Source: Candidatus Saccharimonadota bacterium | GTDB lineage: Bacteria; Patescibacteriota; Saccharimonadia; Saccharimonadales; SZUA-47 | Length of the DNA: 39,331 nt | Direction: 5' to 3' | NCBI GenBank assembly: GCA_020428015.1 | Contig: JAGQNQ010000003.1 | Coordinates: forward strand, 1-39,331 | In this document: one piece after another, positions 1 to 39,331 of the stretch | How the letters are laid out: each line of letters begins with the position of its first letter | Numbering within the stretch: position 1 is the stretch's first letter | Notes under the pieces: generated by a model | What the model was told of the DNA's origin: nothing | Database searches by the model: none | Seen by the model: the letters and a program-made list of their open reading frames with translations, nothing else | Program-made: the position numbers and the translations under genes

Positions 1-273
1 GGCTTTGGGCTACCAGGTCTGGAAGCAATGGTGCATGGTTGCCCAGTCGTATCAAGCAACGCGAGCTGTCTGCCTGAAGTCAATGGTGATGCAGCACTCT
101 ACTTCAACCCTGAAGATGTTCATGAAATGGCAGCGAAGATTGACGAAGTTATCAGTAGCGAACCTCTGCGCAAGAAGCTGATCGCAAAGGGCTATGAGAA
201 TACGAAGCGCTTTAGTTTCCGGAAATTTGCGACTCAGCATGTGCAAATGTTCAAAGATCTGCTCGGAGAGTAG
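1..273 (+). CDS. Glycosyltransferase (GT4/GT-B type), C-terminal fragment; 5' end outside the window
   Basis: Frame 1 is open from base 1 (GFGLPGLEAMVHGCPVVSSNASCLPEV...). The G-x-P-x-x-E-A-M-x-x-G-x-P-V-V stretch is the typical sugar-nucleotide-binding C-terminal signature of GT4 enzymes. TAG stop at 271-273. Confidence 0.7.
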   Translation, partial: GFGLPGLEAMVHGCPVVSSNASCLPEVNGDAALYFNPEDVHEMAAKIDEVISSEPLRKKLIAKGYENTKRFSFRKFATQHVQMFKDLLGE

Positions 274-278
274 CTATC

Positions 279-740
279 TTATGCGCCAGGTTTAATCACG
301 ATATGTCGATCGCGACCTTCGCCCTCTGATTCCGTCACAAGTCCGTGATCGCCTGCTAGTTTATGCAGTGTGCGTCGATCAGCTGCGTTCATTGGCGGTA
401 AATGTTTTGGCTCACCAGATGATTTAACCTCTTCAAGCCACGCCACTGCTTTATCCTCCAGACGGTGAGCTCGCTGCCGTTTGTAGTCAGCGATGTCTAC
501 ATTGACACGCACCATAGATGCTTCGTTGGTTTTCAGTGCCATGCTGGTCAAATACTGCAAGGAGCGCATGGTGTCACCATGATTACCAATCAAAAATCCA
601 TTTAGATGTGTGCTCGGGACATTTAGCTCGATCACTTCATCATCTTCACTCGTCGCATACACATCGACATTTAGACCAAAGAAAGATAGCAGGTCCTCTA
701 AATACTTCTTTGCAAAACGAATTGATTCTTCAGAATCCAT
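279..740 (-). CDS. jag: Jag/KhpB-type RNA-binding protein (KH-like + R3H domain)
   Basis: 153-aa ORF with a C-terminal R3H-like motif (NAADRRTLHKLAGDHGLVTESEGEGRDRHIVIKP). Its ATG lies 4 nt after the yidC stop, giving the conserved rnpA-yidC-jag order. Confidence 0.8.
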   Translation of the reverse strand: MDSEESIRFAKKYLEDLLSFFGLNVDVYATSEDDEVIELNVPSTHLNGFLIGNHGDTMRSLQYLTSMALKTNEASMVRVNVDIADYKRQRAHRLEDKAVAWLEEVKSSGEPKHLPPMNAADRRTLHKLAGDHGLVTESEGEGRDRHIVIKPGA

Positions 741-743
741 AAA

Positions 744-1682
744 TCACCTCTTCTTTTTAGTTGATTTCGGTGAGGCTTTTTTCTTGGTGACTTTTACTTT
801 TGGTTTTGTTTCAGAAGGCTCTTTGGATTCTTTGAGTGATTTTTTGCGCACAACGACAGCGCTCGCTTGTTCCATCATATATTCGTCCTGCTGCAGTAAG
901 TAGCTCTGTTGTGCGTATGCAACCAGTCCGCCTACGAACCAGTAAAGGGCAAGCGCGGCCGGGAAGCCAATAGTCAGGAAGAAAATAAGCCCTGGCATAA
1001 AGTAGGCTAGATTCCGCCCCATGGCTGCGTTCACTTCGGCGCTATCTGCTTCCTTACCATTGCCTGCTTCTTTCAGAATATGACGCAGTTTACGCCCGTC
1101 TTTAGCCTGTGGTAGCGTCTGTTTAATCTGAAGAAACTGTATGATTGCAGATCCTAGAACAAGGAGCAGCGCTGGAATGTATAGTGGTTGTCCGTCTTCC
1201 ACAGCGGCACGAGTCAGGTCGACCTTACCGAGAAATCGTTCGTCAAATTTTGAAATGTCTTCTGATACTTCCTGCATCCATGCTGTGTTCTGCACAACTG
1301 GATAAGAAAAGTCGACGATGCGTTGCGGGTTGCTAACAACCTGCCGCAGACCAGAAAAGAGAGCCAAGAACACAACAATCTGTACAATCATGACCCCGAT
1401 TTGTGATAACGGTTTAATTTCCTTTTCTTTGTACAGCTCCATCATCATAAGAGATTCTTGCTGCTTATTACCTTTGGATGCTTCTTTGATCTTTTTCAGC
1501 TCGGGCTGCAGCTCTCGCATCGCCTTCGTGTTTTTCAGCTGTTTTTTTAGCAGTGGGTACAGTGCCCAGCGCGCTACCAATGTAAAAATGATAATGGCGA
1601 TACCAAAGTCGTGCCCTGGCAATAGCGCGTAAAGTGCCGAGAGTACGTTAAAGATTGGCTGCACGATAAGTGTCGTAAACAT
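744..1682 (-). CDS. yidC: Membrane protein insertase YidC (short Gram-positive-type form)
   Basis: 312-aa polytopic ORF with a basic C-terminal tail (KVTKKKASPKSTKKKR). SD AAGAGGA precedes the ATG. It sits between rnpA and jag and ends with TGA (744-746). Confidence 0.9.
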   Translation of the reverse strand: MFTTLIVQPIFNVLSALYALLPGHDFGIAIIIFTLVARWALYPLLKKQLKNTKAMRELQPELKKIKEASKGNKQQESLMMMELYKEKEIKPLSQIGVMIVQIVVFLALFSGLRQVVSNPQRIVDFSYPVVQNTAWMQEVSEDISKFDERFLGKVDLTRAAVEDGQPLYIPALLLVLGSAIIQFLQIKQTLPQAKDGRKLRHILKEAGNGKEADSAEVNAAMGRNLAYFMPGLIFFLTIGFPAALALYWFVGGLVAYAQQSYLLQQDEYMMEQASAVVVRKKSLKESKEPSETKPKVKVTKKKASPKSTKKKR

Positions 1683-1725
1683 ATATTTCCTCTTTTATTC
1701 AACTATACCACGGCCACGGTAGATT

Positions 1726-2067
1726 TTAAGAGAGACGAGACAAGGCTTTTTTTGTAAGTGAAAGCACCTCATCGGCGAGATCTTGTGCGCTGATACTGGC
1801 TATGTCTGCGGTTTTTGCATAAAAAATCGCGTCGATTGGAGTGTTTGTTACCCTACCCTGAGAGCGTACCAACTCAAATACTCGCCGTCGGATACGATTT
1901 CTAGTTACAGCCTTAGATGCGACTTTCTTGCTCACCACGACCGCCAATCTATAGTCGTGCTTTTTGTTCGGTGCAAACCGCAGCGACAAAAATCGACCAT
2001 GCAAAACATCTCCACGCACTTTAGAAACCGAGTGGTGGCCATGGAACCGATTAGCGCGGCGTATCAC
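1726..2067 (-). CDS. rnpA: Ribonuclease P protein component
   Basis: 113-aa basic ORF (..LAVVVSKKVASKAVTRNRIRRRVFELVR..) immediately downstream of rpmH. Confidence 0.85.
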   Translation of the reverse strand: MIRRANRFHGHHSVSKVRGDVLHGRFLSLRFAPNKKHDYRLAVVVSKKVASKAVTRNRIRRRVFELVRSQGRVTNTPIDAIFYAKTADIASISAQDLADEVLSLTKKALSRLS

Positions 2068-2102
2068 TGCTTTTTAGCCTCACCGTCTTTCGTTTTAGTG
2101 GT

Positions 2103-2240
2103 TTATCTGGTCAACATCTTGCGGCCCTTGGTGCGGCGGCGGTTCAATACGTTACGACCTGCTTTGGTCGCCATACGCTTAAAGAAGCCGTGCTCTCGAG
2201 CTCGATGTCTTTTTTTTGGTTGATATGTTCGCTTTGGCAT
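2103..2240 (-). CDS. rpmH: 50S ribosomal protein L34 (not in the supplied ORF track because it is under 60 aa)
   Basis: The reverse complement of 2103-2240 reads ATG..TAA and translates to [45 protein letters not shown] (45 aa), a textbook L34 sequence. It is located upstream of rnpA. Confidence 0.95.
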
Positions 2241-2251
2241 ACTTGAGATAC

Positions 2252-2280
2252 ATTCTAGCATCACTACCCCTGTTAGGCAA
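2252..2280 (-). promoter_or_regulatory. Sigma70-like promoter of the rpmH-rnpA-yidC-jag operon
   Basis: On the minus strand: TTGCCT (2280-2275), a 17-nt spacer, then TAGAAT (2257-2252). Only 11 nt separate the -10 from the rpmH ATG and there is no SD. Confidence 0.5.
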
Positions 2281-2448
2281 GCCCTGCTTGCATAATTGAT
2301 AGTTTATGCATGATATACGAAGTTAACTCGTGGCCGTAGTTCTTCAACTATCAGCTATTGTTTATCAGATATTTTCTGCCTGCCGCGCAGAAATACAGAC
2401 TATTTCACGCTCTTATAGCGAAAGATGCAAAAATGCTGGACAGTTACT

Positions 2449-2575
2449 TTATCCACTTTTCCTCTTTGCTTTTCCACATATTTAACAGGGGTGGGGCAAG
2501 CCTGTGGAAAAGTCCTCTATCCTGTGCGTCGCTTCGTTGCAAATAAAATGTTGTGTAATTAGCTGTGGAAAAGTC
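2449..2575. promoter_or_regulatory. DnaA-box cluster upstream of dnaA (oriC / dnaA autoregulatory region)
   Basis: TTATCCACt at 2449-2457, TTtTCCACA at 2470-2478, and its reverse complement TGTGGAAAA at 2503-2511 and 2564-2572. The last two lie inside an exact 13-mer repeat CTGTGGAAAAGTC (2502-2514 and 2563-2575). Confidence 0.55.
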
Positions 2576-2635
2576 TGTCTGCTTTCGTTATGCTGTAAGG
2601 ACATTGGGGAAAAGAAACGGGAGAGACAAAAACAC

Positions 2636-4009
2636 ATGCAAGAAGTTGCGGGAATATGGCAGGCGGTACTCGGGGAAATAGAGCTTACTGTGTCGCGTGG
2701 CAACTTTGTGACATGGTTTAAGAACACCCACCTACTCGACTACACGCCGGAGCGCGCCATCATTGGGGTGCCGAATATCTTTATTAAACAGCAGCTTGAA
2801 CGAAAATACACAGACCTACTACGCGACATGCTCGGAAAAAATGGTGTGGCGCCTGCGGAAATACGCTTTGACATTTACTCTTCACCAAGTACGAAAAGCC
2901 GCCGCACAAGTGACGATACCGTTGTCCTGAGCGCGCCATCAACGTCGTCAAAAAAATCCGAGAATAAACAAAGTGGTGTAGCGCATAACTACCGCCAGGG
3001 TCTCAACAACCGCTACACATTTGACACATTTATTGTCGGAGGTAGCAACGAGCTTGCTTATGCAGCATGCCAGGCCATCGCACAAAAACCAGGCGAAAAG
3101 TACAATCCGCTTTTTCTCTATGGCGGAGTCGGTATTGGAAAAACACACCTCATACAGGCTGTCGGTAATGAGATCCTGAAAAATAATCCGAGCGCACACG
3201 TGGTATATCTGTCCACTGAACAGTTTGTTCAAGAATTCCTAGATGCTATTCGATTTAAGAAAAACACCGACTTTGCCGGCTACTACCGCAGCGCGGATGT
3301 GCTTATTATTGACGATATCCAATTTATTGCGGGCAAAGAAAAAACCCAGGAAGAGTTTTTTCACACCTTCAACGCCCTACACCAAGCGAACAAGCAGATT
3401 ATCATTAGTAGTGACAAACCGCCGCGTGACATCCCTACCCTAGAAGAACGATTGCGTAGTCGCTTTGCATGGGGGATGAGCATAGACATGCAAACGCCTG
3501 ATTTCGAGACGCGCTGTGCCATCGTGCAGTCGAAAGCCCAGGCTCATGGACTAAAACTCGAGTCGGATGTTGTCGAGTTCCTAGCTAATCTCGTGCATTC
3601 TAACATTCGAGAGCTGGAGGGTGTCTTAAACCAGCTTCTGGCCTACTGTGAGATGCGAAACCTAAGCCCAGACATTCATGTTGCTGAAGCGCTGTTTTCT
3701 GGCAGCGCCAATCGACCGAAACATATAACCGCAAAGCAGATCTTGGAACATACCGCTCGCTACTATTCGCTGGACCTTGAGGATATCATGAGTCCAAAAC
3801 GCGATAAGGAAATCGTCGTACCGCGCCAAGTTGCCATGCACCTGTTGCGCAGTGAGCTGAAGCTCAGTTTTCCGAAAATTGCGCGCGAATGCGGACGAAA
3901 GGACCACACCACCGCCATTCATGCCGTGGATAAAATCAGTAAGGAGCTGGCGGTAGACCCACAGTTACGTCAACAAGTGGTGGAGTTAAAGGGTAGACTT
4001 TATGCGTAG
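2636..4009 (+). CDS. dnaA: Chromosomal replication initiator DnaA
   Basis: MQEVAGIWQAVLGEIELTVSRGNFVTWFKNT.., Walker A GGVGIGKTHL, Walker B LIIDDIQF, and a C-terminal DNA-binding helix region (HTTAIHAVDKI). I start at ATG 2636. The track's 2504 start adds a Cys-rich extension lying over the DnaA boxes. Confidence 0.95.
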   Translation: MQEVAGIWQAVLGEIELTVSRGNFVTWFKNTHLLDYTPERAIIGVPNIFIKQQLERKYTDLLRDMLGKNGVAPAEIRFDIYSSPSTKSRRTSDDTVVLSAPSTSSKKSENKQSGVAHNYRQGLNNRYTFDTFIVGGSNELAYAACQAIAQKPGEKYNPLFLYGGVGIGKTHLIQAVGNEILKNNPSAHVVYLSTEQFVQEFLDAIRFKKNTDFAGYYRSADVLIIDDIQFIAGKEKTQEEFFHTFNALHQANKQIIISSDKPPRDIPTLEERLRSRFAWGMSIDMQTPDFETRCAIVQSKAQAHGLKLESDVVEFLANLVHSNIRELEGVLNQLLAYCEMRNLSPDIHVAEALFSGSANRPKHITAKQILEHTARYYSLDLEDIMSPKRDKEIVVPRQVAMHLLRSELKLSFPKIARECGRKDHTTAIHAVDKISKELAVDPQLRQQVVELKGRLYA

Positions 4010-4024
4010 TATATTTTCTCTATA

Positions 4025-4258
4025 TGTGGACAGCCTGGGGAACGGCTCCGCACAAACCCCTGCTTTCTGTGCGAAGCCTGTGCCTTTTTCTAGGCTTATA
4101 CACACGAGCAAGCGTTTGTTTTTTTGGTTTTCCCTTGCAAAAACCACAGGCTATCCGAAAAAATTTCCACATAAGCTACACGATTCTGACCGAAGTTGCA
4201 GGCGAAATATCCCCACATTCCACAGTGCCTATAAAAATAACTATGTACATATATAAGA
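4025..4258. promoter_or_regulatory. Second DnaA-box-like cluster plus AT-rich stretch in the dnaA-dnaN spacer (candidate oriC/DUE)
   Basis: TGTGGACAG at 4025-4033 (reverse complement CTGTCCACA), aTTTCCACA at 4163-4171, cATTCCACA at 4216-4224, then the AT-rich ATAAAAATAACTATGTACATATATAAG at 4231-4257, just before the dnaN SD. Confidence 0.4.
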
Positions 4259-4267
4259 AGGAGAAGC

Positions 4268-5359
4268 ATGAAGCTGACCGTCACACAAGAAAACTTAAGC
4301 AGAGCACTCTCTACTGTTTCGAGAGTCGCGAGTACCCGTTCATCCCTCCCTATTCTGTCTAACGTCCTTTTAAAAACGGAAGGCAATAGGCTACTTGTGG
4401 CTGCAACCAACCTCGACATTGCCGTATCAGAGAAAATCGGAGCAAAAATATCACAAGCCGGTTCAATAACCGTGCCAGCACGACTTATGCAAGACTTTGT
4501 AAGCAGTTTACCTTCAGGAACTTTAGAGCTCGATATGAAAGATAATAAGCTGCAGTTGAGTGCTGAGCGATTTGACTCTACGATTAACGGCGTTGCGGCT
4601 GAGGAGTTTCCAGTAATGCCAACTATTGACGGTGGTAGCGTTGCTGAATTTTCTGCAGGTGAAATGAAGCAGACACTCCAGCAGGTTCTTTTTGCAGCTT
4701 CAAGCGACGACGCTCGACCAGTTTTAACAGGCGTATATATGCACGCGGATAAGAAAAAAATATTTATCGCTGCGACTGATTCATATCGGTTGGCCGAGAA
4801 AAACATCAAGAAGGATGCAGGCGACATGTCCCTACTTCTCCCTGCTCAGTCTCTGCAAGAGCTGTTACGGGCCCTTAAAGACGATAATGAACCAGTGACT
4901 ATAACCTATGATGATCAGCAGGCTCGATTCAAAATAGCTAGCGTGGAAATTGTAACTCGGCTCATTGACGGAACATACCCGGACTATAGAAAGCTTCTGC
5001 CTGCTTCTTTTGAGACAACCGCAAAACTTTCGAAACAGTCGTTGAACGAGATTACGAAAGTCTCGAGCCTGTTTGCTCGAGAAGCAGCTGGCAGTATTAC
5101 GCTCGTTATCGATGAGGCGAAAAAAGAGGTGAGTATTAGCTCGATTGCATCCCAAGTTGGGGAGAATAGTGCTCACGCCGAAGCAGAGGTATCTGGCGAC
5201 GCCGTCATAACTATGAATTCTCGCTACATCCTAGACGCTCTGCAGGCTTTCGAAGGCTCCACGATACAGATAAATGTAAACGGAAAGCTTGATCCGTGCG
5301 TTCTTACCGACCCTGAAGACGATAGTTATCTGCATGTTATTATGCCCGTGAAGAGCTAG
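4268..5359 (+). CDS. dnaN: DNA polymerase III beta sliding clamp
   Basis: 363-aa ORF (MKLTVTQENLSRALSTVSRVASTRSSLPILSNVLL..) with SD AAGGAG 7 nt upstream, in the dnaA-dnaN-recF order. Confidence 0.95.
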   Translation: MKLTVTQENLSRALSTVSRVASTRSSLPILSNVLLKTEGNRLLVAATNLDIAVSEKIGAKISQAGSITVPARLMQDFVSSLPSGTLELDMKDNKLQLSAERFDSTINGVAAEEFPVMPTIDGGSVAEFSAGEMKQTLQQVLFAASSDDARPVLTGVYMHADKKKIFIAATDSYRLAEKNIKKDAGDMSLLLPAQSLQELLRALKDDNEPVTITYDDQQARFKIASVEIVTRLIDGTYPDYRKLLPASFETTAKLSKQSLNEITKVSSLFAREAAGSITLVIDEAKKEVSISSIASQVGENSAHAEAEVSGDAVITMNSRYILDALQAFEGSTIQINVNGKLDPCVLTDPEDDSYLHVIMPVKS

Positions 5360-5405
5360 CGCTCAATAGTTGATAGATGATACCTGATAGTTGATACTAG
5401 ATAGC

Positions 5406-6449
5406 ATGTTGCAGACATTAGAGCTCACCAATATTCGTTCGTACTCGAGTGGCCTGTTCGAGTTTTCTGACGGCGTTAATATAGTCGTGGGTCCGAATGC
5501 GAGCGGCAAAACGAATTTGCTCGAAGCTATTTATATGAGCGCACAAGGAAAATCTTTCAAGAGTGATGACGGCGATATGATTGCTCGAGACAATGAGTGG
5601 GGTCGAATTGACGCTGTGTGTGATGAACTGCAGCGTGTCGTTAAACTGAAAGGACGACCAGTAAAGAAAAGCTTTGTGTTTGACGGGGTAGATAAACTTC
5701 GGGTCTCCCCCGCCCTCACAATTCCTGTCGTATTGTTTGAGCCGTTTGACATGTTGTTACTAGGCGGCGAGCCTGAACGACGTCGCAACTATTTGGATAC
5801 CTTGCTGTCTCAGACGGAGTCCGGGTACGCGAACCTACTAAAAGATTATCGACGCGCATTATCTCAAAGAAACAGGTTGCTGAAAGACGAGAACCTGCAA
5901 GCAGAACACCTTTTTGTGTGGGATGTTCGATTAAGCGACATCGGTGGGAAATTGGCGGAAACACGGGTGGATTATATTAGATCTCTAGCAGATCAAATCA
6001 GCTCCAACTACCAATCCGTAAGTGGTAACAAGGAGATCTTGGAAGTCAGCTATGAAAGCAAGGTGCCGCTGGAACAGTACGCAAATGCGATGCTTCAAAA
6101 ACTCAAAGACTCCTATTCGCTGGATCGAGCACGTGGTTTCACTGGAGTGGGGCCTCATCGTGACGATCTAAAAATTTTAATTGACGGGAACGATGTACGC
6201 ACCAATGCGTCACGTGGCGAAACACGCAGCATCGTTCTGGCGCTTAAAATGACCGAGCTGGCTCTCGTAAAGCAAAAACTACAGAAAAAACCGCTGCTTC
6301 TCCTCGACGACGTATTCAGTGAACTAGACGGCAAACGTCGACGGCTACTTGCCCAAACCCTGCAGAACTACCAGACGTTTATAACGACAACCGATGCAGA
6401 TGTGGTTATTGACCACTTCAGCGAGTCCTGCAACATCATCCCTCTATAG
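5406..6449 (+). CDS. recF: DNA replication and repair protein RecF
   Basis: MLQTLELTNIRSY.. with Walker A GPNASGKTNLLEAI, Walker B LLLDDVFSELD, and the SMC-like signature region. ATG 5406 is preferred over the track's TTG 5391. Confidence 0.9.
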   Translation: MLQTLELTNIRSYSSGLFEFSDGVNIVVGPNASGKTNLLEAIYMSAQGKSFKSDDGDMIARDNEWGRIDAVCDELQRVVKLKGRPVKKSFVFDGVDKLRVSPALTIPVVLFEPFDMLLLGGEPERRRNYLDTLLSQTESGYANLLKDYRRALSQRNRLLKDENLQAEHLFVWDVRLSDIGGKLAETRVDYIRSLADQISSNYQSVSGNKEILEVSYESKVPLEQYANAMLQKLKDSYSLDRARGFTGVGPHRDDLKILIDGNDVRTNASRGETRSIVLALKMTELALVKQKLQKKPLLLLDDVFSELDGKRRRLLAQTLQNYQTFITTTDADVVIDHFSESCNIIPL

Positions 6450-7925
6450 TTATTTATAAGATAGTCGAACCATTGATGTGTCATAGCCTATAGACTTTAA
6501 ATATGTTTGAGCATGAGCTTTTGCTTCTTCTTGTAGCGTTTTTGAACCACTTGAACTTACAGGAGCAGTAATTGTCACATCAATATTTATCTTGTTGTTA
6601 AAAAGGTAGGCTTCTGCGGTAAAATCATAGTCATTACGCGGCAGTTTTTGGCTTAATAAGTTATATTGCTTTATTACATTTAAGTCATTAGTTAACACAT
6701 AGTTACCAACATCGTTTCCTCTATCAACCGAAAAATAAAGTTGATTATCTTGGCCCAAACTAAACCCTTTTCCTATGGACTTGAAGTTAGTTGAAAAGCT
6801 AATTCTGTTCGCAATTTTATTTATTGTGTCTAAGTACCAAATTTGTCCAGAATCTACTATATAAAGATTTTGATTGTCGGCTCGAATTAGTGAAGAAGCG
6901 TCGGAACTAACAGTGCTCATCACAGGAGTGGGGCTATTCCCTATTTGATAGATATAAACTAGACCTTCGGAAATATAACTTAGAGTGCTGTCGTCATTTA
7001 GCACAACATCTGTTAGGTTTTTCGGGGATAAATTTATAGGGTCCGACGATAACTTAAGGATAGTAATCTTACCCAGATTAGCTTTTTTTTCTGGCGCATC
7101 GTTAGAATATGATGATGAAAAACCGACATAAGTATCGCCACTACAATAAATACCGCTAACATTTTCAAGGTTGCCAATTTTTGTAGGCTGGCCAGAAGAA
7201 TCGATCTTGAAAACATCCCCGTTTCTAGAAGCCGCACAAAAGTCGGGAGTTGACATATTTGATGATACTAGCGATATATCCACTGAATTATTGTTCACCA
7301 ATTCTCCCTCTTGTATGTAAAATAGCCTTTTCGTTTCTTTGCCGTTGTATAGGTAGGTGTTTCCGGAACTATTTGAGAACAAAAAAACATTCTTATTAAT
7401 AGCAGCAGACGTTACGCTAGAACCTAGTGAAGAAGCACTAAAAACTTGTTTTTCGTTAGCATAATATCTACCCTTATCATCAACTCTCGATAAACTACCA
7501 GAACTCTCATAGGCAGCAATTGTTGGGTTCCCTGAAGTCTTCAGTGCTTGGGCGTCAGAAGACTTATATGGAAGCGTTACATCAGCCTTCTCCCTGGATT
7601 TTATGCTTATAAATTTATTCGTATAGTTTTCCTGGGCATTTCCACCAATTAGGTAATTTCCTTTATTCAATTTAATAGTTTTAACCATTTTCCCCGAACC
7701 AGACCACACTTCTTTATGCGGTGTAACATCAATGTTGTAAAGGACAACAGACTCCCCGTCTGCTAAATCTATACTCAAAGTAGCCCTAGAATAGAGTTTG
7801 TACCCAAACCAAATTGCTAAAACACCAATGAAAACTAATATCGCCAATGCCAGCCTTATTCTGTTATTAGAGCGCAATGTTAACCTCTCTTCCGCCGTTA
7901 GGCCAATTAGAGCATCCTGCCTCAT
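6450..7925 (-). CDS. Membrane-anchored protein of unknown function, last gene of the minus operon (possible beta-propeller ectodomain)
   Basis: 491-aa ORF with one N-terminal TM helix (RIRLALAILVFIGVLAIWFGYKL), followed by a Ser/Asn/Tyr-rich region with recurring strand-like blocks. ATG 7925 overlaps the upstream gene by 59 nt. In-frame TTG 7877, preceded by GGAAGAGAGG, is an alternative start. Confidence 0.6.
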   Translation of the reverse strand: MRQDALIGLTAEERLTLRSNNRIRLALAILVFIGVLAIWFGYKLYSRATLSIDLADGESVVLYNIDVTPHKEVWSGSGKMVKTIKLNKGNYLIGGNAQENYTNKFISIKSREKADVTLPYKSSDAQALKTSGNPTIAAYESSGSLSRVDDKGRYYANEKQVFSASSLGSSVTSAAINKNVFLFSNSSGNTYLYNGKETKRLFYIQEGELVNNNSVDISLVSSNMSTPDFCAASRNGDVFKIDSSGQPTKIGNLENVSGIYCSGDTYVGFSSSYSNDAPEKKANLGKITILKLSSDPINLSPKNLTDVVLNDDSTLSYISEGLVYIYQIGNSPTPVMSTVSSDASSLIRADNQNLYIVDSGQIWYLDTINKIANRISFSTNFKSIGKGFSLGQDNQLYFSVDRGNDVGNYVLTNDLNVIKQYNLLSQKLPRNDYDFTAEAYLFNNKINIDVTITAPVSSSGSKTLQEEAKAHAQTYLKSIGYDTSMVRLSYK

Positions 7926-9834
7926 CAGTTACCCCTTGTGGGATCTGAAGGCCGTTAGTTAACGGGTTCAAAGTCTCTTTACCGTTGGAGTTTGCAGCCC
8001 CTTCAGGTAGCGCCCCGAAGGGCCAAGATTTGTACATATTTAAGTGTAAGTGAGGGCCAAGACTTACTCCGGTGTTGCCGACTTCCCCAATCTGGGTACC
8101 GGCTGATACCGACGCTCCCTCTGAGACACCACTCGAAATGGCACTAAGATGACCGTAGTGGCTCCAGATGCCATTGCCCTGATCAATAACGATTAAGCTG
8201 CCATAAGCAGAATGCCATCCAGCAAAAACAACTGTACCATTTTGCATGGCAATAACCTTCGTTCCAGTAGGTGCGGCTATGTCTATCCCCGAATGGTAGT
8301 AGGACCCGCCACTAACTGTTTTGTGGCGTAAATCAGACCAACAGGAAGTGATTCTTCCGTAGGGAAGCTCATCGACTACTACTGGCCATAGAAGTTGACC
8401 AGAGGCCAAAGCACCGACCCCACAAGTGCTGCTACCAGCAGGGCTATAACCAAAGTAGGCAATGTAAGTCATTGCACCGGGCGGGTTGTCTATGCCAGAA
8501 ACGGTCTCGCCCCAATGTTTCCCACTCGAAGTCACACCGCCTTTATTGCCGCTCGTACCAACAGGTCGTTCCATGCCTACGCCGTCAGGCCCTAAATGAT
8601 TTTCATCATACAAATTCATTACATATGGAGCGATTCCCGGCTCCCAAGGACCCCCCTCCTCCACAGGAACGTTTTTATATAAGTAACCTCGGTGGTATGC
8701 TAAAAATGCATATTGCAAATCCTGAAAGCTCATATTTGCGGAAACTGTAACGTTATATACACCTTTTGCATTACCTTCAAAAATTTTATAAGCAGCTTCT
8801 CCGCTCTCGAGGAGAGTTTGCGGAGTATTATTTGTATCTACAGCTTTTTGGCCCAGGGGTTCTCCCCCAAGCATAGAGCGATTTGGGTCTGCGCCCGCCT
8901 CACGAAAATGAAGTGCTCCAAAAACTTGCCAAGGAATGCCGAATTCAGAAGATAGCTCTTCATATACTGATTTGTTTTGGGTAACTCTTTCCTCAAGGCC
9001 GCTTAATCGTTGTTTAGCAATTTCTGGTAAAGCAGACCCAGACGCTGTAGAAGTAGAAGTTTCACTTAAGTTTCTACCTACAGCACTTTGTATTATCGAG
9101 ATAAGCAGTTTTGTACCTTCAGGTATACTCGGATGTATTTTGTCAGAATCCATTAAAGGTGAAGTAACCCCAGTACTTATTGAATCTGGAGTTGAGTCTG
9201 ACGGGTATACATAAGAGAAAAAGTCCGCGATTGTATAGTTATATCTACTTTCGTCAGCATATTTCATTATTGCAGCATTTGCTTTTCCAGCAGAGTCAGC
9301 GATAGCTTGAGTGGAGTTAGCGCTAGTATTGACCCAAACAACTCTAGTGGTCTTGATGGAATTTAGTTTATCTAAAAATTCAGGAATTTTTTTATCATAA
9401 TTATCGGAGTTGGTCCCGAGAACAACCACTACTGTACCAGCTAGTCTAATTTTGTCGGCATCTGCATCTAGGGCCTCAAGGGCGTTTTGTGATTTCTGAC
9501 CTCCTCCAGATATTGATCGTCCAACAGAACTATTGCTACCAGTGACAGTAATTCCTGAATCTTCGAAAGTTGTTTGAATATTCGGTGAAACTGACTCCAT
9601 ACGAGCTAACCATGAGTCGCCAATAAAGTACACTCCTTCAGTAGAAATAGTAGCATCACTGCTACATGTTTGTGGATCTTGTGGATCTCTATAATCTAGG
9701 CCTTTGTTTATAGAATCAATGTCTCTTTGAGTCAGAGGCAGTAGAGCGCTTACAGAAGGCTGGAAAATATAAATATTGATAACAATAAGCAAGAACAAGG
9801 TAAGAATTTTATTTAATATTTTATTGCTTTTCAT
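7867..9834 (-). CDS. Secreted multi-domain cell-wall hydrolase: SGNH/GDSL esterase domain, unassigned middle domain, C-terminal M23 (LytM-type) peptidase
   Basis: Signal/anchor MKSNKILNKILTLFLLIVINIYIF. SGNH blocks: FIGDSW (block I), VVLGTNSDN (III), DKIHPS (V). M23 motifs: HSGIDIAAP (HxxxD) and GPHLHLN (HxH). Start ATG 9834 has a perfect GGAGG SD and lies 5 nt after the upstream stop; the track's 9870 start is rejected. Confidence 0.8.
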   Translation of the reverse strand: MKSNKILNKILTLFLLIVINIYIFQPSVSALLPLTQRDIDSINKGLDYRDPQDPQTCSSDATISTEGVYFIGDSWLARMESVSPNIQTTFEDSGITVTGSNSSVGRSISGGGQKSQNALEALDADADKIRLAGTVVVVLGTNSDNYDKKIPEFLDKLNSIKTTRVVWVNTSANSTQAIADSAGKANAAIMKYADESRYNYTIADFFSYVYPSDSTPDSISTGVTSPLMDSDKIHPSIPEGTKLLISIIQSAVGRNLSETSTSTASGSALPEIAKQRLSGLEERVTQNKSVYEELSSEFGIPWQVFGALHFREAGADPNRSMLGGEPLGQKAVDTNNTPQTLLESGEAAYKIFEGNAKGVYNVTVSANMSFQDLQYAFLAYHRGYLYKNVPVEEGGPWEPGIAPYVMNLYDENHLGPDGVGMERPVGTSGNKGGVTSSGKHWGETVSGIDNPPGAMTYIAYFGYSPAGSSTCGVGALASGQLLWPVVVDELPYGRITSCWSDLRHKTVSGGSYYHSGIDIAAPTGTKVIAMQNGTVVFAGWHSAYGSLIVIDQGNGIWSHYGHLSAISSGVSEGASVSAGTQIGEVGNTGVSLGPHLHLNMYKSWPFGALPEGAANSNGKETLNPLTNGLQIPQGVTDEAGCSNWPNGGREVNIAL

Positions 9835-9839
9835 AAATC

Positions 9840-12800
9840 TTAACCTCCGGTTGTTGAGAGGTGCCACCACTCACAACCCCCTTCATCTTTTCCGCCTCTT
9901 ATCTCAGTCCCATCTGAGTTAGAGCCTACGCACTGAAGAAGTAAACCAAACTTGTTGGAGTTTGCCGCAACCCATTCAAGACAAGGATATTGACCAACAC
10001 CGCTTAGGAAGCTTTCCCTTCCCCTACCGTTTCCAGCCACGTAACTTTTACCGCCTCCTTGACAACTTATATCAACAGCAGCACCATACTGATGATTTGA
10101 GTATCCAGGTTTCGCATATGTGCCTGCTCCAGCTCCACCTGCGTATCCTCTAATCTGGGACGCCATATCCCTAAATCCATATGTTCCTCTAAATGTATAT
10201 CCAGCTGCCTCCATTGCATTGAATAAATCGTCATAAGCCTTTGCTACTACTGAGTTAATTTCAACGCCGTGAACGCTGCACAGAGTTATGGAGTATTTTG
10301 TGCCCTTTATATATGCTTCTGGCTCAATCCTTAGGAAGCCGATAGTCGGGCTTTGCGGACAAGGAATTTTGTCTGTATTCTTGGGCTCAAGAGGTACCCC
10401 AGCTATTAGATCAGTTGGGACAGTATTAGACCCAGACCCTGTACCAATAGCGCTGGAACTATCAAGGTCAAAAATTTTTGTTAGTGAGTCTACTACTACA
10501 TCGTCTAGCAAACATGGATTTGATTTAGTGTAGATTTTCTCTCCTGTTTTAGAGTCAGTCCTAGCGCTTGATTCACGGTCGTGTTCATACTGCGAACACC
10601 TCTCGGGAGTTAATGTATCTGGGTCAACTGATAGTGCCTGGTCGTCAACGGCAAAACCATATTGTGTTACATCAAAAAGGCTAGAACGGTCAATATCGCT
10701 AAATGCTGAGGTCTTCTTATGGAGCCCAAATAGTGAAGATAATGTATCTATAAAACCAAGGTTAGTTAACCCGATACTGATAGACTCGCCTTGAAATGGT
10801 ATGGATTCACCGATTGCCATAAGGCCAGAGGTAGCTAGAGAATATGTATTATTTAGGCTAAAATATCTTTCAAAAACACTTTCAGTTTTTAGCATTTCAG
10901 CATTGTTTTTTGCAATTTCTACGTCTAGTTGAGTCTGTTGCGCGGAAGATAAAACCGTCCCGCCAAGGCCCACAGTCTCACCAGTTTCTGGGTCTTTATA
11001 ACCCTTAGCAAAAGAATTGGAGATAACATCAAGGGATCCCCCAAATTGGGTAGCCAATTTATAACCTCCAGCAGCAGCATCTAGACTAGAAGTGAAGACG
11101 ACTTTACTTATATTTTCAAACGCCCATATTGCAATTCTTCCTACTTGATCGGTAATATAGTCTATACCGTCGCCTACTATCGGGATATCTTGCAGGAAAG
11201 ACAGTAATGTACTGGCTATTCCAGAGATAGCCCAGTTTATACCTTTTAGCGCGCCATGTACTATGGGTTGAATCTTTGAACCAGGGGTACATCCAACGTA
11301 AGGTATGGGTAGGAAGCATTTATTATAGATATCTAAAGTAAGTTTTAAGGGTGGGAAATAATTTTTTAAAGCTTTCCATCCATCTTCAATAAAGCTACCG
11401 GGGTTTACTGTTAGTTCAGGGCAAACCAGGGGGTCGTCTTCGCCCTGTAATATCTTGCCATCTTCACATTCATTTACGCTTTTCGGCGAAATATTATTAA
11501 TCGACTGCCATAATCGACTTTTGTCATAACCAAAAAATTTTTGGACAACTGCTCCCTTGTCTTCAAGTGCTGACTCTGAGGATATAGCATCGTCACCAGC
11601 AACTAGCCAAGCCTGCCCATAGTCTGCCAGAGCCTGTTCTCGTAGTTGCTTTGCATATCCGCTTATTACACCTTTGTTTATTTTCTTATCTACCTGATCT
11701 ATCATGTCTAGTACCGATGCCGCCAAATAAACCTGACCTACTATGGGGACGCTGGATGCCGCGGCTTTGGACGCTGCTTCAGCGTCATATTCAAAAAATT
11801 TCTCAAGTATAATAGCAGTCATTTTTTTAGCTATATAGTCTGACATGCTTGAAGCTCCCAGATCTTCAATATCTTTCGCAATTTTTTCAACACTTTCTTT
11901 CCCGGCTTTTTCTACAATTTCTTGTGCGGCTTTTGACGCTTCTCGTTCAATCTTATCTGGGCTACAGTCTGTTGCAAAACAAAGTAAGTATACAGCCGAC
12001 TTTGAACTTATCGGGCTAGCCACTCGGTTTATTAACTTGTATTCAAGTTTCTTCAAGGCACTTATCTTTATATCGCTGATTTCGTCTTTTTTAGCACAGG
12101 CGATAATGCACCATTTACTTGCTTTATATTTTGATGCGAGCAGGCTTCGCAAGTGTCTTCTTTTAATAACGCCATCGAATTCAGTGTCTTGTTTCATTAT
12201 TTTAACAACTTCTTTGCCTACGGTATTCCGTCCGTATGTGCCAACTTCTCCCTTAACGCCAAAACTATTTGTTTTAAATACCTTAATCTTGTTTTTGTCC
12301 CTCGTGTCTAGTTCAAACGACAAACCATGATTATTAAAAAGTCGATCTTCTATTTTTCCATTTTTCCAGCTTCTGTAGAGTTTAGTTGTCAAAACAGTGC
12401 CGGCAGGGAAACTATTACAGCTAGCATCCACCTTAACGCCACAGGCCTTAGACGGTATAATAATATTCTGTACATACTTATCAACATATGTTTCGACGCG
12501 GGTCTCCAGTGCATAATTAACTCTGTTCATGAAAGCGTCAGTCATTTTAGTAGTCATTTGTTTTATTATTAGTGTAGGCAAAAAAGCAACTGCACCAAAT
12601 ACACTGACAACCAGCACAAGTATCCCAAGGGTAATGGCGGTCTTTTTCTTGTTTGATTTTCCCTTTCCAGAAATATATCTAGGGTTATTGTTCTCGCCAT
12701 CTGTTTCTTCATCAGTATCGTTCAGTGCGTCTTCCTCGCTACTAGATGCGGTTTCATTGCCGTCTTTTGTTGATGCTCTAGCTTCTCTTTCCGGGACTTC

Positions 12801-13076
12801 ACTCTCTTGCACGTCTTGAATAGTTTCGTCTGTGGCGTCACCTTGAAGAAACTCTGGCCTTATATCTTCCGAGCCAAAAGGTGCCGACGAATCTTCATCT
12901 CCACTTGCATCATCTGGTGAAACTGGTTCATCTGCTCGATCACCACTAGCAAAGTTACTTCTTTTTGTAGGGCTATTTAAAATAGGTGATTTCGAATAAG
13001 GGTTAAGCCTAGAGACTGACTTTCTGGAGAATTTTACATTATAACGGCGTCGTCCACCTGGGAGTTTTGTTGCCAT
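9840..13076 (-). CDS. Large (1078-aa) membrane-anchored protein with C-terminal VanY/M15B-type (LAS-family) peptidoglycan peptidase domain
   Basis: An acidic, low-complexity N-terminus is followed by one TM helix (AITLGILVLVVSVFGAVAFLPTLII) and a ~750-aa unassigned ectodomain. The C-terminal part has SNHQYGAAVDI (H-x6-D) and EWWHLS, as in VanY / D-Ala-D-Ala carboxypeptidase-like zinc peptidases. Confidence 0.75.
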   Translation of the reverse strand: MATKLPGGRRRYNVKFSRKSVSRLNPYSKSPILNSPTKRSNFASGDRADEPVSPDDASGDEDSSAPFGSEDIRPEFLQGDATDETIQDVQESEVPEREARASTKDGNETASSSEEDALNDTDEETDGENNNPRYISGKGKSNKKKTAITLGILVLVVSVFGAVAFLPTLIIKQMTTKMTDAFMNRVNYALETRVETYVDKYVQNIIIPSKACGVKVDASCNSFPAGTVLTTKLYRSWKNGKIEDRLFNNHGLSFELDTRDKNKIKVFKTNSFGVKGEVGTYGRNTVGKEVVKIMKQDTEFDGVIKRRHLRSLLASKYKASKWCIIACAKKDEISDIKISALKKLEYKLINRVASPISSKSAVYLLCFATDCSPDKIEREASKAAQEIVEKAGKESVEKIAKDIEDLGASSMSDYIAKKMTAIILEKFFEYDAEAASKAAASSVPIVGQVYLAASVLDMIDQVDKKINKGVISGYAKQLREQALADYGQAWLVAGDDAISSESALEDKGAVVQKFFGYDKSRLWQSINNISPKSVNECEDGKILQGEDDPLVCPELTVNPGSFIEDGWKALKNYFPPLKLTLDIYNKCFLPIPYVGCTPGSKIQPIVHGALKGINWAISGIASTLLSFLQDIPIVGDGIDYITDQVGRIAIWAFENISKVVFTSSLDAAAGGYKLATQFGGSLDVISNSFAKGYKDPETGETVGLGGTVLSSAQQTQLDVEIAKNNAEMLKTESVFERYFSLNNTYSLATSGLMAIGESIPFQGESISIGLTNLGFIDTLSSLFGLHKKTSAFSDIDRSSLFDVTQYGFAVDDQALSVDPDTLTPERCSQYEHDRESSARTDSKTGEKIYTKSNPCLLDDVVVDSLTKIFDLDSSSAIGTGSGSNTVPTDLIAGVPLEPKNTDKIPCPQSPTIGFLRIEPEAYIKGTKYSITLCSVHGVEINSVVAKAYDDLFNAMEAAGYTFRGTYGFRDMASQIRGYAGGAGAGTYAKPGYSNHQYGAAVDISCQGGGKSYVAGNGRGRESFLSGVGQYPCLEWVAANSNKFGLLLQCVGSNSDGTEIRGGKDEGGCEWWHLSTTGG

Positions 13077-13101
13077 AGAAAATATCTAGCGCCCTCTTTA
13101 T

Positions 13102-15012
13102 TTATTGTTGCAACTGTACGGTATCATTATACCCTGTTTGTTCTAAATTTACTGCTTGCGCAGGTCCTCGATTTTGCGCTCGATTCGGATCAGTTGTTAT
13201 GAGTTCAGTTTCGGTTGGACTAGCAGCAATTTGAATATGCACATGGTTTTGTCCTGCAAAGAATAAGCCTTGTCCTACCGGGAACTGACTCAGGCGTTTC
13301 TTTTCTTCACTTGTGAGCTTGAAGACGTCACTTAGTACATCAACCGCTGACGGCGACTGCTTCAGCAGGATTTGCATACTGGCGTTAGCCACAATTGCCC
13401 TACCCATGCGTGATCCCATGAAGTCCTCGACATCCTGGGTGATAGTCGTGATACCTAGGTTATATTTACGTGCACGTTTAGCCAGACTGAATAAGAAGTT
13501 GGCAGAGTCTTCGTATTTCATTAGCTGCCACGCCTCATCCACGATTAATATGCGTTTTTTTTGGTCTGTCTTGGTCTTGTTCCAAATGTAGTTTAAAACG
13601 ATATACATGGCAACTGGTCGTAGCTCGTCCTCCAGATCTCGAACGTTAAATACTACCAGTGGGTTGTTTATGTCGATATTGCTCGGTTGACTAAAGATGC
13701 CCGCAAATGTTCCCGTTGTATATTTTCGCAGACGCTGAGCAAGTTGTGGCCCGGTACCACCCATGTGGAGGAGTGTGTCGTAAAGATGTGCTATGGTTGG
13801 TGCTGGTGATTTATGAGTCAAGGGGTCGTTCGTAATACCGGCTTTCGCATAGGTTTCAATCAGTGCCGCATCAAGATCTGATTCTTCGACTGGTGTAAGT
13901 GTTGGCATAATCGGTCCGTTACCACCCTGGTTTGCCATGGCAGCTTGGGCGCCCCCCATCATCAGCCTGAGTAGACCATGAAGGGTTATAAGGTTGCTGC
14001 GCAAAGCGTTATCACTTTCTTCTGGATCGGTCACATTCGGTAGATCAAAGGGGTTTATTCGTGTATTACTGTTGAGCGACAAGCGGACGTATGCTCCGCC
14101 AACCGCATCACACATGCGTTGGTATTCGTTTTCAGGATCGATTATGAATACTTCGGTACCAAACATCATGCTGCGTAGTGCTTCTAATTTCACCGTGAAA
14201 CTTTTACCCGCTCCAGATTTTGCAAATACCACTGAGTTGCCATTTTCTAAACTGAATCTGTCAAAGATTACTAACCCAGAGTTGTGCATGTTAATTCCAT
14301 ACATAATCCCCGTATCCTGAGTCAGGTCGGCACTTGTGAACGGAAATGCGGTACTAATTGCGCCTGTGTTCATATTGCGTCGAATCTGTAATTGATCTGT
14401 GAACTGAGGAATTGTTGAGTTAAGTCCTTGTTCTTGTTGGGCACTCGCAGGCTTACTATAGACAAGTTGCTGCGCAAGCACACTTTCAACCTTATGCGAA
14501 ACAAATTCCAGCTCTTCCATAGAACCTCCGTATATCGTGAAATAGAAGCCAAAGCGGAAAAATCGTTCTTCGCCAACTTGCAGCTTATCACGGAGTTCTT
14601 CAGCGTCCTGGATAGCAACTTGCTTTCCTGGGTCACGCACACGACCTTTTTCAGCATCAATCTGTAGTCCAGCCTCAAGTTGACCTACTTTCTTTTTCAG
14701 GTTTTCTAGTACAACTTGACTTTCAACTGGGTAGACAAATAGTGAAATATCAATAATTTCGTCTAGGTTCACCATGCTAGACAGCCAGCCAGTATAAATC
14801 TGTCGGGGATAGCCGTAGACATAGTAAGTACGACCAATGCGTGTACCGATTTTGAACACACTACTTTCAAACTCAAGGCTGGCGGGTGCAATAAAGTCAC
14901 GAAGTGCTGTTATTCCCTTCTGGAAGGCAGCCTGAACCTCAAGCTGTTCTCGAACCGCTTGGGCTTGGGCCTGGGCTATTGGATCTAACTTTTCTTTTCT
15001 GCCGAATGCCAT
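13102..15012 (-). CDS. virB4: VirB4/TrsE-type T4SS ATPase
   Basis: 636-aa ORF with Walker A VFAKSGAGKSFTVK and Walker B KRILIVDEAWQL. The Gram-positive VirB4-like N-terminal region reads RTYYVYGYPRQIYTGWLSSM...IDISLFVYP. Confidence 0.88.
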   Translation of the reverse strand: MAFGRKEKLDPIAQAQAQAVREQLEVQAAFQKGITALRDFIAPASLEFESSVFKIGTRIGRTYYVYGYPRQIYTGWLSSMVNLDEIIDISLFVYPVESQVVLENLKKKVGQLEAGLQIDAEKGRVRDPGKQVAIQDAEELRDKLQVGEERFFRFGFYFTIYGGSMEELEFVSHKVESVLAQQLVYSKPASAQQEQGLNSTIPQFTDQLQIRRNMNTGAISTAFPFTSADLTQDTGIMYGINMHNSGLVIFDRFSLENGNSVVFAKSGAGKSFTVKLEALRSMMFGTEVFIIDPENEYQRMCDAVGGAYVRLSLNSNTRINPFDLPNVTDPEESDNALRSNLITLHGLLRLMMGGAQAAMANQGGNGPIMPTLTPVEESDLDAALIETYAKAGITNDPLTHKSPAPTIAHLYDTLLHMGGTGPQLAQRLRKYTTGTFAGIFSQPSNIDINNPLVVFNVRDLEDELRPVAMYIVLNYIWNKTKTDQKKRILIVDEAWQLMKYEDSANFLFSLAKRARKYNLGITTITQDVEDFMGSRMGRAIVANASMQILLKQSPSAVDVLSDVFKLTSEEKKRLSQFPVGQGLFFAGQNHVHIQIAASPTETELITTDPNRAQNRGPAQAVNLEQTGYNDTVQLQQ

Positions 15013-15032
15013 CTAGTTATCTCCCCAATACA

Positions 15033-15857
15033 TCATGCCGGTAGATCCTTATCTAGGTTTGGATTAGCTGCTTCGCCCAGCCCTTTTGTCACTACTGGTG
15101 CGTCAAGCCCTGAAAAATTCTTCATCTTTTGGCGTGTCGCGGTGTCTGGGTTATAAGCATCGTAGTACAGCTCTATCAATTCCTGGGTATCCAGGGGTAG
15201 TGATTGGACCTGGCACTGCTGCAAACCGGCCATGACTGCTTGAATACGATTTTTAAGCTCAGTTTTTGCTTGTTCTAGATCGTTTTCATTGATAACTACA
15301 CGCTGTTCCTTATTGCCGAGGATAGTTGAAAAGAAACCCTTGCTCGCTTTTACTACTTTTTGTGTGTCAACAACTGGCTCGAAAGGAATCACAACGTAAA
15401 ACTTCTTGTCCATGATATTCGTCTGCTGCGCTACGGCATCCATGTAGTTTATGTAGTCTTCCATAAGGAGCGCAAGCAGCATATTATCGTGCTCGGAGCG
15501 AATTTTGTCTAGTTTATCGATATAAGGTCTTAAGTCTACTTTCTGGGAGCGAACAAAAATCTGAATTGGAAAATACAGAGAGTTCAGGAACCCTTGATAT
15601 GCGTATTCAACAGCTTCACGTTCCTGACCGCTCATTAAATCAAAGTTTATACTTTGGCACATCATGACCGCACGAAACGTACCATCATTTAATATGACAA
15701 TACCATCACGAATTTCAGCAATTTCTAGTGCGTTTTGGGTACTTATTTTATTTACGGGCAAACCTGGAGTTGCGACGGGAGGACCTGCCTGCCCCGGCAT
15801 TTGCGGGATGGCCGTCTGAGGATTTGCTGCCTGTTGGTTCGGGTTCAATGGATCCAC
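15033..15857 (-). CDS. Unknown T4SS-associated protein; resembles a free-standing VirB4/TrbE N-terminal domain (weak)
   Basis: 274-aa ORF with a Pro/Gln-rich N-terminus, then IAEIRDGIVILNDGTFRAVMMCQSINFDLMSGQEREAV..PIQIFVRSQKVDL. This pattern is typical of the N-terminal part of VirB4/TrbE proteins. The gene sits directly upstream of virB4. Confidence 0.45.
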   Translation of the reverse strand: MDPLNPNQQAANPQTAIPQMPGQAGPPVATPGLPVNKISTQNALEIAEIRDGIVILNDGTFRAVMMCQSINFDLMSGQEREAVEYAYQGFLNSLYFPIQIFVRSQKVDLRPYIDKLDKIRSEHDNMLLALLMEDYINYMDAVAQQTNIMDKKFYVVIPFEPVVDTQKVVKASKGFFSTILGNKEQRVVINENDLEQAKTELKNRIQAVMAGLQQCQVQSLPLDTQELIELYYDAYNPDTATRQKMKNFSGLDAPVVTKGLGEAANPNLDKDLPA

Positions 15858-15867
15858 CTGTCCTTAC

Positions 15868-17076
15868 TTAATGTAATGATATAACGACTTCGCCTTCATC
15901 AGGCATATCTTTTTTAGCCTGACGAGCGAGCGTCTCAACGTTTAAATCGTCGTTACCGGATAGTGCCAGTATAGCAGGATCTACAGGGGTTGTGCTAGTG
16001 CCTGCAGGGTCACTTATAGCTTTATCGCTGGCAGGGTCATCTTGTGCTTGTGAGCTGCTTTGTCCGTCGTCCTGGACAGCTGAGAGTGGCTGAATTGTTT
16101 TTAGATGAGTGTGTTGTTTCATCGAGGCTTCCTGCGCCTGCTTAGAGTGGACTTTTTCAAGTAACTTTGCTTCATCTTCTGCTTTGATTGTGGGTTGCGA
16201 GACGCCCATACCCATAGTCGAGGTCTCTTTTGTACCCGGCGCAACAACACTGTTGCTTTGAAACGAAGCTAGGTTTGGATCACGAGGCTTCTCTGGTTCG
16301 TTGAGAAACCATAGGTCTTGTGGGTTAACCCCTTTTTCTTTTTTGGGATGCTTCTTCTTTGCTTCTTGTGTTTCTGCAACAGCGGGCAGCGGGATATCTT
16401 CATCGGTTTTATGTACAGATGTTGCCTGGCGTGCTTGCTCAATCATGTTAAGCGTGTCTTGTTTGTGTTTTTGCTCAGACTGCTGAATGAGCGTACTGAA
16501 CTGATCTGTGATTGCATTATGTTCGTCCATGACATCAACAGTGCTCGCTAATATTTGGTCATTTTCATCTGGTGTACGTTCTGTTGCCGCAACTAGCCGG
16601 TCGGATTGCTCTTCATCTGTATATGCGGCTATGTTTTTTACTGCCCAGCCACGGGTGTCGACGACACTCGCCAAAGCATTCACGCGGCTATATACCTGAT
16701 CGTGGCTCAGTCCGTCGCTATAGACTTTCTCTTCTCTTTTTGGAACGGTGACTTCGACAAGGTCTTTGATGCCCGTCTGATCCCATATTCGTCTGCGCGG
16801 GACCAGGAAAAAACGAATACGTGCCGCGAGCCATATTTCAGTCGGCTGGTCTTTACTCCATGGAAAGGCCAGGATAGCAAAAAAAGCAAAGACAGGTAGT
16901 AAAAGCGCCACGCCAATCCAAATACTTTTGGTCGCAAATATAAATAGGATGTAGCCTGAAATAGCCGCTCCACCAGCAAACAAGAACTGCTTGAACGTCA
17001 GAGGCCCAAGAAACTTGTCCTCAGCCTCAACATCTTGTGGTACTTTATACCCCGCCATACCGGTTAAGTATAACAT
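15868..17076 (-). CDS. PrgI-family (VirB3-like) membrane protein with a long acidic/Gln-rich C-terminal extension
   Basis: The N-terminus (M)AGYKVPQDVEAEDKFLGPLTFKQFLF is followed by two TM helices (AAISGYILFIFATKSIWIGVALLLPVFAFFAILAF), as in PrgI/VirB3-like proteins of Gram-positive conjugation systems. ATG 17058 is an alternative start. Confidence 0.55.
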   Translation of the reverse strand: MLYLTGMAGYKVPQDVEAEDKFLGPLTFKQFLFAGGAAISGYILFIFATKSIWIGVALLLPVFAFFAILAFPWSKDQPTEIWLAARIRFFLVPRRRIWDQTGIKDLVEVTVPKREEKVYSDGLSHDQVYSRVNALASVVDTRGWAVKNIAAYTDEEQSDRLVAATERTPDENDQILASTVDVMDEHNAITDQFSTLIQQSEQKHKQDTLNMIEQARQATSVHKTDEDIPLPAVAETQEAKKKHPKKEKGVNPQDLWFLNEPEKPRDPNLASFQSNSVVAPGTKETSTMGMGVSQPTIKAEDEAKLLEKVHSKQAQEASMKQHTHLKTIQPLSAVQDDGQSSSQAQDDPASDKAISDPAGTSTTPVDPAILALSGNDDLNVETLARQAKKDMPDEGEVVISLH

Positions 17077-17098
17077 TTATCTTGGACGCGGGCTTGTG

Positions 17099-18112
17099 CT
17101 ATTTGAGCCAGTATAGACGAGGGCCACGGATTTTAGGAATCTTTTTTAAGTGGCCATGACGTGCTTCGTCAATGACATGTTCGTGCTCGTGAGCCTTATG
17201 TAGTGCGTGATCGTATCGCTCCTTTGACTTAAGTATTGCGACTTTTTCAGCCTCAGAGATTGCCATAGTCGACAGTACTCTTTTTAGATCAGCAGTGTCC
17301 AGGTCAAGAATATCTCCATAGAGTCGATGCTCTTTCACGGCTTCTCGATGGAGCTCTGTTACTCGGTTTGCGTGTTTTGCTATGCCCAGTTCAAATCGCC
17401 GTTCGGCATTAGTTCCTGGAGTAAACTGTTCGGGGTGTTGAAGAGGGCCACCCTTTCTGTACGGTCCAGTATAGCCGACTTGATTAGCCGGGAAACTATT
17501 TGCCTTAGCCAAATCTTGACCTCTTAAAGAACCCGGGTTTCTGGTTTCTCGATGGAATGCTCCACCCCACCTGTCTAGTGAGCTATAAGGACGAACTGGC
17601 TCGACTGCACCGGTTTGGCGATTAGTCTGCGTTCTATCTTCAGGGTGTAGTCGTAAATGTGCCCTTTCAGCTATCTCCATTCGGCGTATATCTGCCAAGC
17701 TCTTCGCTCCTTTTCCTGTTTTGGCGGGGCCACGGCGACGAGCTATCTTGTGAGCAATTGCTTCCGCACCTTTCTTTACGCCATACGCTGCTCCGATTGC
17801 ACCGAGTGCAAGTATAGGCAATGATACTATATTGTTCCCTGAGGTTATTTCTGGCAGATTAATTCCGACCAAAGCCTCGGTGTTTTCTGGGGAGTGACTT
17901 TGAGCCTTAGTTGAATTTCCCATTTCTTCTGCTTTGAAAAAGGCATGCTCCACCGGTTCTGTAGTGTGATTTGCTGCAACTCCCGTGAGATCGATATTAA
18001 ATATATGTCCGTCGGGTCCAACAACTTGGACCGGGCTGCTGTTTATCTGTCCGACCTCTGTTGCTATAATCTTTGTATCTTGGTTAGGATTGAAATTTGG
18101 AGCATTTTCCAT
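17099..18112 (-). CDS. Unknown bitopic membrane protein with a basic, His-rich C-terminal half
   Basis: 337-aa ORF with a single central TM helix (IVSLPILALGAIGAAYGV). TATAAT (18125-18120) lies 7 nt before the ATG with no SD. Confidence 0.6.
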   Translation of the reverse strand: MENAPNFNPNQDTKIIATEVGQINSSPVQVVGPDGHIFNIDLTGVAANHTTEPVEHAFFKAEEMGNSTKAQSHSPENTEALVGINLPEITSGNNIVSLPILALGAIGAAYGVKKGAEAIAHKIARRRGPAKTGKGAKSLADIRRMEIAERAHLRLHPEDRTQTNRQTGAVEPVRPYSSLDRWGGAFHRETRNPGSLRGQDLAKANSFPANQVGYTGPYRKGGPLQHPEQFTPGTNAERRFELGIAKHANRVTELHREAVKEHRLYGDILDLDTADLKRVLSTMAISEAEKVAILKSKERYDHALHKAHEHEHVIDEARHGHLKKIPKIRGPRLYWLK

Positions 18113-18167
18113 GAGTTAGATTATAGCAAAAAATACCAAAATTGTCAATATGCTTATGCTGTATTTA

Positions 18168-18437
18168 TTATTTGACTTTAGTACAGTATCTTTGAGGGTC
18201 TTCTTCTAACTCATGAGGTAGAGAACGCCAAGCTTCAAGGGTGTACATTTTAAGTCCGAGGACGCCATAGTCTACTTTATAGAAGCCAAAGTTATCGGTT
18301 GACAATGCTTCGGGGTGTGATTCGGTTAGGTCTTGCGCCATAACACCAACGTACTTTTGCTTACTCCAAATATATTCAAAGCTGTAGAGTTTGATGCCTG
18401 CACCCGTAGTTGTAAGGTACGAGATATTTTTTTTCAA
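18168..18437 (-). CDS. Peptidase S74-type intramolecular chaperone domain (phage tail-fibre/endosialidase C-terminal domain), in frame with the upstream ORF across a TGA
   Basis: (R)LKKNISYL..IKLYSFEYIW..YVGVMAQDLTESHPEAL....FYKVDYGVLGL matches the S74 pattern SDxRxKxNI ... F.y ... G(F/V)(I/M)AQ(D/E) ... (V)(D/N)Y. There is no ATG before residue 31 and no SD before TTG 18437. See the finding on the in-frame TGA. Confidence 0.6.
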   Translation of the reverse strand: MKKNISYLTTTGAGIKLYSFEYIWSKQKYVGVMAQDLTESHPEALSTDNFGFYKVDYGVLGLKMYTLEAWRSLPHELEEDPQRYCTKVK

Positions 18438-18440
18438 GCG

Positions 18441-21230
18441 TCAGTCTGACGTAGTGCCGGTGCCCGCGCCAGGTGGTCCAGGAGGTTGAATCCCCTGCTG
18501 TGCTGCCTGCTGAGCTCGCGCTCCTTGCAGGGCGTCAACACCATACTCTTTGCGACGATCCAAAAATTCTTTTGATTCGTTTGATTGAGGAAGTTGCTGG
18601 ATGAGCTCTCTGATTGTTGTTGGTGGTGGGTTTGTCACGGTTCGTTTTACTACGTTGCCGTTCACATCAATTTGAGGCTGACCATTTTGTCCATATACCA
18701 TTTGTTCAGTGGTTAATGTCACACCCGAAATTTGTTGACCCATAAGCTCATTGGCAAAAGCAGCTGCGTTTTGGGGTGCGGCCTGTCCCATCGCGTCGTA
18801 TAGCCCGGCAGCAGCTGCAGTTGCTGCAGAGACATCATCAATGTTCGCAGCACGCCCCAGCGATTCAATTACTGTTCCATTGTTCATGCTGTCGATAAGT
18901 CCCTGGATCCTTCTTGCGTGGGCCTGGCCAATAGCAGCTGCACTGTTCGGCTTACCGTACATGGCCTCTTGAGGGGTTGCAGAGTCAAGTACATCGTCAT
19001 ATATGATTTGCGAAGCCTCTGCCTCAAGTCCTTCTCGCCGATCCCGCGCGATAATATTATTTCGATCGCCGTGACTTCCTGCTTGATATAATCTACCCAT
19101 TTGTGCCGCCATTGTGGCATAACCAGCTTTTCCGAGTGCAACTTGCCCAGCCTGCACAGAAGCACTTCGCATTCGAGCCAGTGCAGCACCTGCTCCAGCG
19201 CGGTCGTCGCCATATGCCTCGTTGATATCATTTAGCATTGCGGCAACATCAACACCGGTATGTCGCTCTCCATTCTCGTCAACGTAATCGTACTGGTATG
19301 CAGTTCCAGTTGCTGCTTGAGCCTCAACCCTCGCCTTATTAAAAGCCTCAAATCCAACCTTTTTCTGTGCTCTTACAATCGATGCAACCGCACTATCCAG
19401 GGCAGCAGGATCTGTAGTGAAGCGATCCCCTCCCTGTCGGATTAGCTCTGCTCGAATATCGGACTCGTCTTTAAATCGCGCAGCCCAAAGCATGTCGTCG
19501 TCTCCTTTAATGACCGCAAAGTCGTGATCTTTTTGGGCGAATTCCTGTGCCTCATGTCCTGAATGAGCATTCATTCCTTGTGCTATGTTTCGGCGCCATT
19601 TGCGTGGGTTGGCACTAAAAGCGTTTGGATCCTTTGCTTGATAGGCAAATTCCCCAGCTCTGTTAAGTCGTGCTCGTATTCCAGTTTCGCCCGCACGCTT
19701 ATACCTATTACCTGAAGCAGCATCATGAGCAAGTTGTTTTCGCTTTTCAGATCGATATTTCCTTGAACGGTCGAATAATCCCTTGCTTCGGTCATTGACC
19801 ATGCCGGCAATGCTTGAGAAAGCGTTACCCGCGTACTGAAATGCCTTAGGAATGAAAAAGAAGGGGCCTATGTAGGCAGTAAGTTTTATCAATATAATAA
19901 ACACTCCACCGTCACCGGCAGCACCTGCAGTGTTGTTTATTAACACGGCAAATCCCCTACCAGTCATAAGTAACCCAACAATTATTGGATAGAGAAGTAA
20001 TAATTTTGAAAAAGTTCCCCACCATAACTTCCATAGCTTATCGTTACCTGGGAAAATCCAAGATAGAATTGCCACAGGTGCCATTATCACTAAGAAAATT
20101 ATCAAAAGTTCTCTGACGGTTAATATAAAGAAAATAATTAACAAAGCTAAAGCTGCAGTGCCTAGGTAACTGGCAAGTATTCCTATAGAAACTGCTCCGA
20201 TACCGAAAAGTGCTACAGCAGCTAGTGGTCCAAAAGTAGCGATAGCAACATCATTACCAATGCTTGCATTAAAAACATTCTGCAACGTTAGTTTGTCTGC
20301 TCCACCAAAAGGCTGAGCTATAAGCCCGCCTACGCCCCTACCGATAGCATTTGTCATTTCAATCATTATCCTTGCGACGTCAAATGATAGTGCAATAAAG
20401 ATAATAGCAATAATCAAGCGGGGCATTGCCCTCTTAACTGTATAGGCGTCTAGAAATTTAAATCCGAGAGCTGTCCCAATAACCATTACTAGCATAATAG
20501 GTATTAATAGAACGTAGGCTATGTTCCGTATCCTGGCCCATGCTAGTTCCACTGATCCTGTTTGCCCACTTGCCTGATTTTGAAGATATTCAGGGTTGAC
20601 CTCTAGGGCCTGCCGCACCCTTCCGTCTAAGTAATCAACTACTTCATTTGCACCCCTTAGAAGAGGGCATAAAATAAAACTAAACTCACCTCCCTCATCT
20701 TCACAGCTGGCAGAGGCACCACTGGCGGTTTGTGGTAGGCCAGCCGAGCCCACAGATGATGTGTTGGGGTTGGTTGCAACAAAGTTACAGCTGATTCCAT
20801 CCCATGTCCCATTTGCATCTCTACAAGCATTTGAATCCGTTATATTAACAACCGTTCCTTCGACGTTGGGGTTAAGTTCTACTATATTGCAGTCAACACC
20901 TACAATCTGATTTCCTTTTCCGGCATCAACTACGGAACCCCAAAGACCGAGTACATCAGCCGTATCAGGGTTGTCCATAATAATATCTTCACCACAAACA
21001 AAGTTCGGGGGCAGGTATATTAGCCAATTTTTGGTAGCGACATCTCTTTTATCGACACCTGCCAAGGTATACGTTACCCCCCTGAAGCTAACTTGCTGGC
21101 CTGAAATATACGCTGACTCAGCACTCGCCAAGAGAGTCATAGACATAAACGAAACTAAAAACACAAACAAAATTATCGGAAATCTGAACGATTTCATTTT
21201 TGATAAAAACATATGCACTAATTTTAACAC
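18441..21230 (-). CDS. VirB6/TrbL-like polytopic T4SS channel protein with an N-terminal secreted Cys-containing head domain and a ~450-aa hydrophilic C-terminal tail
   Basis: 929-aa ORF: signal peptide (..FMSMTLLASAESA), a ~150-aa ectodomain, at least 6 TM helices (e.g. IAYVLLIPIMLVMVIGTALGF, LALLIIFFILTVRELLIIFLVIMAPVAILSWIF), then a long Ala/Gly/Gln-rich tail ending ..GAGTGTTSD-TGA. The VirB6 call rests on topology and operon context. The start is ambiguous (GTG 21230, ATG 21212 or ATG 21197). Confidence 0.65.
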   Translation of the reverse strand: MLKLVHMFLSKMKSFRFPIILFVFLVSFMSMTLLASAESAYISGQQVSFRGVTYTLAGVDKRDVATKNWLIYLPPNFVCGEDIIMDNPDTADVLGLWGSVVDAGKGNQIVGVDCNIVELNPNVEGTVVNITDSNACRDANGTWDGISCNFVATNPNTSSVGSAGLPQTASGASASCEDEGGEFSFILCPLLRGANEVVDYLDGRVRQALEVNPEYLQNQASGQTGSVELAWARIRNIAYVLLIPIMLVMVIGTALGFKFLDAYTVKRAMPRLIIAIIFIALSFDVARIMIEMTNAIGRGVGGLIAQPFGGADKLTLQNVFNASIGNDVAIATFGPLAAVALFGIGAVSIGILASYLGTAALALLIIFFILTVRELLIIFLVIMAPVAILSWIFPGNDKLWKLWWGTFSKLLLLYPIIVGLLMTGRGFAVLINNTAGAAGDGGVFIILIKLTAYIGPFFFIPKAFQYAGNAFSSIAGMVNDRSKGLFDRSRKYRSEKRKQLAHDAASGNRYKRAGETGIRARLNRAGEFAYQAKDPNAFSANPRKWRRNIAQGMNAHSGHEAQEFAQKDHDFAVIKGDDDMLWAARFKDESDIRAELIRQGGDRFTTDPAALDSAVASIVRAQKKVGFEAFNKARVEAQAATGTAYQYDYVDENGERHTGVDVAAMLNDINEAYGDDRAGAGAALARMRSASVQAGQVALGKAGYATMAAQMGRLYQAGSHGDRNNIIARDRREGLEAEASQIIYDDVLDSATPQEAMYGKPNSAAAIGQAHARRIQGLIDSMNNGTVIESLGRAANIDDVSAATAAAAGLYDAMGQAAPQNAAAFANELMGQQISGVTLTTEQMVYGQNGQPQIDVNGNVVKRTVTNPPPTTIRELIQQLPQSNESKEFLDRRKEYGVDALQGARAQQAAQQGIQPPGPPGAGTGTTSD

Positions 21231-21280
21231 TGTTTATAAAGCCCACAAAAACAAAATAACGGATAGCAAAAACCATATAC

Positions 21281-21309
21281 ATGACAAAAATGTACTATTT
21301 AGCTAAACT
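21281..21309 (+). promoter_or_regulatory. Candidate promoter of the plus-strand pilin operon in the 85-nt divergent control region
   Basis: ATGACA (21281-21286), a 17-nt spacer, then TAAACT (21304-21309), with ATG 21316 only 6 nt further on. A small inverted repeat TACAT-N7-ATGTA (21279-21295) overlaps the -35. Confidence 0.35.
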
Positions 21310-21315
21310 GATGCT

Positions 21316-21921
21316 ATGGATAATCAAGAACAAAAAAATAACGACTATGCATTTTTAGTCGACCCTTTGCAACATGTTACCCCTCCTGCCAATAATAGGT
21401 TCAACAAGAAATACCTAATCATAATTTTAGCTATGGTTGTAGCAGTAATGCTTACTGTGTTGGCGATTATTGCTTCGGTAGTTAGTAATACAAACAATGC
21501 GGTTAATGAAGACATCCAAGTTCAGAAAATCACATCATCAGATGCAGCGCCTGCAATTGAAAAAATGCAAAATTTAATATCTGCATTCTCTAATCAAGAC
21601 TATAAAACAGCGGTTAATCTGATTAGTCCAGAGTCGCAGATTTATTTATCAGGTGTTAATCAGCCAACATTAAATGCATATACAGGAGAAGGAGTTCAGT
21701 GGAGTTCATGCAAGCAAATTCAAAAGGATAGCTACGATACCACAGAAGACATATCTAATTCTCAAACATTTCAGGTGATTTATATAGACTACTCATGCCC
21801 ATATAAAGGAGAAGACAACAATAAAAGGGTTACATTTGATGTTCGGAAAAACCTATCGATAAATAATAGTGACTGGAAGTTATACTATATAGTTGTAGTA
21901 GAAGGTGCAAATGAGCAGTAA
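21316..21921 (+). CDS. Unknown membrane-anchored protein (first gene of the plus operon)
   Basis: 201-aa ORF with one TM helix (YLIIILAMVVAVMLTVLAIIASVV) and then a small globular ectodomain. It overlaps the next gene by 11 nt. Confidence 0.6.
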   Translation: MDNQEQKNNDYAFLVDPLQHVTPPANNRFNKKYLIIILAMVVAVMLTVLAIIASVVSNTNNAVNEDIQVQKITSSDAAPAIEKMQNLISAFSNQDYKTAVNLISPESQIYLSGVNQPTLNAYTGEGVQWSSCKQIQKDSYDTTEDISNSQTFQVIYIDYSCPYKGEDNNKRVTFDVRKNLSINNSDWKLYYIVVVEGANEQ

Positions 21922-23182
21922 AAGAAAAATGACATTAAACAAACTGATTAACGGGTTAACGGTATTACTCTTGTTTTTGGGCACATTTATATTTTCAACT
22001 TCTCTTGTATCGGCTGAAGATGCTCTGGTTTCAGGTAATCAGATAAAATATCAAGGAGTTACTTACACGTATAAGGGTATCGACAATAGGCCAAGTAGCA
22101 GGATTTACGGATGGAAAATTTATCTGCCAGTTGGATTTAGTTGCGGTGACAATATTATTGTAGACAATCCTGAAACATCCGGAACGGTAGCATATAGAGG
22201 TACAACAGCTTCATCTGGAGAGGCAAGTCCAATAATTGGGGACTGTAAAACAGTTGTAGAAAATGTACAGCCAGCAATTGTAAATATTGACACTGAGAGT
22301 CTATGCAGTACCAATAATGGTATATGGACTGGGACAGAATGTAACTTTAACGGCGTTGGTCTGAATTTGCCTCTACCGTCCGGCAGATGCTACTCTTCAA
22401 ACGGCTCAAACTATAACGTAATAAATTGCCCTACGGGAAGTAGCCCAGGTCAAAACTGCATAGTTACTCACCCGCCTGCATCTGGACCTGTACAGATTAG
22501 CTGTAACACTGGACTGCCATTAGCTACAAGCCAAGGCGGCACAATTAATTGTAGTAATACAGTTACCATTGATTGCGTACAAGATGATGGCTTATACCGC
22601 TGCTGGGACGGTTCAGCAATTGCAATGGCAAGGGGATCCACCTGCCCAGTAAACGCCGATCTAGTTCATAGAACTATTTGCGAAAATACAGGAGGAGACT
22701 GGAGGCTTGGAATAAATGACACCTACAGTTGCTTCTGCCCTAATAATTTGGCCTTCGATCAGACCAATGGGTGCCCTGATCCATTAGTGAATAATACAGA
22801 TCGCCAACAAGCGTGTGAAGGATCAGGAGGTGTATGGCAGGCACAATCGGGCGGAACTACTGGGTGTTCGTGTCCGTCTTCTGGTCAATTGAATGCTGAT
22901 GGATCATGTCCTAAATACGATTGTTCTGACCCAGAATTAAATGCAAAAAATTGCCAGATTGTAAATTATTTAGTCGGAGGCATAAACTTCTTGTCGGCAG
23001 TTGCAGGACTCGCTATAGTAGCATCAATAATGATTGCAGGGTATCAATATATGACGGCCCGTGATAATTCGGGGCAGATTGAGGCAGCAAAGAAGCGAAT
23101 TATATGGGCACTTGTCGCTCTTGGCCTATTCCTATTTATGTACGCTCTCTTGAATTTCCTTGTTCCTGGAGGTGTCATATAA
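21911..23182 (+). CDS. Giant pilin: signal peptide + Cys-rich ectodomain + C-terminal TrbC/VirB2-type T4SS-pilin domain
   Basis: ATG 21911 follows AGAAGG. I count 22 Cys in the ectodomain. The C-terminus, IVNYLVGGINFLSAVAGLAIVASIMIAGYQYMTARDNSGQIEAAKKRIIWALVALGLFLFMYALLNFLV, has the same helix-loop-helix pilin module as the five downstream genes. Confidence 0.7.
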   Translation: MSSKRKMTLNKLINGLTVLLLFLGTFIFSTSLVSAEDALVSGNQIKYQGVTYTYKGIDNRPSSRIYGWKIYLPVGFSCGDNIIVDNPETSGTVAYRGTTASSGEASPIIGDCKTVVENVQPAIVNIDTESLCSTNNGIWTGTECNFNGVGLNLPLPSGRCYSSNGSNYNVINCPTGSSPGQNCIVTHPPASGPVQISCNTGLPLATSQGGTINCSNTVTIDCVQDDGLYRCWDGSAIAMARGSTCPVNADLVHRTICENTGGDWRLGINDTYSCFCPNNLAFDQTNGCPDPLVNNTDRQQACEGSGGVWQAQSGGTTGCSCPSSGQLNADGSCPKYDCSDPELNAKNCQIVNYLVGGINFLSAVAGLAIVASIMIAGYQYMTARDNSGQIEAAKKRIIWALVALGLFLFMYALLNFLVPGGVI

Positions 23183-23608
23183 ATGAAAACATTAAAAAGT
23201 TTCGTTGCAGTGTCTTACATGTTGCTTTTAACTCTCGTTGCCGTTCCCTTTTTCACCATTCCAGCATCTGCCGCAGCTTGTAATGACTTTGATAAAACAG
23301 TACTTGGAATCCCAACATGGTACAAATACCTGCAGGGTGAGGATGTAAGCGGAAAATGTCGTCCGATAATCAACGCTTCTAAGGATGCCCTGCCGATAGG
23401 CCTCGCAGTGCTTGAGGCCGCTATGACACTCGGAGGCCTCGTTGCAGTTGTCATGATCTTTGTAGGATCGTTCAAGTTTGTAATTGCTCAAGGTGAGTCA
23501 AAAAAAATTACTGAAGCTAAAAATACCGTTATTAACTCAGTCGTCGGACTCGTTATCGTTATCATATCGACCAGGATCGTTTCATTTATTGCAGGGAGAA
23601 TAGGATAG
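23183..23608 (+). CDS. TrbC/VirB2-type T4SS pilin paralog 2
   Basis: Signal peptide ending ASAAAC, a Cys pair, then ..LGGLVAVVMIFVGSFKFVIAQGESKKITEAKNTVINSVVGLVIVIISTRIVSFI. The ATG directly follows the previous stop. Confidence 0.7.
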   Translation: MKTLKSFVAVSYMLLLTLVAVPFFTIPASAAACNDFDKTVLGIPTWYKYLQGEDVSGKCRPIINASKDALPIGLAVLEAAMTLGGLVAVVMIFVGSFKFVIAQGESKKITEAKNTVINSVVGLVIVIISTRIVSFIAGRIG

Positions 23609-23612
23609 TAAG

Positions 23613-23903
23613 ATGCAGGTTTTACATCTAATCGCACAAATAAGTATTAACAAAGGGGATCTAAACATCCCTCAATCGGATCCTTCGAGCAGTACCGTTT
23701 CTTCTGCTCTGACCTTGGCATTTGGCATCATGGGAGCCATATCGTTCTTACTAATAGTTGTATCTGGACTGAGGTTCTCTTTGAGCCGAGGAAATAGTGA
23801 ATCTGTAGCAAAAGCCCGCAACAGCATTATTTATTCGGCTGTTGGATTAGTTATCTCAATGTTAGCCTTCGCTATTGTGCGGTTTGTCGTGAGGAGTGTC
23901 TGA
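23613..23903 (+). CDS. TrbC/VirB2-type T4SS pilin paralog 3 (short, no signal peptide or Cys pair)
   Basis: ..FGIMGAISFLLIVVSGLRFSLSRGNSESVAKARNSIIYSAVGLVISMLAFAIVRFVV. Its stop overlaps the next start (ATGA). Confidence 0.6.
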   Translation: MQVLHLIAQISINKGDLNIPQSDPSSSTVSSALTLAFGIMGAISFLLIVVSGLRFSLSRGNSESVAKARNSIIYSAVGLVISMLAFAIVRFVVRSV

Positions 23904-24319
23904 TGATAGGCACGAAATCCGAAGCACGAAATCCGAAATGGCTGCAGATAATCTTTGGGATCCTAATTAGTTTCTGGGTTATTTTGGCGCCACTCACTGC
24001 TATGGCGCAGTTTGATCCACTTGCTGCGGCCTGTCAGGAAAATCCCAACGCAACGGCTTGTACAGAGAGTAAAAATGCTCAAAATCAGAACGAGAATCCA
24101 GTTACTGATACCGTCAACAAGGTAGCAAATCTGATCGCAATTGCTACAGCCGTCATATCTATCATCGTCATAATAATTGCAGGCATTTCTATGATATTTT
24201 CTGCTGGTGAGTCGTCCTCAATAAAATCTGCAAGAGACGCAATTATATATGCGGCAGTAGGTATAGTTGTCGTTGCTCTGGCAAGAACAATAGTGATTTT
24301 TATAGTAAATAGGATTTAA
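23903..24319 (+). CDS. TrbC/VirB2-type T4SS pilin paralog 4
   Basis: Signal anchor, a Cys pair (AAACQENPNATAC), then ..AVISIIVIIIAGISMIFSAGESSSIKSARDAIIYAAVGIVVVALARTIVIFIV. Confidence 0.7.
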   Translation: MIGTKSEARNPKWLQIIFGILISFWVILAPLTAMAQFDPLAAACQENPNATACTESKNAQNQNENPVTDTVNKVANLIAIATAVISIIVIIIAGISMIFSAGESSSIKSARDAIIYAAVGIVVVALARTIVIFIVNRI

Positions 24320-24330
24320 CGGGGGTAGTA

Positions 24331-24738
24331 ATGATTCGAAAAAAGATACTAACAAGTGCGGTGGGTGTCCTACTGCTTTTTGCTCCTTTTACGGCAGCGA
24401 TTACAGCTAACGCAGCAGTGGACTCCGCAAGTGACGCAAAGGCAGCGGTATGTGATGGTTTAGGGGCGGCTTCTGGAGGTAACGGTTGTGAAGATCCAGA
24501 TGGAAGTTCCTCTTTAAGTGGTACCGTCGCAGCCGCAATTAACCTTATTTCGCTGGTCGTTGCTGTTATAGCGGTATTTATGGTGATTGTCGGCGGGTTG
24601 AAGTATGTCACAAGCCAAGGAGAGTCATCGAGCACCGCGAGCGCCAAGAATACCATAATCTATGCGATAGTTGGTCTTTTGATTGCCGGGTTGGCTCAAG
24701 TGATCGTTCGTTTTGTCGTGAACAGAACTACCTCCTAG
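24331..24738 (+). CDS. TrbC/VirB2-type T4SS pilin paralog 5
   Basis: Signal peptide (..ITANAA), a Cys pair (VCDGLGAASGGNGC), then ..LVVAVIAVFMVIVGGLKYVTSQGESSSTASAKNTIIYAIVGLLIAGLAQVIVRFVV. Confidence 0.75.
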   Translation: MIRKKILTSAVGVLLLFAPFTAAITANAAVDSASDAKAAVCDGLGAASGGNGCEDPDGSSSLSGTVAAAINLISLVVAVIAVFMVIVGGLKYVTSQGESSSTASAKNTIIYAIVGLLIAGLAQVIVRFVVNRTTS

Positions 24739-24870
24739 ACACCAACGACCAATACTAGTGCTCCGGCTCGGTGGGGTACAGTAAATCCAAATATTCGTTA
24801 GACTTGAGAATCATGACGCGCTTATGATATAAAGTAAAGTAACGTAATCAAAAGAAGGAAAGACGAAAGA

Positions 24871-25299
24871 ATGAACAGAATTAAGAGAATTTTACTAACG
24901 ACAGCAGCAGCTTTAGGACTAGTTATGCCCCTCGCAGCTCCGGCAATGGTGAGTGCGGCCGACACAAACGTTTCTGGAAACCTAAATTGTGGTGCGGCTC
25001 TCGACTTTGATGGAAGTGACTGTGATAATTCAACTGCTGGTACGGACGTAGACAATCTAGTTACGAGCGTAATCAACATCATTTCACTTGTTGTTGGTGT
25101 CGTCGCCGTCATCATGATCATCATTGGTGGTCTTCGCTACATCACCTCAGGCGGTGAATCAGGCAGTGTCACTGGTGCAAAGAATACGATTCTCTATGCG
25201 GTTGTTGGACTCATTGTCGTGGCATTATCACAGGTTATCGTACGTTTTGTCGTGGATCGAGCGACACTAAACGGCGGTTCATCAACAGCTGGTGATTAA
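24871..25299 (+). CDS. TrbC/VirB2-type T4SS pilin paralog 6 (closest to paralog 5; may have its own promoter)
   Basis: Signal peptide (..AMVSAA), a Cys pair (NCGAALDFDGSDC), then ..LVVGVVAVIMIIIGGLRYITSGGESGSVTGAKNTILYAVVGLIVVALSQVIVRFVV. It follows a 132-nt spacer containing TTGAGA-17-ATATAA and SD AAGGAAAG. Confidence 0.75.
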   Translation: MNRIKRILLTTAAALGLVMPLAAPAMVSAADTNVSGNLNCGAALDFDGSDCDNSTAGTDVDNLVTSVINIISLVVGVVAVIMIIIGGLRYITSGGESGSVTGAKNTILYAVVGLIVVALSQVIVRFVVDRATLNGGSSTAGD

Positions 25300-25324
25300 C
25301 CAAGTCTGAGTAATGAAATATAGT

Positions 25325-25352
25325 AAAAAACACCCTCCGCTGGGTGTTTTTT
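25325..25352. terminator. Bidirectional rho-independent terminator between the pilin operon and hsp20
   Basis: AAAAAACACCC-TCCGCT-GGGTGTTTTTT: a 6-bp GC-rich stem flanked by an A-run and a T-run, lying between convergent genes. Confidence 0.6.
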
Positions 25353-25374
25353 CTATCAAGCAGAGCTTAATTTT

Positions 25375-25878
25375 CTACAGAACCTGAATCTTTTTTACGG
25401 AGTCTTGTTTGAGCTTCGTAAAGCTAATAGTGAGTACGCCGTCCTTTAGGACCGCTTCGATCTCATCTTCTTTAACTGGAACTGGTAGTGCAATACTGCG
25501 ACTAAATTCGCCCCAGTAACATTCCTGCACAAAGTAATTCTCTACTCCGGCTTCTTCACCCGCACTGAGCGTACCGCGGATGCTAAGTGTGTTGTCTGCA
25601 ATGCTCACATCAAGGTCATTCTTGTTTACCCCTGCTGTGCGTGCTTTAACCACAAGCTTCTCGCGTGTTTCAAACACATCGACTGCTAGTTGTCCTGGAA
25701 CGGCCTCTTCTTCTTCCCATTCATCCTGAGGCTGAGGTGCGCTCGAATCATCATCGCCCATCCCCATGTCATCTTCCATTGGCATCGGAGCCATTTGTGA
25801 TGTGTCTTCTTCGCCTAAGAATGCAGCAGTGAGCTCGTCTTCTAGTAGTAGGTCTTCGTCACGAGTTTTTCTCGCCAT
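25375..25878 (-). CDS. Hsp20/alpha-crystallin small heat-shock protein with an acidic N-terminal extension
   Basis: Alpha-crystallin domain: LAVDVFETREKLVVKARTAGVNKNDLDVSIADNTLSIRG...GEFSRSIALPVPVKEDEIEAVLKDGVLTISFTK. SD AAGGAGGG. Confidence 0.85.
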   Translation of the reverse strand: MARKTRDEDLLLEDELTAAFLGEEDTSQMAPMPMEDDMGMGDDDSSAPQPQDEWEEEEAVPGQLAVDVFETREKLVVKARTAGVNKNDLDVSIADNTLSIRGTLSAGEEAGVENYFVQECYWGEFSRSIALPVPVKEDEIEAVLKDGVLTISFTKLKQDSVKKIQVL

Positions 25879-26049
25879 GTTATTACTTCCCTCCTTAAGT
25901 TTCTCGCAAGTCTAGCTTGGTTGCGAAGGGTACTAATTTTCGTGCCCCTCGCGAAGTATCAAGCGTTTTTATGTTATAACCAGTATAGCTGAGAAGTGTC
26001 AACAAGGGCAACTTATTAGCATGTTATTTACAACACAATAAACACAACA

Positions 26050-26721
26050 ATGATACATATTGACTCACTTATAGAACATATTGCTCCTCATTCCTGTCTG
26101 GGCTGTGGGAGAAACGGGCCGCTTCTCTGCTCAACTTGCTCTGATGAATATTTTGAACAGATTCAGCCGAGATGTGTTGGCTGCAAACGACTATCTGACC
26201 ATTTTAAAGTCTGTACAAACTGTCGCAGTTGGCTACCCTTGCAATCAGTACGTGTTTCGGCCAACTACGAAGGGATTGCCGAGGCTCTTGTACATAGTTT
26301 AAAGTTTGACTGTCGGCGAGCCGCAGCGGGTCCAATTGCTCAATTAATGGCGAGCCAAATTGTTGATAGCGATGGCACACTACTCTGCCCCATCCCAACA
26401 GCTCCATCCCGGGTACGCCAGCGAGGATTTGATCACGCACTCCACATAACAAAACGGTTATCTAGGCACACAAAAGTTCCCTATCAGCAGCTTCTTAGAA
26501 GGCATACAAATGTGCGTCAGCTCGGTGCATCTAGGTTAAATCGTATTAGGCAGATGGAACGAGAATTTGAAGCGATAAAACAAGGAGAAATTAAGGGTAA
26601 ACACGTTATTTTAGTAGATGATGTATTTACGACTGGTGCGACGCTTTCTGCAGCAGCAAAAGTACTACGAAAGGCGGGTGCGCGCCGAGTTTCGGCCGTT
26701 GTATTTGCTCAGAAAGTGTAG
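26050..26721 (+). CDS. comF: ComF-family protein (phosphoribosyltransferase fold, competence-associated)
   Basis: N-terminal Cys4 cluster (CLGCG..CSTC..CVGC..CTNC) and a C-terminal PRTase motif HVILVDDVFTTGATLSAAAKVLRKAG. Confidence 0.8.
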   Translation: MIHIDSLIEHIAPHSCLGCGRNGPLLCSTCSDEYFEQIQPRCVGCKRLSDHFKVCTNCRSWLPLQSVRVSANYEGIAEALVHSLKFDCRRAAAGPIAQLMASQIVDSDGTLLCPIPTAPSRVRQRGFDHALHITKRLSRHTKVPYQQLLRRHTNVRQLGASRLNRIRQMEREFEAIKQGEIKGKHVILVDDVFTTGATLSAAAKVLRKAGARRVSAVVFAQKV

Positions 26722-26859
26722 CTGACAGAGACAGAACCCTTCACAAAAAATGAGTAGGGATTCGGTCACCTTCGGCGACCCCCGAAAAACATCTTTGCAA
26801 ACAAGTTTGCAAGAGTTTGTTCGTTTCCGAACTGCCACTGGCAGTTCTCACCCTATCGG

Positions 26860-26944
26860 GTTCGAATAATCATTCACTCCCAAGTTAAAAACCGCCAAAA
26901 AGGCGGTTCTCAACTTGGCGGAGAGAGAGGGATTCGAACCCTCG
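26860..26944. repeat. Left arm of the 85-bp inverted repeat (tRNA-Ser 3' 29 nt + terminator hairpin + 3' flank)
   Basis: The reverse complement of 26860-26944 equals 28945-29029 except for 2 mismatches (AGTTGAGAACC vs AGTTAACAACC). Confidence 0.85.
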
Positions 26945-27005
26945 GTACCGTTGCCGGCACAACGCTTTTCGAGAGCGTCCAATTCAACCACTCTTGCATC
27001 TCTCC
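26916..27005 (-). tRNA. tRNA-Ser (anticodon CGA), CCA encoded
   Basis: Minus strand reads GGAGAGATGCAAGAGTGGTTGAATTGGACGCTCTCGAAAAGCGTTGTGCCGGCAACGGTACCGAGGGTTCGAATCCCTCTCTCTCCGCCA. It has a 7-bp acceptor stem, anticodon stem ACGCT/AGCGT with loop CTCGAAA, a long variable arm, and a GTTCGAATC T-loop. Confidence 0.9.
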
Positions 27006-27080
27006 GACACTAGTAATTATACATAAAACATGCTACAATTACCCCTGTTGTTTGAGATTTTTTCGCTCAAACTAGGTTAA

Positions 27081-27157
<77 letters not shown>

Positions 27158-27164
27158 AATTAAG

Positions 27165-27188
27165 AACCCTGCTTTCTGCGGGGTTTTT
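27165..27188 (+). terminator. Terminator hairpin after tRNA-Arg
   Basis: AACCCTGC-TTTCT-GCGGGGTT followed by TTT. Confidence 0.5.
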
Positions 27189-27315
27189 AATTTGATCTAT
27201 CCTATATTTTGAACGTACGACCGATAGGCGAAACATGCCAGTGGCATGATGAGGAATCTATGCTTGGCCGAACGAGCGTGCCAACGGCACGTTGCCGAGT
27301 GAGCATTACAATACT

Positions 27316-27343
27316 TACGTTCAAATCGTATCGGGTGTACCAA
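27316..27343 (+). repeat. Exact 28-nt duplicate of the tRNA-Arg 3' end (T-arm + acceptor + CCAA), followed by its own terminator-like hairpin
   Basis: TACGTTCAAATCGTATCGGGTGTACCAA occurs at 27131-27158 and again at 27316-27343. The second copy is followed by TCCCTG-CTTGC-CAGGGA-TTTTTT (27352-27374). No matching 5' half precedes it. Confidence 0.85.
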
Positions 27344-27437
27344 CTAAAATGTCCCTGCTTGCCAGGGATTTTTTAGTTGATTTGTGCGTACGACTGTAGG
27401 TGATATGTGTACGTGGGAGATGTTTTATACTTAGATA

Positions 27438-27971
27438 ATGCTAGTACATGTAGGCTCTAAAAATCCGACAAAAATCAACGGAGTAAAAAATATACTTTCT
27501 AAAAGTGACGAGTTTAAAGATGCCGAAATTGTCGGTGTTGACGCGAACGTTGAGGAGTTTGGTCACCCAAAAACTCTCGAAGAGACAATCACGGGTGCAA
27601 AAGAGCGAGCTGAAAAAGTTTTTGATGGATCTGACCTAAGCGTAGGTATTGAAAGTGGCCTTGCCCTATTCCCCGAAACTAAATCCGGATATATGGAGAC
27701 GACGGTGTGCGCAATTTATGATGGTAAGCAATACCATCTGGGCGTAGCGCCAGCATTTGAATGGCCGAAGTCAATGCTAGAGCTGATATTATCTGGACAA
27801 GATGGCAGCCAGGCCTTCAAGAGCCTGGGACTTACGACACAACAAAAAATTGGTGCGGAAAACGGTATAATTTATGAACTCACAAATGGAAAAATCGACC
27901 GAACAAAATTAAACGAGCTTGCAGTCATAATGGCGCTCATCCACCTTGAGAATACTGAACTCTATGGCTAA
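27438..27971 (+). CDS. Non-canonical purine NTP phosphatase (YjjX/DUF84-like inosine/xanthosine triphosphatase)
   Basis: 177-aa ORF. MLVHVGSKNPTKINGVKNIL.. and ..DLSVGIESGL.. resemble the N-terminal (S/T)xNPxK and central IE(S/A)G motifs of the YjjX family. Confidence 0.55.
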   Translation: MLVHVGSKNPTKINGVKNILSKSDEFKDAEIVGVDANVEEFGHPKTLEETITGAKERAEKVFDGSDLSVGIESGLALFPETKSGYMETTVCAIYDGKQYHLGVAPAFEWPKSMLELILSGQDGSQAFKSLGLTTQQKIGAENGIIYELTNGKIDRTKLNELAVIMALIHLENTELYG

Positions 27972-28501
27972 AACCGCAAGCGACGGCTAGCACGCTCTAC
28001 TGCGTCAAGTTCTCGTTGTTCATGTGGCAGAAACAAGCTAAGAGTGTCGACAATTTTTAGTTCGTCTTCGGGAGCAAAATACAGCACAACCATAGGCTTG
28101 AAACGAGCGAGAGGCTTTAACCAGATACTATTTATTGGCCCTTCTTCAACAACGGAGAATGATCTAAACTCGGAAAATCGATGCTGTTGACTGCCCACAG
28201 TAAGTCCATCAGAAGAGAGCGAGTACTGTACCGACGACGGTTTTCGTGACCCCATTACCGCTATCATCACCGAAATCGACAATATTACAACAGAGGTGAG
28301 AATATCACGGTTTATCAGGTATATTACTGCTGTTATAAAAAAGGCGGCACCAAAAAGTCCTGCATACCACATGCTATTTTTATCGTGAGCTATGAATTCT
28401 GATGCAGTCCAGCTCACACTACTTGCAGTAGGCGCGAGTTCTTGAGGAACGCCCAGATCTTGTTGGCCGCTATAGCTCCAGGTAGGTTTATCCTCTTCCA
28501 T
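27968..28501 (-). CDS. Unknown membrane protein (two TM helices followed by a small PH-like soluble domain)
   Basis: Start moved to ATG 28501 (MEEDKPTWSYSG..). TACAAT (28514-28509) lies 7 nt upstream. The track's 28699 start adds a basic low-complexity extension. TM helices: WYAGLFGAAFFITAVIYLI and ILTSVVILSISVMIAVMG. Confidence 0.6.
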   Translation of the reverse strand: MEEDKPTWSYSGQQDLGVPQELAPTASSVSWTASEFIAHDKNSMWYAGLFGAAFFITAVIYLINRDILTSVVILSISVMIAVMGSRKPSSVQYSLSSDGLTVGSQQHRFSEFRSFSVVEEGPINSIWLKPLARFKPMVVLYFAPEDELKIVDTLSLFLPHEQRELDAVERASRRLRF

Positions 28502-28880
28502 AAGCACTATTGTAACGTATTTTATTTCAGACCTATAGGCCCTTCTCTTTTTTACAGAGATACGGTACAATTTCTTGAGCATTGAGCGTCTGCAGCTTTT
28601 ACGAATTCGAGAGAGGATTCTCGAATTTGAGAGGAAGAAGCTTGGTTGGTTGACCACTACTGTCAGGGAACTTGCTTCACTGACAGTCAGGTCGGACAAC
28701 CATCAGGAGAGGTACCCGCCTATCGAAATGCTCGACGAAGAGCTGAAGCATTCGACTCGGCCAGGCAACGAAAACTCAGATTGCCACAGGCAATCCTCGG
28801 GCTGAAGGCCTTCAGCAACGTGGTTCGTCTCAGATTTGCATCTCGTTGTACAATATTTGCACAACGAGCCACAAACCTGA

Positions 28881-28973
28881 GGAGAGGTACCCAAGTGGCT
28901 GAAGGGGACGGTTTGCTAAATCGTTAGTGGGGCGAAAGTTCCAGCGAGGGTTCGAATCCCTCTCTCTCCGCCA
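28881..28973 (+). tRNA. tRNA-Ser (anticodon GCU), CCA encoded
   Basis: GGAGAGGTACCCAAGTGGCTGAAGGGGACGGTTTGCTAAATCGTTAGTGGGGCGAAAGTTCCAGCGAGGGTTCGAATCCCTCTCTCTCCGCCA. Anticodon stem ACGGT/ATCGT with loop TTGCTAA, and a long variable arm. Confidence 0.9.
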
Positions 28974-29029
28974 AGTTAACAACCGCCTTTTTGGCGGTTT
29001 TTAACTTGGGAGTGAATGATTATTCGAAC
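28945..29029. repeat. Right arm of the 85-bp inverted repeat (includes terminator hairpin AACCGCC-TTTTT-GGCGGTT)
   Basis: See the left arm. CGAGGGTTCGAATCCCTCTCTCTCCGCCA is followed by AGTTAACAACCGCCTTTTTGGCGGTTTTTAACTTGGGAGTGAATGATTATTCGAAC. Confidence 0.85.
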
Positions 29030-29209
29030 GAAGTCACAGATATTCGACTAACGCCGAATTCCGCGACCCCGCCTCAACTCGAGTGGCTGTCAAGCCACGC
29101 CGGGTTTCCGGCCTTGCAAAAGCCCGCTGGGCTTTCTCACCTCTCTCCGCCAAAAAAAAGTCCAGATTTTCTGGGCTGTTTTTGTTTGTAGATACGCTAT
29201 ACTAAAGGA

Positions 29210-29380
29210 ATGAGTAACGGCGTAATCGCATTTATGTTTGCAGTCGGAGTTACAGTTTGGGTATATGCAAAATTTCAGAAACGCACAGGCAGCAATACCC
29301 AGAAAGCAGTTGGGGGCGCGGTTGTTGTCGGTGTTATCTCTTTCATCGTATTTTTGACGTTGATGTGGTCAATTTCTTAA
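29210..29380 (+). CDS. Possible small two-TM membrane protein (56 aa; not in the ORF track)
   Basis: ATG 29210 is preceded by AAAGGA. Translation: MSNGVIAFMFAVGVTVWVYAKFQKRTGSNTQKAVGGAVVVGVISFIVFLTLMWSIS, i.e. two hydrophobic helices joined by a basic loop. TAA at 29378-29380. Confidence 0.45.
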   Translation: MSNGVIAFMFAVGVTVWVYAKFQKRTGSNTQKAVGGAVVVGVISFIVFLTLMWSIS

Positions 29381-29446
29381 ATTGCCTAGCCTTTTAATAC
29401 TATTTTTCTAGTAAAGTCGCACGCTAACTGGTACTATAGGGCGTAT

Positions 29447-30304
29447 ATGAGTGGTGGTGAAGCCTCAGAGAAGGCTCTCGGTAAGGCAATTCAGCGTGCC
29501 CGGCAAGCGGGCGGGCTGACGCAGCAGGACCTATGTCAAAAAGCCTCTCTTTCATATTCGACCCTAGCAAAAATCGAGCGGGGAGCGATCAAGACGCCGT
29601 CGGTATTCACCGTCGCGCGGATTGCATCGGTCCTGGGCGTATCGCTTGATGAAATGCTAGGTGGCGTTGCGGGAGGGGCTGCCGTATCAGCAAAGAAGAA
29701 AAGTCGCTCGGGAATATCATTCTTGTATGTTGACATCAATGGGTGTATGGTGCATTTTTTTCACGGTGCTTTTTCACGCATTTCTCAGGATACGGGCGTG
29801 CCGGCCGACGTTGTAGAAACAGCTTTCTGGCATTTTAACGACGCTGTTTGTCGCGGCGATATGAGTATGGTGCAGTTTAATCAGAAGCTCGCAAAGCAAA
29901 TTGGCGTGGAATCGATCGACTGGAACAGCTATTATCTTGATGCTATTGAAGCGGTTGAAGGTATGGCTGGCCTGCTTTCATGGGCCTCGCAACACTATCG
30001 CGTCGGCTTACTTTCAAATATCATGCCAAGTCAGATTCGTGTCATGATTGATCGTGGTCTGCTTCCGAATATCCACTTTGATGCAATTATTGACTCGTCA
30101 GAGGTGAAGGCAATAAAGCCAGAACCTGCAATCTACACAATAGCCACAGAGCGCTCTGGTGTTCCAGCTCACGAAATCTTGTTTGTAGATGATTCGCGCA
30201 CCAATCTAATGGCGGCTGAACAACACGGGTGGCGTGTTATGTGGTTTGACGATATGCGTCCTGCAGATTCTGTAGCGAAGATTCGTGCCACTTTAGAATT
30301 CTAG
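29447..30304 (+). CDS. Fusion protein: N-terminal XRE-type HTH domain + C-terminal HAD-superfamily hydrolase domain
   Basis: HTH: LGKAIQRARQAGGLTQQDLCQKASLSYSTLAKIERGAIKTPSVFTVARIASVLGVSLDEML. HAD motifs: FLYVDINGC (I, D-x-N), GLLSN (II), KPEPAIY (III), LFVDDS (IV). Confidence 0.75.
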   Translation: MSGGEASEKALGKAIQRARQAGGLTQQDLCQKASLSYSTLAKIERGAIKTPSVFTVARIASVLGVSLDEMLGGVAGGAAVSAKKKSRSGISFLYVDINGCMVHFFHGAFSRISQDTGVPADVVETAFWHFNDAVCRGDMSMVQFNQKLAKQIGVESIDWNSYYLDAIEAVEGMAGLLSWASQHYRVGLLSNIMPSQIRVMIDRGLLPNIHFDAIIDSSEVKAIKPEPAIYTIATERSGVPAHEILFVDDSRTNLMAAEQHGWRVMWFDDMRPADSVAKIRATLEF

Positions 30305-30311
30305 TTAAACG

Positions 30312-32864
30312 TTATGTCTGGCGGAATCGGGCTATTTCCCCATCCATGTTTTGGATGAGTTGTTCGGTTTCTGCGACTTGTTGTTTTGTTTCCTCAACTA
30401 GTTCTTTCGGCGCTTGCTTCACATAATTTTTGTTCTCTAGCCGTTTCTTGAGCCCCTGGAGGCGTTTTTCCGCCCCTTCCCTATCTGATGCGAGTTTTTT
30501 TACATAACGCTCTGCACGCTCTCTATCAACGTCAAGCCAGCACTTCTGTGAAGTACTAGTGAGATGTAGTCCCTTTCCGTCCTCAACCTCGTGCACACCT
30601 TCAATATGCGCTAAGGCAGCAATAAGATTCGCGTGTTGCACGAGGAACGCTGCACCGGGTGCGTGGTACAGCGCCGTCTTCTCAAGCTGCATAGCGGACA
30701 CAATGGTACGAGTTTCTGTCACAATAGTTCTTATTTCTTCGAATTCAGCTACTTTTTTATCGTCGTGGCTTAATACCTTATCCCATCGCTCTGTAGCTAG
30801 AATGCTGTTGCCCGTTTGATCTAGTGTCTGCCAGATGGTTTCAGTTACGAACGGCGCAAATGGATGTGCGAGTTTCAGAACTTCTTCAAGTCCATACAGC
30901 AGTAAGTCGGGGTTCAATTCGCTTTTACTTGCTTCTACATACCAATCAGCAAAGTTATCCCAGATAAAATGATACACGGTATCGTAGGCTTCGCTGACAC
31001 GATATTCATCAAGATGAGAGGAAAGCACCTCTGTTGTATGTTGTAACTTACTCAACATCCAATGATCAGCAGGGCTTATAGCTTTGGCGTGTTTTGCGCT
31101 TGCGCTCTTCCCTTCTAACATTCCTTCAACAAACCGTGCAATATTCCAAAGTTTGTTGCAGAAGTTCCGTCCAGCAACAATTTTTGCCTGTGAGTATGCT
31201 GCAGAGTCTCCTGGTGAACGGCCAGCGACTATACCCATTCTGAGTGCGTCGGAACCGTGTTCGTTGAGGACCTCACTCGGGTTGATAACGTTTCCTAAAC
31301 TTTTGCTCATTTTTCGACCATCTTCACTGCGCACCATACCGTGTAAATACAAGTCCTTGAACGGTACTTCGCCAGTAGTGTAGAGACCCAAGCAGATCAT
31401 GCGAGCTCCCCACTGATAGAGGATGTCTACGCCCATCTCCATGAATGTTGTTGGATAGCGCTGTTTGTAGTCATCGCTGTTCGGGTAGCCAAGAGTGACG
31501 TATGGCCACTGGCCGCTGGAGAACCAGGTGTCGAATACGTCTGGATCGCGTCGATAGTGCTTACCGTCACGTTCGATGATTTCTTCTGACACATTTTCGT
31601 CAAAAATCCATTCGTCAGGGTCATCAACGTTCTGGAAGGCAGGGATAGGAATACCCCAAGCAATCTGACGACTAATGTTCCAGTCGCGCACGTTCTTTAG
31701 GTAGTCTATGGTTTGTGCTCGCTTCGCTTCTGGGTAGAATCGGATCTTCTTTTCACGGAGCGCTTTTATAGCTGGTTGCGCCAGTTTCTGCATGTTAATA
31801 AACCACTGGTCCATCAACATTGGCTCAATGACCGTGCCGCATTTGTAGCAAGTCCCTACTCTGTTCTGATAGTTCTCGTCGACTTTAACAAGTAGCTCTT
31901 TTTCTTTCAGGGCTTCTACGACTGCTTTGCGTGCTTCTTTAACCGGCATGCCCTCAAACTGCCCAGCTCGGTGGTTCATAGTGCCGTCGTGGTTTATAAC
32001 TCGAATTGCTGGCAAGGAGTGCCTTTGGGCGACTTCCCAATCGTTTTGGTCGTGTGCAGGAGTAATCTTGACGACTCCTGTACCGAAGTTACGATCTACC
32101 ATTTTGTCTGCGACAACCTGGATATCAAACGGACCTTGTATGCCGTCAACTGTAATGACCTTTCCGACATATTCTTTATATCGTTCATCATCTGGATGCA
32201 CAGCCACGGCCGTATCGCCGAACTTTGTTTCTGGCCGTGTTGTCGCCAGCGTAAATGGACCGTATTTCATGTAGTAGAGTGGCGTGTTTTGGTCTTCATA
32301 CTTCACCTCTATATCAGCAAAGCCCGTGCGGTGTTCGGTGCAGTAGTTGACGAGTCGCTCACCTCTGTAAATAAGCCCATCATCCCACAGTCGTTTAAAT
32401 ACGCTGTAGGCAGTATGTACAACTTTGTCATCAAGGGTGAAAGTGAAGTGGCTCCAGTCTGCGCTAGTACCGAATTTGCGCATTTGTGACTCGAATACAC
32501 CCTTGTTCTCTTGCACAAAGTCCCATATTTGCGCATACAGCTCTTCCCTTTTGAAATCAAAACGACTCTTCCCGTCTGCTGCTAGATGTTTCTCATACAC
32601 CACTTGGGTTTCAAAGCCAGCATGATCAGCTCCTGGAAGCACTAAAACATCACTTCCCTTCGCTCGCTGATAGCGTGCAATGATGTCTTTTAAAGAGAAA
32701 TCAAGCGCGTGGCCAATGTGTAGCGGTGCATTTGCGTTCGGCGGCGGCAAAACAATAGTAAAAGGTTCGCCTTTTCCTGTTGGTTTGAAAGCCTCTGTTT
32801 TTTCCCAGAGGGCATATATGTCTGTTTCGTACTCGCTTGGAGTATATGTTTTCGGTAGTTTCAT
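30312..32864 (-). CDS. valS: Valine--tRNA ligase
   Basis: 850-aa ORF with PPPNANAPLHIGHAL (HIGH), GRKMSKSLGN (KMSKS) and the C-terminal coiled coil typical of ValRS. Confidence 0.95.
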   Translation of the reverse strand: MKLPKTYTPSEYETDIYALWEKTEAFKPTGKGEPFTIVLPPPNANAPLHIGHALDFSLKDIIARYQRAKGSDVLVLPGADHAGFETQVVYEKHLAADGKSRFDFKREELYAQIWDFVQENKGVFESQMRKFGTSADWSHFTFTLDDKVVHTAYSVFKRLWDDGLIYRGERLVNYCTEHRTGFADIEVKYEDQNTPLYYMKYGPFTLATTRPETKFGDTAVAVHPDDERYKEYVGKVITVDGIQGPFDIQVVADKMVDRNFGTGVVKITPAHDQNDWEVAQRHSLPAIRVINHDGTMNHRAGQFEGMPVKEARKAVVEALKEKELLVKVDENYQNRVGTCYKCGTVIEPMLMDQWFINMQKLAQPAIKALREKKIRFYPEAKRAQTIDYLKNVRDWNISRQIAWGIPIPAFQNVDDPDEWIFDENVSEEIIERDGKHYRRDPDVFDTWFSSGQWPYVTLGYPNSDDYKQRYPTTFMEMGVDILYQWGARMICLGLYTTGEVPFKDLYLHGMVRSEDGRKMSKSLGNVINPSEVLNEHGSDALRMGIVAGRSPGDSAAYSQAKIVAGRNFCNKLWNIARFVEGMLEGKSASAKHAKAISPADHWMLSKLQHTTEVLSSHLDEYRVSEAYDTVYHFIWDNFADWYVEASKSELNPDLLLYGLEEVLKLAHPFAPFVTETIWQTLDQTGNSILATERWDKVLSHDDKKVAEFEEIRTIVTETRTIVSAMQLEKTALYHAPGAAFLVQHANLIAALAHIEGVHEVEDGKGLHLTSTSQKCWLDVDRERAERYVKKLASDREGAEKRLQGLKKRLENKNYVKQAPKELVEETKQQVAETEQLIQNMDGEIARFRQT

Positions 32865-33047
32865 TTCGTAAATCCTGCACCGCTTTAGCCTGCCTGCCTG
32901 CAGGGCTAGCAGCTCTGCTAAAGCTTTCGGCGCTTCACTTTGTCAGCTATCGTCTGTCGCTCGCTCACCGTACTTCAGTACGACTCGCTTGTTCATCCTC
33001 GCTTCCTAGTGCAGCATCCAAATGCAGGTTTTACGGTGGTTAAACCC

Positions 33048-33065
33048 ATTATAACACCCCTGTTA
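33048..33065 (-). promoter_or_regulatory. Candidate valS promoter (extended -10) immediately preceded by the TAACAGGGGT motif
   Basis: Minus strand reads TAACAGGGGTGTTATAAT (TGn + TATAAT at 33053-33048). This implies a leader of ~175 nt before valS ATG 32864. Confidence 0.4.
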
Positions 33066-33164
33066 GGTTATCGAAAACGTAAGTGTTTTCACGTGAAACT
33101 TAGACAACTAAACTCAAGGGTAGGTCGCGCCCGTGCGTACCCCCATCTTTAAGTGCCCAAATTT

Positions 33165-33203
33165 GCGAACTTTTTCACACGAAAAATGTTCGCTTTTTGT
33201 TTA
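33165..33203 (+). terminator. Orphan terminator-like hairpin in the valS-tsaD gap
   Basis: GCGAACTTTTT-CACAC-GAAAAATGTTCGC followed by TTTTTGTTT on the plus strand. No annotated plus-strand gene ends here. Confidence 0.35.
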
Positions 33204-33621
33204 TAGTCTTCCTCAGGGTAAAACCTGCTTGGCTAGGATTTTTTTGAGATTGAGTGGTGAATTTTCTCCGATTGAAGCGTATCGGTACGATACGGTGATT
33301 GAAGAAAAATTAATCAATCATCTCTGAAATGTGCTAGGAAAGTAGATTTTATCCTGCGGAAGGCTAGATGTGCGTCTTGCTAGTCAGGCAAGTAGTACTT
33401 ACACTCTTTTTGTTTTCAGTATCAAGTATACGCCTTAAAGTGCTAATGTCTAGATTCAGGGGCCATTCCTGGGTTGCTCAAGTGTCAGTTTCTATCTTTA
33501 GAAAAGTATTGGGTGATACATTTCTAAAATAAAACTGGCAATTGAGAATCCAGGTGGTCTCTGGGCTGGACATATAGCGCTTCTAAGTCGTATACCCAAC
33601 AGGGAAAAGAAGCATAAGCAA

Positions 33622-34677
33622 CTACATACTGAGCGAAGGGTTGATATCGAGCGAATTTGGGTCGGCGAAAGGGAGGCCGGTGTCGGCCATCATGCACCCG
33701 AGAGTGGCGATCATGGCGCCATTGTCCGTACAGAGCTTTATGTCTGTATAACCTGGTGGGGCAGGGAGCCGTTCGGCGAGCTGTCGGCGCAGTTCTTGAC
33801 TGGCGGCTACACCTCCAGCTATAACGACAGATTTAGGCTGGTATGTTTCAAATGCCTGAATGGTTTTGTCCACGACAGTTTCAATCGCCACACGTTGGAA
33901 ACTAGCAGCAATGTCGTGCTTCTGAGCTTCAGAGAGCCGCTCTGGCAAGCGAAACGACGGAAATGTGAAATTCTCCCCGATTTCGTCCTGTGCTAAGCGT
34001 AGAACGGCAGTTTTGAGTCCGCTAAATGAAAATTCGTATGGGTTATCTAGCTTTGCCTTTGGAAGTTTGTACTTGTAAGGGTTACCTTTATCGGCGGCTT
34101 TTGCGATTGATGGTCCACCGGGGTAGGGAAGGCCAATGATTTTGGCTACCTTATCAAACGCTTCGCCAATAGCATCGTCACGTTTTTTGCCGAGGATTTC
34201 ATAGTCAAACATCGTGCGGAAGTAGACCAGCTGCGTGTGTCCTCCAGATACGATAAGGCTGAGCATCGGAAATTCTGGCTGCTGCGAGGGGAGCGTATAT
34301 CCTGGCAACTCGGTTTTCGTAAGGAAATTTGCTGCAACGTGTCCGTGCACGTGATTTACAGCGTATAACGGTTTATTTTTAGTGATTGCGAGAGTGCGAG
34401 CGGTCATCACCCCGACTAACAAACTACCTCCAAGGCCTGCTCCGTAGGTTACTGCAATCGCATCTATTTTGTCCCAGCCAACAACTGCCACCGCCTCTTC
34501 GATGACGGGGATAATACTTTCAATATGACTGCGTGCTGCGATTTCTGGCACAACGCCACCGTACGCCGCATGAAGATCTATGCTCGTCGCGACGACGTTA
34601 CTGAGAAGCTCATGCCCGTCTTTTACAACAGCAGCGGCTGTCTCATCACAACTCGTTTCAATACCAAATACTATCAT
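33622..34677 (-). CDS. tsaD: tRNA N6-adenosine threonylcarbamoyltransferase TsaD (Kae1/Gcp family)
   Basis: MIVFGIETSCDETAAAVV.., HVHGHV metal-binding motif, ..LIVSGGHTQL.., ..CTDNGAMIA. Confidence 0.9.
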   Translation of the reverse strand: MIVFGIETSCDETAAAVVKDGHELLSNVVATSIDLHAAYGGVVPEIAARSHIESIIPVIEEAVAVVGWDKIDAIAVTYGAGLGGSLLVGVMTARTLAITKNKPLYAVNHVHGHVAANFLTKTELPGYTLPSQQPEFPMLSLIVSGGHTQLVYFRTMFDYEILGKKRDDAIGEAFDKVAKIIGLPYPGGPSIAKAADKGNPYKYKLPKAKLDNPYEFSFSGLKTAVLRLAQDEIGENFTFPSFRLPERLSEAQKHDIAASFQRVAIETVVDKTIQAFETYQPKSVVIAGGVAASQELRRQLAERLPAPPGYTDIKLCTDNGAMIATLGCMMADTGLPFADPNSLDINPSLSM

Positions 34678-34696
34678 TGTACCAATAACACCTATA

Positions 34697-34705
34697 TGTT
34701 ATAAT
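34697..34705 (+). promoter_or_regulatory. Extended -10 element (TGTTATAAT) 8 nt upstream of ATG 34714
   Basis: TGT at 34697-34699 plus TATAAT at 34700-34705. No SD lies between it and the start codon. Confidence 0.4.
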
Positions 34706-34713
34706 AATTTATT

Positions 34714-35499
34714 ATGTTTACCGACTCAGACGGCTCGATTGAGTTTCCTCGTCCTATTGAACCACTTTCAGGTGAAGTAGTACAGTCACAGAGTATCGAT
34801 TTACTCAATGATGTAGAGAGCTTTTTGCGCAAAATAGATCATGAGCAATTCGATGGTGTGGTTCAGGCGTACACCTACTTCGTAAAACAACCGGATGGAT
34901 TTGAGTACACATTTACAACTAATCAAGACACGGATCCTGTGAGGAGCTTCGAAGTAGGGGATACAGTGACAGTTCTAGCGACCGGCCTAGATGTTTCAGG
35001 AGACGATATTGACGACGCACTCAGGTCAATTCGAATGTATAGAGGAGTAACTATAGAGGAAGAGCATCTTGATTTGATTCCCGAAATAAGAGGAGGTGAA
35101 CGTTTACCTCGTGCAGGGCACGTACGCTTTATGGATATGCTGGATGAACAGCCATCAATTATGGTGTTCGAACAGGCACCCGAAAGTGGTTTTGACATGG
35201 AAGGCAGACTTCAAAGAGAACTTGTCATACTGGCCATCTCGGATAGGCAAGCAGAAGTTTTAATGGATAATGCGACACCTAGTATGGTGAACCCAAATGT
35301 CATTAGCCATATGCACAATAAACTTCGAGAAGCGTTTCGTGCGGAGTCACCAAGCAGGCAGACGTTTTGGACAACTGCCTTATTCGGTGGAGCAGTATTG
35401 GAAGCACTAGTGATTAATGGTGCCACTACGCTACCTTTTGGTTCCGTGCCTCAACCAACTCAGCTGGATCACATCAACGAATTAAAAAAATGGCTCTAA
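34714..35499 (+). CDS. Hypothetical protein (261 aa), no recognisable motifs
   Basis: Long ORF divergent from tsaD with normal-looking composition. Confidence 0.6.
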   Translation: MFTDSDGSIEFPRPIEPLSGEVVQSQSIDLLNDVESFLRKIDHEQFDGVVQAYTYFVKQPDGFEYTFTTNQDTDPVRSFEVGDTVTVLATGLDVSGDDIDDALRSIRMYRGVTIEEEHLDLIPEIRGGERLPRAGHVRFMDMLDEQPSIMVFEQAPESGFDMEGRLQRELVILAISDRQAEVLMDNATPSMVNPNVISHMHNKLREAFRAESPSRQTFWTTALFGGAVLEALVINGATTLPFGSVPQPTQLDHINELKKWL

Positions 35500-35512
35500 C
35501 AGGGGTCACATA

Positions 35513-35541
35513 TTGACAAATTGTTGCTTTTTTGCTAGTAT
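35513..35541 (+). promoter_or_regulatory. Consensus-like sigma70 promoter, copy 1
   Basis: TTGACA (35513-35518), a 17-nt spacer, then TAGTAT (35536-35541). Confidence 0.5.
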
Positions 35542-35601
35542 GTCTCTTGTAACGTAGCATCCCGAAAGTAACAGGCTTTACTAACGGGACAAGAAACAAA
35601 A

Positions 35602-35730
35602 ATGAAACGAAAACACATCAACATCAACTACATCGACTCTCCAGTAGAAGTCGTTGATTTTCGGCTTGTTTATGAAGAGCTACCTCTCTCCTTACACCAA
35701 ACCACAAGCGAAATAGCAAAGCATAAATAG
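35602..35730 (+). CDS. Possible 42-aa ORF between the two duplicated promoters
   Basis: ATG..TAG translating to MKRKHININYIDSPVEVVDFRLVYEELPLSLHQTTSEIAKHK. No clear SD and no recognisable family. Confidence 0.25.
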   Translation: MKRKHININYIDSPVEVVDFRLVYEELPLSLHQTTSEIAKHK

Positions 35731-35732
35731 TA

Positions 35733-35761
35733 TTGACATTTTGTCAATATTTTGCTATTAT
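35733..35761 (+). promoter_or_regulatory. Consensus-like sigma70 promoter, copy 2 (upstream of the 698-aa gene)
   Basis: TTGACA (35733-35738), a 17-nt spacer, then TATTAT (35756-35761). Its spacer also ends in TTTTGC, as in copy 1. SD AAGGAAG precedes ATG 35828. Confidence 0.5.
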
Positions 35762-35827
35762 ACTGCTGTTAGAAACAAACAAAACAAAAAACACCCGCAC
35801 AATAATATAAGGAAGTAAATAGAAACC

Positions 35828-37924
35828 ATGAGTGAACACGCATCAGCACCAATGTTAAAAGATATTCAGCCAGTTCGAGTAGGTGACGGCGAGACACGTT
35901 ATCAAGATACAGCTCATGGCAACAAGTTTGTCTCATCCGGTGCCGTAGAGCAAGCACGTCGAACCGCTAAAGGAGCCTTGTATGATACCGTAAACGAACT
36001 ACAGGACTACGGTCACGATGTAACCAAGGGTGAGTACAAGCAGATGGCAGATGAATTAGGCCTACCGCAAGAGCATATGAAGTGGGTTGGTGGTTCTGCG
36101 GCACAGGTTTTTGATAAAGAAGGCCTCTATGATGCTGCGTATGAGCATCAGGACCCAACTGCGGATGAAGCAGCAGAAATCCAAACGGATCAAGCACATG
36201 CTGGTCGACAGGCTGAATATGATTTAATGGCCGCCGAAATTGGTTCAGAAACTCAAGAAGAACAGAACGGTAGAGTAAAAGCTGCTATTCATCGACGAAA
36301 AAACGCTGAGCATAACGCAGCAAACATTGCAAACAACGAAGCAAGAGGTGCGCGCAATGCTTTGCGTTTGGCTCAGGAAAAAGCTGATGCTGAACTTATT
36401 TCACTGGAAGACTCAGAATTAAAGAAGAAGTCATTGACAGAACTAGCAAATTTGTTGGGACAGGAAAAAGCAAGTTTCAAAGTTTCTAAAGCTGAATATA
36501 TTCAGATGGTCAAGGATAAGCAGTCTGAGATTAAATCTCGAGCACCTCAAGAGACGCCCCATGTCGCTGTACCAGAGCCTACAGTTAGTAACTCTACAAG
36601 GGACACTATAGAAGCCATGAAGAGCTTTCACCGTGGAGATATGTATGGCGAGACTTCAGTAAAAAAGGCCTATGAAGACAGCTTGAAGCAAGATATTAAT
36701 GACCTTCTTGATCTGGCAAAAATTAAGTACAATGGCGATCCTCTTAGCGAAGAACAGCAAGAAGAAATGAAGGTACTTGCAAGACTAATCCAGTCTTCTA
36801 GTAGCACACTCGATGTATTAGAAGGTCTAAGCGTTGAGCAGCGTGAAGCACTTGACAAGGAGATGACTAGCTATCTAGATGCAGTTACAGGTTCAGAGGA
36901 TGTGCTAAATAGTGCTGAAGCGAACTTCGATGAATCTTTAGCCCAGTATAAAGAATTAGCCAAGCTTGCAAGAGAAGGAAAAATGACCCCTCAACAACAG
37001 GAAGCCCTAAAGAACGCTCGAGACAAGGTATTGGCAGACGATGAAGTACTGAGCAAACTTGAGGGACTTGATGAAGATGCACTAACTAACTCCAGTCTGT
37101 CGATGCAAGATTATTTGGATGCAGTGCTGGCAGACGATTATAAAGATGAAAAAGAAGAAGAGGCAGGTGAAAATAATAGTGAGCGGCTGGGAGACGATGC
37201 CAGCGATGAGCTTCATTCCGACGGTGGAACTGTAGAGAATGTATCAGGTGAAAATAATGCCGCTGAAGCTCAAATACCAGAAAAGAAGAAGCGTCATTGG
37301 AAACGTTGGGGCGCTGGACTGCTAGCGCTAGTTGGCCTAAGCTTTATGGCACAACATGGCTTGAGTGGGGACGATGACGGCAACTATAATCGAGAAACCT
37401 CGACAACAATTGAAACTACGCCAAACACGGTTGTAAGCGTCGAAGACTCTACCACGACCACTATCACAGAGGCGCCAGAAGCCTCTACGACTACAGAATC
37501 TACTACGACAACACAGCCGGAAAATGACAAAACAAGTACTACTGTTGAAGAATCTGAGGATGAAGAAACTAGCACGGAAGATTCTTCTGATACTGAGTCA
37601 AGCACTGACCAAACTGATAATAATGAAGGCGGAAATGACTCAGCTTCTGAAAGTCCTGACAATCCTCAGGCCCCAACTGATCAGGTAAATGTGTCTGACT
37701 GGACCTGGAAAGTTGCAAACAATTTAGCACCAGGACACGCAGATGAACTGATCCAGAAAGCTCTGGATGCCTACAACGCCACAAATGCAACACATTTTGC
37801 GCTTACACCTCATAATGGCTCAACCTGGATAATGGATGGCAACCGTGCTGTTAATCAAGCTCAGATGGAAGCTATAAACCAGTTGATGCTTAGCGACGAC
37901 GACGAAGTTACACAGTTCGATTAG
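35828..37924 (+). CDS. Unknown bitopic surface protein: helical/acidic cytoplasmic region with internal repeat, TM helix, Thr/Ser/Asp/Glu-rich linker, small C-terminal domain
   Basis: 698-aa ORF with TM helix WGAGLLALVGLSFMAQHGL (~aa 493-511), followed by TTIETTPNTVVSVEDSTTTTITEAPEASTTTESTTTTQPEN... Confidence 0.7.
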   Translation: MSEHASAPMLKDIQPVRVGDGETRYQDTAHGNKFVSSGAVEQARRTAKGALYDTVNELQDYGHDVTKGEYKQMADELGLPQEHMKWVGGSAAQVFDKEGLYDAAYEHQDPTADEAAEIQTDQAHAGRQAEYDLMAAEIGSETQEEQNGRVKAAIHRRKNAEHNAANIANNEARGARNALRLAQEKADAELISLEDSELKKKSLTELANLLGQEKASFKVSKAEYIQMVKDKQSEIKSRAPQETPHVAVPEPTVSNSTRDTIEAMKSFHRGDMYGETSVKKAYEDSLKQDINDLLDLAKIKYNGDPLSEEQQEEMKVLARLIQSSSSTLDVLEGLSVEQREALDKEMTSYLDAVTGSEDVLNSAEANFDESLAQYKELAKLAREGKMTPQQQEALKNARDKVLADDEVLSKLEGLDEDALTNSSLSMQDYLDAVLADDYKDEKEEEAGENNSERLGDDASDELHSDGGTVENVSGENNAAEAQIPEKKKRHWKRWGAGLLALVGLSFMAQHGLSGDDDGNYNRETSTTIETTPNTVVSVEDSTTTTITEAPEASTTTESTTTTQPENDKTSTTVEESEDEETSTEDSSDTESSTDQTDNNEGGNDSASESPDNPQAPTDQVNVSDWTWKVANNLAPGHADELIQKALDAYNATNATHFALTPHNGSTWIMDGNRAVNQAQMEAINQLMLSDDDEVTQFD

Positions 37925-37951
37925 TAGATTCTGCGCTATACTAATAGCGTT

Positions 37952-39307
37952 GTGAAGAAGTTAGCAAAACGTTTAGTACCGATTAGGTTATTTAAAGCAC
38001 TGGTTCCTATATGGCATTTATGCAACTCAGTGTTTTATCAGTTCAGATATGGCTTTCCGGCGCGCGGCATTGAAGTTATCGGCGTAACTGGCACGGACGG
38101 CAAAACAAGCACTAGCACACTTATTACCCAGATGCTCAGAAATAGTGGCAAAAAAGTCGCTATGATGACAACCATTTCAGTTGACTACGGTGACGGAAAC
38201 GGTCCGGTAGATAATCCGTCACGACTAACAACCTTTGGAGCTGCTAAGTTGGTAAACGCTCTAAAGAGAATGAGGCAAGAGGGCGTCGAGTATCTGGTGT
38301 TAGAGGTAACGTCACATGCACTGCATCAGCACCGGGTGTGGGGCGTGCCAGTAAGCGTCGCCGTTATGACCAATATCGGCCACGAGCACCTGGATTATCA
38401 TGGTACGTTTGAAAATTATCGGGATGCAAAGAGACTGTTATTTAAGCATGCGAATAAAAATAGTCACGGGAAACGCATTGGCATAGTAAATGCTGAGGAT
38501 CCGTCAGCAGAGCTATTCGCTGGCGATATCGCAAAACCTGTGACGTACGGTTTGAAACAGGCTGATTTGAGGGCAGAGAAGGTAAAACTTACTCCTGCTG
38601 GGAGTCGATATGTCGCTAAAATTGACGGTGAAGAATATCGGATTGACTGTCATTTGCCAGGGAGTTTCAATGTCTATAACAGCCTTGCTGCTGTTGCAGC
38701 TGGGCGGGCATTGGGGTTGAGCCGTGAGGAGATAGAAAAGGGGATAGACTCACTTCATGAAGTCGAGGGTCGTATGACGAGGGTCGATGAGGGCCAAGAC
38801 TTCGCGGTCATTGTTGACTATGCGCACACCCCTGAGAGCTTTGAGAAATTGTTCGCCGAGGTGAAACCGTTAGCAGAGAATCGTCTCATATGCGTGTTCG
38901 GATCAGCTGGTCGTCGCGATGAGGCAAAACGGGCAAAGCAAGGTGCTATCGCTGGAAAATGGTGCGATATCGTCATAGCAACCGAGGAAGATGATCGAGA
39001 TATAGATGGCATGGAGATACTAGAACAAATAGCGGGTGGAGCAGAGACCAGCGGCAAGATACGAGACGAAGATCTATTTTTGGTACATGACCGAGAAAAA
39101 GCGGTTCAAGAAGCTATAAATGGTGCGAAAAAAGGTGACCTTGTTATGCTGCTCGGCAAGGGACACGAGAAATCCATCCTGCACAACGGTCCGCAAGCAG
39201 CTGAACTGCGACATTTGCCACAAGACGATGGCGACGAACGCCGAGTTCTGAAGAGACCTTACGACGAAGTAACAGTTGCGCGCGAAGCAATAAAAAATAA
39301 GAAATAG
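37952..39307 (+). CDS. murE: Mur ligase, MurE-like (UDP-MurNAc-tripeptide synthetase family), short N-terminus
   Basis: GTG start. P-loop GVTGTDGKTSTS at aa ~45. Also ..NIGHEHLDYHG.., ..VDYAHTPESFEKLF.., ..VFGSAGRRDEAKR.. (compare MurE DYAHTPDAL and FGCGGDRDKGKR). Confidence 0.7.
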   Translation: MKKLAKRLVPIRLFKALVPIWHLCNSVFYQFRYGFPARGIEVIGVTGTDGKTSTSTLITQMLRNSGKKVAMMTTISVDYGDGNGPVDNPSRLTTFGAAKLVNALKRMRQEGVEYLVLEVTSHALHQHRVWGVPVSVAVMTNIGHEHLDYHGTFENYRDAKRLLFKHANKNSHGKRIGIVNAEDPSAELFAGDIAKPVTYGLKQADLRAEKVKLTPAGSRYVAKIDGEEYRIDCHLPGSFNVYNSLAAVAAGRALGLSREEIEKGIDSLHEVEGRMTRVDEGQDFAVIVDYAHTPESFEKLFAEVKPLAENRLICVFGSAGRRDEAKRAKQGAIAGKWCDIVIATEEDDRDIDGMEILEQIAGGAETSGKIRDEDLFLVHDREKAVQEAINGAKKGDLVMLLGKGHEKSILHNGPQAAELRHLPQDDGDERRVLKRPYDEVTVAREAIKNKK

Positions 39308-39331
39308 TATTGAAAAATAAGCAATAATATG

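Follow-up and report, generated by a model that had tools for sequence, protein, structure and literature searches.

A probable conserved type IV secretion locus of Saccharimonadales beside dnaA

Gene content of the locus

The ORF map of the window, i.e. the whole analysed stretch of 39,331 nucleotides, places the genes of the locus where the first-pass annotation had put them, in two divergent blocks running from 21230 to 6450 on the minus strand and from 21316 to 25299 on the plus strand (Table 1). The claimed proximity to the replication origin was likewise confirmed, with four DnaA-box-like sites at 2449-2572, one mismatch each, followed by dnaA, dnaN and recF on the plus strand up to 6449. 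Scanning of the window ORFs with Pfam and NCBIfam, judged against gathering scores or cut-offs, revealed no domain of a relaxase, VirD4/TcpA, integrase or replication initiator in any of the window ORFs scanned, in agreement with the proposed type IV secretion system (T4SS)-like gene set lacking mobility functions, and no VirB8-like component could be demonstrated among the window proteins. The same profiles supported the VirB4, PrgI and pilin assignments; the VirB6 assignment received no match in these scans and draws on other support given below. Conservation refers to 80 related loci, kept of 516 VirB4 relatives and stemming from Saccharimonadales/Saccharibacteria or unclassified MAGs.

Table 1. 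Features of the locus and its origin-proximal flank; identities and counts refer to the 80 related loci.
Feature	Position	Strand	Basis or architecture	Conservation
rnpA, yidC, dnaA, dnaN, recF	744-6449	+ (dnaA to recF)	Pfam	
491-aa N-terminally anchored protein, last minus-operon gene, abuts recF	6450-7925	-	no family (Pfam, NCBIfam)	1/80
SGNH-like + M23 peptidoglycan peptidase, 655 aa, exported or membrane-anchored	7867-9834 (ORF from 9870)	-	Pfam M23, E 1.4e-29	
Bitopic VanY/M15 peptidoglycan peptidase, 1078 aa, membrane-anchored	9840-13076	-	Pfam VanY, E 5.8e-9, C-terminal	28/80, median 24%
VirB4 ATPase, 636 aa	13102-15012	-	NCBIfam conju_CD1110; MPF_FATA / CD1110 type	81-89%, median 84%
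TrsD-like protein, 274 aa	15033-15857	-	counterpart of VirB4 N-terminal domain (split VirB4)	78/80, median 66%
PrgI/VirB3-like protein, 402 aa	15868-17076	-	two N-terminal TM segments, 300-aa C-terminal extension	75/80, median 36%
337-aa protein	17099-18112	-	one central TM segment (94-112), basic C-terminal half	no tblastn match in 80
TGA (18441-18443), then detached S74 intramolecular-chaperone module, 89-aa ORF (18168-18437)	18168..18443	-	Pfam S74	fused in 4/80
VirB6/TrbL-like polytopic membrane protein, 929 aa	18441-21230	-	PF19590 in homologues, Foldseek, topology	median 30%
201-aa bitopic protein, accessory gene	21316-21921	+	TM 30-59, 140-aa outside domain	~7/80 (jackhmmer)
First pilin, 425 aa	21905-23182	+	signal peptide, head module, Cys-rich spacer, C-terminal VirB2-type pilin hairpin	all pilins: median 33-46%
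Five more VirB2/T4SS_pilin paralogues (141, 96, 138, 135, 142 aa)	23183-25299	+	Pfam T4SS_pilin	

The VirB4 ATPase matched conju_CD1110 over model positions 157-735 (E 5.6e-107, 358.9 bits, cut-off 325) and P-loop_TraG of Pfam (E 1.8e-27), and motif inspection found its Walker A (AKSGAGKS) and Walker B (ILIVDEAW) sequences intact. For the 274-aa protein the earlier VirB4-N-like assignment was upheld, with NCBIfam scores below the cut-offs for both TrsD (E 1.2e-6) and positions 7-100 of conju_CD1110 (E 5.4e-6), and with a precomputed match to PF26593 (TraC-like). The PrgI match lies above the Pfam gathering score (E 3.5e-12, 47.1 bits, cut-off 27), and residues 163-318 of this protein vary between strains. 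On the plus strand an anchored protein followed by six pilin-domain proteins had been described, and indeed all six pilins exceed the gathering score of T4SS_pilin, the first with E 1.9e-6 (28.3 bits, cut-off 26.6) and the five smaller ones with E 5e-11 to 9e-9; their pairwise identity is 15-51% (mean 29%). Arrays in relatives comprise 5-9 pilins, the first of which is 131-425 aa long. The anchored 201-aa protein retrieved only itself from 5.8 billion proteins, and a VirB8-like fold is possible for it.

The 1078-aa protein is predicted to consist of an acidic cytoplasmic N-terminus, a transmembrane (TM) segment (145-172), a large extracytoplasmic region and the C-terminal VanY/M15 peptidase, whose catalytic HxxxxxxD and ExxH motifs are intact. 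In the 655-aa hydrolase, annotated before as a 656-aa SGNH+M23 protein, residues ~68-256 (numbering of the 656-aa query) form an SGNH-like alpha/beta domain, which is followed by a helical middle part and a C-terminal M23/LytM endopeptidase. Its M23 half is well founded, the top 50 Foldseek matches all being M23 (best E 6.7e-10) in addition to the Pfam match, whereas the SGNH half gave no HMM match and is suggested by GDS, GTN and DxxH motifs invariant in seven homologues and by the alpha/beta model. The hydrolases are often undetectable in related loci, with median identities of 23-30%. Multi-domain wall hydrolases are usual in Gram-positive T4SSs, e.g. the LytM/M23 domain in PrgK. As the hydrolases of the locus have N-terminal membrane anchors, remodelling of the bacterium's own wall fits equally well as the breaching of a host wall.

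The VirB6-like protein and its S74 module

The 929-aa protein, which probably starts at an ATG at 21212 and would then have 923 aa, is predicted to combine a signal peptide and an extracellular head containing Cys (aa ~38-175) with seven TM segments (234-460); its C-terminal part (485-912) is a cytoplasmic domain of helical repeats. This topology was derived from hydropathy and the positive-inside rule. Although neither Pfam and NCBIfam scans nor a PDB profile search led to a match for this protein, precomputed matches assign PF19590 (TrbL_3) to 110 of 120 homologues and to the 97%-identical protein of strain L081. The best Foldseek matches of its AF2 model (pLDDT 79.5) were to TrwI/VirB6 of R388 (8rtd_L, E 0.41; 7o3v_F, prob 0.75) and are not significant. 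The proposed VirB6-like channel is thus indicated indirectly, by PF19590 in its homologues and by these non-significant Foldseek matches. Its 337-aa neighbour belongs to no Pfam or NCBIfam family, and at the same position several of the 80 loci have ORFs of 240-380 aa that carry no annotation.

A head domain common to the channel protein and a pilin had been noted, and we could verify it: the N-termini of the VirB6-like protein and the first pilin share a module of ~120 aa (42% identity over 132 aa, E 2e-31). This module is rare, and no other stretch varies as much between the window strain and its 97.7%-identical sister strain L081.

The S74 domain ascribed to the channel protein is present, but as a separate 89-aa ORF beyond a TGA and not as part of the 929-aa ORF. 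The TGA lies in the same frame as the latter and falls inside the S74 motif SDxRLK, with TTSD*RLKKNI in the window and TTSDRRLKKNI (CGA to TGA) in L081, where the gene encodes one 992-aa product. In the window the S74 ORF stays under the Pfam gathering score (E 0.0022, score 18.7, threshold 22); fused homologues, found among 11 of 120 VirB6-like proteins (~10%), exceed it (PF13884). Decoding of the TGA by programmed readthrough or recoding, yielding a full-length VirB6-like/S74 fusion as well, might be considered since the 89 codons beyond it are intact and 100% identical to those of L081 and since the UGA has a C behind it, a context in which termination is weak. However, we regard this as quite improbable: L081 has CGA (Arg) at this position, which in each of the 15 fused homologues is likewise occupied by a sense codon, mostly for Arg; the difference is most simply read as one C-to-T substitution or an error in base calling; and UGA has no general sense meaning, as code 11 leaves dnaA, dnaN, valS and further genes intact. 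From these alignments, the S74 trimerisation and self-cleavage module, both activities being putative here, appears to be an accessory that was recently cut off by the CGA-to-TGA change. The first-pass annotation had listed it as a phage tail-fibre chaperone module; it is a minority accessory, truncated in the window, and, being predicted to be cytoplasmic, not a tail-fibre-like surface element.

Conservation and possible role

The order comF-hsp20-pilin array-VirB6-PrgI-TrsD-VirB4-hydrolases-recF-dnaN-dnaA is kept in most of the 43 loci of at least 19 kb, ~40 other Saccharimonadales genomes sharing it. The block is very probably a conserved chromosomal T4SS of Saccharimonadales (Saccharibacteria/TM7) and the positional orthologue of SEML1_0004-0019 of Southlakia epibionticum. 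Judged from gene order, the locus is chromosomal and vertically inherited, and an ICE is therefore very unlikely. A conjugative or mobilising T4SS, as an ICE remnant or chromosomal conjugation system, could still export DNA, with its relaxase and coupling protein supplied from another part of the genome. VirB4 falls in the conjugative family model conju_CD1110, the component set resembles Gram-positive conjugation machines, and Patescibacteria commonly carry VirD4 homologues at a distance from virB4 according to Quinonero-Coronel et al. (Microb Genom 2025, PMC12102498). We nevertheless consider this reading extremely unlikely, as no relaxase, coupling protein (T4CP), integrase or replication gene occurs in 39 kb and the locus sits between core genes (recF, hsp20, comF, tRNAs) at the same place in dozens of species, with VirB4 conserved at 81-89%. 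Moreover, the same study reports only 109 relaxases across the Patescibacteria data set and a distant T4CP of S. epibionticum that is non-essential while the T4SS is essential (PMC12102498).

The membrane core is of the monoderm, MPF_FATA-derived kind and comprises PrgI/VirB3, an extended VirB6/TrbL-like protein and a VirB4 split in two (TrsD + VirB4). With PrgI and the VirB6-like protein as its docking site, VirB4/TrsD may power the extraction and polymerisation of pilins, which would pass through a gap cut by the anchored hydrolases in the cell's own wall. The product would be a pilus or conduit contacting the host bacterium and serving a macromolecule translocation needed for epibiotic growth, export or import alike being possible. 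A host-directed conduit, as we infer it, agrees with the host-directed role suggested earlier and fits the published Tn-seq data, in which nearly all genes of the orthologous S. epibionticum ML1 cluster score as essential during epibiotic growth (Wang et al., Cell 2023, PMC10633639). A 2024 review calls the part played by the saccharibacterial T4SS 'completely unknown' (PMC11665869). The outward-facing parts (pilins, VirB6-like head, hydrolases) appear to evolve fast compared with the ATPase core, a contrast that would fit adaptation to different host surfaces.

Import of DNA or nucleotides, as by ComB of Helicobacter or Ced of Sulfolobales, could feed a cell without nucleotide synthesis; it was proposed in a PNAS 2024 perspective (PMC11665869) and would agree with the position of comF, which adjoins the pilins both in the window and in 19 related loci, and with weak NCBIfam matches of the VirB4 P-loop to CedB and CedD. 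These matches are, however, far under the cut-off and confined to the P-loop region, the comF neighbour SEML1_0021 of S. epibionticum is non-essential (PMC10633639), and deletion of comEC ends competence with viability kept (PMC12857230), which makes an import device unlikely. Similarly, a host-binding pilus translocating no substrate would account for six pilins, one with a large variable head, and for scans of the window ORFs without a recognisable substrate, coupling protein or effector. We give such a pure adhesion organelle little chance, as two type IV pili already serve adhesion and motility in Saccharibacteria and as a working translocon is suggested by the highly conserved VirB4 and by the conserved VirB6-like protein, whose cytoplasmic domain is large.

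Comparison with known systems

The locus SEML1_0003-0021 of S. epibionticum matches the window gene for gene in order and orientation, from recF, unknown/hydrolase genes, an ~1100-aa protein (SEML1_0007, the positional counterpart of the 1078-aa protein), VirB4, a TrsD-like protein and PrgI to a large TrbL/VirB6-like protein with ARM-like C-terminal domain, six divergent T4SS pilins, hsp20, comF and tRNA-Ser, and its T4SS cluster (SEML1_0004/0006-0019) equally contains no relaxase or coupling protein. It differs in having two large membrane proteins (0011, 0013) and the NTF2-like 0012 instead of one and the 337-aa protein, and lysozyme-like and glucosaminidase instead of SGNH-like + M23 and VanY domains; additions in the window lineage are the S74 module, an accessory gene for the 201-aa anchored protein, and a first pilin that is long and carries a head.

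For the Patescibacteria-clade T4SS, the results sections of PMC12102498 describe TrsD, PrgI, VirB6, hydrolases after virB4, no relaxase, an MPF_FATA-related VirB4 with dnaA/dnaN/rnpA nearby, and arrays of 2-11 VirB2 genes near virB4 (mean 25% identity, 29% in the window), and on that description no essential difference to the window exists. The first-pass annotation had flagged the combination of components, but it is not new: pilin arrays, wall hydrolases following virB4, the lack of a relaxase and a coupling protein, and the vicinity of dnaA have all been published. Such loci were described in papers from 2020-2025 (reviewed in PMC12857230 and PMC11665869), and a cultured relative needs the cluster for epibiotic growth. 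The S74 module on a VirB6-like T4SS protein and the shared head module are two small details for which we found no earlier description in the literature, and neither is mentioned in the results sections of PMC12102498.

The conjugative MPF_FATA T4SSs (pCF10 Prg/Pcf, pIP501 Tra, pGO1 Trs, CTn2 CD1110) share with the window a CD1110-family VirB4, PrgI, TrsD, a polytopic VirB6-like protein and a membrane-anchored multi-domain wall hydrolase, without an outer-membrane core. In contrast to the window, where the system is chromosomal and core, has six pilins and lacks a local relaxase or T4CP, they are plasmid- or ICE-borne and possess relaxase, T4CP and surface adhesins, but no VirB2 pilins. An N-terminal polytopic VirB6-like region with a large hydrophilic C-terminal domain is also known from the extended VirB6 proteins TcpH of pCW3, RvhB6 of Rickettsia and TraG of F, from which the window protein differs by its ARM/HEAT-like helical-repeat C-terminus, its N-terminal extracellular head and, in a minority of homologues, the S74 end. 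The latter resembles S74 of phage endosialidases, tail fibres and MYRF in the motif S-D-x-R-L-K, where five residues separate Ser from Lys in position, and as a terminal domain after a Gly/Pro-rich stretch, but is located on a membrane channel protein instead of a fibre, predicted to be cytoplasmic and, in the window, severed by a stop.

Core genes and chromosomal setting of the T4SS locus

The ORF map agreed with the two divergent operons described in the first-pass annotation, and profile searches backed its VirB4, PrgI and pilin assignments, VirB6 giving no direct match. A VirB4 search of a species-representative genome collection returned 516 relatives, the best 80 of which (81-89% identity) come from Saccharimonadales/Saccharibacteria MAGs, some labelled only 'bacterium'; these are referred to as the 80 best loci. 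The 636-aa VirB4 ATPase matched NCBIfam conju_CD1110 (E 5.6e-107, 358.9 bits with a cut-off of 325, model positions 157-735) and Pfam P-loop_TraG (E 1.8e-27), retains intact Walker A and Walker B motifs and belongs to the MPF_FATA-related clade characteristic of the chromosomal T4SS of Patescibacteria/Saccharimonadia. The 274-aa protein encoded directly upstream, previously described as VirB4-N-like, matched NCBIfam TrsD (1.2e-6, below the curated cut-off) as well as conju_CD1110 at model positions 7-100 (also below cut-off) and carries PF26593 TraC-like as a precomputed annotation. Its orthologue adjoins virB4 in 78 of the 80 best loci of 516, with 60-72% identity. A TrsD-like gene in this place is a regular component of that class of T4SS, and the 274-aa and 636-aa genes together make up a split VirB4. 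The PrgI/VirB3-like protein (402 aa) holds its domain at the N-terminus (Pfam PrgI, E 3.5e-12, above the gathering score) and is likewise a regular T4SS component, as is the divergent array of VirB2-type pilins adjoining the core genes, where all six predicted pilin-domain proteins stood. These pilins are 15-51% identical to one another, and the first, with 425 aa, is the longest seen (relatives, 131-337 aa). A promoter scan of the divergent region between the operons performed no better than shuffles.

Coordinates of features in the locus and its flanks (window positions; L081 is the sister strain GCA_020428065.1)
Feature	Position	Strand	Remark
DnaA-box-like cluster	2449-2572		four one-mismatch boxes within 125 nt, at start of dnaA
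Minus operon	21230 down to 6450	-	tightly packed; ORF map
Overlap of 491-aa ORF (from first ATG) with M23 gene end	7867-7925		59 nt
Middle domain of M23 protein	8500-9050		aa ~270-465; helical, between SGNH-like and M23 domains
Variable PrgI C-terminal extension	16000-16500		residues 163-318; 86 nt differences from L081
In-frame TGA	18441-18443	-	inside S74 signature
Variable VirB6-like head	20750-21000		57 differences from L081 in 250 nt
Plus operon	21316-25299	+	ORF map
201-aa protein	21316-21921
Six VirB2-type pilins	21905-25299	+	all above PF18895 (T4SS_pilin) gathering score
Pilin-array strain difference	24750-25299; L081 9556-10531		nucleotide comparison
Last pilin	24871-25299
hsp20 and comF-like genes	25375-26721		directly after pilin array
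698-aa ORF	35828-37924	+	no Pfam family; strong positive AT skew and GC skew
Mur ligase gene	37952-39307		downstream of 698-aa ORF

On the left the locus is flanked by jag, yidC, rnpA, the DnaA-box-like cluster, dnaA, dnaN and recF, and on the right by hsp20, comF, tRNAs and housekeeping genes. The box cluster is consistent with oriC or the dnaA promoter region; window-wide, DnaA boxes are not above chance (12 found, 9.2 expected). None of the ORFs in the 39-kb window contains a relaxase, VirD4/TcpA, integrase or replication-initiator domain, and these absences, claimed before, are borne out. A conjugative T4SS or ICE would be recognised by a relaxase (MOB), a T4CP and borders or an integrase; the window instead has core genes in conserved synteny, the cluster being bordered by recF-dnaN-dnaA and by hsp20-comF and containing neither relaxase nor T4CP.

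Synteny across relatives, which had been proposed as a check, was judged on the 43 loci of 19 kb or more among the best 80 of 516, and most of them have the order comF-hsp20-5 to 9 pilins-(divergent) VirB6-like-PrgI-TrsD-VirB4-variable genes-recF-dnaN-dnaA. Many Saccharimonadales have hsp20 and the comF-like gene in synteny here, with hsp20 present in 31 loci (median 75% identity). Median identity to the window proteins across the 80 best loci of 516 falls from VirB4 (84%) and TrsD (66%) to the pilins (33-46%), PrgI (36%), the VirB6-like protein (30%), the M23 protein (30%, 12 loci) and the VanY protein (24%, 28 loci); the 491-aa protein was seen in 1 of the 80, and tblastn matched neither the 337-aa nor the 201-aa protein in them. 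The locus is thus a core feature of the order, passed on vertically, and comparing 80 species puts numbers on a cytoplasmic ATPase core that evolves slowly and on outward-facing parts that evolve fast.

The VirB6-like protein and its S74 module

The assignment of the 929-aa protein as VirB6-like stays tentative. Neither this protein nor eight homologues matched TrbL/VirB6 in Pfam/NCBIfam hmmscan, even at E 10, and only noise came from a PDB profile search that used 76 aligned sequences. PF19590 TrbL_3, a family unmentioned in the literature searched, is assigned to 110 of 120 homologues and also to the L081 protein (97% identical), in each case as a precomputed annotation; these annotations are unmarked, so their E is at most 1e-5. 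With an AlphaFold (AF2) model (pLDDT 79.5), TrwI/VirB6 of plasmid R388 took Foldseek ranks 1-2, at non-significant values (E 0.4-1.1, probability 0.63-0.75). The predicted topology comprises seven TM segments, N-out and C-in, with a positively charged cytoplasmic tail, and by position the protein is the counterpart of SEML1_0013 of Southlakia epibionticum, annotated as TrbL/VirB6 plus ARM repeat. The precomputed family, the model matches, the topology and the position are indirect support for VirB6.

The S74 domain, earlier described as a phage tail-fibre chaperone module on the channel protein, lies outside the 929-aa ORF and is not a tail-fibre-like surface element. An in-frame TGA separates it from the 929-aa product, the window reading TTSD*RLKKNI with 89 codons going on in the same frame, and the tail bearing it is predicted to be cytoplasmic. 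The window S74 scores 18.7 bits with PF13884 (gathering score 22), and the stop falls between Ser and Lys, so that the window lacks an S74 module that keeps its Ser/Lys dyad and runs on unbroken from the protein to be folded. In-frame VirB6-like/S74 fusions (e.g. ...SDKRLKRDI, SDRRLKRNI, SDQRLKTNV) occur in 4 of the 80 best loci of 516 and in 11 of 120 database homologues; five of six fused homologues scanned exceed the Pfam gathering score. In a 12.4-kb contig of L081 (97.7% nucleotide identity to the window), retrieved via the 201-aa neighbour, the VirB6-like gene encodes one 992-aa product with CGA (Arg) at the stop codon position and 89 identical residues downstream. A single C-to-T change therefore accounts for the window stop, which is either a real nonsense allele of recent date or an error in base calling. 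Readthrough of the TGA is possible and not the economical reading; UGA recoding was rejected as the main reading given the CGA in L081 and the normal reading of all other genes under code 11. In endosialidases, the S74 Ser and a Lys five residues later form the catalytic dyad, and the Ser marks the cleavage site. The window stop lies two residues past the conserved Ser, which would put the end of the truncated product very close to that of the mature protein after self-cleavage. A link of S74 with VirB6 or with Saccharibacteria was not found in the literature searched.

A shared head module, strain-level variation and wall hydrolases

The claim of a head domain common to channel protein and pilin was borne out: the VirB6-like protein (residues 20-150) and the first pilin (residues 20-148) share 42% identity there (E 2e-31). 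Of the 50 loci that have a VirB6-like gene, the window is the only one with such sharing inside a single locus, which excludes it as a general rule. When 1.84 billion representative proteins were searched exhaustively, only 12 matched the module: four further large T4SS pilins and three further VirB6-like proteins, all at the N-terminus, a single protein that has a peptidoglycan-binding domain, and some weak matches. The head module (~120 aa) is rare. A switch by inversion or recombination of a segment between the stretches that encode the two heads was also considered; the only inverted match remaining has 41 nt at 78%, which makes it implausible.

Most genes of the window and L081 are 99.5-100% identical, and the differences cluster at three places. 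The VirB6-like head is the most variable patch between the two, with 20 of 26 amino acid changes at residues 87-139; the second cluster is the PrgI C-terminal extension. Recombination tracts may lie behind both hot spots, or else MAG consensus sequences that are chimeric. The third is the last pilin, L081 having seven pilins versus six in the window; the last window pilin is a chimera of the sixth (89% nt, 5' part) and seventh (97.8% nt, 3' part) of L081, which suggests unequal recombination within the array.

The VanY and M23 domains reported before were verified by profile matches and by metal-binding motifs in both, VanY/M15 at the C-terminus of the 1078-aa protein (E 5.8e-9) and M23 at that of the 655/667-aa protein (E 1.4e-29). 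An SGNH/GDSL hydrolase is recognised by blocks I (GDS), II (G), III (GxN) and V (DxxH) on a flavodoxin-like alpha/beta fold. For the SGNH-like part of the 655/667-aa protein, G73-D74-S75, G141-T142-N143 and D232/H235 (GDS, GTN, DxxH) are invariant in seven homologues and the AF2 model alternates strand and helix (alpha/beta, pLDDT 70-85), in line with the claim; an HMM match was missing (no Pfam match even at E 10), the PDB sequence search was empty as well, and the Foldseek list for the protein was saturated by M23 matches. The middle domain of the M23 protein has an invariant W-Q-x-F-x-x-L-H-x-R-E-x-G motif and no family match, and could be lysozyme-like or a transglycosylase. The true start of the overlapping 491-aa ORF may lie further downstream. 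The 201-aa anchored protein, with zero homologues in a large protein database, has the bitopic predicted topology and the size of a VirB8-like (NTF2-like) component and is an accessory gene of about 7 of the 80 best loci of 516.

Possible function and relation to published systems

Component set, predicted topology, chromosomal conservation and the lack of mobility genes in the locus are established by these data, and the earlier observation is confirmed overall, with corrections on VirB6, S74 and SGNH. In enterococcal systems, PrgK and TraG open the wall locally. By analogy with the T4SSs of Gram-negative and Gram-positive bacteria, VirB4 together with TrsD, its detached N-domain, would dock on PrgI/VirB3 and the VirB6-like protein, pull VirB2-type pilins out of the membrane and polymerise them, while the membrane-anchored VanY and M23 proteins would open the wall locally. 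The fast-evolving pilins, head and hydrolases, together with Tn-seq essentiality in S. epibionticum, favour a host-directed conduit over conjugation in our analysis. The proposal of a host-contact machine rather than a DNA-transfer device agrees with this and with published opinion; it is not new and is not advanced here.

Two details of the window locus are testable. The hypervariable head module that the channel protein and the first pilin share is a candidate element for recognising the host, and about a tenth of lineages have a predicted self-cleaving S74 trimerisation module on the cytoplasmic tail of the channel protein. That the head is indeed a host-surface specificity determinant (the headed first pilin could then act as a VirB5-like tip) and that S74 marks a VirB6-like subclass whose cytoplasmic domain is trimerised and then self-cleaved is, taken jointly, a rather improbable reading; if true, domain swaps and cleavage-site mutants would become handles on the T4SS machine. 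S74 fusion and shared head module are modest details for which no report was found in the literature searched, and they deserve a line in a comparative study.

The gene combination flagged as notable is already published, because Wang et al. (2023), Quinonero-Coronel et al. (2025) and reviews cover each general point (PMC10633639, PMC12102498), and the locus adds no new class. The Patescibacteria survey describes an MPF_FATA-related VirB4 clade, TrsD, PrgI and VirB6, arrays of 2-11 VirB2 genes (~25% mean identity), hydrolases adjoining virB4, near-absent relaxases, T4CP homologues mostly distant from virB4, and proximity to dnaA, dnaN and rnpA (Quinonero-Coronel et al., 2025, PMC12102498). The reviews restate the same features and describe the function as unknown (PMC12857230, PMC11665869). 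What gives the saccharibacterial T4SS its importance is that no earlier T4SS had been reported as essential to its own carrier bacterium; the need for epibiotic growth is known solely for S. epibionticum, by Tn-seq (PMC10633639). There, 'an apparent T4SS (SEML1_0006-0019)' resembles Gram-positive conjugative systems, with essential pilins and no recognisable coupling and relaxase proteins, and nearly all genes of the SEML1_0003-0021 cluster, including hsp20, scored essential (Wang et al., 2023, PMC10633639). Its order is recF (0003), unknown and PEGA proteins (0004-0005), lysozyme-like (0006), a 1113-aa protein (0007), VirB4 (0008), a 293-aa protein (0009), PrgI (0010), a 998-aa 'T4SS protein' (0011), NTF2-like (0012), a 1088-aa TrbL/VirB6-like protein (0013), six pilins (0014-0019), hsp20 (0020), comF (0021) and tRNA-Ser (PMC10633639), the same arrangement as in the window.

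Follow-up and report, generated by a model that had tools for sequence, protein, structure and literature searches.

In phages, the S74 domains of proteins such as the K1F endosialidase, the GA-1 neck appendage protein (PDB 3GUD) and the T5 L-shaped tail fibre have in common a C-terminal position and the signature S-D-x-R-x-K, followed by G-V-M/I-A-Q. [quoted passage not shown] According to the MYRF and endosialidase literature, the Ser of the motif is, in family members, both the nucleophile and the residue at the cleavage site. Among type IV secretion systems (T4SSs), the VirB6 of R388 is pentameric in the solved stalk, and a trimerising module is therefore unexpected on such a protein. VirB6 proteins extended by large C-terminal domains include TcpH of pCW3 and the VirB6-like proteins of Rickettsia. 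In the Patescibacteria, a T4SS has been described (10.1101/2025.01.22.634366), and VirB6 has been reported to be essential in Ca. Southlakia epibionticum.

The locus considered here lies in a stretch of 39,331 nt from a Candidatus Saccharimonadota bacterium, the whole of which is referred to as the window. In it, a gene for a VirB6-like T4SS protein ends at an in-frame TGA, beyond which the same frame encodes an S74 domain. Most likely, this stop codon reflects routine gene decay and no recoding event.

The VirB6-like gene and its operon

The gene and its neighbours are as follows.

18444..21230, minus strand: coding sequence of the 929-aa TrbL_3/VirB6-like T4SS membrane protein (ORF, PF19590, hydropathy, AlphaFold2 [AF2] model of an orthologue)
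18120..18148, minus strand: sigma-70-type consensus promoter of the next gene, TTGACA-17-TATAAT with TG
13102..18112, minus strand: downstream T4SS genes, same operon direction (NCBIfam; synteny with locus L106 and S74-bearing loci), comprising the next four
17099-18112, minus strand: 337-aa Lys/Arg-rich protein
15868-17076, minus strand: 402-aa protein in the position of PrgI/VirB3-like genes
15033-15857, minus strand: TrsD-like protein (NCBIfam)
13102-15012, minus strand: VirB4-like ATPase, CD1110 family (NCBIfam)
21905..23182, plus strand: 425-aa pilin-like protein, divergently transcribed (NCBIfam Mbov_0395 pilin-like)

The 929-aa gene thus sits in a T4SS operon, with the CD1110-family VirB4 ATPase, the TrsD-like and the pilin-like proteins adjacent by NCBIfam, and this gene order is repeated in L106 and other loci. 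The promoter at 18120..18148, which serves the next gene, shows that the gene upstream naturally ends with the S74 segment. The protein consists of a signal or transmembrane segment (residues 12-40), an ecto-domain (41-229), a polytopic core (~230-463) in which hydropathy places about seven hydrophobic segments, and an all-alpha tail (464-929) that starts Lys/Arg-rich and ends with a Gln/Ala-rich stretch and then a Pro/Gly-rich linker. The pilin-like and the VirB6-like proteins have paralogous N-terminal ecto-domains, which share 42 % identity over 132 aa (E = 4e-31).

PF19590 (TrbL_3) is precomputed in the protein database for the window protein (P0010) and nearly all of the 120 best homologues, and the P0011 entry gives it as TrbL_3 with no mark of weakness; when scanned locally, Pfam and NCBIfam gave no TrbL match and so did not reproduce the assignment. 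When the AF2 model of P0012, an intact orthologue with 51 % identity, was compared with the PDB by Foldseek, the top matches were R388 TrwI/VirB6 chains, at weak scores (E = 0.6-2, prob <=0.72, TM on target <=0.48). The original prediction had called the protein VirB6-like, a designation supported by the PF19590 record, the position in a T4SS operon and this best, though weak, structural match. Its likeness to the VirB6/TrbL family lies in the recorded TrbL_3 assignment, the polytopic core, the VirB4/TrsD/PrgI/pilin operon and the long C-terminal extension.

In the P0012 model, the tail is compact and all-alpha, with pLDDT mostly >90, and is followed by a disordered Pro/Gly linker and then by S74. 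The suggestion that the ~450-aa tail folds as a trimeric fibre is not sustained by this model, and a beta-helical trimeric fibre is rejected in view of the confidently predicted all-alpha domain. An extracellular tail is likewise rejected, given the strong Lys/Arg enrichment of the juxtamembrane segment; based on hydropathy and the positive-inside rule, the tail is probably cytoplasmic.

An S74 domain beyond an in-frame TGA

The junction comprises the following features, all on the minus strand.

18444..18449, minus strand: TCA GAC, encoding Ser-Asp, residues 1-2 of the S74 motif (read from the sequence)
18441..18443, minus strand: in-frame TGA followed by C (TGA-C context), at the variable x of S-D-x-R-x-K
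18439..18451, minus strand: 13-nt perfect palindrome CGTCAG-A-CTGACG with the TGA inside (read directly from the sequence)
18171..18440, minus strand: rest of the S74 domain, 90 codons, with R-L-K, GVMAQ and a C-terminal helix (Pfam, subfamily HMM, AF2)
18168..18170, minus strand: TAA, stop codon of the original fusion (sequence, ORF list)

Including its stop, the minus-strand ORF spans 18441..21230, begins with GTG and ends ...GAGTGTTSD before the TGA at 18443-18441. Beyond this codon the frame reads CGC TTG AAA..., i.e. RLKKNISYLTTTGAGIKLYSFEYIWSKQKYVGVMAQDL..., up to the TAA at 18170-18168, and an ORF of 89 aa (18168..18437, minus strand) is listed from the TTG. The sequence thus bears out both that the 929-aa ORF ends in TTSD-TGA with S74 continuing in frame, and that the stop separates the catalytic Ser from the Lys, at a point two codons past the cleavage site. 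The Ser codon (18449-18447) and the Lys codon (18434-18432) are both present on either side of the TGA, which, unlike in the phage proteins, breaks a dyad that lies within one polypeptide in all ~95 homologues.

The conceptual read-through translation matches PF13884 (Peptidase_S74) from profile position 1 with 26.1 bits (E = 1.1e-5; gathering cut-off, 22 bits), which substantiates the proposed S74 identity; intact orthologues score 27.9 and 28.4, and the 89-aa ORF alone scores 18.7, under the cut-off. The domain after the stop is intact and undecayed. It contains the catalytic Lys and the GVMAQ trimerisation motif (18347-18333), the latter in the context YVGVMAQDL, retains 25 of the 25 positions conserved at >=85 % in the S74 subfamily, and scores 118.6 against the subfamily HMM (median, 118.9). 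Such intactness fits a very recent mutation, and equally continued selection or a sequence error. The AF2 model of the 90 post-stop codons (mean pLDDT 88) found its best match in BFVD among phage 'intramolecular chaperone auto-processing domain' proteins (E = 5e-6, TM 0.69, rmsd 1.2 A), with endosialidase-chaperone and neck-appendage proteins also among the matches. Against the PDB, Foldseek of this small model returned kinase lobes only, sequence searches with the full-length family profile and with the single read-through sequence returned nothing significant, and the S74 subfamily profile gave marginal matches only, including 3GUD (E = 0.076, aligned from residue 1).

The predicted fold and the above-threshold read-through match therefore align this domain with the phage ICA domains. 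However, in place of a beta-helical spike or fibre, the passenger here is an all-alpha tail belonging to a polytopic membrane protein of a T4SS, and it is joined to S74 through a disordered Pro/Gly linker. In being an S74/ICA domain on a cellular membrane protein it resembles MYRF, although MYRF carries the domain between its passenger and its transmembrane helix, so that cleavage frees a functional trimer from the membrane, whereas its position here, at the extreme C-terminus, means that cleavage would free the chaperone alone.

Homologous junctions and the origin of the stop

Intact fusions occur in syntenic T4SS operons at L013 (1090 aa), at L095, which encodes P0012 (1122 aa, 51-52 % identical), and at L028, L031, L032, L034, L039 and L050. 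An in-frame C-terminal S74 is present in 11 of the 120 best homologues, scattered on the neighbour-joining tree, where the window protein has as its nearest neighbours P0012, with S74, and P0011, which lacks it and whose gene is followed by the next one after only 72 nt. Homologues without S74 mostly end in the same Gln/Ala and then Pro/Gly linker. At two loci the junction has decayed, L015 having a stop and a frameshifted remnant, and L049 a TAG, a Pro in place of the Ser and a deletion of 1 nt, with the S74 body behind still well conserved; the junction of L056, which has lost 1 nt, counts as a further case of decay. From these sequence comparisons, the TrbL_3/VirB6-like-S74 fusion is genuine and recurrent in syntenic Patescibacteria T4SS operons, and truncation at the cleavage site has apparently removed S74 on repeated occasions.

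Genomes and metagenomes yielded ~95 distinct homologous junctions, none of which has a stop at the x of S-D-x-R-x-K. All have a sense codon there, most commonly for Arg (CGA, CGC, AGA), with CGA in L027, L028, L032 and L034, and CGA, CGC, AAG or ATT in the closest relatives; fused orthologues read SDK-, SDR-, SDI- or SDA-RLK. Exact-protein look-ups with the 929-, 923- and 918-aa versions of the window protein found no other contig, and the closest relatives found reach only ~66 % identity in the S74 part and ~51 % over the whole protein.

These junctions bear directly on the idea that UGA read-through or recoding is a designed feature of the gene, for which the original prediction had named in advance a sense codon in orthologues as the telling counter-observation. 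In the alignment, a sense codon stands opposite the TGA throughout, and the idea fails for that reason. Programmed recoding or an alternative code, whereby UGA would be read as Trp, Gly or Sec and the fusion would be the normal product, is accordingly rated as extremely improbable, even though the frame is preserved across the stop and UGA encodes Gly in some other Patescibacteria lineages (Gracilibacteria, Absconditabacteria). Three other ORFs in the window end with TGA, in one case 20 nt ahead of the Shine-Dalgarno sequence and start of the next gene, and no in-frame TGA occurs in the long ORFs of the window (<=1078 aa); since TGA is a working stop in this window, an alternative genetic code is rejected. 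Additionally, the relatives, with their sense codons at the site, are Saccharibacteria, the 39-kb window contains no suppressor tRNA (its tRNAs are Ser and Arg only), and the Rfam scan matched tRNAs only, with no SECIS-like or other hit.

The stop is probably a lineage-specific Arg-to-stop nonsense substitution in a fused TrbL_3/VirB6-like-S74 gene, caught early in an ordinary process of gene decay. A recent nonsense mutation or an error was among the options originally listed, and the evidence points to this one. The ancestor would have been a fused gene, of a design met repeatedly in the T4SS operons of Patescibacteria; in intact relatives, by analogy with phage tailspikes and MYRF, S74 would join three chains, aid assembly of the preceding segment and cleave itself off before its own Ser. 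In this lineage, a single base change would have created the TGA at the variable third position of the domain, where the ancestor most likely had Arg CGA (C to T) or AGA. With CGA restored, the palindrome has one mismatch, exactly at the mutated base, and comparable inverted-repeat arms cover only 0.7-4 % of the window bases; the change may thus have arisen by 'correction' of a quasi-palindrome. Translation would now end two residues past the natural cleavage point, so that the 929-aa product would be essentially the mature, processed form, resembling the ~90 % of the family whose members have no S74 and finish with this Pro/Gly linker. What is left, 89 codons, would be a very young, undecayed relic, its product made at most in trace amounts.

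In this respect the locus resembles nonsense pseudogenisation and domain loss, with a single-base stop unique to one lineage and relatives (L015, L049) at later stages of decay. It differs from ordinary pseudogenisation in that the truncation coincides with a natural maturation site, and the product hence mimics a mature rather than a crippled protein. Chance probably does not explain where the stop lies, since a chain broken off within the domain would keep a stub that could not be cleaved, whereas truncation at the cleavage site yields a clean protein, and junction truncations would therefore be the ones to persist. Phage tailspikes misfold when S74 is deleted, and a protein that evolved with such a chaperone might accordingly be impaired by the stop.

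It is unlikely, by comparison, that the stop is real and S74 is still used, with low-level read-through of the weak UGA-C signal by near-cognate Trp or reinitiation at the TTG supplying sub-stoichiometric chaperone in cis or in trans and termination replacing autoproteolysis for most chains. TGA-C is the leakiest stop context in bacteria, and it distinguishes this stop from the other three TGA stops of the window, all TGA-T; with the possible TTG restart at 18437-18435, 3 nt past the stop, some S74 expression may occur. The fully intact downstream ORF, with its HMM score at the family median, would suit continued use, as would the conserved S74 body behind the wrecked catalytic motif of L049 and the nearly free-standing S74 ORF of L053. 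However, a recent mutation would equally leave the ORF intact, the stop is unique among ~95 junctions, a reinitiated product would be without the Ser nucleophile, and neither a Shine-Dalgarno-like sequence upstream of the TTG nor a stimulatory RNA structure around the stop (folding z = +0.39) was found. For the downstream ORF, the earlier description of a TTG start without Shine-Dalgarno sequence was correct; the first ATG, placed there at residue 31, is codon 33, the M of GVMAQ. On a more speculative version, to which only a slim chance is given, UGA-C termination would be a functional replacement of autoproteolysis, and rare read-through or TTG restart would supply a few chains with S74, or free chaperone domains, to nucleate trimers of the cytoplasmic tail. 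More generally, epibiotic Patescibacteria would then employ a self-removing trimerisation chaperone of phage origin in their essential T4SS platform, and their VirB6 tails would have three-fold organisation.

Distinctly unlikely, too, is that the TGA stems from faulty sequencing or assembly, or from a minority variant in the consensus, the organism's true gene being an intact fusion with Arg. One base from CGA or AGA would suffice, the downstream domain is perfect, and the contig is from a metagenome with no second copy on record. L056 has a 1-nt deletion at its S74 junction relative to the 99 %-identical, intact L046, and such polymorphisms or errors therefore do occur in these data; that case, however, is a homopolymer indel and not a substitution, and substitution errors are rare in assembled consensus sequence. 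No other broken gene was seen in the window, the junctions of L015 and L049 show real decay in relatives, and the palindrome offers a genuine mutational route.

Significance of the S74-VirB6 architecture

In the literature searched, no description of S74 on any VirB6, or of an S74-VirB6 architecture, was found. The original statement that this architecture is unknown in T4SSs consequently holds for that literature. The fusion nonetheless recurs in Patescibacteria, and automatic annotation in databases already names it 'tail fiber domain-containing protein' or 'Peptidase S74 domain-containing protein'. What is notable about the locus is this architecture, i.e. a tailspike-type, self-cleaving trimerisation chaperone on the VirB6-like channel or platform protein of a T4SS reported to be essential for the epibiotic growth of Patescibacteria, with the fusion confined to a scattered minority of lineages. 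The window adds a clean natural example of a self-removing domain being lost with the mature protein unchanged. If S74 acts here as it does elsewhere, then the VirB6 tail would be trimeric, which would constrain models of the as yet unsolved T4SS of monoderm/CPR bacteria.

A peptidase S74 domain divided by an in-frame TGA

The reading frame of the window's VirB6-like protein (P0010) is made up of two parts.

18441-21230, minus strand: 929-aa ORF, ending ...GIQPPGPPGAGTGTTSD, then TGA at 18443-18441
after that TGA to TAA at 18170-18168, minus strand: in-frame continuation, CGC TTG AAA AAA AAT..., encoding RLKKNISYLTTTGAGIKLYSFEYIWSKQKYVGVMAQDLTESHPEALSTDNFGFYKVDYGVLGLKMYTLEAW...

Conceptual read-through of the junction gives S-D-[stop]-R-L-K. 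On the read-through, the Pfam model PF13884 (Peptidase_S74; cut-off 22 bits) scores 26.1 bits, with the alignment beginning at profile position 1, while the 89-aa downstream ORF by itself scores 18.7 bits. The AlphaFold2 model of the 90 codons past the stop is confident (pLDDT 88), and its BFVD matches are phage 'intramolecular chaperone auto-processing domain', endosialidase-chaperone and neck-appendage proteins (top match E = 5e-6, TM 0.69, rmsd 1.2 Å). A profile of the subfamily also aligned from residue 1 with 3GUD, the GA-1 neck-appendage chaperone, at a marginal E = 0.076. The published hallmarks of the domain are a Ser/Lys dyad five residues apart and a GVIAQ trimerization motif (PMC3742440). 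Frame, read-through score and fold model together confirm the original prediction that an in-frame TGA splits an S74 domain here, with the small correction that the first ATG of the downstream ORF is codon 33 rather than residue 31.

Nature and origin of the stop

A search with the read-through protein returned fused relatives that have a sense codon where the window has its stop, including the proteins P0001 (66 % identical; junction PSDKRLKRNISYLTTT) and P0002 (SDARLK). Among genome loci, L013 has an intact fusion of 1090 aa (SDRRLK), and L004 has another. A metagenome scan with the domain alignment, in which the frame upstream of each match was read, added 80 further loci. In each of the approximately 95 distinct homologous junctions the motif is S-D-x-R-L-K, and position x is always a sense codon, never a stop. 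The commonest residue at x is Arg (CGA, CGC, CGG, CGT or AGA), the others being Ile, Ala, Lys, Gln, Val, Met, His, Tyr and Leu. The orthologues thus show the simple sense codon that the original prediction had itself named as counting against it. A single transition separates the window's TGA from CGA.

Codon alignment of the junction in the window, two related loci (L028, L026) and P0001
Window: TCA GAC TGA CGC TTG
L028: TCC GAC CGA CGG CTT
L026: TCC GAC CGC AGA CTC
P0001: TCA GAC AAG CGG CTC

In this window TGA is a stop codon. The 31 ORFs end in TAA (14), TAG (13) or TGA (4), in-frame TGA is absent from window ORFs of up to 1078 aa, and one TGA-ended gene is followed 20 nt on by the next gene's Shine–Dalgarno sequence and start. 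The tRNAs encoded in the window are for Ser and Arg only, Rfam matches were to tRNAs only, and the RNA fold around the stop is no better than that of shuffled sequence (z = +0.39). Programmed recoding, which the original prediction had listed among its options, is therefore rejected as highly improbable: TGA works as an ordinary stop, no RNA signal accompanies it and the homologous junctions are all sense.

The domain beyond the stop shows no decay, either by HMM score or at conserved positions. Against a subfamily HMM built from 95 members, it scores 118.6 bits (median 118.9) and retains each of the 25 positions with conservation of 85 % or more. Such a state is equally compatible with a mutation that is very recent, an error in the sequence and continued use, and it is the main reason why two other readings keep some weight. 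That the stop is a one-off, non-conserved nonsense change, both real and recent, is the probable explanation; that it is still bypassed to some useful degree is less likely and on balance improbable, and that it is an error or a minor variant is again less likely than a real nonsense change, and decidedly so. The TGA lies within a perfect 13-nt palindrome, CGTCAG-A-CTGACG (18451-18439, minus strand), in which an ancestral CGA would give the arms one mismatch, exactly at the changed base; 0.7 % of window bases lie in such perfect inverted-repeat arms (at least 6 bp, spacer of at most 1 nt), and 4.2 % under looser criteria. Template switching is known to cause mutations by quasi-palindrome 'correction', and the window's stop may, as a lead only, have arisen in this way.

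Other junctions are broken as well. L015 has a frameshifted, mutated S74 remnant (6001-6213) after the stop of its VirB6-like ORF. In L049 (about 4950-5250) a TAG stands two codons ahead of the Ser position, Ser is changed to Pro and 1 nt is deleted near the Lys, the S74 body of this locus being still well conserved by comparison with its relative L109. L056 (about 1835-1850), whose passenger is a different protein, has lost 1 nt from a C4 run directly before the Ser codon, compared with the 99 %-identical L046. Disruptions therefore cluster at the junction. A truncation at the cleavage site would leave a clean, mature-like passenger and be kept; selection would act against a lesion within S74, which would leave a stub that cannot be cleaved. 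The stop does lie inside the motif, as had been claimed, within S-D-x-R-L-K, but a special design need not be invoked, since persistence of junction truncations rather than interior lesions would account for its position.

The T4SS operon and the tail of the VirB6-like protein

The related loci are almost all from Candidatus Saccharibacteria/Patescibacteria MAGs, and the genes around the 929-aa ORF form a monoderm-type T4SS operon.

7867-9870: M23 peptidoglycan hydrolase
13102-15012, minus strand: VirB4-like ATPase, CD1110 family, 636 aa
15033-15857, minus strand: TrsD-like protein, matching the N-terminal part of VirB4 models
21905-23182, plus strand: pilin-like protein, 425 aa, divergent from the VirB6-like gene

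VirB4 function is divided over the TrsD-like ORF and the 636-aa ATPase (13102-15857, minus strand), an arrangement reported as typical of Patescibacteria and not a pseudogene. PF19590 (TrbL_3) is on record in the protein database for P0010 and almost every one of its top 120 homologues and was not reproduced by a local Pfam scan; in fold comparison with PDB, an orthologue matched R388 TrwI/VirB6 best, and weakly. Combined with the operon context, these two lines make the 'VirB6-like' label acceptable.

The N-termini of the pilin-like and VirB6-like proteins (the latter at 20541-21230, minus strand) are paralogous, each with a signal and a Cys-containing ecto-domain (42 % identity over 132 aa, E = 4e-31), which suggests a common surface module in two different T4SS components. 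Adjoining the pilin-like gene are four small ORFs in a row (141, 138, 135 and 142 aa; 23183-25299, plus strand), probably an array of pilin paralogues because the related locus L106 carries a run of six PF18895 (T4SS_pilin) genes at the corresponding position. A consensus sigma-70 promoter (12/12; TTGACA, 17-nt spacer with TG, TATAAT) lies at 18120-18148 (minus strand), past the S74 TAA and ahead of the next gene, which starts at 18112 and encodes 337 aa.

AlphaFold2 was run on the intact S74-bearing orthologue P0012 as a monomer (80-sequence alignment, mean pLDDT 80). An N-terminal beta-rich ecto-domain and a helical membrane core are followed in the model by three parts.

about 600-1025: compact all-alpha tail, pLDDT mostly > 90, its last part a 33-residue helix
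1030-1041: disordered Pro/Gly linker, pLDDT < 50
1042-1122: compact S74 domain, pLDDT about 90

This compact helical tail and disordered linker leave the earlier proposal of a trimeric fibre unsupported; S74 may still seed the formation of a trimer, for instance by the last long helix. Hydropathy indicates about seven membrane segments, and tail and S74 are probably cytoplasmic because the juxtamembrane beginning of the tail is very Lys/Arg-rich.

The VirB6-like–S74 fusion across relatives

The fusion of S74 to the VirB6-like protein is real, and it recurs in orthologous operons. Homologues of the 929-aa protein that carry S74 in frame at their C-terminus are encoded by L013, L028 (1276 aa), L095 (P0012; 1122 aa, about 51–52 % identical), L039, L034, L032/L033, L050, L051/L052, L030 and L031, and in many S74-fused loci PrgI-like, TrsD and VirB4 genes likewise lie downstream. 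S74 is present in 11 of the 120 best protein homologues, its carriers being scattered over a neighbour-joining tree of the conserved core; the window's group holds P0012, with S74, and P0011, without it and with 72 nt to the next gene. Homologues lacking S74 mostly end like the window protein, with a conserved F..RRREY-type motif, a Gln/Ala-rich stretch and a Pro/Gly-rich tail, about at the P-S-D of S74-bearing proteins.

The same S74 subfamily (SDIRLKRDIVLLGQTEQGIKLYSFKYLWSDQVYVGVMAQDL) also ends small Cys-rich proteins (about 170–290 aa) encoded by tandem genes, two or three per contig, in freshwater metagenome loci (L073, L076, L082, L091, L092, L100, L102, L103 and L105), a context that differs from the T4SS one. 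In L053, a 150-aa ORF (348-800, plus strand) is made up of a leader of 13 residues, a single complete S74 and two further, truncated SDxRLKRDI repeats, and by its sequence is close to a free-standing S74 protein.

Some fused members are auto-labelled 'tail fiber domain-containing protein' or 'Peptidase S74 domain-containing protein' in public databases. A survey of Patescibacteria T4SSs reports VirB6 homologues as widespread, notes VirB6 as essential in Ca. Southlakia epibionticum, and mentions neither S74 nor any chaperone domain (10.1101/2025.01.22.634366); a full-text literature search for S74 or 'intramolecular chaperone' with T4SS, VirB6 or Patescibacteria returned nothing relevant. What is of lasting interest is the VirB6-like–S74 architecture itself, together with its repeated loss at the cleavage site.

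Follow-up and report, generated by a model that had tools for sequence, protein, structure and literature searches.

A small secreted head domain shared by a VirB6-like protein and an oversized VirB2-type pilin in a Saccharibacteria type IV secretion locus

In Saccharibacteria, the T4SS (type IV secretion system) and the pilin array that goes with it are indispensable to epibiotic growth, their role being otherwise obscure (PMC10633639, PMC11665869, PMC12102498). An 8.6-nm tube joins a Saccharibacterium to its host (PMC11880426), and no T4SS of Patescibacteria has so far been shown to form a pilus (PMC12857230). The window analysed here, 39,331 nucleotides of a wastewater Saccharibacteria genome, raises a specific question: why does one secreted module stand on both a VirB6-like membrane protein and a pilin of the same locus? 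Taking its sequence, distribution and exchange together, we infer that the shared domain probably helps the T4SS to grip the host bacterium.

The secretion system itself is of a recognizable type. Its monoderm-type VirB4, PrgI, TrsD-like protein, VirB2 array and chromosomal position near dnaA (2504–4009) fit the MPF-FATA-like T4SS of Patescibacteria (Table 1), and the VirB4 is 81–89% identical to its counterparts in 80 Saccharimonadales genomes. The gene for the 425-aa pilin heads an array of six pilin genes next to VirB6/VirB3/VirB4, and all five small array pilins match PF18895 (E from 1e-11 to 9e-9).

Table 1. Coordinates of the T4SS locus and of the two head-module copies within the window
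Feature	Position	Strand	Basis or remarks
Rest of T4SS operon	7867..17076	-	Profile matches
M23 peptidase	7867-9870	-	Operon member
VanY-domain protein, 1078 aa	9840-13076	-	Operon member
VirB4, CD1110 family	13102-15012	-	NF045971, 358.9 bits vs cut-off 325
TrsD-like	15033-15857	-	Weak match, 28.5 bits
PrgI/VirB3-like	15868-17076	-	PrgI, E=3.5e-12
VirB6-like TGA stop (18441-18443), then in-frame 89-aa Peptidase_S74 (intramolecular chaperone) ORF	18168..18443	-	
VirB6/TrbL-like T4SS membrane protein	18441..21230	-	ORF list; 929 aa from GTG, 923 aa from ATG 21212
Head module copy A, VirB6-like aa 36-150	20781..21125	-	HMM i-E 1e-40
VirB6-like signal peptide	21126..21230	-	Hydrophobic aa 12-35, ends ...LLASA/ES; cleavage site by inspection only
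85-nt divergent intergenic spacer, VirB6-like gene/201-aa gene	21231..21315	.	ORF boundaries
201-aa bitopic membrane protein	21316..21921	+	ORF list; hydropathy
Giant modular VirB2-type pilin	21905..23182	+	425 aa; 417 aa from ATG 21929
Head module copy B, pilin aa 36-148	22010..22348	+	HMM i-E 4e-49
Cys-rich pilin stalk, aa 149-345, 18 Cys	22349..22939	+	Repeated C..GG.W....C mini-motifs
Pilin core, T4SS_pilin hairpin	22940..23182	+	Highly conserved
Five small VirB2-type pilin genes, array	23183..25299	+	141, 96, 138, 135, 142 aa

The first-pass annotation had named the 929-aa protein VirB6-like, and its assignment as the VirB6/TrbL-like component is largely borne out. Precomputed PF19590 (TrbL_3) matches exist for the window protein and for nearly all of the 120 homologues listed, reaching E≤1e-5 in five proteins (P0069, P0006, P0037, P0127, P0098). 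Hydropathy places six to seven hydrophobic segments within aa 232–461, and only two small ORFs separate the gene from those for PrgI (VirB3-like), the TrsD-like protein and VirB4, a synteny also found in loci L001, L002 and L009. A local Pfam hmmscan gave no TrbL/VirB6 match and did not reproduce PF19590, and PDB and NCBIfam searches likewise returned no TrbL/VirB6 match. All 394 homologues are from Patescibacteria. The protein is laid out as a signal peptide, a variable head, a Cys pair, a polytopic TM core (aa ~230–460) and a hydrophilic C-terminal region of ~450 aa; the conserved Cys pair beyond the head lies in the motif CE..GG.FSF.LCP, and a Cys pair additional to the four of the module is nearly invariant across all 121 VirB6-like proteins, which, like the signal peptides and the module's own Cys, speaks for an extracytoplasmic location. 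At its 3′ end, an A>G change at 18443 in runs X1 and X5 turns the TGA stop into CGA, and the resulting read-through peptide matches PF13884 at 31.5 bits (cut-off 22), a score that falls to 18.7 bits for the S74 ORF alone.

The second carrier consists of a signal peptide, the head module, a Cys-rich stalk and a pilin core. It had been described as a pilin fusion, and its C-terminal part is indeed a T4SS_pilin domain (PF18895 at aa 361–419, 28.3 bits vs cut-off 26.6); the NCBIfam Mbov_0395 pilin-like model NF045849 scored 35 bits (E=8.7e-9), below its cut-off of 40. Hydrophobic segments span aa 11–38 at the N-terminus and aa 352–383, with a second C-terminal segment at ~398–420 seen by inspection, and all 22 Cys fall within aa 80–350. 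The stalk is 44% identical to the corresponding region of P0124, and its repeats weakly match the C-terminal hairpin of the module in HMM comparison.

The arrangement of the two genes needs correcting. They had been reported as back-to-back and as jointly flanking the 85-nt region, but a 201-aa gene intervenes, so the spacer separates the VirB6-like gene from this gene and not from the pilin gene, which lies downstream in the same plus-strand operon. Promoter-like matches in the spacer are no commoner than in shuffled sequence. The 201-aa protein has a single TM (aa 28–60), an ectodomain of ~140 aa and two conserved Cys; orthologues occur in L002, L003 and L011, and Pfam and PDB searches with it returned no match.

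The shared module is clear from formal alignment. BLASTP aligned the full proteins at 56/133 identities (42%, E=8e-29) and, once the signal peptides were removed, at 49/116 identities (42%, E=4e-31), so that the ~120-aa post-signal-peptide similarity noticed at first reading is highly significant. The four Cys align (C79/C114/C136/C148 of the VirB6-like protein with C80/C114/C134/C146 of the pilin), as do the YLP..F.CG(D/E).II.DNP.T and VNI blocks, and a six-frame HMM scan found exactly these two copies in the window. AF2 modelled copy A confidently (pLDDT 87.7, pTM 0.79). Foldseek with this model found no similar structure in PDB (best E=2.0) or BFVD (1.5), and no Pfam family matched the module above threshold. 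The head domain follows the signal peptide on two different membrane anchors, at the N-terminus of the VirB6-like protein and at that of the first, oversized pilin.

This position directly behind a signal peptide might point to a generic leader or pro-region, needed only for export or processing and then removed; VirB2-type propilins do undergo processing. The distribution of the module makes such a reading very improbable. A profile search of 1.84 billion proteins returned 16 matching cluster representatives, and the true members are almost all Saccharimonadales VirB6-like proteins (P0001, P0069, P0100, P0127) or first pilins (fusions P0121–P0124 and P0126). The module occurs in 7 of 121 VirB6-like homologues and in 1 of 55 species-level Saccharimonadales loci (~2%), a minor share of T4SS loci that are otherwise orthologous. 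The confident globular fold and four conserved Cys also speak against a disposable leader, as does the further 200-aa Cys-rich region that follows the module in the pilin. With presence in ~2–6% of related loci, the module cannot serve a core function of the T4SS.

Placement among relatives bears on a second alternative, the docking between pilus base and channel raised at first reading, here taken as a homotypic contact of the VirB6 head with the pilin head that would start the pilus on the channel platform or hold it in place there. VirB6 is indeed the platform for pilus-component assembly in Gram-negative systems (PMC12624023, PMC12857230), and both partners bear the module in two loci that are independent and distantly related. 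In a survey of the eight loci with both N-termini readable, however, these two (the window and L004) were outnumbered by four with the module on VirB6 only (L001, L002, L010, L060) and two with it on the pilin only (L003, L007), the other partner bearing an unrelated head or none. This 2/4/2 distribution argues against an obligate docking interface. Among more than 45 loci with both proteins, within-locus head similarity is confined to the window and L004, and the 42%-identical window copies evolve independently, one lying in a diverged tract and the other being invariant; we consider docking improbable. The placement fits an interchangeable exposed head, most likely one that binds the host envelope, possibly a glycan.

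Across lineages, heads have been exchanged independently of the conserved anchors, and carrier cores and heads show discordant histories. Pilin cores are 77–79% identical whether the module is present or absent, the window core matching at this level both P0124 and a 196-aa pilin of L002 that lacks the module. In the closest VirB6 cores (P0002, P0003, P0006) the head is absent, unrelated or divergent; BLAST clustering sorts 58 VirB6 heads into 38 groups; and module copies from within one genome are not sisters in the tree (bootstrap 4% and 1%).

At the strain level, the VirB6 copy sits in a sharply diverged recombination tract in wastewater populations. In other wastewater metagenomes this head is 7–19% diverged vs ~0.2% for the flanks (27 of 389 nt and 46 of 247 nt differ, against ~8 in 3.98 kb). 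Copy B showed no difference from four other metagenome populations, with one just outside the module. The diverged VirB6 alleles contain 12 synonymous to 6 nonsynonymous codons, and 8 to 6. The changes being mostly synonymous, with dN/dS below 1 in the variable tract, the residues covered show no sign of positive selection, which is the outcome of the dN/dS check proposed at first reading. The extreme head diversity and the mosaic VirB6 head allele could also be read as an exposed variable shield, in which heads without a specific ligand, as the most exposed parts, turn over under phage or host-defence pressure; similar causes have been proposed for pilin-array variation (PMC12102498). Yet a well-folded, disulfide-stabilised module that keeps its core motifs across very distant carriers and is under purifying selection exceeds the needs of a passive shield, to which we assign a low probability.

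The N-terminal part of the module offers a clue to a possible ligand. Its first ~40 residues show the CBM5/12 pattern Y..G..V.Y.G..Y...(n)...W..Y.P, and hhalign of the module with the nine CBM5/12 repeats of P0129 (itself CBM_5_12 ×9, E=8e-48) gave a profile-profile probability of 78.9% (E=1.6e-5, 41 columns). In contrast, the best match to CBM5/12 in Pfam (PF02839) reached 15.5 bits (E=0.018, 19 residues; gathering cut-off 26.2), sub-threshold matches appeared in only 2 of 13 module sequences, and a 42-aa sub-domain model (pLDDT 95) superposed poorly on the CBM12 structures 1ed7, 4tx8, 4nyu and 9jt0 (E 6–7, TM 0.26–0.34, rmsd ~9 Å); the module's other ~75 residues have no CBM5/12 counterpart. 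We take this likeness as an unconfirmed hint. It could also serve a wall anchor or spacer acting in cis, whereby the head would bind the epibiont's own peptidoglycan or wall glycan and fix the channel mouth and pilus base. Two further observations suit such an anchor: P0125, a family member found away from any T4SS, is joined to a PG_binding_1 domain, and the operon includes genes for M23 and VanY wall hydrolases. An anchor of this kind should be conserved, but the head is missing from ~94–98% of related loci, gives way to unrelated heads in the nearest relatives and lies in a strain-level divergence hot spot. With the CBM5/12 link unconfirmed, we judge a wall anchor unlikely.

We return to recognition of the host. 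Copies A and B are best explained as paralogues: the head domain that they represent is small (~115 aa), rare, apparently extracytoplasmic and mostly beta, probably has two disulfides, and belongs to the chromosomal monoderm-type T4SS of Saccharimonadales. In our estimate there is about an even chance that this head is a ligand-binding module, adhesin or receptor-binding, that touches the envelope of the host bacterium and perhaps a glycan on it. The first-pass proposal of one exposed module with two display sites and a common external ligand survives in part. It is made plausible by four lines, namely the extracytoplasmic, Cys-rich look of the N-terminal region, the cassette swaps, the divergence hot spot in VirB6 and the weak CBM5/12 signal, but dN/dS below 1 does not favour it; the function is one that we infer. 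VirB6 would display the head at the channel mouth; on the pilus or conduit it would sit at the tip or along the outside, with the pilin fusion doing the work of the VirB5-type tip adhesin that the system lacks. Exchange of heads would then adjust the set of hosts open to the epibiont. A broader proposal is more tentative, and we think it possible but rather doubtful: host choice in Saccharimonadales would be set by interchangeable receptor-binding heads on an essential T4SS, like phage tail-fibre tips, with the 425-aa protein as the first ‘modular’ VirB2-type pilin and, in fused form, a replacement of the VirB5 tip adhesin, and with the VirB6 head guarding the channel mouth, so that pilus tip and channel would one after the other bind a single host-envelope molecule. 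If so, host switching would be driven by recombination of head cassettes, which wastewater strains already display.

Among known systems, the chromosomal T4SS of S. epibionticum (SEML1_0006-0019; PMC10633639, PMC12102498) has the same gene set and order as the window locus, comprising M23/VanY, a CD1110-type VirB4 with a separate TrsD-like N-part, PrgI/VirB3-like and VirB6-like proteins near dnaA, and a divergent array of VirB2-type pilins whose sequences are themselves divergent. N-terminal heads on VirB6 or the first pilin, or a module common to both, are not described in these published accounts of Saccharibacteria T4SS. In the R388 and Ti systems, VirB5-type pilus-tip adhesins are exposed, target-contacting proteins that start on the VirB6 platform and end on the pilus (PMC9259494, PMC12857230), and the head occupies those two positions. 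It differs in having no sequence or fold similarity to VirB5 and in being covalently fused to VirB6 and/or a pilin rather than forming a separate subunit, and the window system is monoderm and lacks VirB5. Extended VirB6 proteins of Rickettsiales and others likewise combine a polytopic core with large hydrophilic domains that have no assigned role and vary by paralogue or lineage (PMC2653234, PMC12857230), whereas the variable part of the window protein is an N-terminal secreted ectodomain, and some alleles and homologues of its family end C-terminally in a phage-type S74 chaperone domain. The window protein is a cellular secretion component whose head has no viral structure similarity in BFVD, but it shares with phage receptor-binding proteins a conserved anchor with an exchangeable distal domain, recombination-made mosaic alleles and, in the same VirB6-like family, S74. 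Modular type IV pilins such as PilB and PilC of Streptococcus sanguinis graft an adhesive module onto a pilin core. The 425-aa protein resembles them in joining a conserved, presumably polymerising core to an extra globular module, which binds ligand in PilB/PilC; those pilins belong to the type IV superfamily, whereas the window pilin is of the VirB2/TrbC T4SS type, with a module that precedes the pilin hairpin on its N-terminal side and recurs on a non-pilin protein.

The window encodes exactly two copies of a secreted head module of ~115 aa (six-frame HMM scan), placed behind the signal peptides of the VirB6-like protein (P0001) and of the first pilin (P0121), a VirB2-type fusion. BLASTP aligned the full proteins at 42% identity over 133 aa (E=8e-29) and, without signal peptides, at 49 of 116 residues (E=4e-31), with the four cysteines and the motif blocks noted in the first-pass annotation in line between the copies. 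The gene arrangement described there did not hold: the two genes are not back-to-back, a 201-aa gene sits between them, and the 85-nt spacer, which had been taken to be flanked by both module genes, separates the VirB6-like gene from the 201-aa gene. Promoter-like matches in this spacer were no commoner than in shuffled sequence, and none of the RNA runs searched contained the window region.

Features of the T4SS locus and its neighbourhood in the window
Feature	Position (nt)	Strand	Remark
dnaA, dnaN, RecF-like gene, yidC	744–6449		
M23 peptidase	7867–9870	-	
VanY-domain protein	9840–13076	-	1078 aa
VirB4	13102–15012	-	CD1110 family; 358.9 bits vs cut-off 325
TrsD-like N-part	15033–15857	-	
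PrgI/VirB3-like protein	15868–17076	-	
337-aa protein	between PrgI/VirB3-like gene and S74-like ORF	-	no assignment
S74-like ORF	18168–18443	-	89 aa; adjoins VirB6-like gene
VirB6/TrbL-like protein	18441–21230	-	929 aa
Head module, VirB6-like copy	20781–21125	-	aa 36–150
Spacer	21231–21315		
Single-pass membrane protein	21316–21921	+	201 aa; divergent from VirB6-like gene
Pilin fusion	21905–23182	+	425 aa
Head module, pilin copy	22010–22348	+	aa 36–148
Pilin stalk	22349–22939	+	
Five small T4SS_pilin genes	23183–25299	+	
HSP20 and ComF-like genes	25375–26721		beside distal end of pilin array

The window comes from the chromosome of a Candidatus Saccharibacteria member of the order Saccharimonadales, and its VirB4 is 81–89% identical to those of 80 species-representative Saccharimonadales genomes. 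Its T4SS is of the monoderm type, lies on the minus strand after the dnaA/yidC region and corresponds, dnaA proximity included, to the VirB2-array T4SS of Patescibacteria (Wang et al. 2023, PMC10633639; Quinonero-Coronel et al. 2025, PMC12102498); dnaA, dnaN and the RecF-like gene (2504–6449) end ~1.5 kb from the T4SS operon, in agreement with the reported origin proximity of these loci. Beside the pilin array, the synteny of HSP20 with a ComF-like phosphoribosyltransferase (double zinc ribbon) is kept in the window and the related loci L001, L002 and L003. The precomputed annotation PF19590 (TrbL_3) on the window VirB6-like protein and its homologues P0002, P0003, P0006, P0037 and P0069 disagrees with hmmscan of the same proteins against Pfam-A, which matched neither TrbL nor VirB6 families with the cut-off relaxed to E<=10. 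The 201-aa protein crosses the membrane once, with a short N-terminal part in the cytoplasm and an ectodomain of ~140 aa that contains two conserved cysteines; its place between VirB6 and the first pilin is kept in L002, L003 and L011, and it is absent from L001, L004 and L010. A VirB8-like component has been reported missing from Saccharimonadia T4SS, and this bitopic protein, matching such a component in topology and size, could be a candidate for it; a PDB profile search for VirB8-like identity returned TM-driven noise only.

Pattern-based locus scans with the module over genome and metagenome contigs gave no confirmed relative; the survey of related loci was anchored on VirB4 instead. The conserved order runs from the ComF-like gene through HSP20, the pilin array and the first pilin to a ~200-aa protein in some loci, the divergent VirB6-like gene, PrgI, TrsD and VirB4. 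Across loci with both N-termini readable, the module occurs on both proteins in the window and L004, on the VirB6-like protein only in L001, L002, L010 and L060, and on the pilin only in L003 and L007. The loci with the module on one partner only argue against docking, in which the two heads would form the interface between pilus base and channel, the alternative that the first-pass annotation had set beside a common ligand. In a set of 45+ loci encoding both proteins, resemblance between the VirB6 head and a pilin head was confined to the window and L004, so head sharing was rejected as a general rule; these two loci are themselves distant (36% identity between their VirB6 proteins and 41% between their pilin cores). 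The module is present in 7 of 121 VirB6-like homologues among the matches listed, and in 1 of the 55 species-level loci that the VirB4 search yielded.

The heads behave as cassettes that are exchangeable between carriers. N-terminal to their conserved CE..GG.FSF.LCP motif, VirB6-like proteins have a stretch of 34 to 460 aa, and 58 VirB6-like heads fall into 38 BLAST clusters. The VirB6 TM cores nearest to that of the window carry a divergent module (P0006, 67–68% identity), no head (P0002, 65%) and an unrelated head (P0003, 61%); the most similar VirB6 module, that of P0069 (43%), sits on a distant core (42–44%). Likewise, the window pilin core is 77–79% identical to those of P0124, which has the module, and of the L002 pilin, which lacks it. 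Recent intragenomic duplication and ongoing gene conversion were rejected: nucleotide comparison of the window copies revealed no conversion tract and only a 41-nt stretch at 78%, and the two copies of one genome were never sisters in bootstrapped NJ trees (4% and 1%). Weak groupings in these trees joined the window VirB6 copy to P0006 (58%) and the L004 VirB6 copy to P0069 (56%). The window looks like a combination of a VirB6 head common to the L002 lineage with a module-bearing giant pilin common to the L003 lineage, which could have arisen by recombination or differential loss.

Near-identical DNA is present in wastewater and activated-sludge metagenomes, where contigs from four independent runs are near-perfect relative to the window across the locus (~8 differences per 3.98 kb in run X2), with 0 differences in the pilin module. 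The exception is the VirB6 head tract (~20605–21165, head and linker), 7–19% diverged or unalignable in four populations between flanks ~99.8% identical (27 differences over 389 nt in X2; 46 over 247 nt in X6). Nothing in the metagenome contigs was alignable at >=80% over 20605–20697, and the window's own allele of the tract was found in none of the indexed runs. In these contig-based, partial allele data, readable head changes are mostly synonymous (12 synonymous to 6 nonsynonymous codons, and 8 to 6), giving no support to positive selection on the VirB6 head; the variant allele is no closer to the pilin copy, which also speaks against gene conversion between the two copies. The tract looks like a diverged allele imported by recombination under purifying selection, rather than the product of residue-level positive selection. 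An X2 contig of strain-like depth over 15368–16338 (TrsD-like/PrgI C-terminal region) has 50 differences in 971 nt and is then unlike the window; the contig could represent a second divergent tract or belong to a related species.

At its other end, the VirB6-like ORF stops at a TGA in frame with the Peptidase_S74 domain of the next ORF (...GTGTTSD*RLKKNISYL...). In runs X1 and X5, CGA (Arg) replaces this TGA and yields a VirB6-like/S74 fusion like that of the homologues P0003, P0019 and P0020. The stop codon of the window, placed two residues inside the S74 domain, is thus the nonsense form of a polymorphic site. Peptidase_S74 is an intramolecular chaperone domain of the tail-fibre type, which hints that the C-terminal region of the VirB6-like protein forms a trimeric fibre.

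No match to the module was found in Pfam, NCBIfam or, by sequence profile, PDB sequences. Family membership was defined by an exhaustive HMM search of 1.84 billion cluster representatives, in which only 16 proteins matched at E<=1e-3; word-indexed protein searches, with the module alone or with a 12-sequence module alignment, returned nothing and so missed true members. These comprise VirB6-like proteins (P0001, P0069, P0100 and P0127, plus P0006, P0037 and P0098 from further searches), first pilins that end in a T4SS_pilin core (P0121, P0122, P0123, P0124 and P0126) and the PG_binding_1 fusion P0125; the remaining profile matches are weak hits to unrelated repeat proteins. P0125 (L008, 104–1024), the sole member found outside VirB6-like or pilin proteins, has a truncated module and lies beside glutaredoxin and PIN genes, with no T4SS genes. 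Its module lacks the last hairpin, which thus seems separable from the rest. In the giant pilin, the stalk repeats the pattern of this hairpin as C-x3-GG-x-W-x(4-10)-C mini-motifs, also noted in P0122, P0126 and the L060 pilin; other first pilins have a single copy of the motif.

AlphaFold2 modelling from the 12-sequence alignment gave a confident, mostly beta fold (pLDDT 87.7, pTM 0.79), and the four conserved cysteines suggest two disulfides, for which we infer the pairs C44–C79 and C101–C113. Foldseek with the whole module brought up no similar structure, the best E-values being 2.0 in PDB and 1.5 in the viral models of BFVD, and the N-terminal sub-domain had no significant match in PDB. 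The first ~40 residues of the module resemble CBM5/12 units: twelve repeats from P0129, a CBM_5_12 protein, line up in register with module positions 2–40, and hhalign gave 79% probability (E=1.6e-5). This assignment, drawn from sequence profiles alone, was not adopted because the Pfam score for CBM5/12 is under threshold and the sub-domain model (pLDDT 95) gave a poor superposition with CBM12 structures (TM 0.26–0.34); for the same reasons, glycan binding by the head is a lead rather than a result.

The head is cysteine-rich, as is the remaining N-terminal region of all VirB6-like homologues, with a nearly invariant cysteine pair. On VirB6 it would lie outside the membrane at the channel mouth, and on the pilin fusion it would be displayed on a pilus or conduit, where it may bind part of the host envelope. 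The 8.6-nm tube that connects a Saccharibacterium with its Gordonia host (PMC11880426) makes a conduit of this kind plausible. That the head is rare and subject to turnover speaks both against an anchor fixing the machine in the epibiont's own wall and against a generic pro-region, which the first-pass annotation had named as a possible undoing of its proposal. In Gram-negative systems, VirB5 sits on VirB6 and finishes at the pilus tip (PMC9259494, PMC12857230); by analogy, the giant pilin may be a fused tip or minor pilin in place of the absent VirB5. It is unlikely that all pilus subunits could accommodate a 310-aa N-terminal extension.

Saccharibacteria are already known to have this T4SS and pilin array. 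In S. epibionticum the T4SS is essential for epibiotic growth, with unknown function (PMC11665869, PMC12857230), and the role of the T4SS and pilin array, essential for growth on the host, has been termed 'completely unknown' by reviewers (PMC11665869). The literature searched describes neither heads that vary at the N-termini of VirB6 and the first pilin nor this head family and its dual placement. The head provides a testable handle on this essential system: a secreted, probably disulfide-stabilised domain carried by just the two T4SS components that should face the host suggests a role in host contact, and its small size makes it expressible and suited to binding tests with host cell walls. 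Varying as a cassette between species and even co-occurring strains, it is a candidate for the genetic factor setting host range in an uncultured lineage that is plentiful in activated sludge. With these findings the modular-pilin concept, so far one of type IV pili, reaches T4SS pilins of the VirB2 type. Though homologous to none of them, the head arrangement is conceptually like VirB5 adhesins, extended VirB6 proteins, modular type IV pilins and the receptor-binding cassettes of phages.

Follow-up and report, generated by a model that had tools for sequence, protein, structure and literature searches.

Genes of the array and its surroundings

Six co-directional ORFs occupy positions 21905-25299 on the + strand of the window, by which is meant the whole 39,331 nt stretch of DNA analysed (Table 1). 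The organism is Ca. Saccharibacteria, and the array lies approximately 15 kb from dnaA. All six encoded proteins exceed the gathering cut-off (26.6 bits) of the T4SS_pilin family PF18895 in the Pfam scan, with scores of 28.3-44.7 bits that are far beyond chance. The six tandem T4SS pilin paralogues of the original prediction are therefore present at the lengths given, although the range assigned to them, 23183-25299, leaves out the 'giant' first gene (21905-23182). Consecutive pilin genes are separated by 0, 4, -1, 11, and 132 nt, as had been reported, except that the overlap between genes 3 and 4 is TGATG (1 nt) rather than ATGA.

Table 1. Features of the pilin array and of the neighbouring T4SS genes, with coordinates in the window
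Feature	Position	Strand	Length (aa)	Properties
Two large proteins with cell-wall hydrolase domains	7867-13076	-		comprising the next two entries
M23 peptidase protein	7867-9870	-		PF01551, 102.6 bits
VanY protein	9840-13076	-		PF02557, 36.3 bits
T4SS core genes	13102-17076	-		comprising the next three entries
VirB4 ATPase	13102-15012	-		NF045971 conju_CD1110, 358.9 bits (cut-off 325)
TrsD-like	15033-15857	-		NF041427 TrsD, E 1.2e-06, well below the family's cut-off
PrgI/VirB3-family protein	15868-17076	-		
VirB6/TrbL-like polytopic membrane protein	18441-21230	-	929	divergent from the pilin operon
Lineage-specific gene	21316-21921	+	201	one TM helix, 2-Cys ectodomain; between VirB6-like gene and pilin 1
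Pilin 1 ('giant')	21905-23182	+	425	PF18895, 28.3 bits; NF045849, 35 bits
Pilin 2	23183-23608	+	141	PF18895, 39.2 bits
Pilin 3	23613-23903	+	96	PF18895, 42.9 bits
Pilin 4	23903-24319	+	138	PF18895, 35.8 bits; PF04956 TrbC, 32.5 bits
Pilin 5	24331-24738	+	135	PF18895, 39.3 bits
Predicted internal promoter for pilin 6	24804-24833	+		phylogenetic footprinting; -35 TTGAGA (24804-24809), extended -10 TG (24825-24826), -10 TATAAA (24828-24833)
Ribosome-binding site of pilin 6	24854-24859			GAAGGA
Pilin 6	24871-25299	+	142	PF18895, 44.7 bits
Bidirectional intrinsic-terminator-like hairpin	25325-25352	.		A-run and T-run; between pilin 6 and convergent hsp20

Each of the six pilins has the layout of PF18895, with two C-terminal hydrophobic helices, evident from hydropathy, joined by a short polar loop. 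Alignment of the paralogues makes visible the shared design that had been described: a signal-like N-terminus, a Cys pair, a helix, a polar loop, and a second helix ending in VRFVV. The common loop motif is G-x-x-(K/R)-(Y/F)-x-x-S-x-G-(E/N)-S, followed by A-(K/R)-N-x-I-I-Y. In pilin 2, the signal peptide is followed by a Cys33-x25-Cys59 loop containing the motif GIPTWYKYL and then by the core; pilins 4 and 5 likewise have a signal peptide, a loop (Cys44-x8-Cys53 and Cys41-x11-Cys53, respectively), and the core. With 10 residues between the Cys pair of pilin 6, the intervening residues in pilins 2, 4, 5, and 6 thus number 25, 8, 11, and 10, where 29, 9, 12, and 13 had been counted. The 96 aa pilin 3 does, as noted originally, lack both signal peptide and Cys, and is essentially a bare core. 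In pilin 1, the signal peptide precedes an ectodomain with 22 Cys, divided into two modules (about aa 20-148 and 204-355), and a VirB2-like helix-loop-helix core (aa 355-421). In its AF2 model, a beta domain spans 39-127 (pLDDT about 90) and the two helices span 347-384 and 389-419; a Foldseek search with this model returned nothing below E 0.7, the matches to CnrX and Tp0751 not being meaningful.

The TrbC/VirB2 family PF04956 (cut-off 27.9 bits) is matched above threshold by pilin 4 and below it by pilins 6 (24.5 bits), 1 (13.5 bits), and 2 (10.9 bits), with no match in the Pfam scan for pilins 3 and 5. The NF045849 profile (80 positions) aligns over its full length with all six cores (E 2e-4 to 9e-9), at scores that fall short of the 40 bits set as its equivalog cut-off. 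When PDB sequences were searched with a profile of the position-6 alignment, no pilin was matched and the best hit was cytochrome bd subunit II (E 0.08, compositional); the AF2 model of pilin 6 (helices 56-92 and 100-134) gave a single Foldseek match in the PDB, at E 8.7, a helical hairpin being a poor Foldseek query. Since solved pilins were matched in neither fold nor sequence searches, the backing for the VirB2 fold comes from the Pfam profiles and the topology. Judged by these, the six genes are VirB2-like pilin paralogues within a T4SS locus.

Genes for VirB4, PrgI, TrsD-like, and VirB6-like proteins lie within 10 kb of the pilins, and PF12666 (PrgI) and PF19044 are matched among the T4SS core genes in Pfam. 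The T4SS is chromosomal, oriC-proximal, and of Gram-positive type (MPF-FATA-related). The 929 aa protein has no direct family match in Pfam and NCBIfam scans; its assignment as VirB6-like is based on 50 % identity to relatives with precomputed TrbL_3 matches, as for the L003 protein (50 % over 813 aa; PF19590). The M23 and VanY proteins are likely to be VirB1-type wall-remodelling components. The 201 aa gene is not a pilin; it belongs to no Pfam or NCBIfam family and has homologues only in the related loci L023 and L085. Scans for tRNA and Rfam families found nothing relevant to the pilin array. The order of the divergent VirB6-like gene (-), six or seven PF18895 genes (+), the convergent hsp20, and a ComF-like phosphoribosyltransferase gene is shared by the window, Southlakia epibionticum ML1, and relatives.

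Positional orthology among relatives

Comparison loci (n=80) were retrieved with the position-6 profile, and a control set of seven loci was retrieved through pilin 1. Among 67 complete arrays from relatives, 53 contain six pilins in tandem and 14 contain seven. The nearest neighbour in another genome occupies the same position for 52, 51, 50, 40, and 52 out of 53 at positions 1, 2, 3, 4, and 6, and for 41 out of 53 at position 5 by full-length BLAST. Orthologues of pilin 2 are at position 2 in 51 of the 53 species, and pilin 3 orthologues of 90-110 aa hold position 3 in almost every locus. By these sequence comparisons, each of the six positions represents an orthologous group of ancient origin. 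It had been proposed that pilins 5 and 6 are nearly identical in the C-terminal module, through recent duplication. Neither proposal is supported: their identity over the 69 columns of the core is 62.7 %, and the best full-length matches of pilin 5 of the window are position-5 genes in other species rather than its own pilin 6. Positions 5 and 6 do show greater identity within genomes (67.7 %) than between genomes (61.9 %), a hint that there has been some gene conversion.

Between species, core identity is 74.9 % at position 6, a value inflated by the retrieval of the loci with the position-6 profile, and 41.6-57.3 % at the other positions. Ascertainment as the source of the position-6 conservation was considered and rejected, since positions 6 and 7 are still the most conserved in the set of only seven loci retrieved through pilin 1, with terminal pilin core identity of 75-78 %. 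The ectodomains, at 20-35 % between-species identity, diverge far more than the cores (41-75 %). Orthologues are either nearly identical or saturated.

The Cys content follows a rule. Ectodomains with exactly two Cys are found at positions 2, 4, 5, and 6 in 45-51 out of 53 species, and at position 1 the number of Cys is even, from 2 to 22, in 52 out of 53. Signal peptides are usually missing from the orthologues in two position classes, those of pilins 2 and 3, with a signal-like N-terminus in only 11 % of pilin 3 orthologues. Pilin 1 is of composite origin, its ectodomain being modular and variable whereas its core is highly conserved. In the window, pilin 1 aa 20-148 are 42 % identical to the N-terminal ectodomain (aa 20-150) of the VirB6-like protein; as an ectodomain common to these two proteins occurs in none of the 68 other loci, the sharing is lineage-specific.

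The terminal pilin gene

The median length of the spacer before the terminal pilin in related loci is 75 nt, compared with 10 nt or less for the other spacers. The suggestion that paralogue 6 may have its own promoter gains support from the motif TTGnnn-N13-15-TGnTAnnRn, which precedes position 6 in 39 of the 53 six-gene and 12 of the 14 seven-gene loci (51/67), against a background of 3.2 %. A single-sequence scan of 20900-25500 for sigma-70 promoters and terminators gave 11 promoter-like sites where 10.5 would be expected, which is chance level, therefore the promoter call is based on conservation across species. The terminal pilin is predicted to carry its own extended -10 promoter, conserved among relatives. 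This predicted promoter and the most conserved core of the array nominate the terminal pilin as a candidate major subunit.

Pilin 6 of the window is a hybrid, its 5′ part matching gene 6 and its 3′ part gene 7 of the closest relative, a strain 97.5-99.7 % identical to the window that has both genes. The junction of the two parts falls in 25072-25253. Six and seven copies are thus found even between two strains of this similarity, probably by unequal crossover in an 88 nt core tract that is 100 % identical. Comparison of the two close strains gives 0-3 substitutions for pilins 1 to 5. Of the variation proposed originally, only that at the distal end is real, as a copy number of six or seven.

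Comparison with known systems and possible roles of the pilins

The premise that such an array is unusual is out of date, since a six-pilin array has already been published; the copy in the window is ordinary for Saccharibacteria (TM7) and is no new kind of system. In S. epibionticum, all genes of a six-gene array (SEML1_0014-0019) were scored essential ('ES') by Tn-seq (Wang et al. 2023, Cell; PMC10633639). Polar effects on downstream genes could partly explain the scores of the upstream pilin genes, and it is for ML1 alone, by Tn-seq, that essentiality is established. The six genes of the window are almost certainly the Saccharibacterial VirB2-like pilin set, orthologous to this array. The ML1 locus, also near oriC, has the same divergent VirB6-like gene, six PF18895 genes, convergent hsp20, and ComF-like gene, with similar protein sizes (132, 185, 103, 126, 127, and 138 aa) and an 83 nt gap before the last gene. 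The window differs from it in the 425 aa pilin 1, where the N-terminus of the VirB6-like protein has been copied as a further module, in the additional 201 aa gene ahead of pilin 1, and in the gene 6/7 hybrid pilin 6.

Reviews describe '6 structurally conserved, sequence-divergent VirB2-like pilins', and a survey of 383 Patescibacteria assemblies reported 441 arrays of 2-11 VirB2-like genes (PF18895/PF04956), most abundant in Saccharimonadia and Microgenomatia, with low paralogue identity (mean 25 %) and with the T4SS near dnaA (Quinonero-Coronel et al. 2025, Microb Genom; PMC12102498). This survey did not include positional orthology, a promoter of the terminal gene, or the Cys-pair rule, and it favours an antigenic or host-range reading (PMC12102498). 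The array of Nanosynbacter lyticus TM7x, an orthologous six-gene cluster beside the T4SS of which part is up-regulated in stable symbiosis, has been called 'Sec-secreted / effector' (McLean 2020; Hendrickson 2022); the profile and topology evidence presented here instead favours pilin-like membrane subunits.

Among better known systems, the VirB2/TrbC/TraA pilins of Ti, RP4, and F share the helix-loop-helix core, the signal peptide, and a locus with VirB4 and VirB6, and the TrbC family is matched by pilin 4. These systems differ in having a single pilin gene with no disulfide-stapled N-terminal extension, a diderm envelope, and a VirB5 tip protein. The Mycoplasma ICE Mbov_0395 family pilin-like protein (NF045849) likewise belongs to a monoderm T4SS and aligns with the cores over the full profile, and the VirB4 of the window also resembles the Mycoplasma ICE Mbov_0397 family; however, the Mycoplasma ICE is conjugative and has a single pilin copy, and the six cores here score below the 40-bit equivalog cut-off. 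Type IV pili and T2SS pseudopili provide an analogy only, in that one abundant, conserved subunit is accompanied by co-transcribed, position-conserved, low-copy subunits, one of which has a large domain suited to the tip; their protein fold and assembly machine are unrelated to the VirB2-like array.

Taken together, VirB2-like identity and a heteromeric mechanism with major and specialised subunits have about an even chance of being correct. Each pilin would be a membrane helix-loop-helix hairpin, its polar G-x-S loop towards the cytoplasm or lumen and its N-terminal segment outward, disulfide-stapled at positions 1, 2, 4, 5, and 6. The VirB4, VirB6-like, and PrgI machinery would extract the subunits and stack them to build a single heteromeric filament or conduit on the cell surface that extends to the host cell, on which Saccharibacterial epibionts would need the T4SS to live. 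The six pilins would not be interchangeable. The major subunit may be the terminal gene product (position 6, plus 7 where present), with its most conserved core and dedicated, strong predicted promoter, while the products of positions 1-4 may be specialised subunits made in few copies, their tightly coupled genes being translated together. Pilin 1 would be the best candidate for a distal host-binding subunit, in place of the VirB5 that the system lacks, because its Cys-rich ectodomain is large, modular, and fast-evolving. That pilins 2 and 3 are usually without a Sec signal points to a basal role or to another route of insertion. A more detailed version is offered tentatively: the six VirB2 paralogues, in fixed order, could form one heteromeric filament with pilin 6 as shaft, pilins 2-4 as initiation or adaptor subunits, and pilin 1 as tip adhesin, serving as a conduit for attachment to, or feeding on, the host bacterium. 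This tip adhesin, modular and disulfide-rich, would be able to swap ectodomain modules with the VirB6-like platform protein, as has happened in the lineage of the window.

It is also conceivable, but rather unlikely, that there is no extended pilus, the pilins and the VirB6-like protein forming instead a membrane- or wall-spanning channel or stalk, c-ring-like or a short stub. The VirB2 of Agrobacterium is required for substrate transfer independently of pilus formation, which would suit such a channel. In the published structure-based annotation, the top fold class of SEML1_0018 is 'F1F0 ATP synthase subunit C', and Gram-positive (monoderm) T4SSs are generally pilus-less (PMC12102498; PMC10633639). 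No T4SS-dependent pilus or other structure has been reported for any Patescibacterium; a search of the cryo-ET literature on the Saccharibacterial T4SS found none, and the Mycosynbacter cryo-ET paper mentions the T4SS in its reference list only. However, the conserved disulfide-stapled ectodomains and the 330 aa ectodomain of pilin 1 point to exposed, interacting surfaces, and a highly conserved subunit with a separate predicted promoter fits a polymer that is needed in bulk.

Tandem multiplied VirB2 genes are also found in the Bartonella Trw system (trwL) and in Anaplasmataceae (virB2), in host-interaction T4SSs that are no longer conjugative (cited in PMC12102498). As has been proposed for Bartonella trwL and Anaplasma virB2, the paralogues might be alternative major subunits giving antigenically or functionally different pili, which would broaden or switch the range of host strains or evade host defences. 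This is the reading suggested by the published survey (PMC12102498), and the much faster divergence of ectodomains than of cores, the six or seven copies even between close strains, and the within-genome similarity of positions 5 and 6 agree with it. It is nevertheless improbable. The Bartonella and Anaplasmataceae copies are lineage-specific, near-equivalent, and diderm, whereas those here are six ancient, structurally distinct classes in a monoderm, with positions 1-4 and 6 being one-to-one orthologues and designs as different as a giant ectodomain and a signal-less member; of amplification of the Trw type, only the gain or loss of the distal seventh copy fits. A heteromeric division of labour is favoured over antigenic variation by the orthology at each position, by the report that all six genes are essential in S. 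epibionticum, and by the near-identity of pilins 1 to 5 between close strains.

Export of the pilins as Sec-secreted effectors acting on the host bacterium, the label used for the TM7x orthologues, is very unlikely. Although signal peptides are present in four of the five small proteins and in the giant, and the TM7x genes are termed 'putative effector genes' in the literature, half of them being up-regulated in stable symbiosis, two long hydrophobic helices end every mature protein, pilin profiles match, a soluble domain is absent from five of the six, and the signal peptide is usually missing in two position classes. An unrelated small membrane protein family (holin-like or bacteriocin-immunity), or a single functional copy among decaying ones, is scarcely credible, since the profile searches proposed as a check gave significant scores for pilin families only and more than 50 species retain an intact orthologue at every position.

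Before the Saccharibacterial T4SS, no T4SS had been shown to be essential to its carrier bacterium. What sets this system apart most is the pilin array, since Gram-positive-type T4SSs are normally without any pilin. To this the present analysis adds the census of six- and seven-gene arrays, the positional orthology, the conserved core and predicted promoter of the terminal pilin, the Cys-pair rule, and the gene 6/7 hybrid. The 'effector cluster' label of recent genome surveys is probably a misannotation. Six fixed orthologous classes indicate a division of labour between the pilins rather than antigenic variation, with pilin 6 (shaft) and pilin 1 (adhesin) nominated as specific candidates. If the fixed-order heteromeric filament is correct, it would be the first VirB2-type pilus of 'minor pilin' architecture, on a monoderm T4SS.

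The pilin array and its setting

Six consecutive open reading frames form the array, and all six of the encoded proteins (P1 to P6, in gene order) exceed the PF18895 (T4SS_pilin) gathering score in a Pfam scan, that of PF04956 (TrbC/VirB2) also being exceeded by P4. Each has two long hydrophobic segments with a short polar loop between them at the C-terminus, here called the core, and the segment ahead of it is the ectodomain. A signal-like hydrophobic N-terminal segment with an A-x-A-type end site is present in five of the six; P3, of 96 aa, has no signal peptide and no cysteine, as originally described, and P1 has 22 cysteines. The six-fold tandem array of T4SS pilin paralogues is thus confirmed after minor numerical corrections, and the interpretation placed upon it is partly supported. 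Gaps between successive genes are 0, 4, -1, 11, and 132 nt, the last matching the spacer described ahead of the sixth gene. The supposed ATGA overlap is at the gene 3/gene 4 junction, which reads TGATG and overlaps by 1 nt. The reported cysteine pairs are real; their spacings, given as 9, 12, 13, and 29, were miscounted and are 25, 8, 11, and 10 residues. The C-terminal modules of P5 and P6, believed to be nearly identical, are 62.7 % identical across the 69 columns of the core.

Features of the pilin array and its surroundings
Feature	Position	Strand	Remarks
yidC, dnaA, dnaN, recF	dnaA 2504-4009		Replication origin region at window start
Two large wall-hydrolase-domain proteins		-	M23 and VanY; block after origin genes
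VirB4 ATPase		-	Gram-positive CD1110 family; above NCBIfam cut-off
TrsD-like protein		-	Same block
PrgI/VirB3-family protein		-	Same block
491-aa and 337-aa ORFs	6450-7925 and 17099-18112	-	Conserved in T4SS cluster
VirB6-like protein	18441-21230	-	929 aa, polytopic; divergent from pilin operon
201-aa gene	21316-21921	+	Between VirB6-like gene and pilin 1; one TM helix, 2-Cys ectodomain
Pilin array	21905-25299	+	Six consecutive ORFs; 425, 141, 96, 138, 135, 142 aa
Predicted promoter of pilin 6	24804-24833	+	TTGnnn-N13-15-TGnTAnnRn motif
Bidirectional terminator-like hairpin, convergent hsp20, ComF-like gene			Downstream of pilin operon

This arrangement is already in print. In Southlakia epibionticum ML1, SEML1_0013 is a VirB6-like gene on the minus strand, SEML1_0014-0019 encode six PF18895 proteins (132, 185, 103, 126, 127, and 138 aa), all six scored ES, and an Hsp20 gene then a ComF-like gene follow (Wang et al., 2023; PMC10633639), the same order as in the window. 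Likewise, 441 arrays of 2-11 VirB2-like genes each have been reported from 383 Patescibacteria assemblies, Saccharimonadia especially, and the parallel to the VirB2 arrays of Bartonella and Anaplasma has been drawn (Quinonero-Coronel et al., 2025; PMC12102498). What was found is thus a rediscovery, the six-pilin array being already known.

The T4SS and pilin block (6450-25299) starts directly after yidC-dnaA-dnaN-recF (744-6449), the replication origin, and the same origin-side placement is seen in other Patescibacteria (Quinonero-Coronel et al., 2025; PMC12102498). Neither the 491-aa nor the 337-aa ORF matched a Pfam or NCBIfam family. Relatives annotated TrbL_3/VirB6 share 50 % identity with the 929-aa protein over 813 aa, and the Pfam scan, including that of the TM region alone, gave no TrbL_3 match for the protein itself. 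PF19590 is precomputed for two of its orthologues, one 97 % identical at the DNA level and one 50 % identical; a filter or version difference may account for the mismatch. The 201-aa gene lies in AT-rich sequence (GC 0.35, 21001-22000), its product matched no family, and its homologues are found only in comparison loci L023 and L085. Homologues of P6 belong to Candidatus Saccharibacteria, and all 80 species-representative loci are titled Saccharimonadia or Saccharibacteria, or are uninformative ('bacterium', 'Patescibacteria group').

Positional orthology and the terminal pilin

An HMM was made from the six cores and iterated, and 84 related loci were scanned. The complete arrays number 67, of which 53 contain six pilin genes and 14 contain seven, and sizes are fixed by position (130-425, ~120-185, ~90-110, ~125-140, ~125-190, and ~135-145 aa). 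By core identity, genes at positions 1, 2, 3, 4, and 6 have their closest counterpart from another genome at the matching position in 52, 51, 50, 40, and 52 of 53 cases, respectively. Based on full-length BLAST, position 5 pairs with position 5 in 41 of 53, only three of 53 choosing position 6 of their own genome, and the best matches of P5 of the window are position-5 genes elsewhere. Therefore, the duplications are older than the divergence of the sampled Saccharimonadia, and the recent duplication proposed for P5 and P6 is rejected.

Between species, core identity averages 74.9 % for the terminal pilin (position 6) and 41.6-57.3 % elsewhere, figures that may be biased toward position 6, as the main loci were retrieved with a position-6 profile. 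In five control loci retrieved via pilin-1 homologues, positions 6 and 7 are still the most conserved (75-78 % versus 57-70 %). Ectodomains diverge more quickly than cores: they are 20-35 % identical between species, versus 41-75 % for cores. Exactly two ectodomain cysteines are present at positions 2, 4, 5, and 6 in 45-51 of 53 species, position 1 has an even number, between 2 and 22, in 52 of 53, and position 3 usually has none. At positions 1, 4, 5, and 6, 81-94 % of species have a signal-like N-terminus, compared with only 21 % at position 2 and 11 % at position 3. Most position-2 proteins (L005-L084) open with a 10-15-aa leader, M..L..FAAxC, then FFGLPxWYKYL; P2 of the window is among the minority with a full signal peptide.

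The median length of the spacer ahead of position 6 is 75 nt (IQR 65-84), compared with medians of at most 10 nt at other positions. In the aligned spacers, the block cTTGAAA-N-tgTGgTATAAa is conserved and precedes AAGAAAGG and ATG. Of the six-gene loci, 39 of 53 have the motif TTGnnn-N13-15-TGnTAnnRn ahead of position 6, as do 12 of 14 with seven genes, versus 0-2 of 53 loci at other positions and 3.2 % of background windows; this supports a predicted promoter for paralogue 6 itself, as had been suggested.

Pilin 1 and variation between close relatives

Homologues of P1 number only 20 in an index of 5.8 billion proteins, and only three others reach at least 400 aa. Its core is highly conserved (NCxIIxYLVxGINFLSA...YQYMTARDN...NFLVPGGVL) and its Cys-rich ectodomain is mosaic and variable. 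In the window this ectodomain has two parts. One, at residues 204-355, matches its counterpart in the ordinary position-1 pilins of 250 aa (38 % identity to that of comparison locus L003). The other, from residue 20 to 148 (21962-22348) and including the signal peptide, has 42 % identity to residues 20-150 of the VirB6-like protein (20781-21173, minus strand; E 1e-28). This beta-rich module recurs in a few other position-1 pilins, and none of 68 other loci tested has an ectodomain shared between its pilin 1 and VirB6-like protein, so the sharing is lineage-specific. Within P1, residues 39-127 are confidently modelled by AF2 as a beta domain (pLDDT ~90), for which no significant PDB structural neighbour was found.

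The closest relative, L085 (GCA_020428065.1), has seven pilins and is 97.5 % identical to the window over 16001-25253 and 99.7 % over 25072-26854. Differences concentrate in the PrgI-family gene (16050-16500), the VirB6-like ectodomain (20550-21000), and gene 6. The patch in the PrgI-family protein falls in its C-terminal half and that in the VirB6-like protein in its N-terminal ectodomain, with flanks and pilins 1-5 nearly invariant. This pattern points to recombination, or to diversifying selection acting on exposed parts of the T4SS. In pilin 6, L085 has 24 additional nt at 24962, in frame, encoding 8 aa (EPDSPPEV-like) just past the predicted signal-peptide cleavage site.

Genes 6 and 7 of L085 (9001-9976) share a 100 % identical core tract of ~88 nt. 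Gene 6 of the window (24871-25299) matches L085 gene 6 in its 5′ part and L085 gene 7 in its 3′ part, the two meeting within this tract, the product expected of either an unequal crossover deletion or assembler collapse of the repeat. The exact hybrid protein, with hsp20 next, is also present on the short ENA contig L086, and an unhybridised gene-6 allele (P0001) exists as well.

Antigenic or host-range variation through the pilin paralogues is plausible for the distal copies only. P0-P5 differ by 0-3 substitutions between the window and L085, so between strains the P1-P5 Cys loops are not hypervariable.

Proposed assembly and possible origin of the pilins

That the six proteins are VirB2-like components of the Saccharibacterial T4SS is secure. 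We favour a heteromeric assembly, since the orthologous classes are fixed, the design differs from position to position, essentiality in ML1 is reported for each of the six genes, the terminal subunit combines a predicted promoter of its own with the most conserved core, and the first five genes are tightly coupled, probably translationally. In such an assembly, pilin 6 (plus 7 where present) would make up the bulk, with pilins 1-4 as specialised subunits in low copy. The likeliest host-contact element would be pilin 1, given its large, modular, fast-evolving ectodomain. No VirB5 is reported for the Saccharibacterial T4SS, and none is suggested by the Pfam and NCBIfam scans here. In the R388 structure of Mace and co-workers from 2022, VirB6 is said to be the platform for loading VirB5, then VirB2; against that background, it is suggestive that pilin 1 and the VirB6-like protein have exchanged an ectodomain module.

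A channel in the membrane or wall, with no pilus, is less likely than the heteromeric assembly, and is retained because no structure has ever been seen. Orthologues in TM7x were labelled 'effector genes' in earlier papers and still are in one from 2025, but secretion of these proteins as effectors is contradicted by their topology. Membership of an unrelated membrane family and decay of the copies are refuted.

All six cores (for example 22955-23161 and 25042-25254) align end to end with NCBIfam NF045849 (E 2e-4 to 9e-9), with scores below the equivalog cut-off. In mycoplasma ICEs this is the 'Mbov_0395 family pilin-like conjugal transfer protein', and the VirB4 of the window resembles the Mbov_0397 family of the same elements. 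MPF-FATA systems have been assumed to be without VirB2, and co-option from diderm systems has been raised (Quinonero-Coronel et al., 2025; PMC12102498). These two family matches hint that some monoderm (MPF-FATA) systems, at least, may have a pilin-like subunit of native origin, contrary to the absence assumed in the literature. The positional orthology, predicted terminal-pilin promoter, Cys rule, modular pilin 1, and gene 6/7 hybrid are the increments made here; they amount to no new kind of feature, and are useful leads on an unsolved, important system.
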